The notes beneath the pieces are model-generated. The model had not been told where the DNA came from. It ran no database searches and saw only the letters and a list, made by a program, of their open reading frames with translations. Shown one piece after another: positions 1-64,000 of a stretch of 64,000 nt of DNA. The translations under genes were made by a program, and so were the position numbers. Location of the stretch: positions 14,012,001 through 14,076,000 of the forward strand of contig NW_024704754.1 in the NCBI RefSeq assembly GCF_018977255.1. Direction: 5' to 3'. This DNA comes from Callorhinchus milii. Lineage: Eukaryota. Each line of letters begins with the position of its first letter. Within the stretch, counting starts at the first letter, position 1.

Positions 1-24
1 TCTCTCCAGGCTGTGATCCACACA

Positions 25-76
25 ATGAGTGTCTCTCACTGCATGCTGGCACTGCTGCTCGCGTGTCTCATCCAGG
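25..76 (+). CDS. Receptor A signal peptide exon [17 protein letters not shown](G)
   Basis: Acceptor tctctccag at 1-9, ATG at 25, hydrophobic core and phase-1 donor G|gtaagg. An upstream non-coding exon must lie outside the window. Confidence 0.85.
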
Positions 77-3000
77 GTAAGGCTGTTTCACCCTTTACCA
101 CCATTATCTCTCTGCTTTAGATCAGTGGTAATCACTAACCATGTGCAAGAGCTTTTCCCAGGAACCCTCTGTCACCATGAAGTGATGGGCTTTGAGGCAG
201 ATCCTGATTCCCATAGAGAGAGCTTCTGGGCAGGTGAGACATAGTAATAACAACAACAACCACAACAACTTGCATATATATAGTACCCCTCATGCCAGGT
301 AGCGACCCAAAGCACTTGACAATGGTGAAGCACGATGCTGAGCCGGGGGGGTGGGGGAGGTGACCGTAGGCACGGTCAAAGAGAAGGTCTTCTGGTGCGA
401 TCTGAAGATGGGGAGGAAGGGGGTAAGGTGGAGGGATAGAGGAAGAGTGTTCCAGAGATTTTGGGCACAGTAGCTAAAAGAACGTCCACTGATGGTGGAA
501 CAGGAGCGACATGCAATTGGCCAGAGCCAGTCAAGTGGAGGCAGCGGGTAATGGGTTGAGGAGTAAGCAGGTCGGAGAAGTAGGGAAGTGGCAGAGTACG
601 AGGAGATTTGAAAACAAGTGTAAGTATCTTGAAATCATTCAGCGTTAAGGAGCCAGTGGTGATTGGCTAGTAGTAATATGTGGTAAACACACAATATGGA
701 ACTCGTGCAACTATGAGGACCCAGGACATTAGCATTTTGGCTCATGGGATTGACAGCATGTCTATGGCAACATGTTTCAATGATGAGCCATGTAGACTAT
801 TTAACTTGGTTTCCTCAAGAGTTGTTTATCTTACCAGAATAAATTCTGCCCCAGGGGCCCCTCCATTCATCTCTCCTCTTCCGCACCTCTGGTTCTGAGG
901 ACTTCATTTTAAACATACAATACAATACAAAATCACATTTGTATAGCACCTTTCACATAAAATATTACTCAAGTTATAGATGAAAACTAAGTGAGTCACT
1001 ATGATACAAACCAGATACTTCTCATCCCAAGTTAATTGATTGAACTACCTAAAACACTTTTTGGGGGGGTCAGCTGGATATCTGACACTTGCAGAAATCC
1101 AACACTGTGCTTAAGTGTATCTAAACCAAACTGAGATATCCATGCATCCCACTTACACATGGAAATACCAGAGATACATTGTGGAATGGACTGTATATTA
1201 TTGCCCTGGAGGAACGCATCCTGCTTACCTAATTCCAGAAAGTTTTGGGAACACGTTGTCAAGAGCCAAGGCTTGGGGATGCCAGAGTGCGCATTGGGGT
1301 ACATCTGCAGTCTAACTACATAGCTTGTCATTGATATCATTGTCTGGCTAGGGTCACACTACCGGTTAGGGCATTGGCTTGCAGTGTTAACAGGAGCTTA
1401 GTGGGATGATGCCCTGCCCCCAGTGACTGGTCTGCCCTTCCAAGTCCTGCAGATGAGCCAGACTGGCTGTGCTTCCATCAGCAGTGCCCTGGAATACGGA
1501 GGATTAACCTGACTCAGGAACCTGGCTTCTGAGACTGCCGCAGAGGATTGGCTCAATTCTAACATTTCATTACCAAACAGATCCTATTTTCCTTCCCTCC
1601 CAATAGAATAATCACTAGTTGGTCATTTGACATCCGCCAAGTGGGGGTTGGAGCCCTCACTAGGTGGATGGTAGCTACCAGGAACACCCTGTGAGCTTCC
1701 CTGTGGGCCACACATCTCAGCTGGATAATTATAGTGGACACTCGGACCTCAGGGAGGAAGCTGAGGAGGGAACCTGAGCTTTTTTAAAGAGGTGAGGAAG
1801 TCCCCCCCCATCCCTATGACTGGGGCTGGACTGACTCCATGGTTTGATGGTTAGAGCCGGTGGGGGAGGGGGGTATTATAAGAGGGGTGTCAGGTTCTGC
1901 CCATGTGCCCAAGTGTCTGCACCCCTCTGTGATTGTTGTGTTGCTGTTCCAGATTCTTCCTCCCCCACCACCCCCCCCAGATGTGTTATAGTGAGAATCT
2001 ACATGAGCGGCTGTTTCTGCCTGACTGGGGGATGGTGGGGGGGAGGTTTGCACTACAATATTAAGTTGAGGGTCTCACAGGCTAAGATGGGGTGGAATGT
2101 CAGGCTTCTGACATCTTAAATACATTTAGTGTAAGTATACATATTACATGTGTTAGACGAGGACATTAATGTTTCCCAATCTTCCCAATGAAGGGGACGG
2201 GGCAGAGAGACCCCACTGACAGGTATTCCCCAGTCAACCAGTACCAGAGTCACACACAGTAAGTCAGTCAGTCTGTTTTCTCTCCCACAGGTTCCGCCCA
2301 TCAATGGAGTGTTACGCTTCCCGAGTCCACTGCTGGGCTGGAGGGAGAGTCTGTAATTCTGGATTGTTCTTTCAGTTACCCTGACCCACCGAATAAACCA
2401 TATACTATATGGGGCCAATGGTTCAAAGGTAATCCATGCAATGAAAGAGCAGAGAAGATATATGAAAGCAACGAAAGCAACAACAGAATAAAATTAACAG
2501 GAAACCTGACAAAGAAAAACTGCTCAATTGAGATAAGTGACCTCAGGAAAACTGATACTGGTCATTACTGCTTCAGGTTTGAAATACCGGGTTTCGATAA
2601 ATGGACCGGAAAACTATCCATCAGTGTCGATGTGTACGGTAAATATTCCTTCTCACTTCTTGTTACCTGTTTGAAAAACCAGCAAACTGACAAGTTTGCA
2701 GTATTTACCGTTGTCGATTTGATGAGGTGACATTTCAGAACATTGTTTATTTCTCTTTCCTTTTGTCAGATCGTCCTGGCAACCCCACTGTTTTCCCAAG
2801 TGAAGTGGCTGAAGGGATCAGCACCACTTTAACGTGTACTTCGTCTAACGTTGTAACACAGGTCAAACCCAAGCTGACCTGGGAAGGAATCACTGAGCTG
2901 ACAGATCAGAAGACCGTGAATAAGGAGAAACAGTCTTTATCTGACCGGAAAATCACCAGTTCATTCACTTTTGTTCCATCATACCAACATCATCTCAAGC

Positions 3001-6000
3001 TGATCAAATGTGTGGTCAGTTGTGCTAACTACCAATGCTCAAAACAAAGCAACATAACGCTTCAGGTCAAATGTAAGTTCCCCATACTGAAGCAATGACA
3101 CAAAACTCGGAGGAAGTTTCAACACAGAGGTTGACATTAAAAAAATGCAGCAAGACATAGATAGGTTAGGTGATTGGGTAGGTAGGTGGCAGATGAAGTA
3201 TAACGTAGGGAAGTGCGAAGTCATCCACCTAGGTAGCAAAAACAGTAGAGCGGGTTATTTTTTAGAAGGGGAGAGATTGGAATGCGTTAGCGTCCAGAGG
3301 GACTTGGGTGTCCTTGTACACCAATCACAGAAAGTTAGTCTGCAGGTGCAGCAGCAATTAGGAAGCCGAACGGTATGTTAGCATTCGTTATGAAAGGATT
3401 AGAGTATAAGAGTAGGGAAGTCTTGCTGCAACTGTATAGGGCCCTGGTGAGACCACAACTGGAATACTGTGTGCAGCTTTGGTCTCCTTATTTAAGGAAG
3501 GATGTACTTATCTTGGAGGGGGTGCAGCGTAGATTTACCAGGTTAGTACCAGGGATGAAGGGGATGAGTTGCGAGGATAGGCTGACCAATTTAGGCCTAT
3601 ATTCTCTAGAATATAGAAGAATTAGAGGGGATATTATAGAAACCTGTAAGATCATCAAAGGGCGTGATAGAGTAGATAGTGGGAGATTGTTTCCCCCGGT
3701 TGGAGAAACTAAAACAACCTTAAAATTAGAGGCAGCCCTTTCGCACTGAGTTGAGGAAGAACTTCTTCACTCAAAGGGTGGTGAATGTATGGAACTCACT
3801 ACATGGGTGAAAAGCAATATGGGGATAAGGCAGGGTCAGGTTATTAACTGGAGTTAGATTAGAAGATCAGCCATGATTGAATGGCTGGGCAGGCTCAAAG
3901 GGCCGAATGGCCTACTCCTCCTAAATGTTATGTTATGTTAATCAACATTCAAATGATCCTAAACTGTACAGAAAGTTGTCAAGAGCTTTTGTACTGGTTC
4001 CATTCTACCACCCGACCTGTCTTTGCCCAATTACCTATATTGGCTCCACACCCTCAGGGATACAGGGCAGCAACATTTTGCTTCCAAGTCCCTTCTGATA
4101 ACTCTAAAGCTGGAGGGACTGAACTTGCCCAGGGGGAAACTGAAAGTGATATAGGAGCGTTATTGACTCATTTCTCACTATGCCAAATCAGTGTAAGGCA
4201 GCAATAAACAAGGCCAACAGGATGTTGGGCTTCATTACTAAATCAGTTGAGATCCTCAGAAGTTTACTGAGGATCTCAACTGATTTAGTAATAGGCTCTG
4301 GTCAGGCCGCTCATTGAATACTGTATAGAGTTCTTGTCAACGCGACAGAAGGGGACTGTCCAGGCCTTAGAGACAGAGCAGAGGTGAGCAATGAGCTTGA
4401 TCCCCAAGCGATAGAGGAATGAGCTATTAGACAAGCTGTGGTTCTTCAGTCTTGAGGGAAAGCAAATCAGAGACTACATATTTTTCAATGGGATTGAGAA
4501 AGTAAACCCAGATCAATATTTCAGAATATATCAAGACAATAAAACAAGAGGATATAAATTTAGAGTAATAAAGGGACATGACAGGAGAGATACCAGGAAG
4601 ATTTTCTTCACCCAGAGAATAATCAATGACAGGAAAGGTGGTAGAGGCCAGGATACTGGACTCTTTTAAAAAGCTACTTGATGCAATGATGAGGAGAATG
4701 GTAGGGTGAGGGTTCTGGAAGAATCAGATCAGATGGGCCAAACAACCTGTATCGTCCACACCAATCATGTGAGATCAAATCATTTCTCTCTCTTGAAATA
4801 ACTCTGGGCCTAAGCAAGCCCCTAATATAATGTCACCCCCAACAGTGTCTGTACCAAGACAGGTGTGTTAAAGGAATTTCTATCATGGAACAAAGTATTT
4901 GATTTGATGTTTGTCTTGCTAATGGGTAGGTTATATAGGTCATGGGGGGCCTCAAAATTAGGCTACCCAATACGTAAAATGTTCATTTTTAGCCTGGGAG
5001 AACACAGATATTGCCCTCCTTGTGTGTGTTTTTATAATAATAATAATCCTTGCATTTGATGTAGCACTTTTCACGTCTTCTAGACGTCTAAAAACACTTC
5101 ACAGAACATACTGTAAGTGAATTGACTGTATATTTGTGGGAGAAAAAACAAAAAAACAAGCTAAGAACCAATTAAGGGACTGCAAAATATTAATGTGCTA
5201 ATTTCCAAATGCAATCAAAGATGGTAATAAATTTGTATGAAAAAGGAGCCCATTTACTGGGAGGGATGTGCTGCCATCTGATGGTCATTTTCACTCAGGC
5301 AAGTCAGCAAAACCCAAACTTAAATAAAATCCTAAACTTTACCCTGAAGCCTCAAAAGTTCCAACAAGCAACAAATTAACTCAAAGAGAATGAACAGGTG
5401 ATAAGAAACATATTAAATACTTACTTCCTGGAGGTACTTACTAGGGAGGACACTATACAATGCCCTACCAACATCCAGCAAACTTTGCTTGAACTCTGGG
5501 ACTTGAATATAAGTGAGGCTGAGATTCTAGAGATGCTCAAGAGGCTCAAAACCAACAGATCCCCTGGGATGGATGGTACCTCTCCATACTTGCAGAGACA
5601 AGACAACACTGACAGATACTGTGAGAGAGTCAATCACTATGGGGGAGGTTCCAATGCACTGGAACAATGTAAACTGAACTCCCGATAATAAAACACTGTC
5701 TATTATCAACACATGGCTTAGATTACCAAGATGTCAATATCCCGGTTGCTTACCACACAATTCTCTCCCATTTCAGATGCCCCCCGAAATACAACAATTC
5801 AAATAAATGAACCTCTGGATATCATTGAGGGGAGTGAAAATGTGACGCTGACGTGCAGCACTGACAGCTACCCTCAAGCTACTCACACCTGGTACAAGAC
5901 GAAAAGACACACAAACACAACACAAACTCTGAACAGTACAGGCAGCGTCTTGTTGTTCAAAACAATATCCAGAATGGATTTCGGAACCTTTACCTGTGTG

Positions 6001-9000
6001 GTAAATAATTCACAGGGAAATGACACCTCTGCAGCTGACATCAATGTCAAGTGTAAGTATTTGGCTTTAACGGATCCTGAGTGGATTATATCACGTTAGA
6101 GTGAGGGCTCTTCTCGCACTTGATGTTTACAGTGGGAGCCGTGTAAGCCAGACATCGGAGACGGCCGTATTGACCGGCATAAGGGTCTGAGGTTAACCGA
6201 AATGACTTCCAACCCCCAGCAGAAGAGCAGCGCTTTCTCACTCCCATTGACATTCCCATGACATTCGGATGGAAAAGGGATCAATTAGCGGCAGCGCTGA
6301 GGTGATTGACAGCCCATTCACAAGCGGCTGCCGGCTGACAATCGCAACTTCCCTCCCTTATTCTTCCCCATTCCTCCACCTCCTCACTGATCGACAGCCC
6401 AACTCAGCCGCTGCTGAATGGCTGGAGTTCACTGATAATCCCCAGTGTTAGAGGATTGAACTATGAGCAATGAATAGGTTAAGCTAAGGCTCTTCAGTCC
6501 TGAGAGAAAATACCTCATAGAGGACTTTAAACAGGTGTTGCAAATGTTAAGTCAGATTGAAAAAGTAAACCCAGAACAATACTTTAGGATTAACCAAATA
6601 ATAGAATATAGTATAATAATAATCCATGCATTTGATATAGTGCCTCATCACGTTGTTGAGACGTCTCAAAGCGTTTCACAGAACATATATTGTAAAGTGG
6701 GTTGACTGTGTATTTTGTGGCCGAACGGCGGCAGCCAATTGCGCACAGCAGTGTCCCACAAACAGTCATGGATTGAGTGGCCAAATTATTATTATTTTCT
6801 AAAGGAATTATTACTCCTGGAAAGAACAATAGGATTGAGGTTTTGCATTATGAAGGGCAATTGCAACGTGATTGTCAGAATTTGTCTGGGAGTGTTCATA
6901 ATCACTGCTCCCTTTACCTTATGCCTTCAGGAGATGAGCTCCTCCATGTGTCTCCGCATCTCTATCACAAGCCTACAAGCTCTGGGTTGTTACTGGAGCT
7001 GCGATATACTCGTGGAGGATTGAGGGAGAGAAGGGAGTGAGATTAGGATCGTGACCTTGACACAGTGACATTGACGAGCTCCTCCCTAGATTATATTGTA
7101 CTGATCTACAATTCTCTCCCATTTCAGATGCCCCACGAAATACAACAATTCAAATAAATGAACCTCTGGATATCATTGAGGGGAGAGAAAATGTGACGCT
7201 GACGTGCAGCACTGACTGCTACCCTCAAGCTACTCACACCTGGTACAAGACAAAAAGACACACAAACACAACACAAACTCTGAACAGTACAGGCAGCGTC
7301 TTGTTGTTCAAAACAATATCCAGAATGGATTCCGGAACCTTTACCTGTGTGGTAAATAATTCACAGGGAAATGACACCTCTGCAGCTGACATCAATGTCA
7401 AGTGTGAGTATTTGGCTTTAACGGCACCTGAGTGGATTATCCGCCGTCAGAGTGAGAGCTCTTCTTGCTCTTGATCTGTGCGGTGCGAGCCGGTTAAACC
7501 AGACATATTGGGGATGACCCTATTGTCCGGCCTAAGAGGCGTCCGAGGTTAACCGACATAGCTTCCCACCCAGCAGAGGAACAGCTCTTCCTCTCTCCCA
7601 TTGACGTTCCCATCGGACAGAAATGGGACCAATTAGGGGCAGCGCTAAGGTGATTAACAGCCCATTCACAAGCGGCTGCCGACTGTCAAACAATCGCAAT
7701 TTACCTCCATTATCCTTCCCCATTCCTCCACCTCCTCACTGATCGACAGCCCAACTCCAGCCGCTGCTGAATGGCTGGAGTTCACTGATAATCCCCAGTG
7801 TTAGAGAATTGAACTATGAGCAATGAATAGGTTAAGTTAAGGCTCTTCAGTCCTGAGACAAAATACCTCATAGAGGACTTTAAACAGGTGTAGCAAATGT
7901 TAAATCAGATTGAAAAAGTAAACCCCGAACAATATTTTAGGATTAACCAAATAGTAGAATATAGTATAATAATAAGCCTTGCATTTGATATAGCGCCTCA
8001 TCACATTGTTGAGACGTCTCCAAGAGCTTCACAAACCATATAATGTAAAGTGGGTTGACTGTGTATTTTGTGGGCGAATGGCAGCAGCCAACTGCGGACA
8101 ATAGTGTCCCACATACAGTGATGCATTCAGTGGCCAAATTATTATTATTTTTTAAAGGACTTATTACTCCTGGAAAGAACAATAGGATTGAGGTTTTGCA
8201 TTATGAAGGGCAATTACATCGTGATTGTCAGAATTTGTCTGGGCGTGTTCATAACAACTGTTTCCATTACCTATGCCTTCAGGAGATGCGCTCCTCCATG
8301 TGTCTCCGCATCTCTATCACAAGCCTGCAAGCTCTGGGTTGTTACTGGAGCTGCGATATACTCGTGGAGGATTGAGGGAGAGAAAGGAGTGAGATTGGGA
8401 TTGTGACCTTGACACAGTGACGTTGACGAGCTCCTCCCGAGATTATACGGTTCTGATCTACAATTCTCTCCCATTTCAGATCCCCCCCGAAATACAACAA
8501 TTCAAATAAATAAACCTCTGGATATCATTGAGGGGAGAGAAAATGTGACGCTGACGTGCAGCACTGACAGCTACCCTCAAGCTACTCACACCTGGTACAA
8601 GACAAAAAGACACACAAACACAACACAAACTCTGAACAGTACAGGCAGCGTCTTGTTGTTCAAAACAATATCCAGAATGGATTCCGGAACCTTTACCTGT
8701 GTGGTAAATAATTCACAGGGAAATGACACTTCTGCAGCTGACATCAATGTCAAGTGTAAGTATTTGGCTTTAACGGATCCTGAGTGGATTATATCACGTT
8801 AGAGTGAGGGCTCTTCTCGCACTTGATGTTTACAGTGGGAGCCGTGTAAGTCAGACATATCGCGGACGGCTGTTTTGTCCGGCCTAAGGGGCGTCCAAGG
8901 TTAACCGACATTGCTTCCCACCCAGCAGAGGAGCAGCGCTTCCTCCCTCCCATTGACATTCCCATCGGAAGAAAAAGGGACCAATTAGTGGCAGCGCTAC

Positions 9001-12000
9001 GGTGATTAACAGCCCATTCACAAGCAGCTGCCGACTGTCAATCAATCGCAATTTCCCTCCCTTATTCTTCCCCATTCCTCCACCTCCTCACTGATCGACA
9101 GCCCAACTCCAGCCGCTGCTGAATGGCTGGAGTTCACTGATAATCCCCAGTGTTAGAGGATTGAACTATGAGCAATGAATAGGTTATGTTAAGGCTCTTC
9201 AGTCCTGAGACAAAATACCTCACAGAGGACTTTAAACAGGTGTAGCAAATGTTAAATCAGATTGAAAAAGTAAACGCAGAACAATACTTTAGGATTAACC
9301 AAACAGTCGAATATAGTATAATAATAATCCATGCATTTGATATAGTGCCTCATCACGTTGTTGAGACGTCCCAAAGCGTTTCACAGAACATATATTGTAA
9401 AGTGGGTTGACTGTGTATTTTGTGGGCGAATGGCAGCAGCCAACTGCGGACAATAGTGTCCCACAAACAGTGATGCCTTCAGTAGCCAAATTATTATTAT
9501 TTTCTAAAGGAATTATTACTCCTGGAAAGAAGAATAGGATTTAGGTTTTAGATTATGAAGGGCAATTGCATCGTGATAGTCAGAATTTGTCTGGGAGTGT
9601 TCATAATCACTGCTCCCTTTACCTTATGCCTTCAGGAGATGAGCTCCTCCATGTGTCTCCGCATCTCTATCACAAGCCTGCAAGCTCTGGGTTGTTACTG
9701 GAGCTGCGATATACTCGTGGAGGATTGAGGCAGAGAAGGGAGTGAGATTGGGATTGTGACCTTGACACAGTGACATTGACGAGCTCCTCCCTAGATTATA
9801 CAGTACTGATTTACAATTCTCTCCACATTTCAGATGCCCCCCGAAATACAACAATTCAAATAAATGAACCTCTGGATATCATTGAGGGGAGAGAAAATGT
9901 GACGCTGACGTGCAGCACTGACAGCTACCCTCAAGCTACTCACACCTGGTACAAGACGAAAAGAGACACAAACACAACACAAACTCTGAACAGTACAGGC
10001 AGCGTCTTGTTGTTCAAAACAATATCCAGAAGGGATTCCGGAACCTTTACCTGTGTGGTAAATAATTCACAGGGAAATGACACCGCTGCAGCTGACATCA
10101 ATGTCAAGTGTGAGTATTTGGCTTTAACGGCTCCTGAGTGGATTATACCACGTTAGAGTGAGGGCTCTTCTCGCTCTTGATGTTTACAGTGGGAGCCGTG
10201 TAAACCAGACATCGGGGACGGCTGTATTGTCAGCCTAAGGGGCGACCGAGGTTAACCGACATAGCTTCCCACCCAGCAGAGGAGCAGCGCTTCCTCCCTC
10301 CCATTGACATTCACATCGGAAGGAAAAGGAACCAGTTAGCGGCAGCGCTAAGGTGATTGACAGCACATTCACTGCTGCCGACTATCAATCAATCGAAATT
10401 TCCCTCCCTTATTCTTCCCCATTCCTCCACCTCCTCACTGATCGACAGCCCAACTCCAGCCGCTGGTGAATGGCTGGAGTTCACTGATAATCCCCAGTGT
10501 TAGAGGATTGAACTATGAGCAATGAATAGGTTAAGTTAAGGCTCTTCAGTCCTGAGAGAAAATGCCTCATAGAGGACTTGCAAATGTTAAATCAGATTGA
10601 AAAAGTAAACCCCGAACAATATTTTAGGATTAACCAAATAGTAGAATATAGTATAATAATAATCCATGCATTTGATATAGCGCCTCACCACGTTGTTGAG
10701 ACGTCTCCAAGCGCTTCACAAACCATATAATATAAAGTGGATTGACTTTGTATTTTGTGGGCGAATGGCAGCAGCCAACTGCGGACAATAGTGTCCCACA
10801 AACAGTGATGCCTTCAGTAGCCAAATTATTATTATTTTTTAAAGGAATTATTACTGCTGGAAAGAATAATAGGATTTTCGTTTTGAATTAAAAAAGGCGA
10901 ATGCATCGTGATTGTCAGAATTTGTCTGGGAGTGTTCATAACTACTGTTTCCATTACCTATGCCTTCAGGAGATGAGCTCCTCCATGTGTCTCCGCATCT
11001 CTATCACAAGCCTGCAAGCTCTGGGTTGTTACTGGAGCTGCGATATACTCGTGGAGGATTGAGGAGAGAAGGGAGTGAGATTGGGATTGTGACCTTGACA
11101 CAGTGTCATTGACGAGCTCCTCCCGAGATTATATTGTACTGATCTACAATTCTCTCCCATTTCAGATCCCCCCCGAAATACAACAATTCAAATAAATAAA
11201 CCTCTGGATATCATTGAGGGGAGAGAAAATGTGACGCTGACGTGCAGCACTGTCAGCTACCCTCAAGCTACTCACACCTGGTACAAGACAAAAAGTCACA
11301 CAAACACAACACAAACTCTGAACAGTACAGGCAGCGTCTTGTTGTTCAAAACAATATCCAGAATGGATTCCGGAACCTTTACCTGTGTGGTAAATAATTC
11401 ACAGGGAAATGACACTTCTGCAGCTGACATCAATGTCAAGTGTGAGTATTTGGCTTTAACGGCTCCTGAGTGGATTATACCACATTGGAGTGAGGGCTCT
11501 TCTCGGTCTTGATGTTTACAGTGGAACCCGTGTGAGCCAAACATCAGGGACGACCATATTATCTGGCCTAAGGGACATCCGTGATTAACTGAAATAACTT
11601 CCAACGCCCAGCAGAGGAGCAGCGCTTCCTCCCTACTATTGACGTTCCCTAAGGACGATAAAAGGACCATTTAGTGGCAGCGCTGAGGTGATTGACAGCC
11701 AATTCACAAGCGGCTGCCGGCTGTCAATCAATCGCAATTTCCCTCCCTTATTCTTCCCCGTTCCTCCACCTCCTCACTGATCGACAGCCCAACTCCAGCC
11801 GCTGCTGAATGGCTGGAGTTCACTGATCATCCCCAGTGTTAGAGGATTGAACTATGAGCAATGAATAGGTTAAGTTAAGGCTCTTCAGTCCTGAGAGAAA
11901 ATACCTCATAGAGGACTTTAAACAGGTGTATCAAATGTTAAATCAGATTGAAAAAGTAAACCCAGAACAATATTTTAGGATTAACCAAATAGTAGAATAT

Positions 12001-15000
12001 AGTATAATAATAATCTTTGCATTTGATATAGTGCCTCATCACGTTGTTGAGACATCTCAAAGCGTTTCACAGAAGATATATTGTAAAGGGGGTTGACTGT
12101 GTATTTTGTGGCCGAATCGCAGCAGCCAATTGTGGACAGCAGTGTCCCACAAACAGTCGTGGATTGAGTGGCCAAATTATTATTATTTTTTAAAGGAATT
12201 ATTTATTACTCCTGGAAAGAACAACAGGATTGAGGTTTTGCATTATGAAGGGCAATTGCAACGTGATTGTCAGAATTTGTCTGGGAGTGTTCATAATCAC
12301 TGCTCCCTTTACCTTATGCCTTCAGGAGATGAGCTCCTCCATGTGTCTCCGCATCTCTATCACAAGCCTGGAAGCTCTGGGTTGTTACTGGAGCTGCGAT
12401 ATACTCGTGGAGGATTGAGGGAGAGAAGGGAGTGAGATTAGCATTGTGACTTTGACACAGTGTCATTGACGAGCTCCTCCCTAGATTATATTGTACTGAT
12501 CTACAATTCTCTCCCATTTCAGATGCCCCACAAAATACAACAATTCAAATAAATAAACCTCTGGATATCATTGAGGGGAGAGAAAATGTGACGCTGACGT
12601 GCAGCACTGACAGCTATCCTCAAGCTACTCACACCTGGTACAAGACAAAAAGACACACAAACACAACACAAACTCTGAAAAGTACAGGCAGCGTCTTGTT
12701 GTTCAAAACAATATCCAGAAGGGATTTCGGAACCTTTACCTGTGTGGTAAATAATTCACAGGGAAATGACACCTCTGCAGCTGACATCAATGTCAAGTGT
12801 GAGTATTTGGCTTTAACGGCACCTGAGTGGATTATACCACGTTAGAGTGAGAGCTCTTCTCGCTCTTGATGTATACAGTGGGAGACGATTAAGTCAGACA
12901 TATCGGGGATGGCCGTTTTGTCCGGCCTAAGAGGCGTCCGAGATTAACCGAAATACAATCTTAATTAACCAAACAGGACACCAATTATTTTAATCTGGGA
13001 GTTAGTGTTACAATCCTGGACTCTCACAGAATTCAGTGAAATATATTAACTTTGTTTGGCTGCAAATTACCTTCCTGCCCAGCAGAGGAGCAGCACTTCC
13101 TCCCTCCCATTGCCGTTCCCATTGGAAGGGAAGGCGATCAATTAACCGACATAGTTAATGCAGGTAAGTGTACAAATGAATCGGGGCCAAGATTTTTTTT
13201 CAATTTTCCCATTGTTTGGGGTTAACCGGCAGTTAAGCAGATTTCTGGTCTTAGGAGCCGAGGGAAAAGGCTGAAAATCAGCGGAGAGGAAAAAATGTGA
13301 TTTGAATGTTTGTTAATTTCCACTTACAGATGGACCCAGTGAAATTAACATAAGTCAAAATGGGCTGAATTACAAGTGTGTCACAGACGCCAACCCTCCA
13401 GCAACCATCATTTGGAATCTAACTGAATCGATGACAAAGAAAACTTCCCAAATCCATGAAAATAAGTCTACGAACAGCCTGGAAGTGCAAGGATTAGAAA
13501 GCTTCTGTGTTTCATGTCGAGCTGAGAATGAATATGGTCGTGTGTATTCAAGGGAAAGTTGCTCAATGTCAAAACAGAGTAAGTAACTGAGTTATTTATT
13601 AAACAGTTTAATTGGAGGTCAGCAAAAATTGTGTAGGTCATTCAGTGGCATAGTTAAGGTAGGCTCACCTTGAGGATCTGAAAGAATTGTGGCAACATAC
13701 CTCACTATATTTCAGTTTCACTCCTGTCTAATTTCTAATAGGATTCCATATTAAGAAATCCTGTTAGAATTCTCAAAGACCCAGTGAAAACCACTCTGGA
13801 ATTGAATCCAGTTGGATTTCCCATGAGCTTGTGTGCCTTATTTCCAATTAATGAAAGGAGTCTTCACTTGCAAACCTCAGATTGCTTACTAAATAAATTT
13901 TGTTAAAAAATCTTCAACTTAGACCTATACATTTACTGTATTTATGGGCTATGTCAATAGATCACTGTCATTTGCTAAACTGCTGAAAATTAAGATTTGT
14001 CTACAGTTATCATCCCAGTGAATTCTTCAGTCTAATGTTTCTAAAATTCTCCCTTCCCCAACTCAGCAAGCATCCTTACTCTTTGTCCAGGTGTCATCTT
14101 GTAACAAGATTGTTAGCCATCTTGTCCCTGGATTCCATATTGTTATTCAAGTTCACATTTCTTGTCAAATCTAGTAATTGCTTTGATAGGCAAACGTAGT
14201 GGCCATTTTGTGCCTATCAAGTTCCCATCAAGTGCCCATGTGGTGAACAATCAATTTATCTGGAAGATTATTGGAGTGACACTTCCTTCTCCCTTCTAAC
14301 GGTGCATATCCCATTCCAGATACCAGGAAATGTCCATGTGTAGGAGTCATACATATGTAGGTCTCTCATTTGAGTCAGATACTAAACATGGATATGGGTT
14401 TCCACGTATGTCAGACACCGGGACGATCAGAAATAATTCCTGTGTACTTTGTGCAACAAGTACCATTGATGACAGTTCCCAAAAGAAATGACATCAGTGG
14501 CGCTTCTTATGCCTCACATGGAAAGTGCATAATTAGTGACCTGATGACCTGGAAGTTGGCCATTTTATGCACTTTTGCTTATAATATCTTTGTCAAGATT
14601 ATCAGACTCAGAGAATTGTGTTAGTACAGTGTTGTCTCATATTAATCTGTAAATATATAATAATAATCCTTAGAATCTTATTGCTAAACAGCTTTGATAT
14701 AATTGCGTTGATCAGAACTATTTGAATCTTTATGTTGGCAGGTTGGTCAGCAATACGGCAATTAATATTTGTTGGAATCGGAGTTATTGTCGTCTTCATC
14801 CTTCTCTTGACTGTGGTGCTAGTGTACTGCATAAAACAACTAAACCAAAGTAAGTCCTCTTCTGTGCCAATGTTACAGATCCCAGTGCAATATCTGATGA
14901 AACCCATACATACCCAGACCGCACTTCAATTCTGCTCAACCAAAGTGGTAGCTTGGATTAGTTGTTTACGTTATAAAATTCTGGGTTCAACCCCACATTG

Positions 15001-18000
15001 AAAACACAGTAATAACTCCACTTATGATTATTATTGTTATTATTAATAATATTATTATTATTATCTGTTATAACATTATTATTATATTAATATTATTATT
15101 ATTATCACAAACATGGTCTGTGCTGTGTATGGCCAAAATAATAATAATAATTTGTTCACTAAATCCACGATTGTTTGTGGGACACTGCTGTGAGCAATTG
15201 GCTGCCGCGATTCTCCCACAAAATATACAATCAATTCACTTTACAGTATATTCTGTGAGGTACTTTGAGACATCTCAGAAACATGATTAGCGCTATATCA
15301 AAAAATGCAAGAATTATTATTAATAATAATCCTTACATTTGGTATAGCTTTTCATGTCATTATAAAACAGCTACCGATAATCTGGGCACAGTTCCCAGTA
15401 ACAATCATAAGGCAAAATGAAGTGCAGAACCATCCAAAATAACTACAATGGTGTTTTACTTTCCTGCACATTGCTTTGTTTCTAGTGCTTGATCAATCTT
15501 AAAATAAAGTACCAATCATTTCCTTTTGTATTCCATCAGGGAAACAGATGGAAAATGATTCCCAAGCCATGATGCTCCATGAATTTCCAAATTCCATTCA
15601 GGTTTGTGAAGATGTTACTAATTTTAATTGTTAAACAATTGAGATGGATTCTCTCTCTCAGTGGCTCAGAGCGAAATGCAATTTTGGTGTATCACCAAAC
15701 CAGGTAACAGTCACCCTTTTCCTGTTTTTCTTTGGGGTCTGTGCTGAATTATCAGTGAGTGAAGCACTATGATTGGCCTTAGGACGAGCAAGATAATAAA
15801 ATAAACTGAGAATGGCTGTACAAGACTGTGATAGGATATTGAAACATTATAGAAATTGTCAAACAACAATAATTTGTACCTTTCACATCGGGAAGATGTC
15901 TCAAAATCCTTCACACAATTGACGGAGTCAAAGCTTGGGGTGGGTGCTGATCAAATGCAAAGAAAGGTGACTGAAAACAAGATCAAAGAGACAGGACGTT
16001 AGGGGAATTTGAAGGCACAGAGGGAGGGGGAAAGGCAGGTGGACTCTGTAATAGAATTTCAGAGAGTAGGGCAGTCCTAAAGGCTCACCCACCAATAGTG
16101 GATAGGGAGCGGGCAGAAGACATGACACAGACTCAGTGGTTGAAGCAGTAGGATCACAGTTTGTCATGGAAGTAAACTGAAGGAAGGACGTGGAGGTATT
16201 TGAATGTGAGGATAAGATTCTTGATTCACGAGGAGATGTGAAGCCAGTGAACACCTGTGAGGCTGGGGGTGATGTATTCACAGTGTCTGGTGCAGGAGAG
16301 GACCTGCACTATATGTCTGATATCAGCAGCTTGAGTACAGAGGATCTGGGGTGTTCAGTGAATAAAGCATTGGAGTAGATGAAGGCATGAATGAGGGTCG
16401 AAGCAGCTTGGGGGGAGAAATAGTGGCAGTGGCGGGCAACATGAGCGCTCCAGCCATTTTATAAGTGGATTCAGCTGTCAATCAATTACAATTTGAATCC
16501 TCCCATTCCCTCACTTGTTTCTTCCCCATTCCTCCACCCCCTCACTGATTGATAGCCCAACTTCAGTCACTTGTGAATGGCTGGAGTCCGCTGTCAATCA
16601 GTTACAATTTGACTCCTCCCATCTGTATCCTGGAGCCTCTCGTGGCTGAACAAGCCGCTTGAGACACAGAAGGCGCGAGTGAGTATATTCAGCAGCGACA
16701 AGCACGGCATTTTGTCCGGATTAACTGGATTGTTGTACAAATTAAACAGCGTATTTAAATCGGATACAAATGATTCGCGGCCGGATGTTTTGTCCAATTT
16801 ACCCGGCATCCGAGTTAACTGGCGTCTGGTTAAAATGGCTTCCACTGTATTACTAAAAGTGGGGTGGTAGGTTCAGAAAGCTATCAAGAAGTCAAATGGG
16901 ATTCTGAGTAAAACAAAGTGGGTACGTTATGTTGTAACTGTATAGGATATTGGTTAGTTTGCAGTTGGTGTACAGTGTTCAATTTTGGACTTCCCATTAT
17001 AGGATTCAGCTGGAGGATATCAGGTATGAAGCATTATACATATGAAGAGCAGCTGGGTAAACTGGGGGCTTTTTTCACCAGAACAAGAAGAAGAGTTTCA
17101 GAGATTCAGGGAGACGTTATAATGATATCTTCTATACAGTTTTTAAGCCATTACCAACTCTGGAAATCTCTGCCTGAATCTCTACATCTTTCCTCCTCCT
17201 TGTCCACGTTCAGATTACACCACAAGAACTTTATCTTCAACCAGTCACCTCCCTCTCTCCCTGGTTCGTCATCAAGCTCCACTAATGTTAAGCACTCAGA
17301 GACGCTACCGAGGATGAAGGGCATTATTTCAGTGCAGAGTGTTGTTGATAAAGTCTGGTATTCATTAACACAAGTGGCCCTTGAGGCTCAATTTGTAAAC
17401 CAAGAACAACCACAACTTGCAATTATATACTGCCCTCAAAACGAGGGTTTTGGCTGCATTTGGGGCACAGTACAGTCGGACATGTATCAGAGATGGAAGA
17501 AAGTGGTCCTGGTCAGGGACTGGATGTGGGGGAGGAAGTACAGTTGGGGTTTGAATTGGATGCCTAGGATGCGCACAGGTTCAGTGAGTCTGAGGGAGAG
17601 CCCAAGGAGGTTGAGGAGTTTAGATCCACTGGATTGAAGAAGTTGATGATAGTCAAGGAGTATGGTTTCCGTCTTGTTCATATTTAGCTGTAGAATTGTT
17701 CAGAAGGGAAGTAGGTATGCACCTGAGCAATGAAATCATTAAGGGAGAAAGAGCTGGAAATTGAGAATAATTTTCAAAACGGGGCAAGTTAGAGAAAAAA
17801 GTAACAATGTGACAGAGACACAAAATGCCTATTTTGTATTTCCCTGTGAAGAAGGATTGTAATTATTATGCTGTTTGCAGGATCACCGGTTGATTGAGCA
17901 GGACAACAAGCACAAAGAAGATTGTGGGTATGAAAATTTCATAGATAGTTCGGAATCAGCTAACGAGAACCTTGGAGACAATTCGCTGCATGATTCCTGC

Positions 18001-21000
18001 ATCCCCGACAAGCCAGAGCAATCCAAAGCAGCCAAACCAGATGAGGAAGAATGCATATATAGTAACATAAAGGTGAATCAACAACAACAACCAAAACAAC
18101 TTTCTTTATATTGTGCCCTTCATGTGGGACAGTTTCTCGGGCGCTTAACAGTGGCGAAGCCTAACCCTGAGCCGGGGGAAGGAGGATGTGACCATCAGTA
18201 CGGTCGAAGAGGAATGTCTTCTGTTGTGATCTAAAAGAGGGAAAGGAGAGGGCAAAGTGGAGGGAATGGGCAGAGAGTTCCAAAGCTTTGAGTGTAGTGA
18301 CTGAAAGTGCATCCACCGATGGTGGAACAGAGGGGACGAGGGACAAGCAGGCGGCCAGAGCCAGCCAAGAGGAGGCAATGGGCAGTGGATTGGGGAGAAA
18401 GCGAGTTGGAAAGGTGGGGAGGTGCCGGTGGGTGAAGGANTTTTTAGATGAGTGAGAGGATCTCAAAAGCAATCCGTTCTATGACAATGAGCTCGTGGAG
18501 CCCGATGAGCACTGGTGAGATGAGTGTATGAGTTTAGTGTTCATGAGAATACAGTTCTGGTCCCCATTTTATAGAAAGGATATAGAGGCACTGGAGAAGG
18601 TGCAAAGGAGATTTACTAGGATGATACTGGAACTGAGAGGTCATATCAACAAGCTTGGACACATTTCTCTTGAAAGCAGAAGGGATAGGGGTGACCCAAT
18701 AGAGGTCTTTAAAATGATGAAAGGTTTTGATAGGGTAGACACAGAGAAGATGTTTCCACTTGTGGGGGGATCAAAACCAGGGGCCATCAAAGTAAAATAG
18801 TCACCAATAAATTAAATAGTGAATTCAGAAGAAACTTCTTTACCCAGAGAGTGGTGGGAATGTGGAACTTCTAGGAGTAGTTGAGGCAAATGGCATTGAT
18901 GCATTATTGCTGTTAATCAATTGCAATTTAATTACTCCCATTCCCTCCCTTGTTTCTTCCCCGTTCCTCCAACCCCTCAATGATTGACAGCTCAACTCCA
19001 GCCTCTTGTGAATGGCTGGAGTGCGCTGTCAATCAATCACAATTGGACTCCTCCCATCTGTATCCTGGAGCCTCTTGTGGCTGAATGAAGCCACTCGAGA
19101 CACAGAAAGTTCGATTGAGTACATTCAGAAGCTACCAGCGTGGCATGTTGTCTGGATTAACCAGATTATTGTAAGAATTAAACCGGATACAAATGAATCT
19201 GGGCCGGGTGTTTTGTCCAATTTACCCGGCTTTCAGGTTAACCAGTGTCTGGTTAAAATAGCTTCCACTTTATTACTAAAAGTGGGGTGGCAGGTGCAGA
19301 AAGTTATCAAGATGCCAAATGGGATTCTGAGTAAAACAAAGTGGGTAAGTTATGTTGTAAATGTGTAGGACATTGGTTAGATTGCAGTTGGAGTATAGTG
19401 TTTAATTTTGGGCTTCCCATTATGGGATTCATTACGGGATGATACCAGGAATGAAACAATAGCAGGAGCAGGAGGCCAGTGCCGGTCGAGCAGAAGCGCT
19501 GAGTGGCGGATTGGGGACTGAGAAGGTCGGAGAGGTAGGTAGGTACCAGAGAGTGAATGGATTTGAACACAAGAGTGAGCATCTTGATGTCGATCTGTTC
19601 GGTGATGGGGAGCCACTGGAGCCTGGTCAGATGTGGGTACAGAGCTTGATCTGGGTCAGTATGTGGGCAGCAGAGTTTTGGATCAGCTGGATATTGTGAA
19701 TGGTGGAGCTGGGGAGCCCAGCGAGAACCCAGGGAGGTTGAGGCGTTTAGATCCACAGGAGTGAAGACGTTGATGATAGCCAAAGAGTATGGCTTCCGTC
19801 TTGTCCATATTCAGCTGTAGAATTGTTCAGAAGGGAAGTAGATATGCACCTGAGCAATGAAAACATTGAGGGAGAAAGAGCTGAAAATTGAGAATAATTT
19901 TCAAAACGGGGCAAGTTAGAGAAAAAGGTAGCAGTGTGACAGAGACATAACATGTCTATTTTGTATTTCCCTGTGAAGAAGGATTGTAATTATTATGCTG
20001 TTCACAGGATGAGGAGGACAACAAGCACAAGGAAGATTGTGGGTATGAAAATTTCAAGGATGGATCGGAACCGGCTAAGGAGAAGCTTGGAGACAATTTG
20101 CTGCATGATTCCTGCATCCCCGACAAGCCAGAGCATTCCAAAGCAGCCAAACCAGATGAGGAAGAATGCATATATAGTAACATAGAGGTGAATCAACAAC
20201 AACAACAACAACATCTTGCTTCATCTAGCGCCCTTCATGCGGGGCAGTGTCTCTGAGCGCTTAACAGTGGCGAACCCTAACGCTGAGCCAGGTGGAAGGA
20301 GGAGGTGACCATCAGTACAGTCAAAGAGGAATGTTTCCTGTTGTGATCTAAAAGAGGGAAAGGAGAGGGCAAAGTGGAGGGAATGGGCAGAGAGTTCCAA
20401 AGCTTTGGCTGTAGTGACTGAAAGTTAGGCCACCGATGATTTTGCAGAGGGGACGAGGGACAAGCAGGCGGCCAGAGCCAGCCAGGAGGAGTGAACGGGT
20501 AGTATATTGGGGAGAAAGCGGGTCGGAAAGATGGAGAGGTGCCAGCGGGTGAAGAGTTTTGCAGGTGGTGAGAGGATCTTGAACTGAATCCATTCTCTAC
20601 AGTGAGCTAATGGAGCCTGACGAGCACTGGTGAGATGAGCGTATGAGTTTAGTGTGCATGAGAATAGAGTTCTGGTCCCAATTTTATAGAAAGGATATAG
20701 AGATTTTCAAGGATGATACTGGAACTGAGAGGTTATATCCATCAGAAAAGGTTGAACAAGCTTAGACACTTTTCTCTTGAAAAGAGAAGGGTGAGGTGTG
20801 ACCTAATCCAGGTCTTTAAAATTATGAAAGGTTTTTATAGGGTAGAGAAGAGACATAGAGAAGATGTTTCCACTTGTGGGGGAGACTGAAACCAGGGGCC
20901 ATGAATGTAAAATAGTCGCCAATAAATCAAATCGAGAAGTCAGAAAAAAACGCCTTTACCCAGAGAGTGGTGGGAATGTGGAACTTGCTTCCACAAGGAG

Positions 21001-21943
21001 TAGTTGAGGTGAATTGCACAGATGAATTTAAGGGGAAGCTAGATAAGTACATGAGGGAGAAAGGAATAGAAAGTTATGCTGATAGGCTTAGTTGAGGAAT
21101 GGCAGGAGGAGGCTCATGTGGAACATAAAGACCGGCATAGACCAGTTGAGCCAAACGGCCTGTTTTTGTGCTGTATAATCTATGTAATATGGACAGCAGA
21201 GTTCTGAATCAATTGTGGTTTGTGGGTAGTGGAGCTGTACAGACTGATGAGGAGGGCATTGGAACAATCAAGGGGGTGGTGACGAATGCATGTACGAGGG
21301 TTTTGGCTGCATTGGGGGTGAGGTACTGTCAGAGGTGTGCAATGTGATGGAGGTGGAGGAAAGTGGTCTTAGTTAGGGACCAGATGTGTGACAGGAATGA
21401 CACCTGGGGTTTACGTACAGGTTTGGTAAGTCTTAGGAAGTGACGAGTGAGGTTGATGAGGTCAGAGCTGCAGGAGAGAAGACGTTGACGGAAGCCAAGG
21501 AGTGTGGCTTCCATCTTGTTGACGTTCAGTTGGATAGTATCCTGAAGTCGTCCTCCTTCTCAAGCAATTAGTTCATTTTTCAAACAATTCGTGGACTCTT
21601 TCTCCACAGTAGTTTGTGGCAGAAAATTCTGTATTCTGACCATCCTGCGTGTGAAGAAATCTATTTTATCCTCCCCTTTAATAACCGTTTTTGACCTCAC
21701 ATCAACATAAATTCTAACAATCACTCTATTATGATTAACCAGCCAAAAGAAATGCATGGAGGTGCTGAGCCGGAGGAGGAGTGCATGCAGCCAGAAGTGA
21801 ACGCATCTCAGATAGCTGACAAGAGGGATTCTGAAGCCAGTTTGGTGTACGCTTCCATATGTTTTACTAAACAGCCGGAGGCACTGAAACCAGCAGAAGA
21901 TGACTCAGAGAAAATTATTTATTCCAGTTTGCGGGTAAAATAG
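25..21943 (+). CDS. Siglec/CD22-like inhibitory Ig-superfamily receptor A, 15 coding exons, about 1116 aa
   Basis: join(25-76,2291-2638,2770-3072,5777-6052,7128-7403,8480-8755,9834-10109,11166-11441,12523-12798,13330-13578,14742-14849,15540-15601,17881-18072,20008-20187,21743-21943) = 3351 nt. All introns are GT-AG, phases are compatible and there is no internal stop. Architecture is signal-V-C2-(C2)x6-Ig-TM-Tyr motif tail. Confidence 0.85.
245..660 (-). mobile_element. L2-type LINE 3' fragment
   Basis: (CAA)n tail and similarity to the 3' end of the L2 at 30535-31845. Confidence 0.6.
2291..2638 (+). CDS. Receptor A V-set (Siglec-type) exon
   Basis: cacag|GT...TACG|gtaaat, 348 nt. Translation [76 protein letters not shown]- and E-strand Cys and the F-strand Arg (AGG 2575-2577) match Siglec D1. 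Confidence 0.9.
2770..3072 (+). CDS. Receptor A C2-type Ig exon (D2)
   Basis: tgtcag|AT..AAAT|gtaagt, 303 nt. [41 protein letters not shown]. Confidence 0.9.
3095..3945 (+). mobile_element. 5'-truncated CR1 LINE, present in arm A only
   Basis: Translates to the CR1 RT C-terminus (WQMKYNVGKCEVIHLG, LYRALVRPQLEYCVQLWSP, EGVQRRFTRLVPG) with frameshifts. Has a (TTATG)n tail. The site is empty in B near 52705. Confidence 0.9.
4200..4770 (+). mobile_element. Degraded CR1 3' fragment, shared with arm B
   Basis: CR1-like motifs gccaacaggatgttgggcttcatt and attttcttcacccagaga. Confidence 0.7.
4234..4292. repeat. Perfect 26-bp inverted repeat with a 7-nt loop
   Basis: attactaaatcagttgagatcctcag-aagttta-ctgaggatctcaactgatttagtaat. 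Confidence 0.95.
5170..5700 (+). mobile_element. Degraded CR1 ORF2 fragment
   Basis: Translation ILNTYFLEV..ISEAEILEMLKRLKTNRSPGMDG resembles the CR1 LK..KSPGPDG region. Confidence 0.65.
5777..6052 (+). CDS. Receptor A repeated C2 Ig exon 1
   Basis: 276 nt, phase 1/1. [41 protein letters not shown]. Confidence 0.9.
7128..7403 (+). CDS. Receptor A repeated C2 Ig exon 2
   Basis: 276 nt with intact splice sites. Carries an extra Cys (TDCYP). Confidence 0.88.
8480..8755 (+). CDS. Receptor A repeated C2 Ig exon 3
   Basis: 276 nt, intact splice sites, open frame. Confidence 0.88.
9834..10109 (+). CDS. Receptor A repeated C2 Ig exon 4
   Basis: 276 nt, intact splice sites, open frame. Confidence 0.88.
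11166..11441 (+). CDS. Receptor A repeated C2 Ig exon 5
   Basis: 276 nt, intact splice sites, open frame. Confidence 0.88.
12523..12798 (+). CDS. Receptor A repeated C2 Ig exon 6
   Basis: 276 nt, intact splice sites, open frame. Confidence 0.88.
13330..13578 (+). CDS. Receptor A membrane-proximal Ig exon
   Basis: ttacag|AT..CAGA|gtaagt, 249 nt. [39 protein letters not shown] (C..ANPPA..W..C.AEN.YG pattern). Confidence 0.88.
14742..14849 (+). CDS. Receptor A transmembrane exon
   Basis: ggcag|GT..CAAA|gtaagt, 108 nt. [36 protein letters not shown], with no charged residue in the hydrophobic core. Confidence 0.88.
15540..15601 (+). CDS. Receptor A first cytoplasmic exon
   Basis: catcag|G..CAG|gtttgt, 62 nt, phase 1 to 0. 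[21 protein letters not shown]. Also conserved in receptor B. Confidence 0.8.
17881..18072 (+). CDS. Receptor A cytoplasmic Tyr exon copy 1 (YENF, YSNI)
   Basis: tttgcag|GAT..AAG|gtgaat, 192 nt, phase 0/0. Confidence 0.8.
18510..18900 (+). mobile_element. CR1 3' fragment
   Basis: QFWSPFYRKDIEALEKVQRRFTRMI motif. A second copy lies at about 20630-21185. Confidence 0.8.
20008..20187 (+). CDS. Receptor A cytoplasmic Tyr exon copy 2 (YENF, YSNI)
   Basis: tcacag|GAT..GAG|gtgaat, 180 nt, phase 0/0. Paralogous to 17881-18072. Confidence 0.8.
21743..21943 (+). CDS. Receptor A terminal exon with two ITIMs (LVYASI, IIYSSL)
   Basis: Open frame to TAG at 21941-21943, with AATAAA at 21948-21953. The acceptor (aaccag) is weak, so the exact start is less certain. 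Confidence 0.8.
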   Translation, partial: PKEMHGGAEPEEECMQPEVNASQIADKRDSEASLVYASICFTKQPEALKPAEDDSEKIIYSSLRVK

Positions 21944-24740
21944 GTTTAATAAAACAGCTTATTCTTCATATTTTACTCCGATGGAAATGGCTTGATTTGT
22001 TGCTGGTACCAATGAAGCGCAAATGTTACTGCTCATAGCTTTTAATTCCAACGATGATGATAGAAAGAAAAACTTTGCTTCTTTCAAGCTTCTGTAATGC
22101 CAAACCACACTTCTCAGATATTACTGTCACATTCAGACTTGAAAAGAGACATCTCAGTGGGGATCTTATAAATGTACTCTATGTAGGATATTTTCCACCA
22201 CATAATAATCAACACTTTCTGGGTGTGAATGAGCCAATGTTGTTTAAAATAGTATACAAGTAACTTGTCACAAAAAAGATATTTTTAAAAAAAGGTAAAT
22301 ATTCAGAAAGAATTTTTAAAAGCATATTAGGGTAAGGAGAAAGCGAAAAGAAATGGGACTCGAAGATCTGGCATGATCTAATAGACAGCAACAACTTGCT
22401 TTTATTAACGGGGGGTTGGTGGTAGTGCGAGTCCCTTTGCTGACCAGCAGAATTTCACCCCACTTAGACACCTATGTGCTAGGGAACTGTAATAGTGATG
22501 CTTGACAAATTGTTCAATTCTTAACAGAAAATCGACTTCAAAATTATAACCTGTGTTCAAGAATTTACCAAAATTCTGAACTCTGAAATGCTATGTTAGC
22601 AGAGTAAATCTAAAGGGTAAAGGGTGGAATTTTACCCCAGGAATGTCTTGCTGCCTCTGAAGCTAAGTTCATAACAATATTTAATTGGAAACAGAAGGAA
22701 AATAATATTAAAGGGTATAGAGAGAGGGCACGGAACGGGATTAGAGAGTTAGCTCCAGTGGGGAAACTGGCCACAGAATAGACATGATTGGATAACATCA
22801 GGGAATGGGATTAGAGAGATAGCTCCAGTGGGGGAGGCAGGACCGCAGGAGAGATGATGAACAGAATGACCTACGGTGAGGTAACCGTTCCATGTCTCTA
22901 TGGCTAACGTGTCACAGAGACATGGAACATCGCACACAAAGGTACTGAATGTGAACAGCTATGAAAGGAGGTGAAAAATCAAAGTGATTTGAAACTGAAG
23001 TGTTGCCATTTAAAAAGCACTTTAATCAGGTAAATTGTTTCCGCTTTAATATATTGACAATAATTCTCAGTGTCTATATTGTATGATTAAATATATAACA
23101 GCTCTCAACATTAAATATAAGTTTTACATCCAGATCATCATCCTATTTTCAATGGTGTTATTAATTTAGTTTCCCCTCTACTTTGTGATTCAGCCAATTT
23201 TTTTTCTATTTCAAAGTAAAGTGGAGTTTTTTTCCTGGTTATCCTGATTTTTATTCATCCAAACTTTTGGCACATTTAAACTAATTGCCTGTCGCTCTTC
23301 ACCTACAAGTATCCAGTTCCTCTAATTTACAGTAAATTGTGCGATGCTCTTTGGGCATTGGGACATCCTCCCAATGTGAAAGGTGCTATGCAAATGTAGT
23401 TTGTTGTTTCATTGCTTTGATGCTGTGCTGTAACAAATGCAAGGATTGTTATCTTGTTGTTTATGGGATGTTTTTGATGCAAATTAGCTGCCACTTTTGC
23501 CTATGTGACAACTTTCATTTTCATTTCTAATGAATTATATTTTTGAGAAATGTTATTTTTTGTAAAACGTACTGTACATTTAAATAAATACAAATTATTG
23601 TTGTTATAAACTTCAGATCTGTGTGGTACTATCCATTGTTCAGAGTCTAGCAGTATATATTTAACGTAAAAGCCAGTATTGGGATATTTGCTAACTCTTA
23701 ACCCCTTAGACACATGCACAGTGGGTTAAGGTGCACATGAAACAGATTACACAGTCTCAGGAAACTTGGGGGAATTGTTGGATGATGTAGGAGGCCTGGA
23801 GGGCTGGACAATTAACAGCAAAAAGAACTCTTCCTAGGCATGGCTGCTGAGGCAACAGACAGAATTTGAGGCTGATAATAATCACAAGATTGCTTCCATT
23901 GAAGAAGGCCCTTCCAAATTAGCTTGGATTGGATCCCATCAGAATACCAAATTTACATCATCAAGTTGTTTCTTAAATGAATCCAGTGTACTGATCTTTA
24001 CTATCCAGATATGAATTACCTCTGTGTAAATAAGTAATTCCTGTTGTTCACTTGTTTGTCTTGAGCCTTTAAAAATCCCTTTAAATATAACAATTAAATC
24101 ACAGATTAAACACCTTTTAAGAAAATTGCCACCTGACATGCCACCAGCTGCCACTTATACTTAGCCAGATGTTCAGAAAGTAAGATGATCCAGCAGATCT
24201 GAAATTACACTTATCCTAGAGTAAATAAGTCCCAATATGGATAATTCAAACAGAGAGTCATCTCTGATAGCCTGAGAGAACTACACCCATGTGAATAACT
24301 TCCCAAGTCTACACAGATCAGGATTATCATGAGAAGAATTGAGGGAATTTTAGAAGAAATGTTTTTCACACAGAGATTTGCTTCCATTGAAGAAGGCCCT
24401 GCATCCCATTAGATCTCGTCAGAATACCAATTTTATAGCATCAACTTGTTTCTTAAATGAATCCAGTGTCCTGTTCTTTACCACCCAGATATTAATTACC
24501 TTTGTGTAAAGAAATAAGTCTTGGTGTCTGTTCTAAACTCTCACCCTAACCCTGTGCTCTCTTATTCTACTGTCTTGGTGTATCCGGGTTACTGTCTGAA
24601 AGCATGATATGTGCAGCATTCAATCCTGTGTGTGGTTCTAAAGGTAAAATTGTCCCTCCAGATAAAGGACCTATAGAACCAGAACTTACAATTGATGTGT
24701 ATCAACATGGAAACCCTCAGAACCTTCAACAGAACGTTCA

Positions 24741-25096
24741 TAATAATAATCCTTGCATTTGATATAGCGCCTTATCACGTCTTCGAGCGCTTCACAGAAT
24801 ATGCTGTAGAGTGAATTGACTGCATATTTTGTGGGCAAAACGTGGCAGCCAATTGCGCATAGCAGTGTCCTACAAACTGTCGTGGATTGAGCAACCAATA
24901 TATTATTTTTTTTAAGGAATTATTACCCCTGGAAAAGCGATCTGCCAATCGATTAACAACCAGGTTCCTAATTACTGCTAGGTTAACAGAGGCACATGAA
25001 GTAAGGAAACTTGCCCAAAGTTTCGCCCTGCTGGGAATCGAACCCAGGTCTCTCGCATGTGAGGCGAGTGCTCTAACCACTGAGCTACAAGACTCC
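24741..25096 (-). mobile_element. Full-length tRNA-derived SINE
   Basis: Head with A box (TAGCTCAGTGG) and B box (GGTTCGATTCC), and tail ..gcgctatatcaaatgcaagg(ATT)n. Confidence 0.88.
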
Positions 25097-25748
25097 ACTT
25101 TGTGTATAGAAACTAGATGTACTTCTTCTACTGGACTTTCAGTCATCTTTCTCCTTCAGATTCCACCCCAATTTGGGAGCCCAGTCAGCATTGTCATGTG
25201 CTTTGAGAAGTCATCCCAACGTGAAAGGTGCTATATAAATGTAAATTGCATTGATTCGAGGTCAGAGTGGAGTTTCCGCTAGTTGGATGATGCAATCTTA
25301 GTTTCCGTATTAAGGAATTCTGTTATAAATCATCATGAATCACAACTTCATACATTTCAGGTAGGGGAGTAATATTAAGGAAAACAATAAGAGAATGGGA
25401 CAGTTCTGCACTTTTAATGATTTGCTTTCTATCTCCCCAAGTAAATGTCCCTTAGTCCTCATAGCCAGTCTGTCATCTTCATCTTCCAACTTTCTTTACC
25501 CATTAGTGTAGGCTTAGAAAGTTAACATGATTTACTGTGTGTGACAGCTGTCTGATGGATTATCCCCATAATTTAATCCCTTGGGTAAATGTAGAAACAT
25601 GCAGCTAATTTAAGATCCCTTAATTCTCTCCCTCTCTGCAGATAGGCTGGTTCGTGGGTGCAGCAACCGGACATTAAGGCACAGAAATTAGTGGTATCGC
25701 AACCTCCTTCATCCTGTAGAATGTAGCGAGATCCCTGAAGGTGCTAAA

Positions 25749-28700
25749 ATGGGAGATGATCACAAGGTAAGTTTAGACTCACGGGACTACTCCTTTATTG
25801 GTGATAGTAATTGTAGAATAATAGATTAGCTCATCGTGCGAGGGTTGTTTAGACTTGGGCGGCTTATTGCAATTGATTTTGAGGCTTTTTAAACACCCAG
25901 AACATTGAGCACAGTCATGCTGTTGTAATATTATTATTATTATATATTCTGTTATTACAAGTGCTCTGAGACGCAGCTCAGCCCGAAGGGCACTATATAA
26001 ATGCAAGTTGTTGTTATTTTCCGCACACATCTGTTTCAGGTGACAAGTCCAAAAGTTAGGTACAGAAAAAAAGGTTCAATTTCTAATTTATCAGCATTGT
26101 GTTCACCTCACACAGGAACACACTGCAGAGAAGCGTTTACAGGGCTTCAGATGATTATAACTGTATGGAGACAAAAGTGGGATTGAATATAAATGTAAAA
26201 ACCCAGACTAGACTTCCCATTTGGTGTTGGAAAGTGGAGATCCACTATTCTCTATTCAAATTTTGAATTTTATTGATCGGGTGCTTTTGCATTGAATTCC
26301 TTTTCTGTGAGTTAGATGCTCTGCGAGCAGTTCAATTGGTGCTCACGGAAAGCAGATTTTTAAGTTCGCTTTCGTCTATTTGCAGAACGGAAGTGTAAGC
26401 TTTACAAGGGAACCTCCTTTTGAAGTATTCTTTCCAAGATGTGATCTTTGTTGCAAAGGGTTTTCATATAAGAGCTAAATCTTTCTGAAACCTCGAGCCA
26501 CATTTCTAGGATAGGACGCGGCGAGTTAAGCATTCACTAATATAATTCGTCAGGCCCTACTTCATTCCTGTTAATTATCAAAGGACTTTGTTAGCTCATG
26601 GCCCTGTGTTCAGTTTACCAGTTAAGGGTGAGAGTTTCCTGCTTGCAATGTTTTGCCCTCTTTCAAGTCACTCCACACTGCATAGGAGATAACAAAATAT
26701 ACAGTCAATTCACTTCACAGAATATTCTGTGAAGCGCTTTGAGACGTCTCAAATGACATGATAGGTCACTATAGCAAATGCAAGGATTATTATTATTATT
26801 TTCCCAAATGGAGAGTTTGTGCAATATCTCAGACAATGGTTATAGATCGTGGCTTGTATTCATTTGGTTGATTAACTAGAACCTGCACCAGGTGGATGAG
26901 GCTGGACTGTTGGTTCTCAGGGCCTACAATGTCCAGTGTTCTTGAGAAAACAAAATGTGCTTGTTTAATAATAATCGTGCATTTTTACCTGGAATATCAA
27001 AACATCTCAAACTGCTCATGGGGAATTGATGCCATGTGCAGTGGCTGTGCATTTGTAGGCAAAGCAACAGCCAATTTGTCACAGCAAGAGCCCATGAACA
27101 GCCAATTAATTTACCTGAATGATTCTTGGCTAGAACCAGGGAGAAATTCCTTGTTTTGAATAATGCCATGGGATCCTTAACATCCACCTGAGCAGGTAGA
27201 CAAGACGATGGTTTAATGTCTATCTGAAGGACAGGGCCTTGTAAATGCTGTGCTCCCACATCACTGCACTGGAATAGCATCAGCTTCTAACTGCTACCCC
27301 AGCTATGACCAGCTATCTCAGACAAGCCAGGGTTTGAATAGAAATTATTTAACAGATTTCCTGATACTTCATATTAGGTTCCCACATTCCTTATTGTTGG
27401 GGATAACAGTGGTTTAGCCCAGTGCCTTTAATCATGGATAATCTCAATGCTGGGCTGGAAAACTCTATCTTGCTAGGCAGTTTCCAGCTTTGGTTAGACA
27501 GAAAATTAACCTCTTGTCCAGACTGCTACGACCAACAGTGATGTGTTTGTCTGAGGCCTTGTTTCTTGCTCACTACCTTATACGCTGAATTCTTTATCAC
27601 GTGTCCAGTGACTGCTCTTCCCCCTTCTCTCAATAACTCCTCAGTTATGGCAAGGGAGCATTTTGAATCCTTTCTGAGATCATTTGTCTGGTCAGGTGAT
27701 GACCTTTAATCAAATGAAAGGTTTATTTCAGCAATGTAAACAAAGAAAGGCGACACCCAACAAGAAGGTACACATAAAGGACGTCTTCAGCGATGTATCT
27801 GAGCTGTTCTCTGATCGGTCAATTCATTTTACTTTTTTATTCTGTGAATAACATTTTTTTTTAGTCTGTAAAGGGCTGTGGGACATCTCGAAGACGTGAT
27901 AAGGCACTATATCAAATGCAAGGATTATTATTATTATTGACCTCCTGAAATGTGATCACACAAACTCAACCTCAGAGTTCCAAGACTAACAGAGAGGAAG
28001 TAGCAGATTGCCGGGTCAGAAATGATAATAACAGTCATGGTATTGTAGAGAATAAGATCAACTTTGATTTAACACAATTCCAGGTTTCTTTCCACTTTCT
28101 CTACAGAAGATTTTTGGCTTTTGCTGGATCTCTGCACCAAGGCATTAGCAGGTGTCTGTTGAGCAGTCCAAGTGAAAGCCTACAGAGATTCCATTAGTGT
28201 AATGGGGCAATAAAACCTGATTTCTCCTCATCTCCACAAACACCCGTTTCAGTAGCAGTTGCTGGAAAGTGATCAGAAGGGGGACTTCCTGGCTGATTTT
28301 CTGTTAGAACTTGGAGCTAATCTAGTTTATGCTGACACTACAATGTTGTGCTGGGGTGTGCAATATTGTTTGATGCAGTGTCCTCCAAATGAGATCTTAA
28401 ACTAAGGTCCTGGGATGTTTGCCTTGTTCAGGTGGATCCCATGGCTCTGTTCAAAAAGAGAAGGGAGTTTCTCTCTGCATTCTGGCCAACAATCCCTCAA
28501 ATGAAATTGATCAATCACTTCATTGCTGTTTGTGGAAAATTGCTGTGCCCAAATTGGCTGTCGTGTTCACTCACAGAATAGTCAGTCCACCTTACAATAT
28601 ACAATATTCCCTATGAAGCACTTCGAGACATTCTCCTGTCATAAAAGGTGCTATATCAAATGTAAGGATTATTATTATTATTATAGACTAACACTCCGAT

Positions 28701-29342
28701 ACAGAGCTGAAGGAGCACTGCACTGTTGGACTTGTCCTTTGGATGAGGCTTTAAACCAGTGTTATCTGCCTGTTCATTAAAGATGGGCATTAAAGATCTC
28801 ATTATACTACAACATGAACCCCCTTGATCCAGATAGATATAAACACACACAGCGATTCTCAGCTAAAACAACACACGGGTTTAACTTCTCCAGGGAGGAA
28901 CCCACAACAACAACTGCAACACAATAAGGTAACCGCGAAGGAAGAGTTCAGGCAACTGGGTTCAAGGTTGGTGCCTGCAACCTGTCTTACCATCATGTGA
29001 CTCGCAATCCCCCACTCTAAACCTTAACCAACTTCAGACCAGCCACATGGCCTGGATCTCATATTCCCTGGGCCTCGACCGAGGCCTTCTCAGAGCCGAG
29101 CACTTACACACACACACACAGAGTGATGGTAACCTCTTTAGGAAGGCACAGGCTCTGCTCTTCGAGCCTCAATTTCTCAACTGTCCCTTTCGCTTCCCTC
29201 TCTGTCTCTCTCATCCTCTCACTTTTATTCTCTCTCATACTCTCTCTGATTCATTCTCTCACTCTCTTTGTCTCTCTCTCACTCACTCACTCTCAACCTC
29301 TCACCCTCACTCTTGCTCTCCCTCATTCTCTCTCTCTCTCTA

Positions 29343-29382
<40 letters not shown>

Positions 29383-32300
29383 GGGTTTGCTGTCTGTCCT
29401 ACAAAAATTGAAAGGTTCTCAAGAGCAGGAGTTGCGGATCCTCCTTCTTGGACTAGATAATGCGGGGAAAACGACACTGCTAAAACAATTAGCCTCAGAA
29501 GACATCAACACCATTACACCAACCCAGGTAAGAGAAAGGATGATGAAGAGAAAGAGTACAAGAGGAAGAGGGAGAATGAAAGAAACAGGGAAAAATAGAA
29601 TAGAATGAGTTTAATAATATTGTGGGCACTTTGGTAAGCACAGGAGCTGGTTAGGAAGTGACAGGTACCTATTGGAATTGACTCTGTCTGTCAAACCTGT
29701 GCATTACAGAGAAGCTTCATACTTACCAGTAGTCTGCTTTACTGCACCAAAGGCAAAGGGTACATGCCCAAAGGAGGCTTGAAATTTCACATAGCCTTGA
29801 CTTAGCCTGTGGTTGGTATTTTGTCTTAGCAGTTACGTTTGTGTAGCTCTGTAGAAAATCACTCAAGAGGACCCAGGTTCAATTCTGGGGGTTGGGGGAG
29901 AAATCTTAGGCAAGTTTCCTTACTCCTCACATCTCTATTTTCCTAGCAGTAAGTAGGAAACCAGTTGTTAGTCTCTTTCTGGAGATAATAATTCCTTTTA
30001 CAAAAAAATAATGTGGTCACGACTGCTTGTGAGACACTGGTGCATGCACTTGGCTGCCACATTTCGGCCACAAAATATACAGTCGATCTACTTTACAATA
30101 TATTCTGTGAAACACTTTGAGACGTCTCAACTACGTGATAAGGCGCTATATCAAACGCAAGGATTATTATTATTATTATTGCCCTAGCCTCAACCATGCT
30201 TTCTTGTAATCTGTTCAATCTGACTCTTCTGTTTATAAGGATATATTTTATGATGTATGTCCTAAAATAGACATTCACAACATGAAAGGGATGTCTCACA
30301 GAGAACCCCGTAGAGATATATAAAATATTAAATTACATAGAGAAGGTAAACCCAAAACAATAACATCAGTAGGACTGATTTGTCTATCTAATATTATTGT
30401 TTTGGGTTTACCCTCTCTCTGATATTTAATATTTTATATACCTCTATGAGGTTCTCTGTGAAACATCCCTTTTGAAGGCTGAAGAGCCCCATCTTATCCA
30501 ACCATTCTATCTATTTTATCTTTCCTACACTGAAGACAACAACAACAACAACAAGATTTCATTTATAGAGCGCCTTTCACGTTGGGAGGACATCCCAAGG
30601 CGCTGGACAGTTGGGTCGGGACCCGAGCAAAGGGGAAATGGTCAGGGTGAGGGGAGGGAAGGGAGGGAGCGAGGAGGAGGTAGAGAGTCAAGAGGGGAGC
30701 TGAAGGCACGGTCAAAGAGAAAGGTCTTGAGACCGGCCTTGAAGGAGGAAAGGGAGGAAGCGTCGAAGGCACTGGGGGATAGAGTTCCAGAGCCTCGGGG
30801 CTGAGAGGCTGAAGGCCCGGCCACCGATGGTAGGGCGGTTGGGGCGGGGGATGTGGAGCAGACCAGAGCCAGAGGAACGGAGGGTACGGGCAGGTAGATA
30901 GGGGATAGTAGGTCGGAGAGGTAGGAGGGAGCAAGGCTGTGAATGGCCTTGTAGGTGAGGATGAGGATCTTGAATTCGATCCTCTGGGGGATGGGGAGCC
31001 AGTGGAGGCGAGCGAGGGCGGGAGTGATGTGGTCGCGGTATCTGGTGCGGGACAGTACACGAGCTGCAGAGTTCTGAATGACCTGCAGTGTGGAGGGAAG
31101 TGCCGGGAAGGCCGATGAGGAGAGAGTTCCCATAGTCCAGCCTTGAGGTGATAAAGGCGCGGACCAGAGTTTCAGCCGCGTGAGGGGTGAGGTAGTGCCA
31201 TTGTCTGGCGATGTTCCGGAGTTGGTGGAAGGCGGTGCCAGTTGTGGTGCGGATGTGGAGAAGAAAGGACAGCTCAGGGTCGAACAGAACACCGAGGTTC
31301 CTGACCGGCTTTGAGAGGTGGAGAGTGCAGCCTTGGATGCTGATGGTGTCAGCGCCTGAGGTGCGGAGGCGCTGACGTGAGCCAATCAGGAGGGCCTCAG
31401 TTTTGCGCACGTTGAGCTGAAGAAAGTTGTCTCTCGTCCAGGACTCGATGTCGGACAGGCAGCTGTCAGGACATCGGTGGTCGTGGAGTTGAGGGTAGAG
31501 GAGGAAAGGTAGAGTTGTGTGTCAACCGCATACATGTGGAAGTTAACCCCATGTCTGCGGATGATGTCACCACAGGGGGAGCATATAGAGGGTGAAGAGG
31601 AGGGGACCGGGGACAGAGGGACACCGCACGAGACAGTGCGGGGGCTGAGAAAAAGCCGTTTGTGGAAACAAAGTGAAGACGGTGGGAGAGGTAGGACCTA
31701 AACCACTCAAGGACAGGGCCTTGAAGGTTGAGGTGGGAGGACAAGCGGTGGAGGAGGATAGAGTGGTCGACCGTATCGAATGCGGCCGATAGGTCGAGGA
31801 GGACGAGGAGGCAGAGGGAGCCCAGTGTGAAAGGGATGAAAAGGCATTACACATTGTCTCCTCTGATCTCTATGCCCTGATCTCTATGCCTCTGTATTGC
31901 CCTTCAGGCCTGGGTGCCCACCTTACATTATGGTGACTGTTTACATTAAGATGCCATTCTTTCTTTTTTATCCTTCAGGGCTTCAACATCAAAAGTGTTC
32001 AAGCCCATGGTCTGAAACTCAACGTCTGGGACATTGGAGGGCAGAGGAAAATCCGCCAGTATTGGAGGAACTACTTTGAGAGCACAAATTTACTGGTGAC
32101 ATCTCATTGATCTGATAGCATCTCTGTTAAAGAAACTGATTGTTCATAAGCTGACATTAAATGACACTAAATCTCTCGGGGGGTGGGGTAGAGGTTGCTC
32201 TAGAATCAGAGGAGGCAGCAAAAGTCCTCCAAAGAGAGCTTGAGAGGTTAAACACCACAAACTGATAACTGATAGATGAAGTTTAATACTGAAAAATGCA

Positions 32301-35300
32301 ACATATTATATATACAAACCAAGATAGGAAACACAAATACTCCATAGATGGGATTGAATTTGACAAGGGGGAAGCTAAAAGAGATCTAGGGGAGTTAGTT
32401 GATTCACTTTACAGTATATTCTGTGAAGTGCTTTGAGACGTCTCGAATATGTGATAAGGTGCTATGTCAAATGCAAGGATTATTATTTTATTTTATTATT
32501 TTTGATTCATCACGCACTATATGAACACAGAGTGAGGCAGCACTAAACAAAGCAAACAGGCAGCAATAAACAAAGCTGGGCTGTATTAATAAATCAATTG
32601 AGTTTAAATTCTCAGACATTGTATTCAGGCTGTTCAGTACTCTGGTGAGACCGCACCTTGAATATTGCATGCAGTTCTGGTCACCCACGGCATCAGGGAG
32701 CTGCCTAGGCCCTAGAGGCAGTGCAGAAGATGATCCCAATGTTAGAGGAATGAGCTGTGGGCATCAATTGGACAAGCTAGGGCTCTTCAGTCTTGGGAAA
32801 AGAAAGCTCAGAGGTGGCCTCACCTCATAGAGGTGTACAAAATTTCAAATGGGATTGAGAAAGTAAACCAGATCAATATCTTAGAATATATCAAGAGTGC
32901 AGAACAAGAATATGTAGGTTTAGAGTTGCCCAGGGCAATTTCAGGACAGAAAGCAGGAAGTTTTCCTTTACGGGGAGGATAATCAATGATTGGAACAGTT
33001 ACCAGGAAAGGTGGACATGAGACGCATTTTAAAAATCAGCTTGATGCAGTGATGGAGGAGTGTCAGGACGGGTGTTCTGAAGGGATGAGATCAGATGAGG
33101 CTCTTCATCCAGACCCACCTTGTGACTGTGTGCTGTGCGCTGACACTGGTGGCAGAAATGGGAATATTTCCCACCATTAGAAACATTCCCACTAATAAAC
33201 AAATTTACTTAAAAAAAATGAATCGCTCATAATTTTCAATTTTTTTCTGCTCCATCACAGATTTATGTCATAGACAGCGCAGACAAGAAGCGATTCGAAG
33301 AAACAGGACAGGTAAAAGAGCTCCCATTAGCGTACAGAACCTTATCTCCCACTTGTGTGTGTTAGCCTGGCGGAGTGGTAGCACTCTCGCCTCTGAGTCA
33401 GAAGATCGTGGGTTCATATTCTACATCGGGACTTCGAATCACACAGTCTAAGTTGACATTCCATTGCAGCGTTGGGGGTATGTTGCATTGTCAGAGGTGC
33501 CGTCCTTCAGATGAGATGTTAAACCGGGGTCCCATCTGCCTGTTCAGGTGGACATTAAAGATCCCACTGCACTATTCGAAAAGAGAAGGGAGTTTCTCCC
33601 AGTGTCCTGGCCAACAATTCCCCAAATAAAATTGGTCATTCACTCCATGACTGTTTGTAGAACACTGTTTTGCGCAACTGGCTTCCTTTGAGACGTCTCA
33701 ATGATGTGATAAGGAGCTATATCAAATGCAAGGATTATTTGTTATTATTCTGAAAAGATCTCCTCAGCTGTGCAGTGATGCTGTGAGAGATACTAATATA
33801 CAGAGCTGTGTGGTGCTGGTCTCTCTGGTGGAGCTGTACAGAGCCCTGTGGTATTGGTCCCTCTGGTGGTGCTGTCTAGAGCCCTGTGGTGTTGGCCTCT
33901 CTGGTGCTGTAGTATTGGACCCCCACAGTCGATTACACTGCCAACAGTCACCATAAAGCCTCACACATAAACAATGCCAAGATACACAGCAACAGAGAGG
34001 AACCTGGATTGTCAGCACATTTCGGAGAATAGTGGAGTGTAATACAATCTGGTTTTACTTACTTTGAATGCTAATGTAAAACACTTTGAGACATCTCAAC
34101 GACGTGATAAGTCGCTATATCAAATATCTATCTCGGTGGGGGTAGGGGGAGAGAAAGAGGGTGTGCATTATCTCAGAGCCATGTAAACAAGCAATCCGGG
34201 ACACTACCCCACGTGAAGGGCACTATATAAATGCAAGCTGTTGTTGTAATGCATGTCATTTTATGAGTTACTTTAAGTGAAAGCCTTGTGTGCAGTGATG
34301 AGACTGGACTGTTACCTCTTGGTTCTCAGGAGCTGGCTGAACTGATAGAGGAGGAGAAGCTGATCGGAGTGCCAGTCCTCATCTTTGCCAACAAGCAGGA
34401 CCTGCTCACAGCAGCTCCTGCGGCAGATATTGCAGAGGGGCTGAACCTACACACATACCGCGACAGAGTCTGGCAAATCCAGGCCTGCTCCGCACTGTCT
34501 GGAGAGGGGGTGCAGGTAAAGAGCTCGTTAACCCTCTCATTTCCATTCTTCACTTGTGCCAGAGTTGTGCCATTTATCTGGTATGATGTGTGCATTTTCT
34601 CCCCAGAGGGAATACATCCTGATAACATGATCCCAAAAAGTGTAAGTACAAGGTGGCAAGAACCAAAGCTTGACAGAGATACTGCTGGAGCTTAAACAGT
34701 ATTGCTGGGTTAATAAAAATAAACCTTACATTTAGTGTAGTATATTATTGCACCTTTCACATTGGGAGGATGTCCCCAAGCGCTTCACAGGATATACTGT
34801 AAAGTGAAGTGACTGTGTGCTTTGTAGGTGACTGTTGTTTTAATGAACATAGTCTAGGATTACACTCCAGTACTGTACAGTGATGGGGAGTGCTGCATTA
34901 CTGGAGGTGCTATCCTTCAAATTAAATGTTAAATCAGGGTTTTATTTTATAGCTGCTTGCGGGATTTGAACTCACTTAGTCTAAGTTGACAGTCCAATAC
35001 AGTCCTGGGATATGATGCATTGTCAGAAGTGCCGTCCTTCAGATGAGACGTTAAAACCGAGGTCTAATCTGCCTATTCAGGTGACTTCATTAAAGAACCC
35101 ATGGCATTTTTTGAAAAGTAAAGGAAATTTCTCCTGGAGTCCTGGCAAGAAATCCCCAAATAAAATTGGTCATTGTTTCATAGCTGGGACAAAATATACA
35201 ATCACAACAATTTGCAGTGAAGTACTCTTTTACTTCCATCCTCCTGACATGAAAGGCCCTATATCAAATGCAAGAATTATTAATTATTATTACAGCAGAA

Positions 35301-36328
35301 CACTAGTAAGCTTCTCCTGTCTTTCCAGTTAGCACCACCTAATTAGAGCTTTAAGCTGCAGAGTTTCAGGAGCCAAGTGAGAAGTGACAACTTTGCTCCT
35401 CAAGTCTTGCCGATGAGCTAAACTGCTGATCCATCCTGTTGACTGACCGGTTCAGATGGCGGTCTACCATCACAGAGAATCGGCAGTTTATATATGCAGA
35501 GAGAGGGCAGTTTTATTCCTATTCACTCATGGTGAAACCAGACAGTGACATCAATGGTAAGCTATGCAGTTTTAGCTGATTAGACCTCAGCAGTTACCTC
35601 AACGCACACTCTGGGGTCCCCAAGCCTTGGATCTTGCCAACCTGCGCCCAATACTTTCTAATTTAGGTAAGCAGTCTGCGTCCCTCCAGGGAGACTGTTC
35701 CAACAATCTATCTATGAGATTTCCATGTTAGGTGCGATGCATGGAATTCTCACCTTGGTTTGGATACTCTTGTGTCAGACATCCGTCTGATAAAAAAATT
35801 ATATATATTCTAAAAATTGCATTTTACATCCTAACATTATACGAGTGGCAGTGTGGCCAGCTGGCTCCTGTCGGGTCCTGCTCCATCTGCCCCTCCACCT
35901 GTATCTGTTCCACAGCAAAACTAGAGATGAGTGAGTGTCGGCAGCCTACGTGACTTAGTTCCTCCATGTCTGAGCTACATCCTATCCCCACAGATCAGGG
36001 AGAACTTGCAATATTCCAAAGCACATTTCATTCCGTAATTAAGGAATTGTTTCTACTATTTTGTATTCCTGCTTAATAGTGGCAGTCCTGATTCTTTTCA
36101 CAATAATAATAATAATAAACCTTGAATTTGATACAGTGCTTAAATGTCACAAAGGGTGAGTGTGAACGTAGAACAGTCTGACTATCCCATGCTACCCTCT
36201 CCCCGGGTTTGCTGCTCGGTTAGTGTGCTTGGTTTGGCTGAGTAACGAGGCTCTGACTATATCTGTGTCTGTGTTATCAGGATGGCATGAATTGGATCTG
36301 CAGCAACATAGCATCCAAGAAGAAATAA
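25749..36328 (+). CDS. ARL3: ADP-ribosylation factor-like protein 3-like GTPase, 187 aa
   Basis: join(25749-25766,29384-29527,31979-32095,33261-33311,34330-34515,36281-36328) = 564 nt. [20 protein letters not shown] (P-loop)..[30 protein letters not shown]. Internal exon sizes are 144/117/51/186. AATAAA at 36673-36678. The first coding exon is the least certain. Probably the arl3-like paralog rather than the ARL3 ortholog. Confidence 0.92.
29170..29381 (+). repeat. (TC)n/(TCTA)n microsatellite abutting the ARL3-like exon 2 acceptor
   Basis: Seen directly in the sequence. Confidence 0.95.
30285..30472. repeat. Long inverted repeat (about 80-bp arms, short loop)
   Basis: aaagggatgtctcacagagaacc..cccaaaacaataa pairs with ttattgttttggg..ggttctctgtgaaacatcccttt. 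Confidence 0.9.
30535..31845 (-). mobile_element. L2-clade LINE, 5'-truncated, in ARL3-like intron 2
   Basis: Translated motifs [34 protein letters not shown] and [23 protein letters not shown], several frameshifts, and a (GTT)n tail. Confidence 0.92.
32220..33115 (+). mobile_element. Degraded CR1 interrupted by a SINE tail
   Basis: [13 protein letters not shown] motif and a CR1 3' region. Confidence 0.75.
33362..33745 (+). mobile_element. DeuSINE-type (SacSINE1/AmnSINE-like) element
   Basis: Core gaggtgccgtccttcagatgagatgttaaacc..caggtggacattaaagatccca..gggagtttctcccagtgtcctggccaa resembles the Deu domain as I recall it. Other copies lie at about 26980-27290(-), 28320-28680, 34850-35290 and 38030-38240(-). 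Confidence 0.7.
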
Positions 36329-37267
36329 GCTGGAGATCACGATCCCTGGACTCCAATCACATCCGGACTTCAAACAAACACACCCCATACCACCAAACAC
36401 ACCCCATACCCCCAAACATACCCCAAACACACCCCGTACCATCAAACACACCTCAGACTCCCTAATACAATCACATCCAGATTCAGTGAACACACTCTCA
36501 GACCCCCAAACTTACCCAGACCTCGCCTCCCCTCCCCCCGCAAACCCTCAAAGACATCCAATGACCCAGAAACACCCACTGAGCCAGAAACGCACCCACT
36601 ACCACTTTGGGTGAGAACACACATTAACACCTCGATTGCTGGAATCATTTTCTATCATCTAATATTTGTAAAAATAAAAGGTGATTTCTGTTACTTTGAA
36701 AGTTTATTTATTTAATGTAGAATGAGAGAGCGATATGCAACTGCAACTAAGTGGACTTGTGAAACAATCAGTCAGTGTAAGCTGACTTGTGCCCTTGAAG
36801 TTAAGCTGCCTGCTGTTCAGCAGTAGATTGAATATTTGAATATTGTTTATTCAAATGTTCGATGAGTTTACACGGCTTTAGCGCTGGCTTATGTCACCAA
36901 GATCCTGCATTAAATATTGGTTGTCTCTGCACGTTCGTGGCATCAATTTCCTTTGTTAATTACAATCCTCAGCAGCCATCTGTTTTTCTCGATGTGCATT
37001 TCTCCCACTCGTATTGTCTCATACTCCTGATTCAGGACACTGTCGTTCCTCAGGATGTCCATGATAGGATCCACACTGTAGATATTGGTCCTCAGCTCCA
37101 TCTGATGGCTTTGGATCAGATGCACATCTCGTTTGAAATGGAAAAATATGATTTGTGGTTGAGAATTTAGCTACGTGTTAAAGTTCTACAAGTCAATCAC
37201 AACCACGGTATGTGAACCAAGCAAAGTGTTGAAAGGCAGTATCACAGAACCCCATGTGAGAGCCATT

Positions 37268-37610
37268 GGAGTCCTTCAGTGATTAGAGCACTCGCCTCGC
37301 AAGCGAAAGGAAATAGATTCAATTCCCAATCAGGGCAAAACCTTAGGGAAGTTTCCTTACTTCACACACCTCTGTTTAACTAGGAGTAAGTAGAAACTGG
37401 TTGTTCGTCGATTGGCGGATCGCTTTTCCAAGGGTAATAATCTCTTCAACAAAAATATTTGGTCACTCAATCCACAACTGTTTGTGGAACACCGCTGTGC
37501 ACAATTGACTGCAGTGTTTCGCCCACAAAATACACAGACAATTCAATTAACAGTATATTTTGTGAAGCATTTTGAGACGTTTAAGACATGATAAGGCACT
37601 ATATCACATT
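37268..37610 (+). mobile_element. tRNA-derived SINE, same family
   Basis: Degraded tRNA head plus body and tail. Confidence 0.8.
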
Positions 37611-38599
37611 GCATTTGTGTTCTATTTTGGTTGGTTTCTTCTCTCTCCCTCTCCCTCCCCTGCACTCCCACACCACACCACACTGATTACTCTAAACTGG
37701 ACATTGTAAAACTGCAGCCCTGACCTCTGTCCATTGCCTGGTCACTGACAGTGCAGCGCTGGACCAAGCAGCTGCTGAGCATCAATCGAGGAGTCTGTCT
37801 GGACATTGTCTGGGGAGTCGAAGGTGGACTACGAGGTACCTTGAGGTGCCCTTTATCCTGCTGGTTTATTTTTTTCTTTCTTGCCTTGTCTATTCAATCC
37901 TTCAGCACCAATAGCAAGAAGACTAATTCTGATGGCATTCCCATTACCCTTACAGCTTACCTCATAATATGTAATCATCCTTGCATTGATACAGCACCTT
38001 CTTATGTTGAAAGGTCGTAAAGTGCTTCACAGGACAAAGTGGAGTATTTTGTGGGCAAATTGTGACAGTCAATTTGCACACAGCGATGCAAACAACCATG
38101 GAGTTAAGGACCAATTTTAGCTGGGCCACTGTTGGCCAGGACACCAGGAGAAACTCCCTTCTGTTTTCGAATAGTGCTGTGCCATCTTTAACATCAACTT
38201 AAACAGGCAAATGGGGCCTCGATTTAAAGTCTCATCTGAAGGATGACTGACTTGTGCCCTTGAAGTTGGGATTGTTTTTGCTGGAGCAGAGAAGGTTAAG
38301 GATCTAATCAAAGTTTTCTAGCTCCACTAGATGATGTTGGTGTTGAGAGCCTTGCAATGGCCTGATAGCCACAGTAATTGGAATCAGCTCTATTGCTGAT
38401 CTCTAAGTGTCCGTTTTTGGGGTGTCTCTCTAACTGTGTGCATTTCTCTCTCTCTATCTCTCTCTCCATGCCACTCTATATCCCCACATCCCAGCCCCTA
38501 CCCACCTCACCCTACACATCTGCAATCCTTACCCTCCTCACCTCCAGGTGGTGGGCTTCATTTTTGACCCCAACTCCACCTTTCGCCTTACCTCCTCGT

Positions 38600-39600
38600 A
38601 TCTCTTTTAATCAATAACCTTTCTTTATCCATTGGCACTGTTCTCACCCCACTCAATACAACTGTCATTACCCCATCCTCAAAAAATCTTCCCTGGACCA
38701 ATCATCAACTCTCCAGCTATCACCCCCATCTCCAACCTCCCTTTCCTCTCCAAGGCCCTGGAACAAGTTATCATATCCCAGCTTCGCTCTTTCCTCTCCC
38801 GCCATTCCCTCAATGAAACCCCCCAATTGGGTTTCCCTGCTGCCCCTGGTCAAAATCACCAATGACACTCTGTCCATCTGCGACCAGGGCTCTATCTGTC
38901 TCCTTGACCTCTCTGCTGCCTTCGACACTGTCGACTATTCTATCCTCCTCAAGTCTGGACATCAATTCCTGGATGAGAGCAAACTTACTCTAGTTGAATG
39001 GCAACAAGACCGAGGCCCTCCTGATTGGCTCCTGTCAGCGCCTCCATACTGTGGGCTCTGACAGCATCACCCTTCATGGATGCACTCTACACCAATACGG
39101 AACTTCAGTATCCTGTTTGACCCTCAATTGTCCTACAACCCCATATACATGCCATGACCTGCTCTCCCTTTCCCCACCTCCGCAACATTGCCCTAATTTG
39201 CAATTGTATCTCACTGCAGGCAACCAAGTCCTTCATCCACACATTCATCACATCTAGGCTCAACTATGCAAACTCCCTGTTTGTTGCCCTGACCATCTCC
39301 TCCCACCACAGGCTGCAGATCATCCAGAACTGCAGTCGATATCCTCTCCCTCAACAGGCTCCACAACCCAATCACCTCCATCCTCGCCCGGCTCTACTGG
39401 ATCCCTATCACTCACAAGATTCAGTTCAAGATACCTGGTCCTCACCTTCAAAGTCCTCAACAGCCTCGCTCTGTCCTATCTTTGTGACCTCCTAACCCCC
39501 TACCAACCTGTTCACTCCCTCCACTCAGCAGGCTCCAGCCTGCTTCACATCCCCCGCCTTGTCCACCCACCATTGGTAGATGAACCTTCATCCTCTGCTT
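38600..39600 (+). mobile_element. Degraded L2 LINE
   Basis: [28 protein letters not shown] and FITSRLNYANSL motifs. Confidence 0.85.
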
Positions 39601-40840
39601 GGATCTCCAACACATGGATATTTGACGTGCGGATTCTGTGACTGCACTTGTGATAAGCCCAACCCCCAGCATGTACTGGTGAATGCTTGTGGACCTCTCT
39701 GAGCTCAGTGATTCATTTAATCGTCTGGACTCATCTCTGTTGACATTTTGCCAGCGCTGTGGAATGAGTTTCAAAGGCACACATTTTTACTCGCTCTTCA
39801 ATGGCTAAATCCTGCATCTTTCCCCCCTATCTGCTCTGCAGGGATTCACGCGTGTGTTTGAGGCCATGCCGGATATTAGTCTGGACATCCCCAACTCTTA
39901 CAGCACTCTCAAGACATTTGTGCATCGTTGTTACAAGGACGGAGTCATTACTAAAGCTCTCCAGGATCAGTGCCTTTTCACGGTAAGTTACCTGAATAAC
40001 TATTGCTTGTGTTGAATGTCTGAAGATCGGAAGAATAACTTGCGACCTCTTCCCTTTTCAACCGTGACAGCTCCTCTACTAACCCCACTTCCCCTTTTTC
40101 CATTGGAGGGGGAGGGTAGCCATCAGACATGAGGACTTTAGGGGTTTGTGCACTAGGATGGGGGTGGACCAGGGAGTTGAAGGGGAGGGGTTGATTCTGG
40201 CTGATAAAAACAAGATGTAGTGTAGCCTACGGAGTTAGATTCAGAGCTACTTTTAATCGAATTAAACAACCAGAGGGGAAAGGAACAAAGCCGGGGCACC
40301 AGATCCCACTTGTTTCTTTTTCTGACCGTCAAGTCATGGTGTGGAACACACTTCCGACAGGTGTGGTGTGTTGTCAGAGTAGCAGCTCCTGCTCTCCACA
40401 GTGCCTATGGTCACCTTCTCCCTCCCCCTGCAAGTTGTTGTTGTTGTCAGTGCTGTGTGATGTACAGTCTGAGGTGTGCCGCCGGTTGCTCAACTGTCCG
40501 TAAGTGTGTGACCAGCTCATGTCTGTGCTGTGGCACCGCTGACACTCAAACTCCAGAAAATCTCTGAATGTCTTGTTCGTGATGACGTTATTTCTCGGGT
40601 GAATGTGGGCAATATTGCTATAAAAACATGTGAAAAACGCAAGACCTCAGTCTGATTCAATTGAGAGCACTCTCAATGCAATACGATGGGTCGAAAGACA
40701 TCCCTCTGTGTTGTTGATTTCCACGATTCTTTGAGAAATTAACAGAAAATATTATCAACGAGTCACACAGACGATCCCAGATGTGATCGCTGGATTTTGG
40801 GAGAGGACAAGATTGAAGTTGGCTCCCAGTGACACAGGGA
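39600..40840 (+). repeat. Inverted duplicate of about 62160-63860
   Basis: Reverse-complement match that includes the PDCD4-like exon and its flanking introns. Confidence 0.9.
39842..39982 (+). pseudogene. PDCD4: Isolated PDCD4-like exon copy with +1 frameshift; next exon deleted
   Basis: ctgcag|GGATTC..ACG|gtaagt is 141 nt versus 140 nt in the copy at 63478-63617 (TGCCTTTTCACG vs TGCCCTTCACG). Homology breaks just before the position of the last exon and resumes in 3' UTR-like sequence (about 40440-40840). Confidence 0.8.
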
Positions 40841-42949
40841 CTTTACGCACAATGGATTTGATTGTAATTCTCCTTGTGGTCAAATGATGTTGAGCAGAGG
40901 AACCTGAGAATAATGAATAAGTTGAATCCTTGTATGTGGATAAAAAGTGTGTTTTTGTTTTCACAGCAAAGCACATTGTTTTTTGGTGAAACTGAAGAAT
41001 GGACACCAGGTGTAAGCCATTGGGATGATTACATTATTCATTTATAATGCAAGGACTATGTCATTCCAGCTCTCACCTCACCTCTGAATCAAAATGGTGT
41101 GGGATGGGTCCCACATCAGGGCATTGAGCTCATAGTCTAGGCTGTGTATTTTGTAATACAGCAGTCAATTTGTACACAGCAATGTCCCATAAACAGCCAT
41201 GACTTAAATGATCAATTTTATTTGTAGGACTATTGGCCAAGACACCAGGAAATCTCTCACTCACAATCACTTAGATATGCTGCTGAAGTTCCATAAATTC
41301 ACACCTGCTGCACGTGTATCAACACCTTTGCCCCACTATCAGTGATCAAGTGTTCAGGCACTACGCCCCCATTCTCGCAACTGATTTCAAAACCTTCTAG
41401 AAACCTATCTGTTTGACTGTGTTTTTGTTCATTTTTCTTTTATGAACACCTTAACCCACTGTACATATGTGTCTAAGGGCTGAAGAGTTAGCAAATATCC
41501 CAGTACTGGCTTTACGTCAAATGTATACTGCTGGACCCTGAACAATGGATAGTACCACACAGATCTGAAGTTTGCCGTTTAATAAATAGACAAATCTCAT
41601 TTATAAGAACAATCATTTTTATTTATTTAACGTATAGTAAGTTTCACAAAAAAATAAAATTTTTCAAAAATATAATTCATTAGAAATCAAAATAAAAGTG
41701 GCAGCTAATTTGCATCAAAAACATCCCATAAACAATGAGAGAACAATCCTTGCATTTGTTACAGCACAGCATCAAAGCAATGAAACAACAACAACAAACT
41801 ACATTTGTATAGCGCCTTTCACGTCGGGAGGATGTCCCAATGCCCAAAGAGCTTCACACAATTTACTGTAAATTGGAGGAACTGGGGATTTGTAGGTGAA
41901 GAGCGACTGGCAATTAATTTAAATGTGCCAAAAGTTTGGATGAATAAAAATTAGGATAATCAGGAGAAAAACTCCACTTTACTTTGAAATAGAAAAAAAA
42001 TTGGCTGAATCACAAAGTAGAGGGAAATTAAATTGACAACACCATCAAAAATAGAATGATGATCTGGATGCAAAATGTCTATTTAATGTTGAGAGCTGTT
42101 ATATATTTAATGGTACAACATAGACACTGAGAATTATTGTCAATATATTAAAGCGGAAACAATTTACCTGATTAAAGTGCTTTTTAAATGGCAACACCAG
42201 TTTAAAATCACTTTGATTTTTCACCTCCTTTCATAGCTGTTCACATTCAGTACCTTTGTGTGCGATGTTTCATATCTCTGTGACGCGTTAACCATAGAGA
42301 CATGGAACGGTTACCTCACCGTAGGTCATTCTGTTCATCATCTCTCCTGCGGTCCTGCCTCCCCCACTGGAGCTATCTCTCTAATCCCATTCCCTGATGT
42401 TATCCAATCATGTCTATTCTGTGGCCAGTTTCCCCACTGGAGCTAACTCTCTAATCCCGTTCCGTGCCCTCTCTCTATACCCTTTAATATTATTTTCCTT
42501 CTGTTTCCAATTAAATATTGTTATGAACTCGGCTTCAGAGGCAGCAAGACATTCCTGGGGTAAAATTCCACCCTTTACCCTTTAGATTTACTCTGCTAAC
42601 ATAGCATTTCAGAGTTCAGAATTTTGGTGAAGTCTTAAACACAGGTTATAATTTTGATAAAAATATTTTTATAATTTTTCTGTTTAGAACTGTTTACAAT
42701 GTTGTAATGTCAAAAATATGTCCTTTCTTGCTGTCGCACATTGCTTTAGTTAGCATTAATTATCAGTTCCTTTGCAATTGTATATATTTGAGTAATATCC
42801 TCTTTTGAGCTTCTTCAATTTTTTCCAGCGTACGTGAGCAATGCCTTTCCCCAATGACTCAATATCTCTATCTAGATACAGTAAGCAAAGCTGCTACTCC
42901 ACGGTTAGTCTGGTGGCTTCTGTTTGTCAAGTATCACTATTACAGTTCC

Positions 42950-43780
42950 ATAAACACAGGAGTCTCAGTAAGGTGACGTCTTGCCGGTCAGAAAAGGGAC
43001 TCCCTCCCATTTCCTTTTCCCTTGGGGGGTAAGCAGGTCAGAGCGGTATGGAGGTGCCACGGGCTCAAGGGATTTAAAAGTGAGCGTGCTGATGTTGAAA
43101 TCCATCTGTTCGTTGACGGGTAGCCAGTGAAGCTTGGCTAGAACAGGTGGGATGGGGGTTTAACGCAGGTGAATATGTGGGCAGCGGGGTTTGGGATCTG
43201 TTGGATTCTGTGCAATGGTGGAGCTGGGAAGATCAGCAAATAGGGCATTTGAGAAGTCCAGCCGGAAGGTGCCGAACGCATGGATGAGTATTTCGACTGA
43301 GTCCGGGGTAAGTTACTGTCAGAGGCGGGCAACATGGCGGACGTGGAGGAAGGCAGTCCTGATCAGGAACCGGATGTGGGAAAGAAAGTGCATCTGTGGG
43401 TCGAACCTGACACCTAGGTGGCGCACTGGTTCGGTAAGTCTGAGGGATAGGTTGAGGAGGTCAGAGCCGTAGGATAGAAGAAGTTGACGGGAGCCAATGA
43501 GTAGGTCAACATTGAGTTGTAGGAAGTTTTCCCTCGTCCAGGCCCTGATGTCTGCCAGACAAGCTGAGAGAACATCTGCAAATCTGGAGTCCCAGATGGA
43601 GGAGGAGAAGTAGATTTGTGTGTCATCCGCACACGTGTGGAAGTCTGCGGATGACATCGCCAAGAGGGGGCTTATAGATGAGAAGAGGAGGTGGCCAAGA
43701 ATGGAGCCCTGGGGTATACTACAAGTGACCGGGCAGGGCGGGAGGAGAAACCATTTGCAGAGATAAAGTGAAGGCAGTTT
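42950..43780 (-). mobile_element. Degraded L2 LINE
   Basis: SIPQGSILGHLLF, ADDTQIY and NFLQLN motifs. Confidence 0.85.
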
Positions 43781-44321
43781 ATTAATTTGCATGTCAAAAT
43801 CCAGCTGGAGTCCCAGCTCACAAGACAGGTCGAGATGAAGAAGGCCCTTTGGTCTGACCTTTTCAGATGACCTATCCTACTGTCTTCTGATTACATCAAG
43901 CTGTTTCTTCAATGTGCCCATATCCTGGCCTCAACAACGCTTCTCAATGACATCTTCCAGCTGCTGATAGGCCCGCCTCAAACCTTACTTCTTTGACCAC
44001 ACAACCCCTAAACCTGTGCCCTCTTGTCCTGCTGCCTTGGTGCATCTAAATGTACTTTTCACAATCCCATTTAATATCCTACATAGAGTACCTTTATAAA
44101 ATCCCCACTGAGATGTCCCTTTTCAAGTCTGAATATGACAGTGATATCTGTGAAGTGTGCTTTGACATTACAGAAGCTTTAAAGAAGCAAAGCTTTTCTT
44201 TTTATCATCATCGTTCGAATTAAAAGCTATGAGCAATAACATTGGCGCTTCATTGCTACCAACAACAAATCAAACCATTTCCGTCGGAGTAAAACATGAA
44301 GAATAAGCAGTTTTATTAAAA

Positions 44322-44522
44322 CTATTTTACCCGCAAATTGGAATAAATATTTTGCTCTGAGTCATCTTCTACTGGTTTCAGTGCCTCCGGCTGTTTAGTA
44401 AAATATATGGAAGCGTACACCAAACTGGCTTCAGAATCCCTCTTGTCAGCTTTCTGAGATGTGTTCACTTCCGGCTGCATGCACTCCTCCTCCGGCTCAG
44501 CACCTCTACGCATTTGTTTAGG
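44322..44522 (-). CDS. Receptor B terminal ITIM exon
   Basis: Open frame paralogous to 21743-21943, with AATAAA at 44312-44317 (minus). Confidence 0.75.
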   Translation of the reverse strand, partial: PKQMRRGAEPEEECMQPEVNTSQKADKRDSEASLVYASIYFTKQPEALKPVEDDSEQNIYSNLRVK

Positions 44523-47500
44523 CTGGTTAATCATAATAGAGTGATTGTTGGAATTTATGTACTTGTGAAGTAAAAATGGTTATTGAAGGGGAGGATAAAA
44601 TAGATTTCTTTACACACAGGATGGTCAGAATACACAACTCTCCACCACAAACTACTGTTGTAAATTCAAAATTATTTTGAAAATGAATTACTTGCTTGAC
44701 AAGGGGGACTATTTAAGGATACTATCCAACTGAACGTCAACAAGATGGAAGCCGTACACCTTCGCTTCCGCCAACATCTTCACTCCTGCGGCTCTGACCT
44801 CCTCAAACTACCGGCCTTTCCTTAAGATTTACCGAACATGTACATTACCTGGGCATCAGTTTCGACCCCCAGATGTCCTTCCACCCCACATCTGGTCCCA
44901 AATCAGAACCACTTTCCTCCACCCCAATCACATTGCCTTCCTCCGACATATGTCAGCCCCAACAAAGCCGAAACCCTCGTCTACGCATTCGGCACCTCCC
45001 CCTCGACTGTTCCAATGCCCTCCTCATTGGTCTCCCCAGCTCCAATACCCACGAACTACAACTGATTCAGAACTCTGCCGCCCGTATTCTCACTCGCTTC
45101 TAACTAACCAAAGTCCTATACGGTTACAACATAATTTACCTACAATGTTTTACTCAGAATCCCATTTGGCTTCTTGATAGCTTTCTGAGCCTGCCACCCC
45201 ACTTTTAGTAATAGAGTGGAATCCGCTTTAATCAGACGTCAGTTAATCCCGGACATCGGGTAAATTGGGCAAACACCAGTCCCCGATTCATTTGTATTCT
45301 TACCCGATTTAAATATGCCGGTTAATTCGTAAAACAATCCAGTTAATCCGGACAAAATGCAGCGCTTGTCGTTGCTGAATGTACTCACTCGCGCCTTCTG
45401 TGTCTCGAGCGGCTTCATTCAGCCACGAGAGGCTCCAGGATACAGATGGGAGGAGTCAAATTGCGATTGATTGACAGCGGACTCCAGCCATTCACAAGTG
45501 ACTGGAGTTGGGCTGTCAATCAGTGAGGGGGTGGAGGAACGGGGAAGAAACAAGCGAGGGAATGGGAGGAGTCAAATCACGATTGATTGACAGCTGAAGC
45601 CGCTTATAAAATGGCTGGAGCGCTCATCCATTCACAAGCGACTCCAAGGCTGTCAATCACCTCGAAGCTGACGCTAATTGGTCCTTCCCATTGATTGGGA
45701 ACAGGAGGAGGGAGGAGGTGCCGCCATCACTCCTCTGCTGGACAGGAAGAGGTAAAGGTAATTCGGTTAACTTCAGGCAACACTTAGGACGGACAAAACG
45801 CCCAATCCCGATGTGTCCGGCTTAACTGGTTTCCACTGTATATAACAACAACAACAACAAAATTACATTTATAGAGCGCCTTTCACATCGGGAGGATGTC
45901 CCAAAGCACTGTGTTTGCACCTCTTCCTTAAGGATGCACCAAGACATTAGAAAAAGAGACGACAGGTTTACATTTGCAAAGGGCAATTTCTGTTCAGATA
46001 GCGGAAGTTTTTCTTTACCCAGAGGTTAATTGATGACTGGAACAGGTTTGCAGGGCAGGACATGGTTGAGGCCAGGACATGGGACTCATTTTAAAAAACA
46101 CCTCAAGTGCTGTTTGCATCAATCTGCTGGTTGCTCATTTCACATCACCGAGCTGGTGAGGAACCTTAGTGTTTTGTATTGTGTTGTTTGATCTTCAACT
46201 ATTCTTCAAACTTTACATCTGGCTTTCACTTCTTAAACTTATTTCACTTCCCCACTGCTTCAGCCCTCATTCATGCCTTCTCCTGCTCCAGGCTTGATTA
46301 TTCCCCAGATCTTCTGTACTCAAGCTACTGATATCAAGAACTCTGTAGTGCAGGTCCTCCCTGTAACAGGCACTGTGAGCGCATCACCCCCAGCCTCACA
46401 TGGCTCCACTGGCTTCAGATATCCTATTGAATCAAGAATCTTATTCCCACTATGAGTGGTTGAGCCTTTAGCATTGCCCCAACTCTCTGAAATTCCAATC
46501 CAGAGTCCCTCTACCTTTCCCACTCCCTCTGTGCCTTCAAATGTTCCTGAAGTGCTATCCCTTTGACCTTATTTTCAGTCACCTTTCCTCTCATTTCGTC
46601 AACCCCCACCCCAAGCTTTGATTCTGTCAGTTGTGTGAAGGATTTTGAGACATCTTTCTGTTGCGAAAGGTGCTTGTCCTTTCCTATAGTCTATCAATAT
46701 CTTATTGCAGTCTTGTACAGTTGTTCTCACAGTTTACCAATCAACCCAATTTAGTACTACCAGTAAACATGGCTGTACAGACCGCAAAGAAAAACAGGAA
46801 AAGGTTGTAAAGGCTCAGTGATACACCAAACATTGCATTTCACTATGAGCCACTGAGAGAGAAAAAACACCTCAATTGAAATAACAATTAAAATGAGTAA
46901 CATCTTCACAAACCTGAATGGAATTTGGAAATTCATGGATCACCGTGGCTTTGGAATCATTTTTCATCTGTTTCTCTGATGGAATACAAAAGAAGATGAT
47001 TGGTACTTTTAGATTAACAACAACAACAACAACAACAACAAGATTCCATTTATTGAGCGCCTTTCACGTCGGGAGGACGTCCCAATTAAGATTGATGATG
47101 CACCAGAATAAAAGCAATGTGCAGCAATAATATAAATCATAATCCTTGCATTTGATATAGTGCTTTTCACATCTTCTCGACATCTCAAAGCACTTCACAG
47201 AATAGACTGTAAAGTGAATTGACTGTATTTTTGTGGGCGAAACGCAGGCAGCCAATTGCGCACAGCAGTGTCCCACAAACAGTCGTGGATTGAAATGACC
47301 AATTTATTATTGGTTTTTTTGAGGGATTATTATCAGGCGTGTGGAGTAAGGAAATTTACCCAAGGTTTCGCCCTGCCTGGAATCAAAACCAGGTCTCTCG
47401 CTTGCAAGGCTACAGGACTCCGCCATTGTAAAACACCATTGTAGTTAATTTGGATGGTTATGCATTTTACTCTATCTTACTATAGTTACTGGGAACTGTG

Positions 47501-50500
47501 TCCATATTGTCAATATCTGTTATATAATGTCATGAAACTCTATTCCAAATATAAGGATTATTATTTATAATAATAATTCTTGCATTTTTTGATATAGCGC
47601 CTTATCATGTTTATGAGCCGTCTCAAAGCACCTCACAGAATATACTGTAAAGTGAATTGACTATATTTTGTGGGCGAATCGCGGCAGCCAATTGTGAACA
47701 GTAGTGCCCATACAAAGCACAGACCCTGTTTTCTGGGTTGGGTGGGGGAGACCAAGACAGTGCAGTAGATTTATCAATCATTCATTGATAACAGACAAAC
47801 ATATTAACAGAGTTATCAACACTGGACACTTCAAACATCAGTCAGTTATTTACTCTAAACTGCTTTCAGATAATAATAATAATAATAATAATAAGTGGAA
47901 TTAATACTGTCTCAATATGGGGTTGAACTCAGAATTTTATAACGTAACCAACTAATCCAAGCTGCCACCTTGGTTGAGCAGAATTGAAGTGCAGTCTGGG
48001 TATGTATGGGTTTCATCAGATATTGCACTGGGATCTGTAACATTGACACAGAAGAGGACTTACCTTGGTTTAGTTGTTTTATGCAGCACACTAGCACCAC
48101 AGTCAAGAGAAGGATGAAGACGACAATAACTCCGACTCCAATATATATTAATAGCCATATTGCTGACCAACCTGCCAACATAAAGATTCAAATAGTTCTG
48201 ATCAACGCAATTATATCAAAGCTGTTTAGCAATAAGATTCTAAGGATTATTATTATTATGTATTTACAGATTAATATGAGACAACACTGTATTAACACAA
48301 TCCTCCAACAGTGACAGTGACCTCTATCAGGTCACTAATTATGCACTTTCCATGTGAGGCACAAGAAGTGCCACTGATGTCATTTCTTTTGGGAACTGTC
48401 ATCAATGGTACTTGTTGCACAAAGTGCACAGGAATTATTTCTGATCGTCCCGGTGTCTGACATATGTGGAAACCCATATCCATGTTTAGTATCTGACCCA
48501 AATGAGAGACCTGCATATGTATGCCTCCTACACATGGACATTTCCTGGTATCTGGAATGGGATATGCACTATTAGAAGGGAGAAGGAAGTGTCACTCCAA
48601 TAATCTTCCAAATAAATTGATTGTTCACCACATGGGCACCTGATGGGAACTTGATAGGCACAAAATGGCCACTGCGTTTGCCTATAAAAGCAATTACTAG
48701 ATTTGACAAGAAATGTGAACTTGAATAACAATATGGAATCCAGGGACAAGATGGCTAACAATTCAACCAAGATGACACCTGGAGACAAAGAGTAAGGATG
48801 CGTACTGAGTTGGGGGAGGGAGAATTTTAGAAACATTAGACTGAAGAATTCACTGGGAATGATAACTGTAGACAAGTCTTCATTTTGAGCAGGTTAGCAA
48901 ACGATAGTGATCTATTGATATAGCCCATGACCAGTTAAATTCAGTATGATGTACAGATCCAATTTGCAGATTTCTTAACAGAAATTGTTTGTAGAGAACC
49001 TCAGGTTTGTAAATGAAGATACCTTTCAGTAATTGGAAATAAGGAACAGAAACTCATGGGAACTCCATTTGGATCCATTTCCAGAGTGGTTTTCACTGGT
49101 CATTGAAAATTCTAACAGGATTTCTTAATATGGAATCCTATTAGAAATTAGACAGCAGTGAAACTAAAATATAGTGAGGTATGTTGTCACAATTCTTTCA
49201 GATCCTCAAGGTGAGCCTACCTTAACTATGCCACTGAATGACCTACACAATTTTTGCTGACCTCCAATTAAACTGATTAATAAATAACTCAGTTACTTCT
49301 CTGTTTTGACTTTGAGCAACTTTCCCTTGAATACACACGACCATATGAATTCTCAGCTCGACATGAAACACAAAAGATTTCTAATCTTTAATTTCCAGGC
49401 TGTTCGTAGACTTATTTTTATGGATTTGGGAAGTTATGGAGTCAGTTAGATTCCAAATGATGGTTGCTGGAGGGTTGGCGTGTGTGACACACTTGTAATT
49501 CAGCCCATTTTGACTTATGTTAATTTCACTGGGTCCATCTGTAAGGGGAAAATAACAAACATTCAAATCACATTTTTCCCTCTTCCGCTGATTTTCAGCC
49601 TTTTCCCTCGTCTCCTTAGACCAGAAATCTGCTTAACTGCCGGTTAACCCCAAACAAGGGAAAAATTGAAAAAAACTCTTGGCCCCGATTCATTTGTACA
49701 CTTACCTGCATTAAATATGTCAGTTAATTGATCGCCATCCCATCCCTTCCAATGGGAACGGAAATGGGAGGGAGGAAGTGCTGCTCCTCTGCTGGGCAGG
49801 AAGGTAATTTGCAGCCAAACAAAGTTAATATAATTCACTGAGTTCTGTGAGAGTCCAGGATTGTAACATAAACTCCCAGATTTAAATAATTGATGTCCTG
49901 TTTGGTTAATTAAGATTGTATTTTGGTTAATCTCGGACGCCTCTTAGGCCGGACAAAACGGCCATCCCCGATATGTCTGACTGAACCGTCTCCCACTGTA
50001 TACATCAAGAGCGAGAAGAGCTCTCACTCTAACGTGGTATAATCCACTCAGGAGCCGTTAAAGCCAAATACTCACACTTGACATTGATGTCAGCTGCAGA
50101 GGTGTCATTTCCCTGTGAATTATTTACCACACTGGATATTGATTTCAACAAGACGCTGCCTGTACTGTTCAGAGTTTGTGTTGTGTTTGTGTGTCTTTTT
50201 GTCTTGTACCAGGTGTGAGTAGCTTGAGGGTAGCTGTCAGTGCTGTACGTCAGCGTCACATTTTCTCTCCCCTCAATGATATCCAGAGGTTCATTTATTT
50301 GAATTGTTGTATTTCGGGGGGGATCTGAAATGGGAGAGAATTGTAAATCAGTACTGTATAATCTAGGGAGGAGCTCGTCAATGACACTGTGTCAAGGTCA
50401 CAATCCCAATCTCACTCCCTTCTCTACCTCAATCCTCCACGAGTATATCGCAGCTCCAGTAACAACCCAGAGCTTGCAGGCTTGTGATAGAGATGCGGAG

Positions 50501-53500
50501 ACACATGGAGGAGCTCATCTCCTGAAGGCATAAGGTAAAGGGAGCAGTGATTATGAACACTCCCAGACAAATTCTGACAATCACGTTGCAATTGCCCTTC
50601 ATAATGCAAAACCTCAATCCTATTGTTCTTTCCAGGAGTAATAATTTCTTTGGAAAATAATAATAATTTGGCCACTCAATCCACGACCTTTTGTGGGACA
50701 CTCCTGTACGCAATTGGCTGCCGCTATTCGGCCACGAAATACAGTCAATCCACTTTACAGTATATGTTCTGTGAAGCTCTTTGAAACGTCTCAACAACGT
50801 GCTGAGGCTCTATATCAAATGCAAGGATTATTATTTTCTATATTCTACGATTTGGTTAATCCAAAAGTATTGTTTGGGCTTTACTTTTTCAATCTGATTT
50901 AACATTTGATACACCTGTTTAAAGTCCTCTATGAGGTATTTTTTCTCAGGACTGAAGAGCCTTAATTTAACCTATTCATTGTTCATAGTTCAATCCTCCA
51001 ACACTGGAGGTTATCAGTGAACTCCAGCCATTCACCAGCGGCTGGAGTTGGGCTGTCGATCAGTGAGGAGGTGGAGGAATGGGGAAGGATAAGGGAGGGA
51101 AATTGCGATTGATGGCAGTCGGCAGCCGGTTAACCCCAAACAATGGGAAAATTTAAAAAAACTCTTGGTCCCGATTCATTTGTACACTTATCTGCATTAA
51201 ATATGTCGGTTAATTGATTGCCTTCCCTTCCCTTCCAATGGGAACGGCAATGGGAGGGAGGAAGTGCTGCTCCTCTACTGGGCAGGAAGGTAATTTGCAG
51301 CCAAACAAAGTTCATGCAAAGTTTGCTGCATATTTTGGTGTTCTCCATAGAAAATACCTCCAGGAAGTAGTTTTTAATATGTTTCCTTTCACCTGTTCAT
51401 TCTCTTTGAGTTAATCTATTGCTGGTTGGAAGTTTTGAGACTTCGGGATAAAGTTTAGGATTTTATATAAGTTTGGGTTTAAGGCTAACTTGCCTTAGTG
51501 AAAATGACCATCAAATGGCAGCACATCCCTCAAAGAAAATGGGCTCCTTTTTCAGACAAAATCATCACCATCTTTGATTGCATTTTGAAATCTGCACGTC
51601 AACATTTTGGAATCCCGAAAATGGTTTCAAACTTGTTTTTGTTATATAAAAACACGCACAAGTTGGATAAAATCTGTGTTCTCCCTGTCTAAAAATGAAC
51701 ATTTTACTTATTGGGTAGCCTAATTTTGAGGCCCCCATGACCTACATAACCTACCCATTAGCAAGACAAACATCAAATCAAATACTTTGTTCCATGATAG
51801 AAATTCCTTTAACACACCTGTCTTGGTACAGACACTGTTGGGGGTGACATTATATTAGGGGATTGCTTAGGCCCAGAGTTAGTTCAAGAGAGAGAAATGA
51901 TTTGATCTCACATGATTGGTGTGGACGATACAGGTTGTTTGGCCCATCTGATCTGATTCTTCCAGAACCCTCACCCTACCATTCTCCTCATCACTGCATC
52001 AAGTAGCTTTTTAAAAGAGTCCCGTATCCTGGCCTCTACCACCTTTCCTGTCATTGATTATTCTCTGCGTGAAGAAAATCTTCCTGGTATGTCTCCTGTC
52101 ATGTCCCTTTTATAATCCTAAATCCTCTTGTTTTATTGTCTTGATACATTCTAAAATATTGATCTGGGTTTACTTTCTCAATCCATTGAAAAATATGTAG
52201 TCTCTGATTCGCTTTCCCTCAAGACTGAAGAACCACAGCTTGTCTAATAGCTCATTCCTCTATCGCTTGGGAATCAAGCTCATTGCTCACCTCTGCTCTG
52301 TCTCTAAGGCCCAGACAGTTCTGTCGCGTTGACAAGAACTCTACACAGTATTCAATGAGCGGCCTGACCAGAGCCTATTCAGCCTCAGTAAACTTCTGAG
52401 GATCTCAACTGATTTTGTAATGAAGCCCAACATCCTGTTGGCCTTGTTTATTGCTGCCTTACACTGATTTGGCAGTGAATAACGCTCCTATATCACTTTC
52501 AGCTTCCCCCTGGGCAAGTTCAGTCCCTCCAGCTTCAGAGAGTTGAGTTATCAGAAGGGACTTGAAAGCAAAATGTTGCTGCCCTGTATCCCTGAGGGTG
52601 TGGAGCCAATATAGGCAATTGGGCAAAGACAGGTCGGGTGGTAGAATGGAACCAGTACAAAAGCTCTTGACAACTTTCTGTGCAGTTTAGGATCATTTGA
52701 ATGCTGCTTCAGTATGGGGAACTTACATTTGACCTGAAGCGTTATGTTGCTTTGTTTCGAGCATTGGTATTTGGCACAACTGACCACACATTTGATCAGC
52801 TTGAGATGATGTTGGTATGAGGGAATAAAAGTGAATGAACTGGTGATTATCCGGTCAGATAAAGACTGTTTCTTCTTGTTCACGGTCTTCTGATCTGTCA
52901 GCTCAGTGATTCCTTCCCAGGTCAGCTTGGGTTTGACCTGTGTTACAACGTTAGACGAAGTACACGTTAAAGTGGTGCTGATCCCTTCAGCCACTTCACT
53001 TGGGAAAACAGTGGGGTTGCCAGGACGATCTGACAAAAGGAAAGAGAAATAAACAATGTTCTGAAATGTCACCTCATCAAATCGACAACGGTAAATACTG
53101 CAAACTTGTCAGTTTGCTGTTTTTTCAAATAGGTAACAAGAAGAGAGAAGGAATATTTACCGTATACATCGACACTGATGGATGGTTTTCCGGTCCATAT
53201 AACGAAATTCATTATTTCAAACCTGAAGCAGTAATGACCAGTATCAGTTTTCCTGAGGTCACTTATCTCAATTGAGCAGTTTTTCTTTGTCAGGTTTCCT
53301 GTTAATTTTATTCTGTTGTTGCTTTCGTTGCTTTCATATATCTTCTCTGCTCTATCATTGCATGGATTACCTTTGAACCATTGGCCCCATATAGTATATG
53401 GTTTATTCGGTGGGTCAGGGTGACTGAAAAAACAATCCAGAATTACAGACTCTCCCTCCAGCCCAGAAGTGGACTTGGGAAGCGTAACACTCCATTGATG

Positions 53501-55156
53501 GGCAGAACCTGTGGGTGAGAAATCAGACTGACTGACTTACTGTGTGTGACTCTGGTACTGGTTGACTGGGGAATACCTGTCAGTGGGGTCTCTCTGCCCC
53601 GTCCCCTTCATTGGGAAGATTGGGAAACATTAATGTCCTCGTCTAACACATGTAATATGTATACTTACACTAAATGTATTTAAGATGTCAGAAGCCTGAC
53701 ATTCCACCCCATCTTAGCCTGTGAGACCCTCAACTTAATATTGTAGTGCAAACCTCCCCCCCACCACCCCCCAGTCAGGCAGAAACAGCCGCTCATGTAG
53801 ATTCTCACTATAACACAGCTTTAATCAGGGGGGGTGGTGGGGGGAGGAAGAATCTGGAACAGCAACACAACATTTGCTGAGGTGTGCAGACACTTGGGCA
53901 CATGGGCAGAACCTGACACCCCTCTTATAATACCCCCTCCCCCACCGGCTCTAACCATCAAACCATGGAGTCAGTCCAGCCCCAGTCAGAGGGATGGGGG
54001 GGGGTTCATCACCTCTTTAAAAAAGCTCAGGTTCCCTCCCCAGTTTCCTCCTGAGATCCTAGTGTCCACTACAATTGTCCAGCTGTGATGTGTGGCCCAC
54101 AGGGAAGCTCACAGGGAGTTCCTGGTACCTACCATCCACCCAGTGATGGCAAAAACCCACTCTTGTCGGATGTCGAACGACCAATTAGTGATTATTCTCC
54201 TTGTGGGGAAGGTAAACAGTGTCTTTTTGGAGCTGAACTTGCTCCAAGTTGACATGTTTGCCAACATAATGTTAACGGGTAGGGTGGCCCTGGCCAGACA
54301 ACGATATCAATGAGAAACTTTGTGGTTTTAGCTGCTGAGACTGCAGCAGTATCTCAGTGCACATTCTGGGGTCCCCAAGCCTTGGCTCTTGCCAACCTGC
54401 AACTAAAACCTTCTAGAATTAGGTAAGCAGGATGCATCCCTGCAGAGAGATAACGACAACGACAAAATTACATTTGTATAGCGCCCTTCACATCCCAAGG
54501 AGCTGGACAGACAGAGTTACGTACCCGACTGAGGGTCGAGGTGAGGAAGGGCAGTGGGGGGAGCAGGGAGATTGATAGAGGAGGGTCTTGAGGTGAGTTT
54601 TGAAGGTGGCGAGGGAGGGCTTTGAAGGTAAGGACCAGGATCTTGAACTGTATCCTCTGTGTCATGGGAAGCAAGTGGAGTTGGGCAAGGATGGGCGTGA
54701 TAGGGTCGTGGAGCCTAGTGCGGGAGAGGACACGGGCTGCAGAGTTCTGGATGAGCTGCAGCCTGTGGAGGGAGGAGTTGGGGAGGCTGACAAGCAGCGA
54801 GTTTGCGTAGTCGAGCCTCGATGTAATGAAGATGTATGATATGTATGATAGATAGTATGCATTCCATTCCAACAATCTATCTCTGGGATTTCCACATGTA
54901 GGTGGGGTGCATGGAAATTCAATTTGATTTGGATACTCTTCAGCATAATGATGGATCAGATATTCTGCAAGTGTCTGACTTGTGGAGAGTGGACGGACGG
55001 TCTCGAGGATTTGCTTGGAAATGGAAACAGAACGTTAATAGTTATGTTTAAAAATCTATCTAAACAACATGGGTTAATGGTGGTAAAGGGTGAAACAGCC
55101 TTACCCTGGATGAGACACGCGAGCAGCAGTGCCAGCATGCAGTGACAGACACTCAT
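44322..55156 (-). CDS. Siglec/CD22-like receptor B, inverted paralog of A (about 440 aa if the damaged exon is skipped; otherwise truncated or a pseudogene)
   Basis: Exons on minus: 55156-55105 signal, 53508-53161 V, 53029-52727 C2, 50324-50076 Cys-less repeat exon, 49538-about 49297 damaged Ig exon, 48171-48064 TM, 46975-46914 cytoplasmic, 44522-44322 terminal (LVYASI, NIYSNL). All exons except the damaged one are open with GT-AG sites. Confidence 0.7.
45214..45838 (-). mobile_element. Tc1/mariner (pogo/Tigger-like) non-autonomous MITE, about 625 bp
   Basis: TA-flanked ends TA|GAGTGGAA.. and ..TTCCACTG|TA, subterminal gttaatccggac repeats and no ORF. Partial copies occur at 16440-16847, 18910-19270 and in each C2 unit. 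Confidence 0.7.
47125..47420 (-). mobile_element. tRNA-derived SINE, same family
   Basis: Matches 24741-25096 with internal deletions. Confidence 0.75.
48064..48171 (-). CDS. Receptor B transmembrane exon
   Basis: 108 nt. [35 protein letters not shown], uncharged. Confidence 0.8.
49297..49538 (-). pseudogene. Receptor B membrane-proximal Ig exon, frameshifted and with altered donor
   Basis: A 1-nt deletion relative to A gives ..SLEIKD-TAG (stop at 49381-49383). The donor A|gtaagt has become Agaagt. Confidence 0.75.
50076..50324 (-). CDS. Receptor B degenerate repeat exon lacking both Ig cysteines
   Basis: 249 nt (276 minus 27), frame kept, splice sites intact. Confidence 0.75.
52727..53029 (-). 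CDS. Receptor B C2 exon (D2)
   Basis: 303 nt, open, with 4 amino-acid differences from A. Confidence 0.88.
53161..53508 (-). CDS. Receptor B V-set exon
   Basis: 348 nt, open. ..[25 protein letters not shown], with the essential Arg retained. Confidence 0.88.
54455..54835 (-). mobile_element. L2 3' fragment, present in arm B only
   Basis: [43 protein letters not shown] with tail. It splits an older repeat that is uninterrupted in A at about 1130-1320. Confidence 0.85.
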
Positions 55157-55235
55157 TGTGTGGATCACAGCCTGGAGAGAACGTGGAGAGAGGAGCAGAG
55201 AACAATCAGACACATTGATACCTGCACAATGAGCC

Positions 55236-55367
55236 NNNNNNNNNNNNNNNNNNNNNNNNNNNNNNNNNNNNNNNNNNNNNNNNNNNNNNNNNNNNNNNNN
55301 NNNNNNNNNNNNNNNNNNNNNNNNNNNNNNNNNNNNNNNNNNNNNNNNNNNNNNNNNNNNNNNNNNN
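55236..55367. other. Assembly gap (132 N) just upstream of the receptor B signal exon
   Basis: Run of N. Confidence 1.
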
Positions 55368-55866
55368 TCTCCTACATCTGTGGGCTGAGACACCAGACAT
55401 TCATAGTCTTCTCGCACATTAACTCAGCTCAGGATTATAATAAATTGTGTGTGGAGGGAGTGATTGAAATTATTTTCCCCATTTTCTCATGCTCTCTCAC
55501 CCTAAGTGGTAATACAGATTCAGCTGGTTGAACTCTAAACGTATCCTTGTGCACGCTCTAGAGTCCCAAAGCCTTGTCTCTTTCCATTCTGCTCCTAAAA
55601 CTCTTCAGATTTAGGTAAGGACGGAGATACTTTTGGGGTATGTCGTTTCACAGGGGAATTTCCACGTGTACACAACATGCAAAGGAACTTGCAGTCTGGT
55701 TTGAATACTCTTAATAACTATGGTGAAGGGTTTCTACATTTGTCAAACACTCAACTGATGAAAAAAATTGTTAATTTCAAAGTTAGCTTCCCTCTGGTGA
55801 TATCTCACCCTTGTGACCATTCTGGTCTTGTCACCACCGGAAGTTTAATTTAAGCATTAGACGTTT

Positions 55867-56165
55867 GGGTCCTGCAGCTCAGTGGTTGGAGCACTTCTCT
55901 CACAAGCAAGAGATGTGGGTGCGATTCCTGGCAGGGCAAAATGTTGGGCAAGTTTCCATATTCCACAAGTCTCTGTTTACCGTGCAGTAAGTAGGAACCC
56001 GGTTGCTAGTTGATTGGCGGATGACTTTTCTGGGGGTAATAATACATTAAAAAAATAATTTGGTCAGTCAATTCACGACAGTCAATTTAGTTTACCGTAT
56101 ATTGTATGAAGACGTGATTAGACCCCATATCAAATTTAAGGATATAATATTAATATTATGATTAT
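55867..56165 (+). mobile_element. tRNA-derived SINE, same family
   Basis: cctgcagctcagtggttggagcact head plus body. Confidence 0.8.
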
Positions 56166-58999
56166 CCCATTGGAATTGACAAGTGCTTCCTTAGAAGTAA
56201 ATTGGGTTGGGGTTTGTTTCCTGTGGATCACATTGATATACTTCAAGTTACCGAAATGAGTCCTTATTGGGAAATTCCATGAGGAACAACCACAAACTGG
56301 AGCCTAGTGGATCCCAGCTGATTTTCCCATCCCTAAATCAGGAACACTCAGGCCAGTTGCAGAGCTCCTGCTACCACTCAGCAGAGATCAGCACAGTTTG
56401 TGGACTCAGCACAGTGAGGGACTCGCCACAGCGACCACGCTTTTCCTTTCAGCTAACCACCTGTCCAACAACCCACCCCGCACTCTCACTGGATTATCCT
56501 ACAGATAGGTGGTCCTGCCACCAGCCCCTGTTGCTTCTTCTGATTTCTCCCTTTCACCTCCCGCCCGGGATTTCTCCCAACTTTCCCAGAGCCGAGCCCT
56601 CGCTCTGCCACGCCAGCTACCGGGAGCAGGGCACGAGCAATCGCTGAGTGAAACCGCCTTCAAATCCGGGACTTTAGTCTCAATGTCGTGATAAGGCGCA
56701 ATATCAAATGCAAGGATTATTATTATTTACTGGGTCTACGGGTAACAAGTTCCTGAGTAGGGTAACCAGGATGATTACCAGCTGATGTGAAAGCTTGATC
56801 ACAGAAAACACAGTGAAGTATTCAAGGTCATTAACATAACAAACAACGAGAAAGGGGTGGAAAAAATACTGAAAAATACTGAAAGCTGTTCAAAAGAAAA
56901 GAGGAAGAAAATACAAAGAGAGGGTAGGACGGGTTGATAGATGATGGGCCAATGTGAGCAGGTACTTAGTGTAGATACTTGAACTGCCCACATTCAAAAC
57001 CTGCCTCAAGGTCGACATCTGCTTTCAGTCATCTTTCCCCTCCCACCCTCTTCAGCTCCCACCCTCTTCAGCTCCCACCCCCAGCTCGGGTGCCCAGCCA
57101 GAATTGAAAGGCACTCTGTAAATGTAAACTGTATTGTCTATTGGTTTCCAATATAAAATTGACTTCCAAGTAAAAACTACTCAGGAGGTGAACACCTTAT
57201 TATTCGCCCACAGAAATATAGTCAATTCACATTACACATATATTGTTTGAAGCGCTTTGAGACGTCTAGAAGACATGAAAAGAGCTATATCAAATGCAAG
57301 GTTTATTATTATTACATTGCTTCAAAAACATCCCTGTTAAAGTTTGAGACATTCAAGACTGATTCATTGCACAACACACAGTGCTTTGTGTGTGACAAAC
57401 TGATGTTGAAATTCTGGGTTTCAAAGTCAGAATTTCAACTATTGGTTGTGTCCACAACAAATAATCTGCACAATCTTATTAAAGTGAAGGGAAATGTGCA
57501 CACCCTTGTTAAAGGGAGGTGACCCCTAAAGTTCCGGCCGCAAAGCAGCCATTTGGTGTTAAGAAATTGATACTTCATGTTTTGCACATTGGGGATCAGA
57601 GATGTGTATGTGTAGCAGTAAGTAGGAATCCGGTTGTTAGTCGATTGACGGATCACTTTTCCAGGTGTAATAATCCTTCAAAAATATGTTAATTTGTGGT
57701 TCAATCCACGACTGTTTGTGGGATAATGCTGTGTGCAATTGGCTGTTGGGTATCGCCCACAAATTATACAGTCAATTCACTTGTCAGTAGAGCATATTCT
57801 GTGAAGCGCTTTGAGACATCTCAAACACGTGATAGTGCGCAATATCAAATACAAGGATAATTATTATTATTATTATCCCATTAGAATTCACAAATGCTTC
57901 GTCAATCACATTGATATACATCAGATTACCGAAATGAGTCCTCATTGGGGAATTCCATGAGGAATAACCACAAAGTAGATGTTCAAACTCTGGGAACACA
58001 AGTCAGAATTTCACAGAATTGGCTATTTGTTGTGTCCACAACAAATAATCTGCACAATCTTGTTAGTAACAGGAAATATGCACAACATTGTTAAAGGGAA
58101 GTAAAGCCTAAAGTTCCTGCCGCAAAGCAGACACTTGGTATCAGAATATTAATACTTCAGTTTTGTACAATGGGGATGAAAGATGTGTATATTGTTTTTT
58201 TTAAAAAGATTATATTTTTCAATATAAAGCAAACATTACATTTTTAATTTCCTCCCATTTCCCCATTCTCTTCCTTCTCATTGTACACCATTTCTCTGTG
58301 ACTTCACAACCAAGTGATTATTATTCACATGTATTTTCATAGAGGTTTATGATAGAATTGATAGGGAGAAACGGTTTCCACTGGCTGGTGGGTCAGTAAC
58401 CAGGACACATAGATTTAAGATAATAAGACTAGAAAAGGAATTTTTTGCAGGGGTGTGGGGAAAGAGCGGGAAATGGGAATGATTGGGTAGCTCTTCCAAA
58501 GAGCCGTCACAGGCATGAATGGCTGAATGGCCTCCTTCTGTGTTGTAAGATTCTATGATTCTGAGATGTGAAGCCTGACAGTGAACGTGAGCAGGTTATT
58601 TTTACTGTAGGATGCCACCATAGCTGACTCTGCTATCTAACATCCAGTTGGCATTGCTGCACAGCCATCAGGAGCAGGGATCCTGGCTGATTTTCCCTAA
58701 ACCAGGAACACTCAGGCCAGTTGTTGAGCTCCTGCTATTGCCCACCAGCGATCAGCTAACACAGCACAGGGTGGGGATTCAGCACAAAATGCAGAACAAT
58801 TCACCCTGAAAATCCTTGTATCAACTTACATCAAGACAGGCAAACATTGCAAAGAGACACAGACAGACTAAGAGAGTGGGCAAAGTATGGAAGATGGAGT
58901 TTATCATTCAATATACAATGCAATTTACATTTATACAGCACCTTTCACATTGGGAGGGCAAAGTGCGTGGCACCGCTGGTTGAACAGGTGAGTTAGGGG

Positions 59000-59530
59000 T
59001 GGGAGCCAACTGAGCTGTTCAGCATTTTAGGACATCCTCCTGACACTAAAGAAAGGAATTTGTTCTTGTTGGACAGGGGAGAGATGAGCAAAAGAGGAAG
59101 GATTTCAGATGGAACTTGAACGAGGTGAGAGAGGGAGCAAGTCAGAGGGTCTCTGGGATGGAGTTGCAGACAGCAAGAGCAGAATATCTGAAAGCTAGTC
59201 TACCAAATATAGGGCAGATAGAGCAGGGGACACAAAGCAAGCCCGTGCCTGCTGAGCAAAGGAAGTGGCTGGATCGGTACGGTTGAAAAAGGTCACAGAG
59301 GTGGGGTGGGGCAATACTGTGGAGTGAGTTGAAGGTGAGAATTGGGATCTTGAACTTGATCCACTCTGGATGTGAAGGTAATAGTGCCGATGAGGAGGGT
59401 AATAGGCTCACAGTGCCAAGTAGTGAAAGGATTTGAACAGGAGGGTGAGAATATTGAAGTCGATCCATTCGGAAATGGGGAGCCAGTGGAGCCTGGCCAG
59501 AACTGGTGAGATGTGGGTACAGAGTGTTGA
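59000..59530 (-). mobile_element. Degraded L2 3' fragment
   Basis: WIKFKIPILTFNSLHSIAPPHLCDLF motif. Confidence 0.7.
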
Positions 59531-60227
59531 TATTTGGAGAGGCTTATCCTGACTTCTCCCAGTGTCCTGGCCAACAATCTCCAAACAAAATTGGTCATTC
59601 CTTCATGGTATTTGTAGGTCATTGCTGTACGCAAATTGGTATCATTTGTACACCACTTCATCTCTGAAACTGCTTAATCGATTGCTTCACCAAATAGATA
59701 TCCAATTCCCTCCTGAAATTGCTTGTACAATCTGCCTCCCTGACTCAGACATTCCACATATTTACCACTCTCTGAGTAAAACAGAAACTCACAGGAGTCT
59801 GTATGTAGGCAGTGCTGCTTTCACTTCACTGAATTCCATTGAAACGTTTTGATGAATTTGGTCACACAGCTAGGAGAACATCAACAGCTTGTATTCAGAT
59901 ATAGTTTGTTTCACACAAAGGAACTTTGCAATCTTTGCAACCTCTGTATAGTGGTTTGTTATCAAAGTAACGATTCTCAAAAATAACCAGTTTTGCAACA
60001 GATTTGGTTTACAATCGATTCACTCTGTTTATGCAGTCCACGAGGAAACATCACATTACTAAGCATCAAAACATATATTCAATCTGAATGCACTATTGTT
60101 TACCATTATACAGTCATTTCACTTTACAGTCTATTCTGTGAAGTACTTCAAGACATCGTTAAGAAATGAAAATGTAATATTAAATGTAAGGAGTATTATT
60201 TTATTATTTACCCCCAGAGCAGGATTA

Positions 60228-60575
60228 CTAATGCTCACTTTACACCAAGCAAGCGAGAGGACCTGGGTTTGATTCCCAGGTGGGGCAAAACCTTATGCAA
60301 GTTTCCTTACTCCATACACTTCTGTTTACCGAGCAGGAAGTAGCAATACGGTTGTTGGTCGATTGGCAGATCACTTTCCATGGGTAATAATTCCTTCAAA
60401 TTAATAAATAAAATAATAGTAATAATTTGGTTACTAAATCCACGAATGTTTGTGGGACACTGCTGTACGCAATGAGCTGCCGCATTTCACCCACAAAATA
60501 TACAGTCAATCCATTTTACAGAATATTCTGTGAAGCGCTTTGAGACGTCTCAATGACAACGATAAGGCACTATAT
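60228..60575 (+). mobile_element. tRNA-derived SINE, same family
   Basis: B box gggtttgattccc plus body and tail. Confidence 0.75.
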
Positions 60576-61724
60576 TGTTGGATTCTCTGTAATTTACAAT
60601 GAGACCAGACTATGTCTCATCCAAGGGTTTATATTTTGTCCTGATATGACTATTCAGGAGAAAACTTAATGCGATAGTTACAGAAATACAGGACAACACA
60701 AATAAAAAATATACTTGCCAGTCCTGGGAGCTGGCCGGGAGACACTGAATGTTCTTGTCTGATAATAATTCTACTCAATTTATTGTTGGATCCTCATACC
60801 CTGTTTGTTCAAATTGCTTTTGCCTTTCCTTTGACACAGCGCTCACCACATCTTCCAGACGTCTCAAGGCACCTCACAGAATGCACTGCAAAGTGAACCG
60901 ACCGCATGCTTTGCAGGCAAAACATTTACATCCCAACAATATTATACGCAAAGGATTCTTATTATTAAACACTGCATTTCATTGTAAAACAAACAGCTCA
61001 GTGCATTGTACCTTCCTTGTGTCCAATTCCTCTGACAGTAAGATCTTCACTCCGTTAAACTTGTGCAGGAGACTGGAAACACCAGCAGAACAGACATTAA
61101 TCAAAGCAATATGCAGAAACAAAAGGATATACAACCTCACAGACACACATACGTGTCCAGTAATAATCCTTACATGAGCATAGTTTCCTGAAAAGAAAAA
61201 GGAAGTGTACTGCACTATGGTTCAGTCAGCTGGGTGCCTGCTAAAATGTGGAAATTCATCACCAAGCTTAGCAGATAAGCGTTCCGCATATGTGTTCCAC
61301 TAACACACCAAAATTTCTGGAATGGAATTCACACAATCCCTGGAGTGACGCTTCCTGCTTATCTAATCTCCTCGAGTAACAGGCATAGATTGGCAAGGCA
61401 AGAGAGAAGGCTTCGGGACTTCAGAGTTTGCGTTGGGGTTACTGCTCGAGTCTAAGCAGCTAAAACCACACAGATTGCCACTTTGCACACAGCAAAGGTC
61501 TGTGGAGTGTCAGACGATATGATGACTGAGGAGGCTAAGGAGCTCCGCAGTCTCAAAAACCTTGTAAAAAAAGATGAGTTAGAGGAAAAGATGGTGTGAT
61601 TGAGTTTTGATTTCAAAGGGCAGGCAGTGTTGAGGACAGTCTTATTAGAGCTACAGGAATAGGAGAGAACAGGTCAGAGCAGCAAAGCCCAAATTAGTAT
61701 TGGTAAGTAACTTGCATTTGTACA

Positions 61725-62037
61725 GGACTCCTGCAGCTCAGTGGTTAGAGCACTCACCTCGCAAGCGAGGGACCTGGGTTCGACTCCTGACTGAGTGAAA
61801 CCTTGGGAAAGTTTCCGTACTTCACACGTCTGTTAATAATCCCTCAAGAGAAAAAAAAATAATAAATTGGTCACTTGAATCCACGACTGTTTGTAGGACG
61901 CTGCTGTGTGCAAATGGCTGCTGGGTTTCAGCCACAAATATAAGGTCAATTCGCTTGATAGAATATTCTGTGAAGCGCCTTGAGATGTCTAGAAGACATG
62001 AGAAGTGCTATATCAAATACAAGGATTATTATTATTA
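61725..62037 (+). mobile_element. tRNA-derived SINE, same family
   Basis: GCAGCTCAGTGGTTAGAGC..GGTTCGACTCC head and (ATT)n tail. Confidence 0.85.
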
Positions 62038-63138
62038 TAGACTCTTTCATGTAAGATAAATATCTCAAATAACTTTACAAAATATAATTCATTAGAGATG
62101 AAGAGAATATCATTATGTAGGCCATGGTGGTTCAACTATCTGATCTGTCACTTCCTCCCTGTCGTCCCTGTGACACTGGGAGCCAACTTCAATCTCGTCC
62201 TCAACAACACAGCCTTTCGATCCATTGGATTGCATTGAGAGTACTCCCGATTGAGTCAGACTGAGGTCTTGCATTTTTCACCCTTTTGTTTACCAATATT
62301 CCCCACATTCACCCGAGAAATATCATCATCACAAACAAGATGTTCAGAGGTTTTCTGGAGTTTGAGTGTCAACGGTGCACCGTGAAAGTATCAGCCACCA
62401 CAGCACAGACATGTGTTGGTCACACTCTCACAGACAGCAATCAGACAATTAGACAGAAGATTAGACAATCTTCAGCAGTCAGCGACACACCTCATGGTGC
62501 ACATCACACAGCACTGAGATGCAAGAGATGGGAGACACCATAAAACATAAAGCTTTATTAGAGGCCGTACAAAGCTACAGTACAGAACAAATGGCTCAAA
62601 TTCCAATTCCAGACTTCATTGCTATATCGTATTACATTCGAGTACAAATGTACCAATATTCACCTCACATTCCTTATGCAATGTTTAATATATTGACTGA
62701 CGTCTTGTGAATGAGAAACTCCTTTGAATGATTTTTTTTAAGCGATTTTGAAGATTTGGTTGGTTGGACCGGTCTAAACGGCAGCATTTCACACTGTAGC
62801 AGCGTCTGTTTAGACAGAGCCCCAAGCCTACCACAGGGTCATCAGGTCAGGGACAGGGAGCGCTGAGCAACCGAGAAGATGGAGCAAGTGCTGCTCCTAA
62901 AGAGAGCTAAGCCCCACAAGCAAGTCTTCAAAATAACAATAACAACCCTAGTTTGTGGCAATTAACCCTGAGCCGTGTAGCATGTCCCTCCCCTGTTTAA
63001 ATTCATCCTTATCCAAGGTGATGAATCTGTAACCCAAATACAGCCAATGTAACGGTTAAAATAGCGACCGTTCATGCCAGGGATTCTGAAATGTTCCCTC
63101 TCCTTCAGGATGGTGAAGTGTCCGTCTCTCTCTGGGTC

Positions 63139-63617
63139 TCATTGGGCTGCCAGCAGTACGCTGCCACCCTCCTCCCCGCTCAAAGCCGACTTAACGTCCC
63201 TAGGAATGGGAAACAAAGCTCAATTAAAACTAGCGCTGAATCTAACTTCACAGGCACAGGGAGAATCAACCCCTCCCCCTCGACTCCCTGGTCCACCCCC
63301 ATCCTCGTGCACAAACCCCTAAAGTCCTCATGTCAGATGGCTACCCTCACCCTCCAATGGAAAAAGGGTAAGTGGGGTTAGCAGAGGAGCTGTCACGGTT
63401 GAAAAGGGAAGAGGTCGCGAGTTATTCTTCTGATCTTCAGACATTCAACACAAGCAATAGTTATTCAGGTAATTTACCGTGAAGGGCACTGATCCTGGAG
63501 AGCTTTAGTAATGACTCCGTCCTTGTAACAACGATGCACAAATGTCTTGAGAATGCTGTAAGAGTTGGGGATGTCCAGACTAATATCCGGCATGGCCTCA
63601 AACACGCGCGTGAATCC
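63139..63617 (-). CDS. PDCD4: PDCD4-like gene, last two coding exons (the rest lies beyond the window end)
   Basis: Exon 63617-63478 (140 nt) GFTRVFEAMPDISLDIPNSYSILKTFVHRCYKDGVITKALQDQCPS(R) aligns to the C-terminal MA3 region of PDCD4 (GYERIYNEIPDINLDVPHSYSVLERFVEECFQAGIISKQLRDLCPSR). Phase-2 splice to 63199-63139 DVKSALSGEEGGSVLLAAQ*, the same length as the PDCD4 tail. Candidate AATAAA at 62554-62559. Confidence 0.85.
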
Positions 63618-64000
63618 CTGCAGAGCAGATAGGGGGGAAAGATGCAGGATTTAGCCATTGAAGAGCGAGTAAAACTGTGTGCCTTTGAAACTCATTCCAC
63701 AGCGCTGGCAAAATGTCAACAGAGATGAGTCCAGACGATTAAATGAATCACTGAGCTCAGAGAGGTCCACAAGCATTCACCAGTACATGCTGGGGGTTGG
63801 GCTTATCACAAGTGCAGTCACAGAATCCGCACGTCAAATATCCATGTGTTGGAGATATGACCAACAGCAGTGAGCAGCTCCTCTACAGAAGTCACATCAG
63901 GCAACAATATATGGAATTGGTTATTTGCACACAGACGCAGAAGGTTTCCAGGATCACAATCTTAATAAACCAGCAGCGAGAGTCACACACCCACACAGTT

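Follow-up and report, generated by a model that had tools for sequence, protein, structure and literature searches.

The window analyzed (64,000 nucleotides of the elephant shark, Callorhinchus milii; MU249844.1:14,012,001-14,076,000) contained two Siglec-like receptor genes on the two arms of an inverted duplication, gene A on the plus strand and gene B on the minus strand. We consider it probable, with some reserve, that gene A is a working Siglec-like inhibitory receptor, while gene B is probably a pseudogene, patches of which have been kept similar to gene A by gene conversion. An initial annotation had described an inverted, tail-to-tail pair of paralogs in a non-mammalian vertebrate, and both points were confirmed, the arrangement by self-BLAST and exon reconstruction and the host as C. 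milii. By self-BLAST, positions 1573-23742 (+) matched 54230-41438 (-) with 78-95% identity, far beyond chance. The limits of the duplication lay further out than previously described, both upstream of gene A and on the side of gene B (61487). The spacer between the arms was 17.7 kb, and a third paralog (S0) was located 20 kb upstream of gene A. As for the neighbors named previously, an ARL3 ortholog was found in the spacer, but a PDCD4-like gene could not be seen. The layout was as follows (all positions are those of the window):

1-23742, plus strand: A arm of the inverted duplication, extending ~6.7 kb upstream, beyond the window edge (self-BLAST)
29387-36328, plus strand: ARL3 ortholog in the spacer (PDB ARL3, E = 2e-30)
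29387-29527, 31976-32098, 33261-33311, 34297-34515, 36278-36328, plus strand: approximate ARL3 coding exons
41438-61487, minus strand: B arm of the inverted duplication (self-BLAST)
39603-40841, no strand: left member of another inverted repeat, which brackets the B arm (partner, 62164-63856)
62164-63856, no strand: right copy of the same repeat (partner, 39603-40841)

The pair would represent an old inverted segmental duplication, with ARL3 between the arms, of an inhibitory receptor gene specific to cartilaginous fish. The exons of gene A, the putative working copy, were rebuilt using AG/GT boundaries, in the order of signal, V, D2, six tandem Ig, membrane-proximal Ig-like, transmembrane (TM), 62-nt, two duplicated cytoplasmic, and last exons:

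25-76, plus strand: signal-peptide exon (18 residues, phase 1), within a 338-bp 5' cassette
2291-2638, plus strand: V-set exon (Pfam V-set, 45.9 bits; Ig_CD22, 35.3 bits; PDB alignments)
2770-3072, plus strand: second Ig exon (D2, C2-type)
5757-12955, plus strand: tandem array (period ~1351 bp, 5.3 units) with six 276-nt Ig exons
5777-6052, 7128-7403, 8480-8755, 9834-10109, 11166-11441, 12523-12798, plus strand: the six 276-nt Ig exons
13330-13578, plus strand: membrane-proximal Ig-like exon (no Pfam match)
14742-14849, plus strand: TM exon
15540-15601, plus strand: 62-nt juxtamembrane exon, required for the reading frame
16441-21185, plus strand: tandem duplication with two cytoplasmic exons, each encoding GYENF and CIYSNI
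17881-18072 and 20008-20187, plus strand: cytoplasmic exons cyt1 and cyt2 (counterpart absent in gene B)
21743-21943, plus strand: last coding exon (ITIMs LVYASI and IIYSSL)

The deduced product was a type-I membrane protein of 1116 amino acids, whose stalk carried 35 N-glycan sequons, and was identical, beginning with the V exon and through the stop codon, with NCBI protein P0001 (1098 amino acids), which is misnamed "hemicentin-1-like". The 62-nt exon was missing from the initial list of exons. The nine Ig exons previously counted were all found: eight were recognized by Pfam, and the ninth (membrane-proximal) could be called Ig-like only from the arrangement of its Cys and Trp residues and from homology with the final Ig of the paralog. 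The count of six Tyr motifs was also correct, although only two of the six fit the ITIM consensus (LVYASI and IIYSSL), the other four being of the YxN type (GYENF and CIYSNI, two each). When phosphorylated, this tail (two ITIMs and four YxN) would recruit SHP-type phosphatases and Grb2-type adaptors, by which leukocyte activation may be damped. As claimed previously, neither TM core was charged; in gene A, an arginine (R876) was located just outside the hydrophobic core, at the place of which gene B has tryptophan.

Gene B was clearly smaller and damaged:

55105-55156, minus strand: intact signal exon; a single S-to-C substitution
53161-53508, minus strand: V-set exon, frame intact, keeping R113, W23, and W122, with 10 residues unlike gene A
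52727-53029, minus strand: second Ig exon (D2), intact
51125-51315, minus strand: remnant of an upstream repeat unit that was lost (copy of the post-repeat-exon sequence 49639-49829)
50076-50324, minus strand: single repeat exon, damaged (27-nt in-frame loss; both Ig cysteines lost)
49300-49538, minus strand: membrane-proximal exon, disabled (9-nt and 1-nt deletions leading to a premature stop; GT donor destroyed)
48064-48171, minus strand: TM exon, intact
46914-46975, minus strand: 62-nt juxtamembrane exon, intact
44322-44522, minus strand: last coding exon, intact (LVYASI kept; distal motif NIYSNL)

Six exons retained open frames and AG/GT sites, and two (repeat and membrane-proximal) were damaged, as are exons of unprocessed pseudogenes; this reconstruction bears out the one degenerate and one damaged Ig exon reported before. 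The Pfam Ig_3 score of the repeat exon was 20.8 bits (below the cut-off) in gene B and 48.3 bits in gene A. The cyt1/cyt2 (YxN) exon was absent, leaving the two Tyr motifs of the last exon that the initial annotation had counted, LVYASI and NIYSNL, of which the latter is no longer a canonical ITIM. In the tree of repeat units, the unit of gene B nested among those of gene A; furthermore, all inter-repeat introns of gene A shared a derived shortened form, and gene B retained the relic junction of a lost unit. The earlier view of one expanded and one contracted copy is borne out by this tree and junction. The stalk of gene A would owe its length to one Ig exon that was recently amplified six-fold, and gene B would have been contracted by the loss of upstream repeat units and of the YxN exon, its membrane-proximal exon being probably no longer normally spliceable.

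The similarity between the two arms was a mosaic. Divergence outside exons ranged from 0 to 25% per 150 bp (mean 8%; chi2 of 460 on 79 df). The V-D2 tract was ~3-4.5% diverged, against a background of 16-20%. Identity was much higher in the 5' and extracellular part than in the cytoplasmic part. The 338-bp 5' cassette including the signal exon of gene A was 97.6% identical to S0 and 99.4% to gene B; an N run (55236-55367) adjoins the signal exon of gene B, and the 161 bp flanking it were also 99.4% identical to gene A. This 0-25% mosaic suggests patchy gene conversion between the arms: repeated short events may have kept patches alike, chiefly the 5' cassette and the tract from V-D2 to TM, and one event may also have taken in S0. 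The initial annotation had pointed to mammalian paired Siglecs, whose N-terminal exons are kept near-identical by conversion. Here the mosaic fits conversion, but near-identity did not hold, as 14 nucleotides differed between the V exons, 12 of them non-synonymous. Six were clustered (permutation p = 6e-4) in a loop beside the ligand-binding tryptophan:

2587-2600, plus strand, in gene A, and 53212-53199, minus strand, in gene B: six clustered nucleotide differences, F-G loop (gene A, PGFDK; gene B, MNFVI)

Among the 10 residues that differed in the V domain, four were in the binding loop, and no donor copy for the loop variant was found in the window. Over 1074 nt of coding sequence, gene A and gene B showed 40 non-synonymous and 8 synonymous differences (dN/dS of 1.37); purifying selection was not evident, as in an unprocessed pseudogene, and the excess over neutrality was not significant. 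Lacking a close outgroup, the differences could not be apportioned between the two lineages.

These features suggest that gene B is in all likelihood decaying, as an unprocessed pseudogene or one in the making, and is not the tuned partner that had been proposed: in addition to the two damaged exons, the lost cytoplasmic exon, and a dN/dS of ~1.4, no annotated protein corresponds to it. No gene B protein was found among 5.8 billion database sequences, a weak indication given that tail fragments of gene A were missed as well. That most of its exons are still open is probably due to conversion between the arms. On the other hand, the 5' cassette almost identical to those of gene A and S0 means that gene B may still be transcribed, and a dN/dS above 1 with a significant cluster of changes beside the binding-site tryptophan is also what diversifying selection would produce in a functional receptor.

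A doubtful but possible alternative is that gene B works as a short inhibitory receptor through exon skipping (V-C2, with or without the spacer, then TM, and a tail in which an ITIM is joined by a single ITIM-like/YxN motif), which would sit nearer to the membrane and signal more weakly than gene A; this corresponds to the reach and inhibitory strength by which the initial annotation had distinguished the partners, a decoy role for one of them being its other suggestion. All Ig exons are in phase 1-1, so that skipping of the disabled exon gives an in-frame membrane protein of 440 amino acids, and skipping of both damaged exons one of 357 amino acids with a V-C2-TM-ITIM layout; the splice sites required are intact. 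The ligand triad and the 5' cassette are retained, and the F-G loop cluster together with the dN/dS value resembles fast-evolving immune lectins. However, no transcript or protein of such a form is on record, the repeat exon has lost both cysteines and falls below the Pfam cut-off, conversion from gene A can account for the open frames, and the non-synonymous excess is not significantly above neutrality.

An activating/inhibitory pair was rejected: both tails carry LVYASI and are of the inhibitory type, and the two TM cores are uncharged. The definition of paired receptors requires signaling in opposite directions, with one member bearing an ITIM and the other a charged TM residue without an ITIM (PMC5701461). 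For the same reasons, the functional analogy drawn previously with Siglec-5/14 or Siglec-11/16 failed.

The assignment of both genes to Siglec-like receptors, on the other hand, was supported by sequence, Pfam, and fold. The Pfam V-set and Ig_CD22 scores of the V exon were both above the cut-off, and the V-set domain was followed by a C2 domain as in Siglecs. The best PDB sequence matches of V-D2 were MAG (1.8e-30), CD22 (3e-16), and Siglec-8 (3.5e-16), followed by CD33 and sialoadhesin, and the alignment with MAG ran end to end over Ig1-3. In an AlphaFold model of V-D2 (pLDDT 90), the top 22 PDB fold matches were all Siglecs. In known Siglecs, an arginine on strand F pairs with the carboxylate of sialic acid, and in published structures the sugar is contacted by aromatic side chains of the A and G strands. 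The corresponding residues were found in the V-set domain of gene A (precursor numbering): R113 (FRFE) aligned with the arginine in YYFRGD of MAG, GLRME of CD22, and FFRLE of Siglec-8, was present in both genes, and was nearly invariant across a 22-sequence alignment; W23 aligned with hW of MAG and kW of CD22; and W122 with ekW of CD22 and mkW of Siglec-8. C43 (LDCSF) and C95 (KNCSIEI) aligned with the cysteines of MAG, CD22, and Siglec-8, and are predicted to form the intra-sheet B-E disulfide that Siglecs have in place of B-F. The V-set domain of gene A would bind sialic acid via R113, flanked by W23 and W122.

In the phylogeny proposed earlier, the V-D2 module did not group with CEACAM-like outgroups, which split off with 100% support. 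Genes A and B, A-like genes of rays, and the S0 group formed a single clade (99/99 support), apart from CD22, CD33-related-like genes, and MAG; this tree was built from V-D2 only with few reference sequences, and its deep nodes are weak. By sequence, both genes appear to fall in a chondrichthyan-specific clade of Siglec-like receptors. CD22 orthology was rejected, as the clade lay outside that of tetrapod and teleost CD22 in this small V-D2 tree. MAG was the best PDB match, yet mouse MAG was not a sister in the tree (deep nodes weak), and the number of domains differs.

It is unlikely, but conceivable, that A and B belong to the adhesion or inhibitory receptors of the IgSF, with no more than a likeness to Siglecs and no affinity for sialic acid. 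The cysteine of the inter-domain V-C2 disulfide, a defining trait of Siglecs, is absent from the alignment (EGTCVSIPC in MAG and EGACVWIPC in CD22 against EGESVILDC, the first cysteine being serine), as is its partner in D2, likewise in S0 and ray relatives; lectin activity is therefore not assured. An extra pair of cysteines (C67 and C111) adjoins the ligand arginine, and nectins and SIRP appeared lower in the list of fold matches. Against this, the top matches by sequence and fold are all Siglecs, the arginine, both tryptophans, and the B-E cysteines align, and the clade is well separated from the CEACAM-like outgroups.

Two further explanations concern gene B. That it yields a secreted decoy, a soluble V-D2 lectin rivaling gene A for ligands, is very unlikely: read-through of exon 49538-49300 does stop after LEIKD, before the TM exon, and human SIGLEC16P likewise gives a truncated product (PMC5701461), but this exon lacks a GT donor, making its definition and splicing improbable, the premature stop lies far upstream of the last junction, normally leading to nonsense-mediated decay, and no protein is on record. 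An assembly artefact (mis-scaffolded haplotype, or collapsed or duplicated contig) is improbable in the extreme: the N run beside the signal exon and its near-identical flanks would fit one, but allelic variation does not fit the non-exon divergence, the kilobase-scale differences between arms (six units against one; cytoplasmic exon present against absent), the B arm's own flanking inverted repeat, or ARL3 between the arms.

Among known systems, MAG (Siglec-4) shares with A and B the V/C2/I-set order and the aligned arginine, N-terminal tryptophan, and B-E cysteines, and was the top solved-structure match by both sequence and fold, with an identity of only ~23-30%. However, MAG is a myelin protein built of five Ig domains, the inter-domain disulfide is present in it, and its tail lacks the ITIM and YxN set of gene A. 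CD22 (Siglec-2) resembles gene A in its long multi-Ig stalk and six cytoplasmic tyrosines with ITIMs and a YEN-type Grb2 motif, but differs in domain number and in that the stalk of gene A consists of near-identical recent repeats; moreover, D2 of the shark genes is MAG-like, which is not shared with teleost CD22. Several relatives carry the NCBI name CD22-like. Mammalian CD33-related Siglecs are similarly lineage-specific and fast-evolving, with duplication, exon gain and loss, pseudogenization, conversion, and ITIM plus ITIM-like tails, and the possible short form of gene B would have the layout of CD33 (V, one C2, TM, and two Tyr motifs); however, no orthology was seen in the V-D2 tree. Teleost surveys detected no inhibitory CD33-related Siglecs in fish, cartilaginous fishes being outside these surveys (PMC7226832). 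SIGLEC11/SIGLEC16(P) of primates are, like A and B, neighboring inverted Siglec genes with fragmentary converted tracts in the upstream region and first exons; the converted exons are under relaxed constraint, and one member is often a pseudogene still exchanging sequence (PMC5701461). They differ in being head-to-head and ~9 kb apart (tail-to-tail with a 17.7-kb, ARL3-containing spacer here), in the activating Siglec-16, which engages DAP12 via a charged TM residue (inhibitory-type tails and uncharged TM cores here), and in that the V domains of A and B differ in the binding loop. A Siglec-like pair probably patched by conversion, one intact and one probably decaying, is a pattern familiar from mammals, and is found here in a cartilaginous fish.

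Self-BLAST of the window (MU249844.1:14,012,001-14,076,000 in assembly GCA_018977255.1) revealed a long inverted match (78-95% identity) between 1573-23742 on the forward strand and 54230-41438 on the reverse strand, and exon reconstruction of both copies confirmed the inverted pair of Siglec-like genes proposed in the initial annotation: A on the forward strand and B on the reverse strand. When 10 kb of upstream sequence was added from L002, a neighboring stretch of the same contig (its base 10577 being window base 1), the match stayed collinear as far as about -6.7 kb in the A arm and position 61487 in the B arm. Since it extended past the first self-BLAST limits, the A and B arms were estimated at approximately 30 and 20 kb, respectively. 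The features of the locus were as follows (window numbering, unless otherwise stated).

L001 10001-29536 (MU249844.1:13,971,349-13,990,884), same strand as A: S0, a third paralog (P0003; NCBI "MAG-like", 522 aa)
2587-2600 in A (+) and 53212-53199 in B (-): FG-loop difference cluster, six bases
23743-41437: spacer between the arms, containing the ARL3 ortholog on the + strand
39603-40841 and 62164-63856: second inverted repeat, flanking the entire B arm
18440 and 55236-55367 (132 bases): N runs
3145-3749, 18528-18800, 20634-20886, 30642-31410, 38618-39495, 43319-43792 and 54468-54946: fragments of LINE-type reverse-transcriptase frames

Five coding exons of ARL3 were placed in the spacer, and two exon peptides matched solved ARL3 structures (9e-18 and 2e-30), well above ARL2. 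Of the two neighbors named previously, ARL3 was therefore retained, while the "PDCD4-like" gene was not recognized among open segments of at least 55 aa outside the arms (23.7-29.4, 36.3-41.4 and 61.4-64 kb). The second inverted repeat (97.5% identity over 596 bp, weaker past that) was a single pair in the approximately 140 kb examined, and could be a mediator of the B inversion or a scar of the formation of the duplication; a transposon origin was considered, and neither further copies in the 140 kb nor a transposase-like frame inside was found. A short interspersed element was found in approximately 12 copies in the window (e.g., 6613-6825, 24740-25083 and 57658-57867). Several LINE and short-element fragments were intronic in A and B and explained part of the difference in arm size.

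The best protein match to assembled A was P0001, annotated at NCBI as "hemicentin-1-like [Callorhinchus milii]". With exons set by the reading frame and AG/GT boundaries, the translation of A was identical to P0001 from the V exon (the first Ig exon) to the stop codon (1098 residues), and the sole difference was the first coding exon: 25-76 here and 122-235 in the NCBI model. The latter encodes no signal peptide. Exon 25-76 encodes an 18-residue peptide (not shown) that agrees with the signal peptide annotated for the paralog P0003, and it ends in a phase-1 GT donor compatible with the V exon, which is also in phase 1. The public model appears, from the sequence, to be incorrect in its name as well as at its 5' end. 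The revised protein (1116 residues) consisted of a signal peptide, a V-set domain, a C2-type domain (D2), six near-identical I-set domains, a small membrane-proximal Ig-like domain, a transmembrane (TM) segment and a tail. Its ectodomain contained 42 N-glycosylation sequons, 35 of which were in the six repeats. In the tail, GYENF and CIYSNI, each present twice (in a duplicated exon), contain YxN; LVYASI and IIYSSL, which follow these four motifs, are the only ones that match the ITIM consensus. A is plausibly a sialic-acid-binding inhibitory receptor with a recently lengthened stalk that is predicted to be heavily glycosylated.

Comparisons with known proteins bore out the Siglec-like identity given in the initial annotation. 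The Pfam cut-off was exceeded both by V-set (45.9 bits) and by the first Ig family of CD22 type (35.3 bits). Among solved structures, the best match to V-D2-D3 was MAG (1.8e-30, end to end), followed by CD22, Siglec-8, CD33, sialoadhesin, and Siglec-5, -7 and -10. The ligand Arg of MAG, CD22 and Siglec-8 was matched by the Arg of FRFE; Trp was retained at the N terminus and on the G strand, and the cysteines of the B and E strands were aligned. An AlphaFold model of V-D2 (22 homologs; mean pLDDT 90) gave Siglecs as all of its first 22 PDB fold matches. One hallmark was missing: in the CxxxxC motif, the first Cys, by which the Siglec V domain is joined to the next domain, was Ser, as also in the paralog and ray relatives. 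An extra pair of cysteines in the V domain, C67 and C111, with one member located two positions N-terminal to the ligand Arg, was common to A, B and the A-like genes of rays, and was absent from S0 and from mammalian Siglecs; this pair may form an additional disulfide that replaces the missing inter-domain one.

V-D2 sequences were placed in a maximum-likelihood tree with shark CEACAM-like proteins as the root. It included the window genes, P0003 with its orthologs, two genes from rays, CD22 of reptiles and teleosts, and teleost Siglec-5-like proteins; the sequences of mouse MAG, human CD22 and human Siglec-8 came from the solved-structure alignments. All chondrichthyan sequences formed one clade of their own (99/99), apart from MAG and from the CD22 and Siglec-8/teleost clades; deep nodes were weak. 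S0, located 20 kb upstream of A with the same exon plan, was 41% identical to A. Its orthologs in one ray, one skate and two sharks showed 65-68% identity, and the nearest ray relatives of A were only 36-39% identical. No other Siglec fragments were found around S0 and A. The S0-A intergenic region carried a direct repeat of several kb (L002 1-3740 and L001 32725-38726; 75-86% identity, offset approximately 7.3 kb). In Narcine, an Ig gene of 759 residues (seen through P0066) lay 8 kb downstream of the S0 ortholog and in the same orientation, and this shared order indicated that the arrangement of a slow gene, then a fast gene, is old. The A-like locus of Pristis (L004) had three to four I-set exons, and neither ARL3 nor an inverted copy was seen within 10 kb of it. 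On the loci compared, the inverted pair appears confined to the chimaera lineage. In L004, a membrane-proximal Ig exon and extra I-set exons (49283-49522 and 38886-46720) were unused in the public 565-aa model. Repeat number differs across species, and may also be under-annotated.

In a chained alignment, the divergence between A and B ranged from 0 to 25% per 150 bp, a heterogeneity that was extreme (chi2 460, 79 df). It was approximately 16-20% in parts of intron 1, the D2-to-array intron and the cytoplasmic introns, approximately 3% over 1723-5028 (V, D2 and their introns), 2-6% between the last repeat and TM, 0.7% around the signal exon, and 0-3% in a tract of the 3' flank; the means were 8.0% outside exons and 4.4% in exons. 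We read A and B as an old duplication apparently overlaid with several short conversion tracts. The clearest candidate tract was a 338-bp cassette, which spans the signal exon together with 234 bp 5' of the ATG and 49 bp of intron. It was 97.6% identical between A and S0, the rest of S0 being only approximately 67% alike and in exons only. In B, 161 bp of it could be read before the N run, and these were 99.4% identical to A. This 132-base run lies directly 5' of the B signal exon, where the near-identical cassette would run on. Signal peptides co-varied with lineage: the two chimaera genes have MLALLLACL, and ray genes of either type have TLALIAMCL. A 463-bp patch with 98.5% identity between the arms (59552-60014 on the B side; approximately 5.2-5.6 kb 5' of window base 1 on the A side, in L002), in sequence otherwise 7-15% diverged, could be another tract of conversion or, alternatively, conserved regulatory sequence.

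The claim that one copy had expanded and the other contracted was upheld by the repeat units. The array in A had a period of approximately 1351 bp, with units 4.5-8% apart and 276-nt exons differing by 2-3% (pN/pS 0.74); it was shown by BLAST and not reported by Tandem Repeats Finder, the longest period of which (500) is shorter than the unit. In the unit tree, the B unit was nested among the A units beside the last one, with 100% support for the split {U3,U4,U5}/{U2,U6,B}. Once the mosaic divergence pointed to gene conversion, this tree was no longer a safe basis for dating the array before the A/B split. Since conversion could mimic the nesting, the junctions were inspected. All five inter-repeat introns of A were built in the same way: 157 bp from the start of the downstream intron, then 44 bp left over from a more distal part of it, then 815 bp of upstream intron sequence; A amplified a unit already bearing internal deletions. 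The single B exon was preceded by the same 815 bp, and 5' of this was a 191-bp copy of sequence that also follows the exon (51315-51125 and 49829-49639; 93.7% identical). B therefore formerly had an upstream unit, the exon of which was deleted, and this relic junction independently supports its contraction.

B was read by exon-by-exon alignment to A and reassembly. Its signal, V, D2, TM, 62-nt and last exons were intact with AG/GT sites. The single repeat exon had lost 27 nt in frame, its first Cys being replaced by Tyr and the second lying inside the deletion, and its Pfam Ig_3 score fell from 48.3 to 20.8 bits (cut-off 30). In the membrane-proximal exon, 9-nt and 1-nt deletions led to a stop after LEIKD, and the GT donor was destroyed. 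The A/B exon alignment gave no counterpart of the YxN cytoplasmic exon. Across the shared intact exons (1074 nt), 8 synonymous and 40 non-synonymous differences were counted (dN/dS 1.37), with values of 1.5 for V, 0.29 for D2 and 3.2 from TM to the last exon. Six of the 14 V-exon differences fell within 14 nt just before the G-strand Trp, where PGFDK in A is MNFVI in B (permutation p = 6e-4); no donor copy of this B patch was present elsewhere in the window. The most likely status of B is that of a copy in decay, with its frames kept partly open by conversion.

It is rather unlikely that B is instead a short receptor produced by exon skipping. Because all Ig exons are in phase 1-1, skipping of the disabled exon would leave an in-frame membrane protein of 440 residues, and skipping of both damaged exons one of 357 residues. 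No B-like protein was found among 5.8 billion sequences within the length ranges searched. The TM-to-tail segment of B, used as a protein query to catch fragments of spliced transcripts, also gave no match, a result that was uninformative because A was equally missed. A broader reading with B alive appears, as a whole, still more doubtful. It holds that a cartilaginous-fish Siglec cluster, with a slow S0 and a fast inhibitory gene, evolves like the mammalian CD33-related Siglecs and by the same devices: inverted duplication, exon amplification and loss, and short conversion tracts. Conversion would hold a promoter-plus-signal-peptide cassette identical across all members, and B would be a new short CD33-like receptor with an altered binding loop, derived by exon loss from a long MAG/CD22-like gene; if true, B would be a living example of the origin of short Siglecs. 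A haplotype or assembly artefact, raised earlier as mis-scaffolding, was rejected on the A/B divergence and the structure of the arms.

Surveys of fish Siglecs are based on teleosts, in which only Siglec-1, CD22, MAG and Siglec-15 are reported and inhibitory CD33-related Siglecs are stated to be lacking (PMC7226832); our literature searches found no description of cartilaginous-fish Siglecs. The chimaera has a separate ITIM-bearing Siglec-like clade, the order of S0 then an A-like gene is common to a ray, and the fast member appears to be reshaped by the same mechanisms as in primate Siglec clusters. In public annotation, A is misnamed and lacks its signal peptide, and B is unannotated. The interest of the locus lies in its lineage, the shared 5' cassette and these corrections, and it offers concrete targets for asking whether sialic-acid-based self-recognition by inhibitory receptors was present at the base of jawed vertebrates. 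The advance is modest because the pattern is already familiar and known here from sequence.

Paired receptors share extracellular homology and expression and have opposite signalling (PMC5701461). The tails of A and B were both of the inhibitory type and their TM cores uncharged, in agreement with the earlier statement that neither TM is charged and that the two are not an activating and an inhibitory member. Since they differ in this respect from paired receptors, A and B are not of that kind, and the proposed analogy with Siglec pairs held for evolutionary mechanics only. In these mechanics, the locus resembles SIGLEC11/SIGLEC16P: the genes are inverted neighbors with one member disabled, the converted tracts are fragmentary and include the upstream region, and constraint is relaxed.

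Follow-up and report, generated by a model that had tools for sequence, protein, structure and literature searches.

THE RECEPTOR GENE AND ITS RELATIVES

The window (the whole stretch analysed, 64,000 nucleotides of the Callorhinchus milii contig NW_024704754.1) carries what is, by its sequence, an elephant-shark gene for an inhibitory receptor of the Siglec family. On the forward strand, a signal-peptide exon (25..76), used by the older RefSeq model, is followed by the V-set exon (2291..2638), the C2-set exon of domain 2 (2770..3072), six repeat Ig exons, a membrane-proximal Ig exon (13330..13578) orthologous to the last Ig domain of rays, and the transmembrane exon (14742..14849). A short cytoplasmic exon (15540..15601) separates the latter from a tandem pair of cytoplasmic exons, the first of which (17881..18072) encodes YENF and CIYSNI and the second of which (20008..20187) is its duplicate; the last coding exon (21743..21943) holds the motifs LVYASI and IIYSSL. 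The protein is therefore laid out as a V-set head, a C2 domain, six repeat domains, one further Ig domain, a transmembrane segment and a tail. Our spliced gene model is 100% identical to XP_042196009.1 (Callorhinchus milii). RefSeq has two models of the gene with six repeats in both, and a product with nine Ig domains follows from these computed public models, which use every repeat exon.

Pfam recognizes a V-set domain (7e-21), Ig_CD22 (5e-7) and six Ig repeats, and the nearest solved structures by sequence are MAG, CD22, Siglec-8, and CD33. The model has the arrangement of a type I membrane Siglec, with a signal peptide, a transmembrane exon and an N-terminal V-set followed by C2. The V-set arginine, found within ‘HYCFRFE’, is matched in 5lf5 by that of MAG ‘KYYFRGD’, which we take to be R118, so that the F-strand arginine by which Siglecs hold the sialic acid carboxylate is present at the sequence level. 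The cysteines of the V-set intra-sheet disulfide (B-E strands) are kept, ‘ILDCSF’ and ‘KKNCSI’ aligning with MAG ‘IPCRF’ and ‘LRNCTL’. Those of the disulfide between domains 1 and 2 are absent, following the disulfide map that we assume for this comparison: the positions of MAG ‘EGTC’ and ‘PDNC’ are occupied by S and V, and the cysteines are missing from the ray orthologs too. In the tail, LVYASI and IIYSSL both fit the ITIM pattern [SILV]xYxx[ILV], alongside CIYSNI (non-canonical at position -2) and YENF, each present twice.

A head-domain phylogeny, with support at the CD22 and chondrichthyan clades only and not at deeper nodes, places the gene in a clade of chondrichthyan sequences (99/98) that branch in agreement with the species tree. 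Orthology with CD22 (Siglec-2) is not supported by this tree, as the clade of tetrapod, gar, and catfish CD22 (91/85) leaves the chondrichthyan one out. The locus corrects the public names ‘hemicentin-1-like’, ‘CD22-like’, and ‘MAG-like’, which denote one gene family, and defines a chondrichthyan Siglec clade lacking the usual interdomain disulfide. Its only neighbours within the window are an inverted paralog and an Arf-family exon.

THE TANDEM ARRAY

The repeat domains, flanked by the V-set/C2 head of sialic-acid type on one side and by the membrane-proximal Ig domain on the other, are encoded by an intragenic tandem array (5757..13150, forward strand) with a period of 1.35 kb. It consists of five full units of 1332-1357 bp and a partial sixth, each full unit being made of a symmetric 276-nt exon and an intron of about 1.08 kb. 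The array begins 20 bp ahead of exon 1, as in the first-pass annotation (5757-12950); the right end given there falls short, since homology resumes past a 130-bp insert at 12955-13085 and runs to about 13150. When unit 1 is used as a BLAST query, units 2-5 are matched at 91.0-93.6% identity and the sixth partially.

All six Ig exons are intact and in phase 1/1, as had been read from the sequence: each has an AG acceptor, a GT donor and no stop, and the Trp and both Ig cysteines are kept in 6/6. They are distinguished by a few residues: exon 1 (5777..6052) by S19 and F69, exon 2 (7128..7403) by C30, exon 3 (8480..8755) by PPR and K11, exon 4 (9834..10109) by D44, R67, and A84, exon 5 (11166..11441) by PPR, K11, V29, and S43, and exon 6 (12523..12798) by Q3, K11, K52, R67, and F69. 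Exons 1 and 3 have gtaagt donors, and D44 of exon 4 is V in the older RefSeq model. The variants APR/PPR, NE/NK, RMD/RRD, and F/S occur as first described (A/P at exons 3 and 5, E/K at 3, 5, and 6, M/R at 4 and 6, F/S at 1 and 6), and their mosaic sorting is borne out by four-gamete violations inside the exon. The six domains have 92 residues each and a mutual identity of 92-98%, with five or six N-glycosylation sequons apiece and 35 across the whole stalk.

The introns carry two alternating sets of marker strings, found exactly where the annotation had placed them. tcactgctccctttaccttatgcc (at 6902, 9607, and 12297) and aaagcgtttcacagaa (at 6668, 9373, and 12059) mark introns 1, 3, and 5 as type A, and actgtttccattacctatgcc (at 8257 and 10944) and gcttcacaaaccatataat (at 8026 and 10713) mark introns 2 and 4 as type B. 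Like markers are spaced by 2687-2705 bp, and each of the four strings has 0 matches in shuffled sequence; tcactgctccctttaccttatgcc has a single further match, at 50527 on the minus strand. Intron 1 (6053..7127) is nearest to intron 5 (11442..12522), at 94.9%, while intron 2 (7404..8479) has intron 4 (10110..11165) as its sister in the 3' 550 bp. Intron 3 (8756..9833), despite its A markers, is B-like at unit positions 945-1090, a conversion-like patch that it shares with introns 2 and 4. The intron after exon 6 (12799..13329) is composite: unit positions 277-432 at 12799-12954, the insert, the unit-like stretch, then unique sequence.

THE INVERTED PARALOG

The tail-to-tail paralog (44073..54230, minus strand) is 86-95% identical to the gene over the longer aligned blocks and corresponds to XP_042196016.1, a truncated 253-aa model. 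Its single repeat exon (50077..50322, minus strand) has the first Cys changed to Tyr and has lost the second through a 27-nt in-frame loss. In its membrane-proximal Ig exon (49301..49569, minus strand) a 1-nt deletion creates a stop, and the donor GT is lost. A relic of a second unit remains (51125..51312, minus strand), with a post-exon flank joined to a pre-exon intron at a junction that differs from the unit junction of the first gene, and just upstream of it lies a deletion scar with AACT(T) microhomology. Of the six repeat exons, exon 6 comes closest to the copy in the paralog, with 97.0% identity across the exon and 155 nt beyond it. The 130-bp insert occurs behind exon 6 and in the two paralog flanks, and in none of introns 1-5.

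A WEAK TWO-UNIT SIGNAL

The ABABA pattern proposed for the array holds for the marker strings, whose alternation is exact, but it is confined to short intron patches and is not unit-wide. The two marker pairs amount to two such patches, at unit positions 865-914 and 1126-1149, and A/B sites are limited to positions 797-914 and 1126-1311. Over the full length of the units, identity is 93.9% at even lags and 92.6% at odd lags, a gap of only 1.3 points. Same-parity units are paired at 36/49 informative sites against 40% expected, an excess with p = 2e-6 if every site is counted, or p = 0.03 if each linked run is taken as one, and the partition {2,4}/{1,3,5} is tied with {1,5}/{2,3,4}, each at 13 sites. 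The period-2 signal is beyond chance, yet weak, and a regular higher-order repeat is not supported.

The per-unit trees, a check named beforehand, returned a B clade and no A clade. Introns 2 and 4 form the sole supported clade of the intron tree (98/97, 3' 550 bp), so that an event linking non-adjacent units is needed. Rooted with the paralog outgroup, type A is not monophyletic: introns 1 and 5 fall with the outgroup and intron 3 joins B. Type A is mostly the ancestral state common to the paralog, with only 2 derived sites in common. The units are recombinant mosaics (Rmin 18; PHI-like test P = 0.011). At the start of the intron (first 155 nt), the units fall into {1,3,4}, {2}, {5}, and {6 plus paralog}. 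Introns 2 and 4 are akin only over the last 40% of the unit, at its 3' end, and differ by 14.4% in their 5' portions. Diagnostic differences are tightly clustered: 6 of them fall within 50 bp, for example, and 4, together with an indel, within 20 bp.

AGE AND HISTORY OF THE ARRAY

The array is probably an old one, made by tandem amplification of a single Ig-domain exon within this inhibitory Siglec-family gene and maintained by selection. Between units, the introns differ by 7.2-8.1%, reaching 22% in a CpG-rich stretch, whereas the paralog's introns outside the array differ from this gene by 3.7-6.7% (about 5%). On this sequence comparison, about 8% against about 5%, the array is old. For selection speak the divergence of the exons, 2.2% against 8.1% for the introns, and the intact frame, cysteines and Trp of all six exons where the paralog's copy has lost both cysteines. 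Because 12 nonsynonymous and 4 synonymous sites vary in the exons, for a pN/pS of about 0.73, the low exon divergence may nevertheless come from exon-centred gene conversion and not from per-residue purifying selection. The six repeat domains form a 100/100 clade whose sister is the penultimate domain of rays. Upstream of its repeat exon, the paralog has an intron that differs by 10.6% from intron 5, which holds the corresponding position; this exceeds the divergence of the paralogs, so that some unit replacement in the first gene or a separate duplication in the second must be assumed. No single order of duplications fits every segment.

From these data, a history of the array can be proposed. 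Its source would be the one penultimate domain that rays retain, amplified in the chimaera lineage, and it would have grown by several duplication events with differing breakpoints. At least one event or exchange would have joined units two apart, leaving the weak period-2 signal, and gene conversion and intra-unit crossovers would afterwards have made every unit a mosaic. Amplification probably preceded the inverted duplication that gave the neighbouring paralog, which would later have lost all units but one by microhomology-mediated deletion and now appears to be decaying, while in the functional gene the six exons would have stayed intact throughout. By analogy, the six domains may form a rigid, glycan-coated stalk that sets the distance of the binding head from the membrane. 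On this history, the array would be an evolutionary accordion across species and paralogs.

Another course, which we regard as possible although we would not favour it, is that units were added singly and no dimer was ever duplicated, the period-2 signal being due to later conversion between non-adjacent units and to retained ancestral states. Its main conversion tract would be the roughly 500 bp common to introns 2 and 4. It accommodates the restriction of their kinship to the 3' part of the unit, the clustering of diagnostic differences (as expected of few multi-base events), the pervasive recombination, and a parity excess that shrinks once linked runs are counted once. Same-parity sharing, however, recurs in several independent segments ({1,3} at 279-342, {3,5} in the exon, {2,6} at 8 and 299, {1,5} at 433-436, and elsewhere), and a Mobula ray ortholog combines a comparable period-2 identity pattern with an isoform lacking exactly two domains.

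STALK LENGTH, SPLICING AND COPY NUMBER

Receptor length could also be set by splicing, if the six exons were alternative cassettes and transcripts carried a subset of them, giving a receptor with fewer than nine domains. All six exons are symmetric, with near-identical splice sites, and two intron islands are conserved to exon level. The tuning by exon skipping proposed in the first-pass annotation finds indirect support in the orthologs: RefSeq isoforms differ by exactly one Ig domain (90-94 aa) in five elasmobranchs (Amblyraja, Mobula, Hemiscyllium, Chiloscyllium, and Narcine), and the Mobula isoform mentioned above is annotated minus two. In C. milii, on the other hand, one isoform is annotated, both RefSeq models use all six exons although they stem from different annotation rounds, every exon was kept intact while the paralog decayed, and the protein collection yielded no transcript-derived C. 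milii fragments. The predicted intron duplex is little above the expectation from composition (z from -1.1 to -3.1). We therefore hold the cassette reading to be unlikely. Equally doubtful is its extension, in which immune cells would vary exon number to set the reach of the sialic-acid-binding head (cis versus trans), under the control of the islands and an inverted repeat and as a device common to ray and shark orthologs. If stalk length were splice-regulated, the gene would offer a natural system for studying Siglec reach versus cis/trans ligand engagement.

Somewhat less probable still is the course first suggested for the array, in which a regular A-B dimer was amplified and unequal crossover is still active, leaving copy number polymorphic today. 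What stands of dimer amplification with unequal crossover is the intragenic tandem exon array, the period-2 excess, and the mosaic; the regular two-unit repeat is not supported. The exact marker alternation, the sisterhood of introns 2 and 4, the pairing of same-parity units, and exons 3 and 5, which are only 2 nt apart, all agree with a dimer. Against it are the confinement of the A/B sites, the scarcity of derived sites in type A with introns 1 and 5 beside the outgroup, and the discordant sorting at the start of the intron. The likely polymorphism of copy number finds no support either: every unit pair is at least about 5% apart (5-9%), the longest identical runs are 72-160 bp, and two assemblies have six repeats in the same order. 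The two RefSeq models, each built on another of these assemblies, align colinearly along 1099 residues and show a single substitution within the repeats, and no difference in copy number was seen between the two assemblies. Nothing here shows any present-day movement of the array. Assemblies are known to be prone to error in tandem repeats, but nothing was found in favour of an artefact, whether by expansion of a shorter array or by collapse of a longer one, and it is highly improbable, as each unit has 15-38 private singletons on top of this divergence, N runs are absent from the array, and the older RefSeq model has the same six domains, order, and diagnostic residues.

COMPARISON WITH KNOWN RECEPTORS

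The long homologous repeats of CR1 and kringle IV-2 of LPA are copy-number-polymorphic intragenic arrays whose units are nearly identical and vary in number between individuals. The C. milii array shares with them exon-plus-intron tandem units that keep the frame, so that unit number translates into protein length, but differs in the divergence of its units and in the agreement of the two available assemblies on six. CEACAM5 (CEA), with its A1B1-A2B2-A3B3 stalk built by amplification of paired Ig C2 exons, is the textbook two-unit higher-order Ig repeat. Both are Ig-superfamily receptors with a stalk made of amplified Ig exons; the A and B domains of CEACAM5 are distinct over their full length, whereas ‘A’ and ‘B’ in C. 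milii differ in two or three short intron patches only, and the repeat exons do not sort by type.

Like CD22 (Siglec-2) and sialoadhesin (Siglec-1), to which sequence matches were found (5vkj and 1od7), the product would be a type I receptor with a V-set head predicted to bind sialic acid on a rod of C2-type Ig domains, and it shares with CD22 a tail with ITIMs and a YxN (Grb2-type) motif. In these receptors, domain number is thought to set reach past the glycocalyx. The C. milii gene falls outside both bona fide clades and lacks their interdomain disulfide cysteines, and its stalk is made of near-identical recent copies where theirs is made of anciently diverged domains. Since the repeat is old, already in public gene models, and weakly paired, the locus is a good but ordinary example of receptor length change, and as it stands adds no new mechanism. 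It is nevertheless a clean, datable case for the Ig-superfamily ectodomain: the same gene has six copies in a chimaera and two to four of another domain in rays, and the neighbouring paralog retains a single crippled copy with breakpoints still readable.

The ray and shark orthologs (RefSeq ‘B-cell receptor CD22-like’, ‘Siglec-10’, or ‘MAG-like’; for example Mobula XP_072119674.1, Narcine XP_069755242.1, Amblyraja, and Hemiscyllium), which share the chondrichthyan clade with the C. milii gene, have the same order of V-set, C2, repeated YAP(K/R)N Ig domains, a YKPxxxN last domain, transmembrane segment, and ITIM tail. Their middle domains are likewise amplified lineage by lineage, domains d4 and d5 of the skate being 95-96% identical and Mobula having four similar domains. 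A more distal domain type was amplified in rays, whereas in C. milii it was the penultimate type; and with 1116-1144 aa, the C. milii protein is the longest among the chondrichthyan members compared.

Identity of the receptor gene

Splicing the evident exons of the plus-strand gene gives a type I receptor of 1116 residues, in which a signal peptide, a V-set domain, a C2 domain, six repeat domains and one further Ig domain precede the transmembrane segment and the cytoplasmic tail. Over 98% of its length, the spliced model matches XP_042196009.1, a Callorhinchus milii RefSeq protein named "hemicentin-1-like", at 100% identity. An older RefSeq model from an earlier annotation round, XP_007889617.1 ("B-cell receptor CD22-like"), which we take to derive from an independently sequenced assembly, also uses the signal exon inferred here. 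The two models are colinear across 1099 residues, with one repeat substitution (D to V, in repeat 4). The array is already in public gene models, under wrong names.

Pfam finds a V-set domain, Ig_CD22 and six Ig repeats in the receptor, and its top solved relatives are MAG (2e-30), CD22, Siglec-8 and CD33. When aligned with MAG, the arginine of YYFRGD and both intra-sheet cysteines are conserved, and both interdomain-disulfide partners are substituted. When the first 250 residues are placed in a tree, the receptor sits inside a chondrichthyan clade (99/98) whose branching matches the species tree. This clade falls outside those of bona fide CD22 (91/85) and sialoadhesin (100/98), and the deeper nodes are without resolution. 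On sequence grounds, the gene would thus be best called a Siglec-family receptor, its orthology not being settled by the tree. The RefSeq name "hemicentin" is a misnomer. A literature search for elephant shark together with Siglec or CD22 found no account of the gene.

In the tail, a tandemly duplicated pair of exons carries YENF and CIYSNI, two copies of each, and the last exon then carries both LVYASI and IIYSSL. The pair is a second tandem exon duplication within the same gene: the YENF/CIYSNI cytoplasmic exon occurs at 17881-18072 and again at 20008-20187, in flanks (16474-18200 versus 18909-20317) that are 84-89% identical. It doubles the tail tyrosine motifs, and the RefSeq models contain both copies.

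Structure and limits of the array

Each unit of the array consists of an exon (E1-E6) and the intron that follows it (I1-I5 between exons). A BLAST search of the window with unit 1 finds five full head-to-tail copies and a partial sixth on the plus strand, starting at 5777, 7128, 8480, 9834, 11166 and 12523, with 91.0-93.6% identity to unit 1. The full units measure 1351, 1352, 1354, 1332 and 1357 bp in order, and there are no N runs in the array. Tandem Repeats Finder did not report it because its longest period is 500 bp, so BLAST and MAFFT were used instead. Every unit opens with a 276-nt exon, bounded by an AG acceptor and a GT donor, phase 1/1 and stop-free in 6/6, and encoding a 92-residue Ig domain in which both cysteines and the tryptophan are kept. 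These checks of splice sites, reading frame and key residues bear out the six intact exons described in the first-pass annotation. The four marker strings by which it had sorted the introns into type A (1, 3 and 5) and type B (2 and 4) were also found exactly as described, and are missing from shuffled sequence.

Homology ends on the left about 20 bp 5' of exon 1. The sole match to the unit intron upstream of this exon is an unrelated SINE-like copy (79%), so the array truly starts about 20 bp before exon 1. On the right, unit homology is broken at 12955 by a 130-bp segment, beyond which it picks up again to about 13150.

Alternation and mosaicism

From the intron markers, the first-pass annotation had read a regular ABABA structure with a period of about 2.7 kb, produced by dimer amplification. 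The five full units offer 49 biallelic informative sites. Thirteen of these set units 2 and 4 apart from 1, 3 and 5, and exactly as many set 1 and 5 apart from 2, 3 and 4. The remainder pair units 1 and 3 (6 sites), 3 and 5 (4), 3 and 4 (4), 2 and 5 (3), 2 and 3 (3), and 1 and 2, 1 and 4, and 4 and 5 (one each). Same-parity units are paired at 36/49 sites versus 40% expected (p = 2e-6 assuming site independence), or in 18/31 runs once consecutive sites of like pattern are collapsed (p = 0.03). Mean whole-unit identity is 93.9% at even spacings versus 92.6% at odd ones.

The AB-type sites are concentrated at unit positions 797-914 and 1126-1311, which is exactly where the marker strings lie. 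The first of these patches sits within a SINE-like interspersed repeat found in every unit (unit positions ~833-1047, e.g. window 6609-6823), which contains one of the two marker pairs and has other copies at 17 or more sites in the window, on both strands (e.g. 5033-5139, 15140-15322, 24740-24935 and 47127-47332). Between the patches, at unit positions 945-1090, intron 3 has the B-like state and shares three more derived sites with intron 4, in what looks like a conversion patch. When polarised by the inverted paralog on the minus strand, B is the derived type, with 8 derived sites in introns 2 and 4 and 7 more in introns 2, 3 and 4. Type A is mostly ancestral in state, its introns sharing only 2 derived sites, and its marker occurs in the paralog too. 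In a maximum-likelihood tree of the 3' 550 bp, I2 and I4 are indeed sisters (98/97), but I3 is next to them and I1 and I5 lie beside the outgroup, so that the A introns do not come together.

Other segments give other groupings. Over the initial 155 nt of the intron, the flanks of E1, E3 and E4 are mutually close (6.6-9.8%), and those of E2 and E5 are each 13-23% from all others. At the exon level, 2 nt separate E3 from E5, and 5-10 nt separate the members of every other pair. No single duplication order, whether a dimer, a 2.7-kb segment or nested models, fits exon, 5' intron and 3' intron jointly. The sites call for a minimum of 18 recombination, conversion or homoplasy events, and the compatible ones cluster together (PHI-like test, P = 0.011); both results support the mosaic assortment of variants proposed at first. 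In our reading, there is a real, though weak, period-2 signal: units two apart were linked by one or more events, and each unit is now a mosaic. We read the regular higher-order repeat as an over-reading of two short marker patches.

The inverted paralog and the age of the amplification

The whole gene has an inverted, tail-to-tail copy on the minus strand, from about 54.2 down to 44.1 kb (44073-54230), with 86-95% identity in the longer aligned blocks. Its RefSeq model, XP_042196016.1 ("MAG-like"), is truncated at 253 residues. The copy has one repeat exon, in which the first cysteine has become tyrosine and the second is removed by a 27-nt in-frame loss. Its membrane-proximal Ig exon has a stop from a 1-nt deletion and has lost its donor GT, and there is no copy of the YENF/ITIM exon. 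This paralog is probably a pseudogene. That all six exons of the array are intact while the paralog has decayed argues that they are used.

The paralog retains a relic of a second unit, with ggggttaaccggc joined to tgccgactg; this differs from the unit junction of the first gene, where caatta meets g[ct]ggcagcgct. Just upstream of the relic junction is a deletion scar (gcatgaactt joined to tgtttggctg, with AACT(T) microhomology) through which the LINE-like sequence preceding the array now abuts the penultimate unit's insert. Judged from these junctions, there were at least two duplications with different breakpoints, and one large non-homologous deletion in the paralog.

Outside the array, the introns of the two genes are 3.7-6.7% different, whereas among the array introns the mean difference is 7.2-8.1%, reaching 22% in a CpG-rich stretch, the same stretch (the first 155 nt of the intron) in which the flanks of exon 6 and the paralog are only 2.6% apart. 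The 130-bp insert that follows exon 6 also occurs in both paralog flanks, and is missing from introns 1-5. Taken together, these results put most of the amplification earlier than the gene duplication. One observation fits poorly: the upstream intron of the paralog is 10.6% from intron 5, above the paralog divergence, which requires either later unit replacement in the first gene or a separate duplication in the second.

Selection and conserved intron islands

Mean divergence among units is 2.2% in exons versus 8.1% in introns. The variable exon sites comprise 12 nonsynonymous and 4 synonymous ones (pN/pS ~0.73), so exon-centred conversion may explain the small differences among exons as much as purifying selection does. 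Divergence varies strongly along the introns. At 0.8-2.4% versus a mean of 8%, two islands (unit positions 601-650 and 1151-1250; e.g. window 6377-6426 and 6927-7026) match the exons in conservation, both among the five introns and in comparison with the paralog. Near them is an imperfect inverted repeat of ~41 nt (unit ~563-603 versus ~1235-1275), whose predicted duplex has a dG of -43 to -51 kcal/mol. Relative to shuffled sequence, the islands reach a z of only -1.1 to -3.1 as an RNA duplex, and compensatory changes were not seen.

Related genes, copy number and reach

In the domain tree, the six C. milii repeat domains form one clade (100/100), sister to the single penultimate domain (the one before the membrane-proximal Ig domain) of Narcine and Mobula. 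The domain amplified in rays is a different, more distal one. The skate domains d4 and d5 share 95-96% identity. The four similar domains of Mobula show a period-2 pattern of their own (87% for d4-d6 and 82% for d3-d5, versus 76-77% for d4-d5 and d5-d6), suggesting recurrent pairwise amplification in the gene family. The array is an instance of tandem Ig-exon amplification in an Ig-superfamily receptor, a known phenomenon.

RefSeq ortholog isoforms with lengths differing by exactly one Ig domain are found in Amblyraja (947 versus 855 aa), Mobula (932 versus 843/841), Hemiscyllium (761 versus 667), Chiloscyllium (764 versus 670) and Narcine (759 versus 667); one Mobula isoform is 180 residues, or two domains, shorter. 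Gnomon variants need transcript support, and these domain-skipping isoforms remain predictions. For C. milii, a search for transcript fragments showing exon-exon junctions returned only RefSeq and Ensembl models from the protein collection, and no read-assembly proteins. The Ensembl model A0A4W3K8J6 was rejected as isoform evidence, since its exons are trimmed and it runs into intron 1.

The suggestion that copy number is polymorphic finds no support: the closest unit pairs are still ~5% apart, the longest identical runs between units are 72-160 bp, and the two assemblies agree on the array, with no present-day change seen between them. What the first-pass annotation observed is confirmed, and its interpretation is supported only in part. 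Judging from typical Ig domain dimensions, the six tandem domains, which contain 35 N-glycosylation sequons, would add roughly 20-25 nm to the ectodomain. By analogy with CD22 and sialoadhesin, such a stalk would determine how far the head reaches with respect to the glycocalyx of its own cell.

Other features of the window

LINE-like ORF fragments, reverse-transcriptase-like by eye, lie at 3095-3945 and 5398-5756. The first is an insertion missing from the paralog; the second adjoins the array on its left and is partly common to the paralog. A Pfam search with the ORFs at 3375-3749 and 5398-5688 gave no match. Between the two convergent Siglec-like genes is a plus-strand exon that codes for the N-terminus of an Arf-family small GTPase (29387-29527; PF00025, 8e-14; ARL3-like by eye), with a (CT)n microsatellite just upstream at 29198-29381. 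Strong GC skew of opposite sign extends over the repeat-rich intron sequence of the two genes, at 16000-22000 (+0.19 to +0.28) and 38000-40000 (-0.30), and probably reflects strand-biased transposon content.
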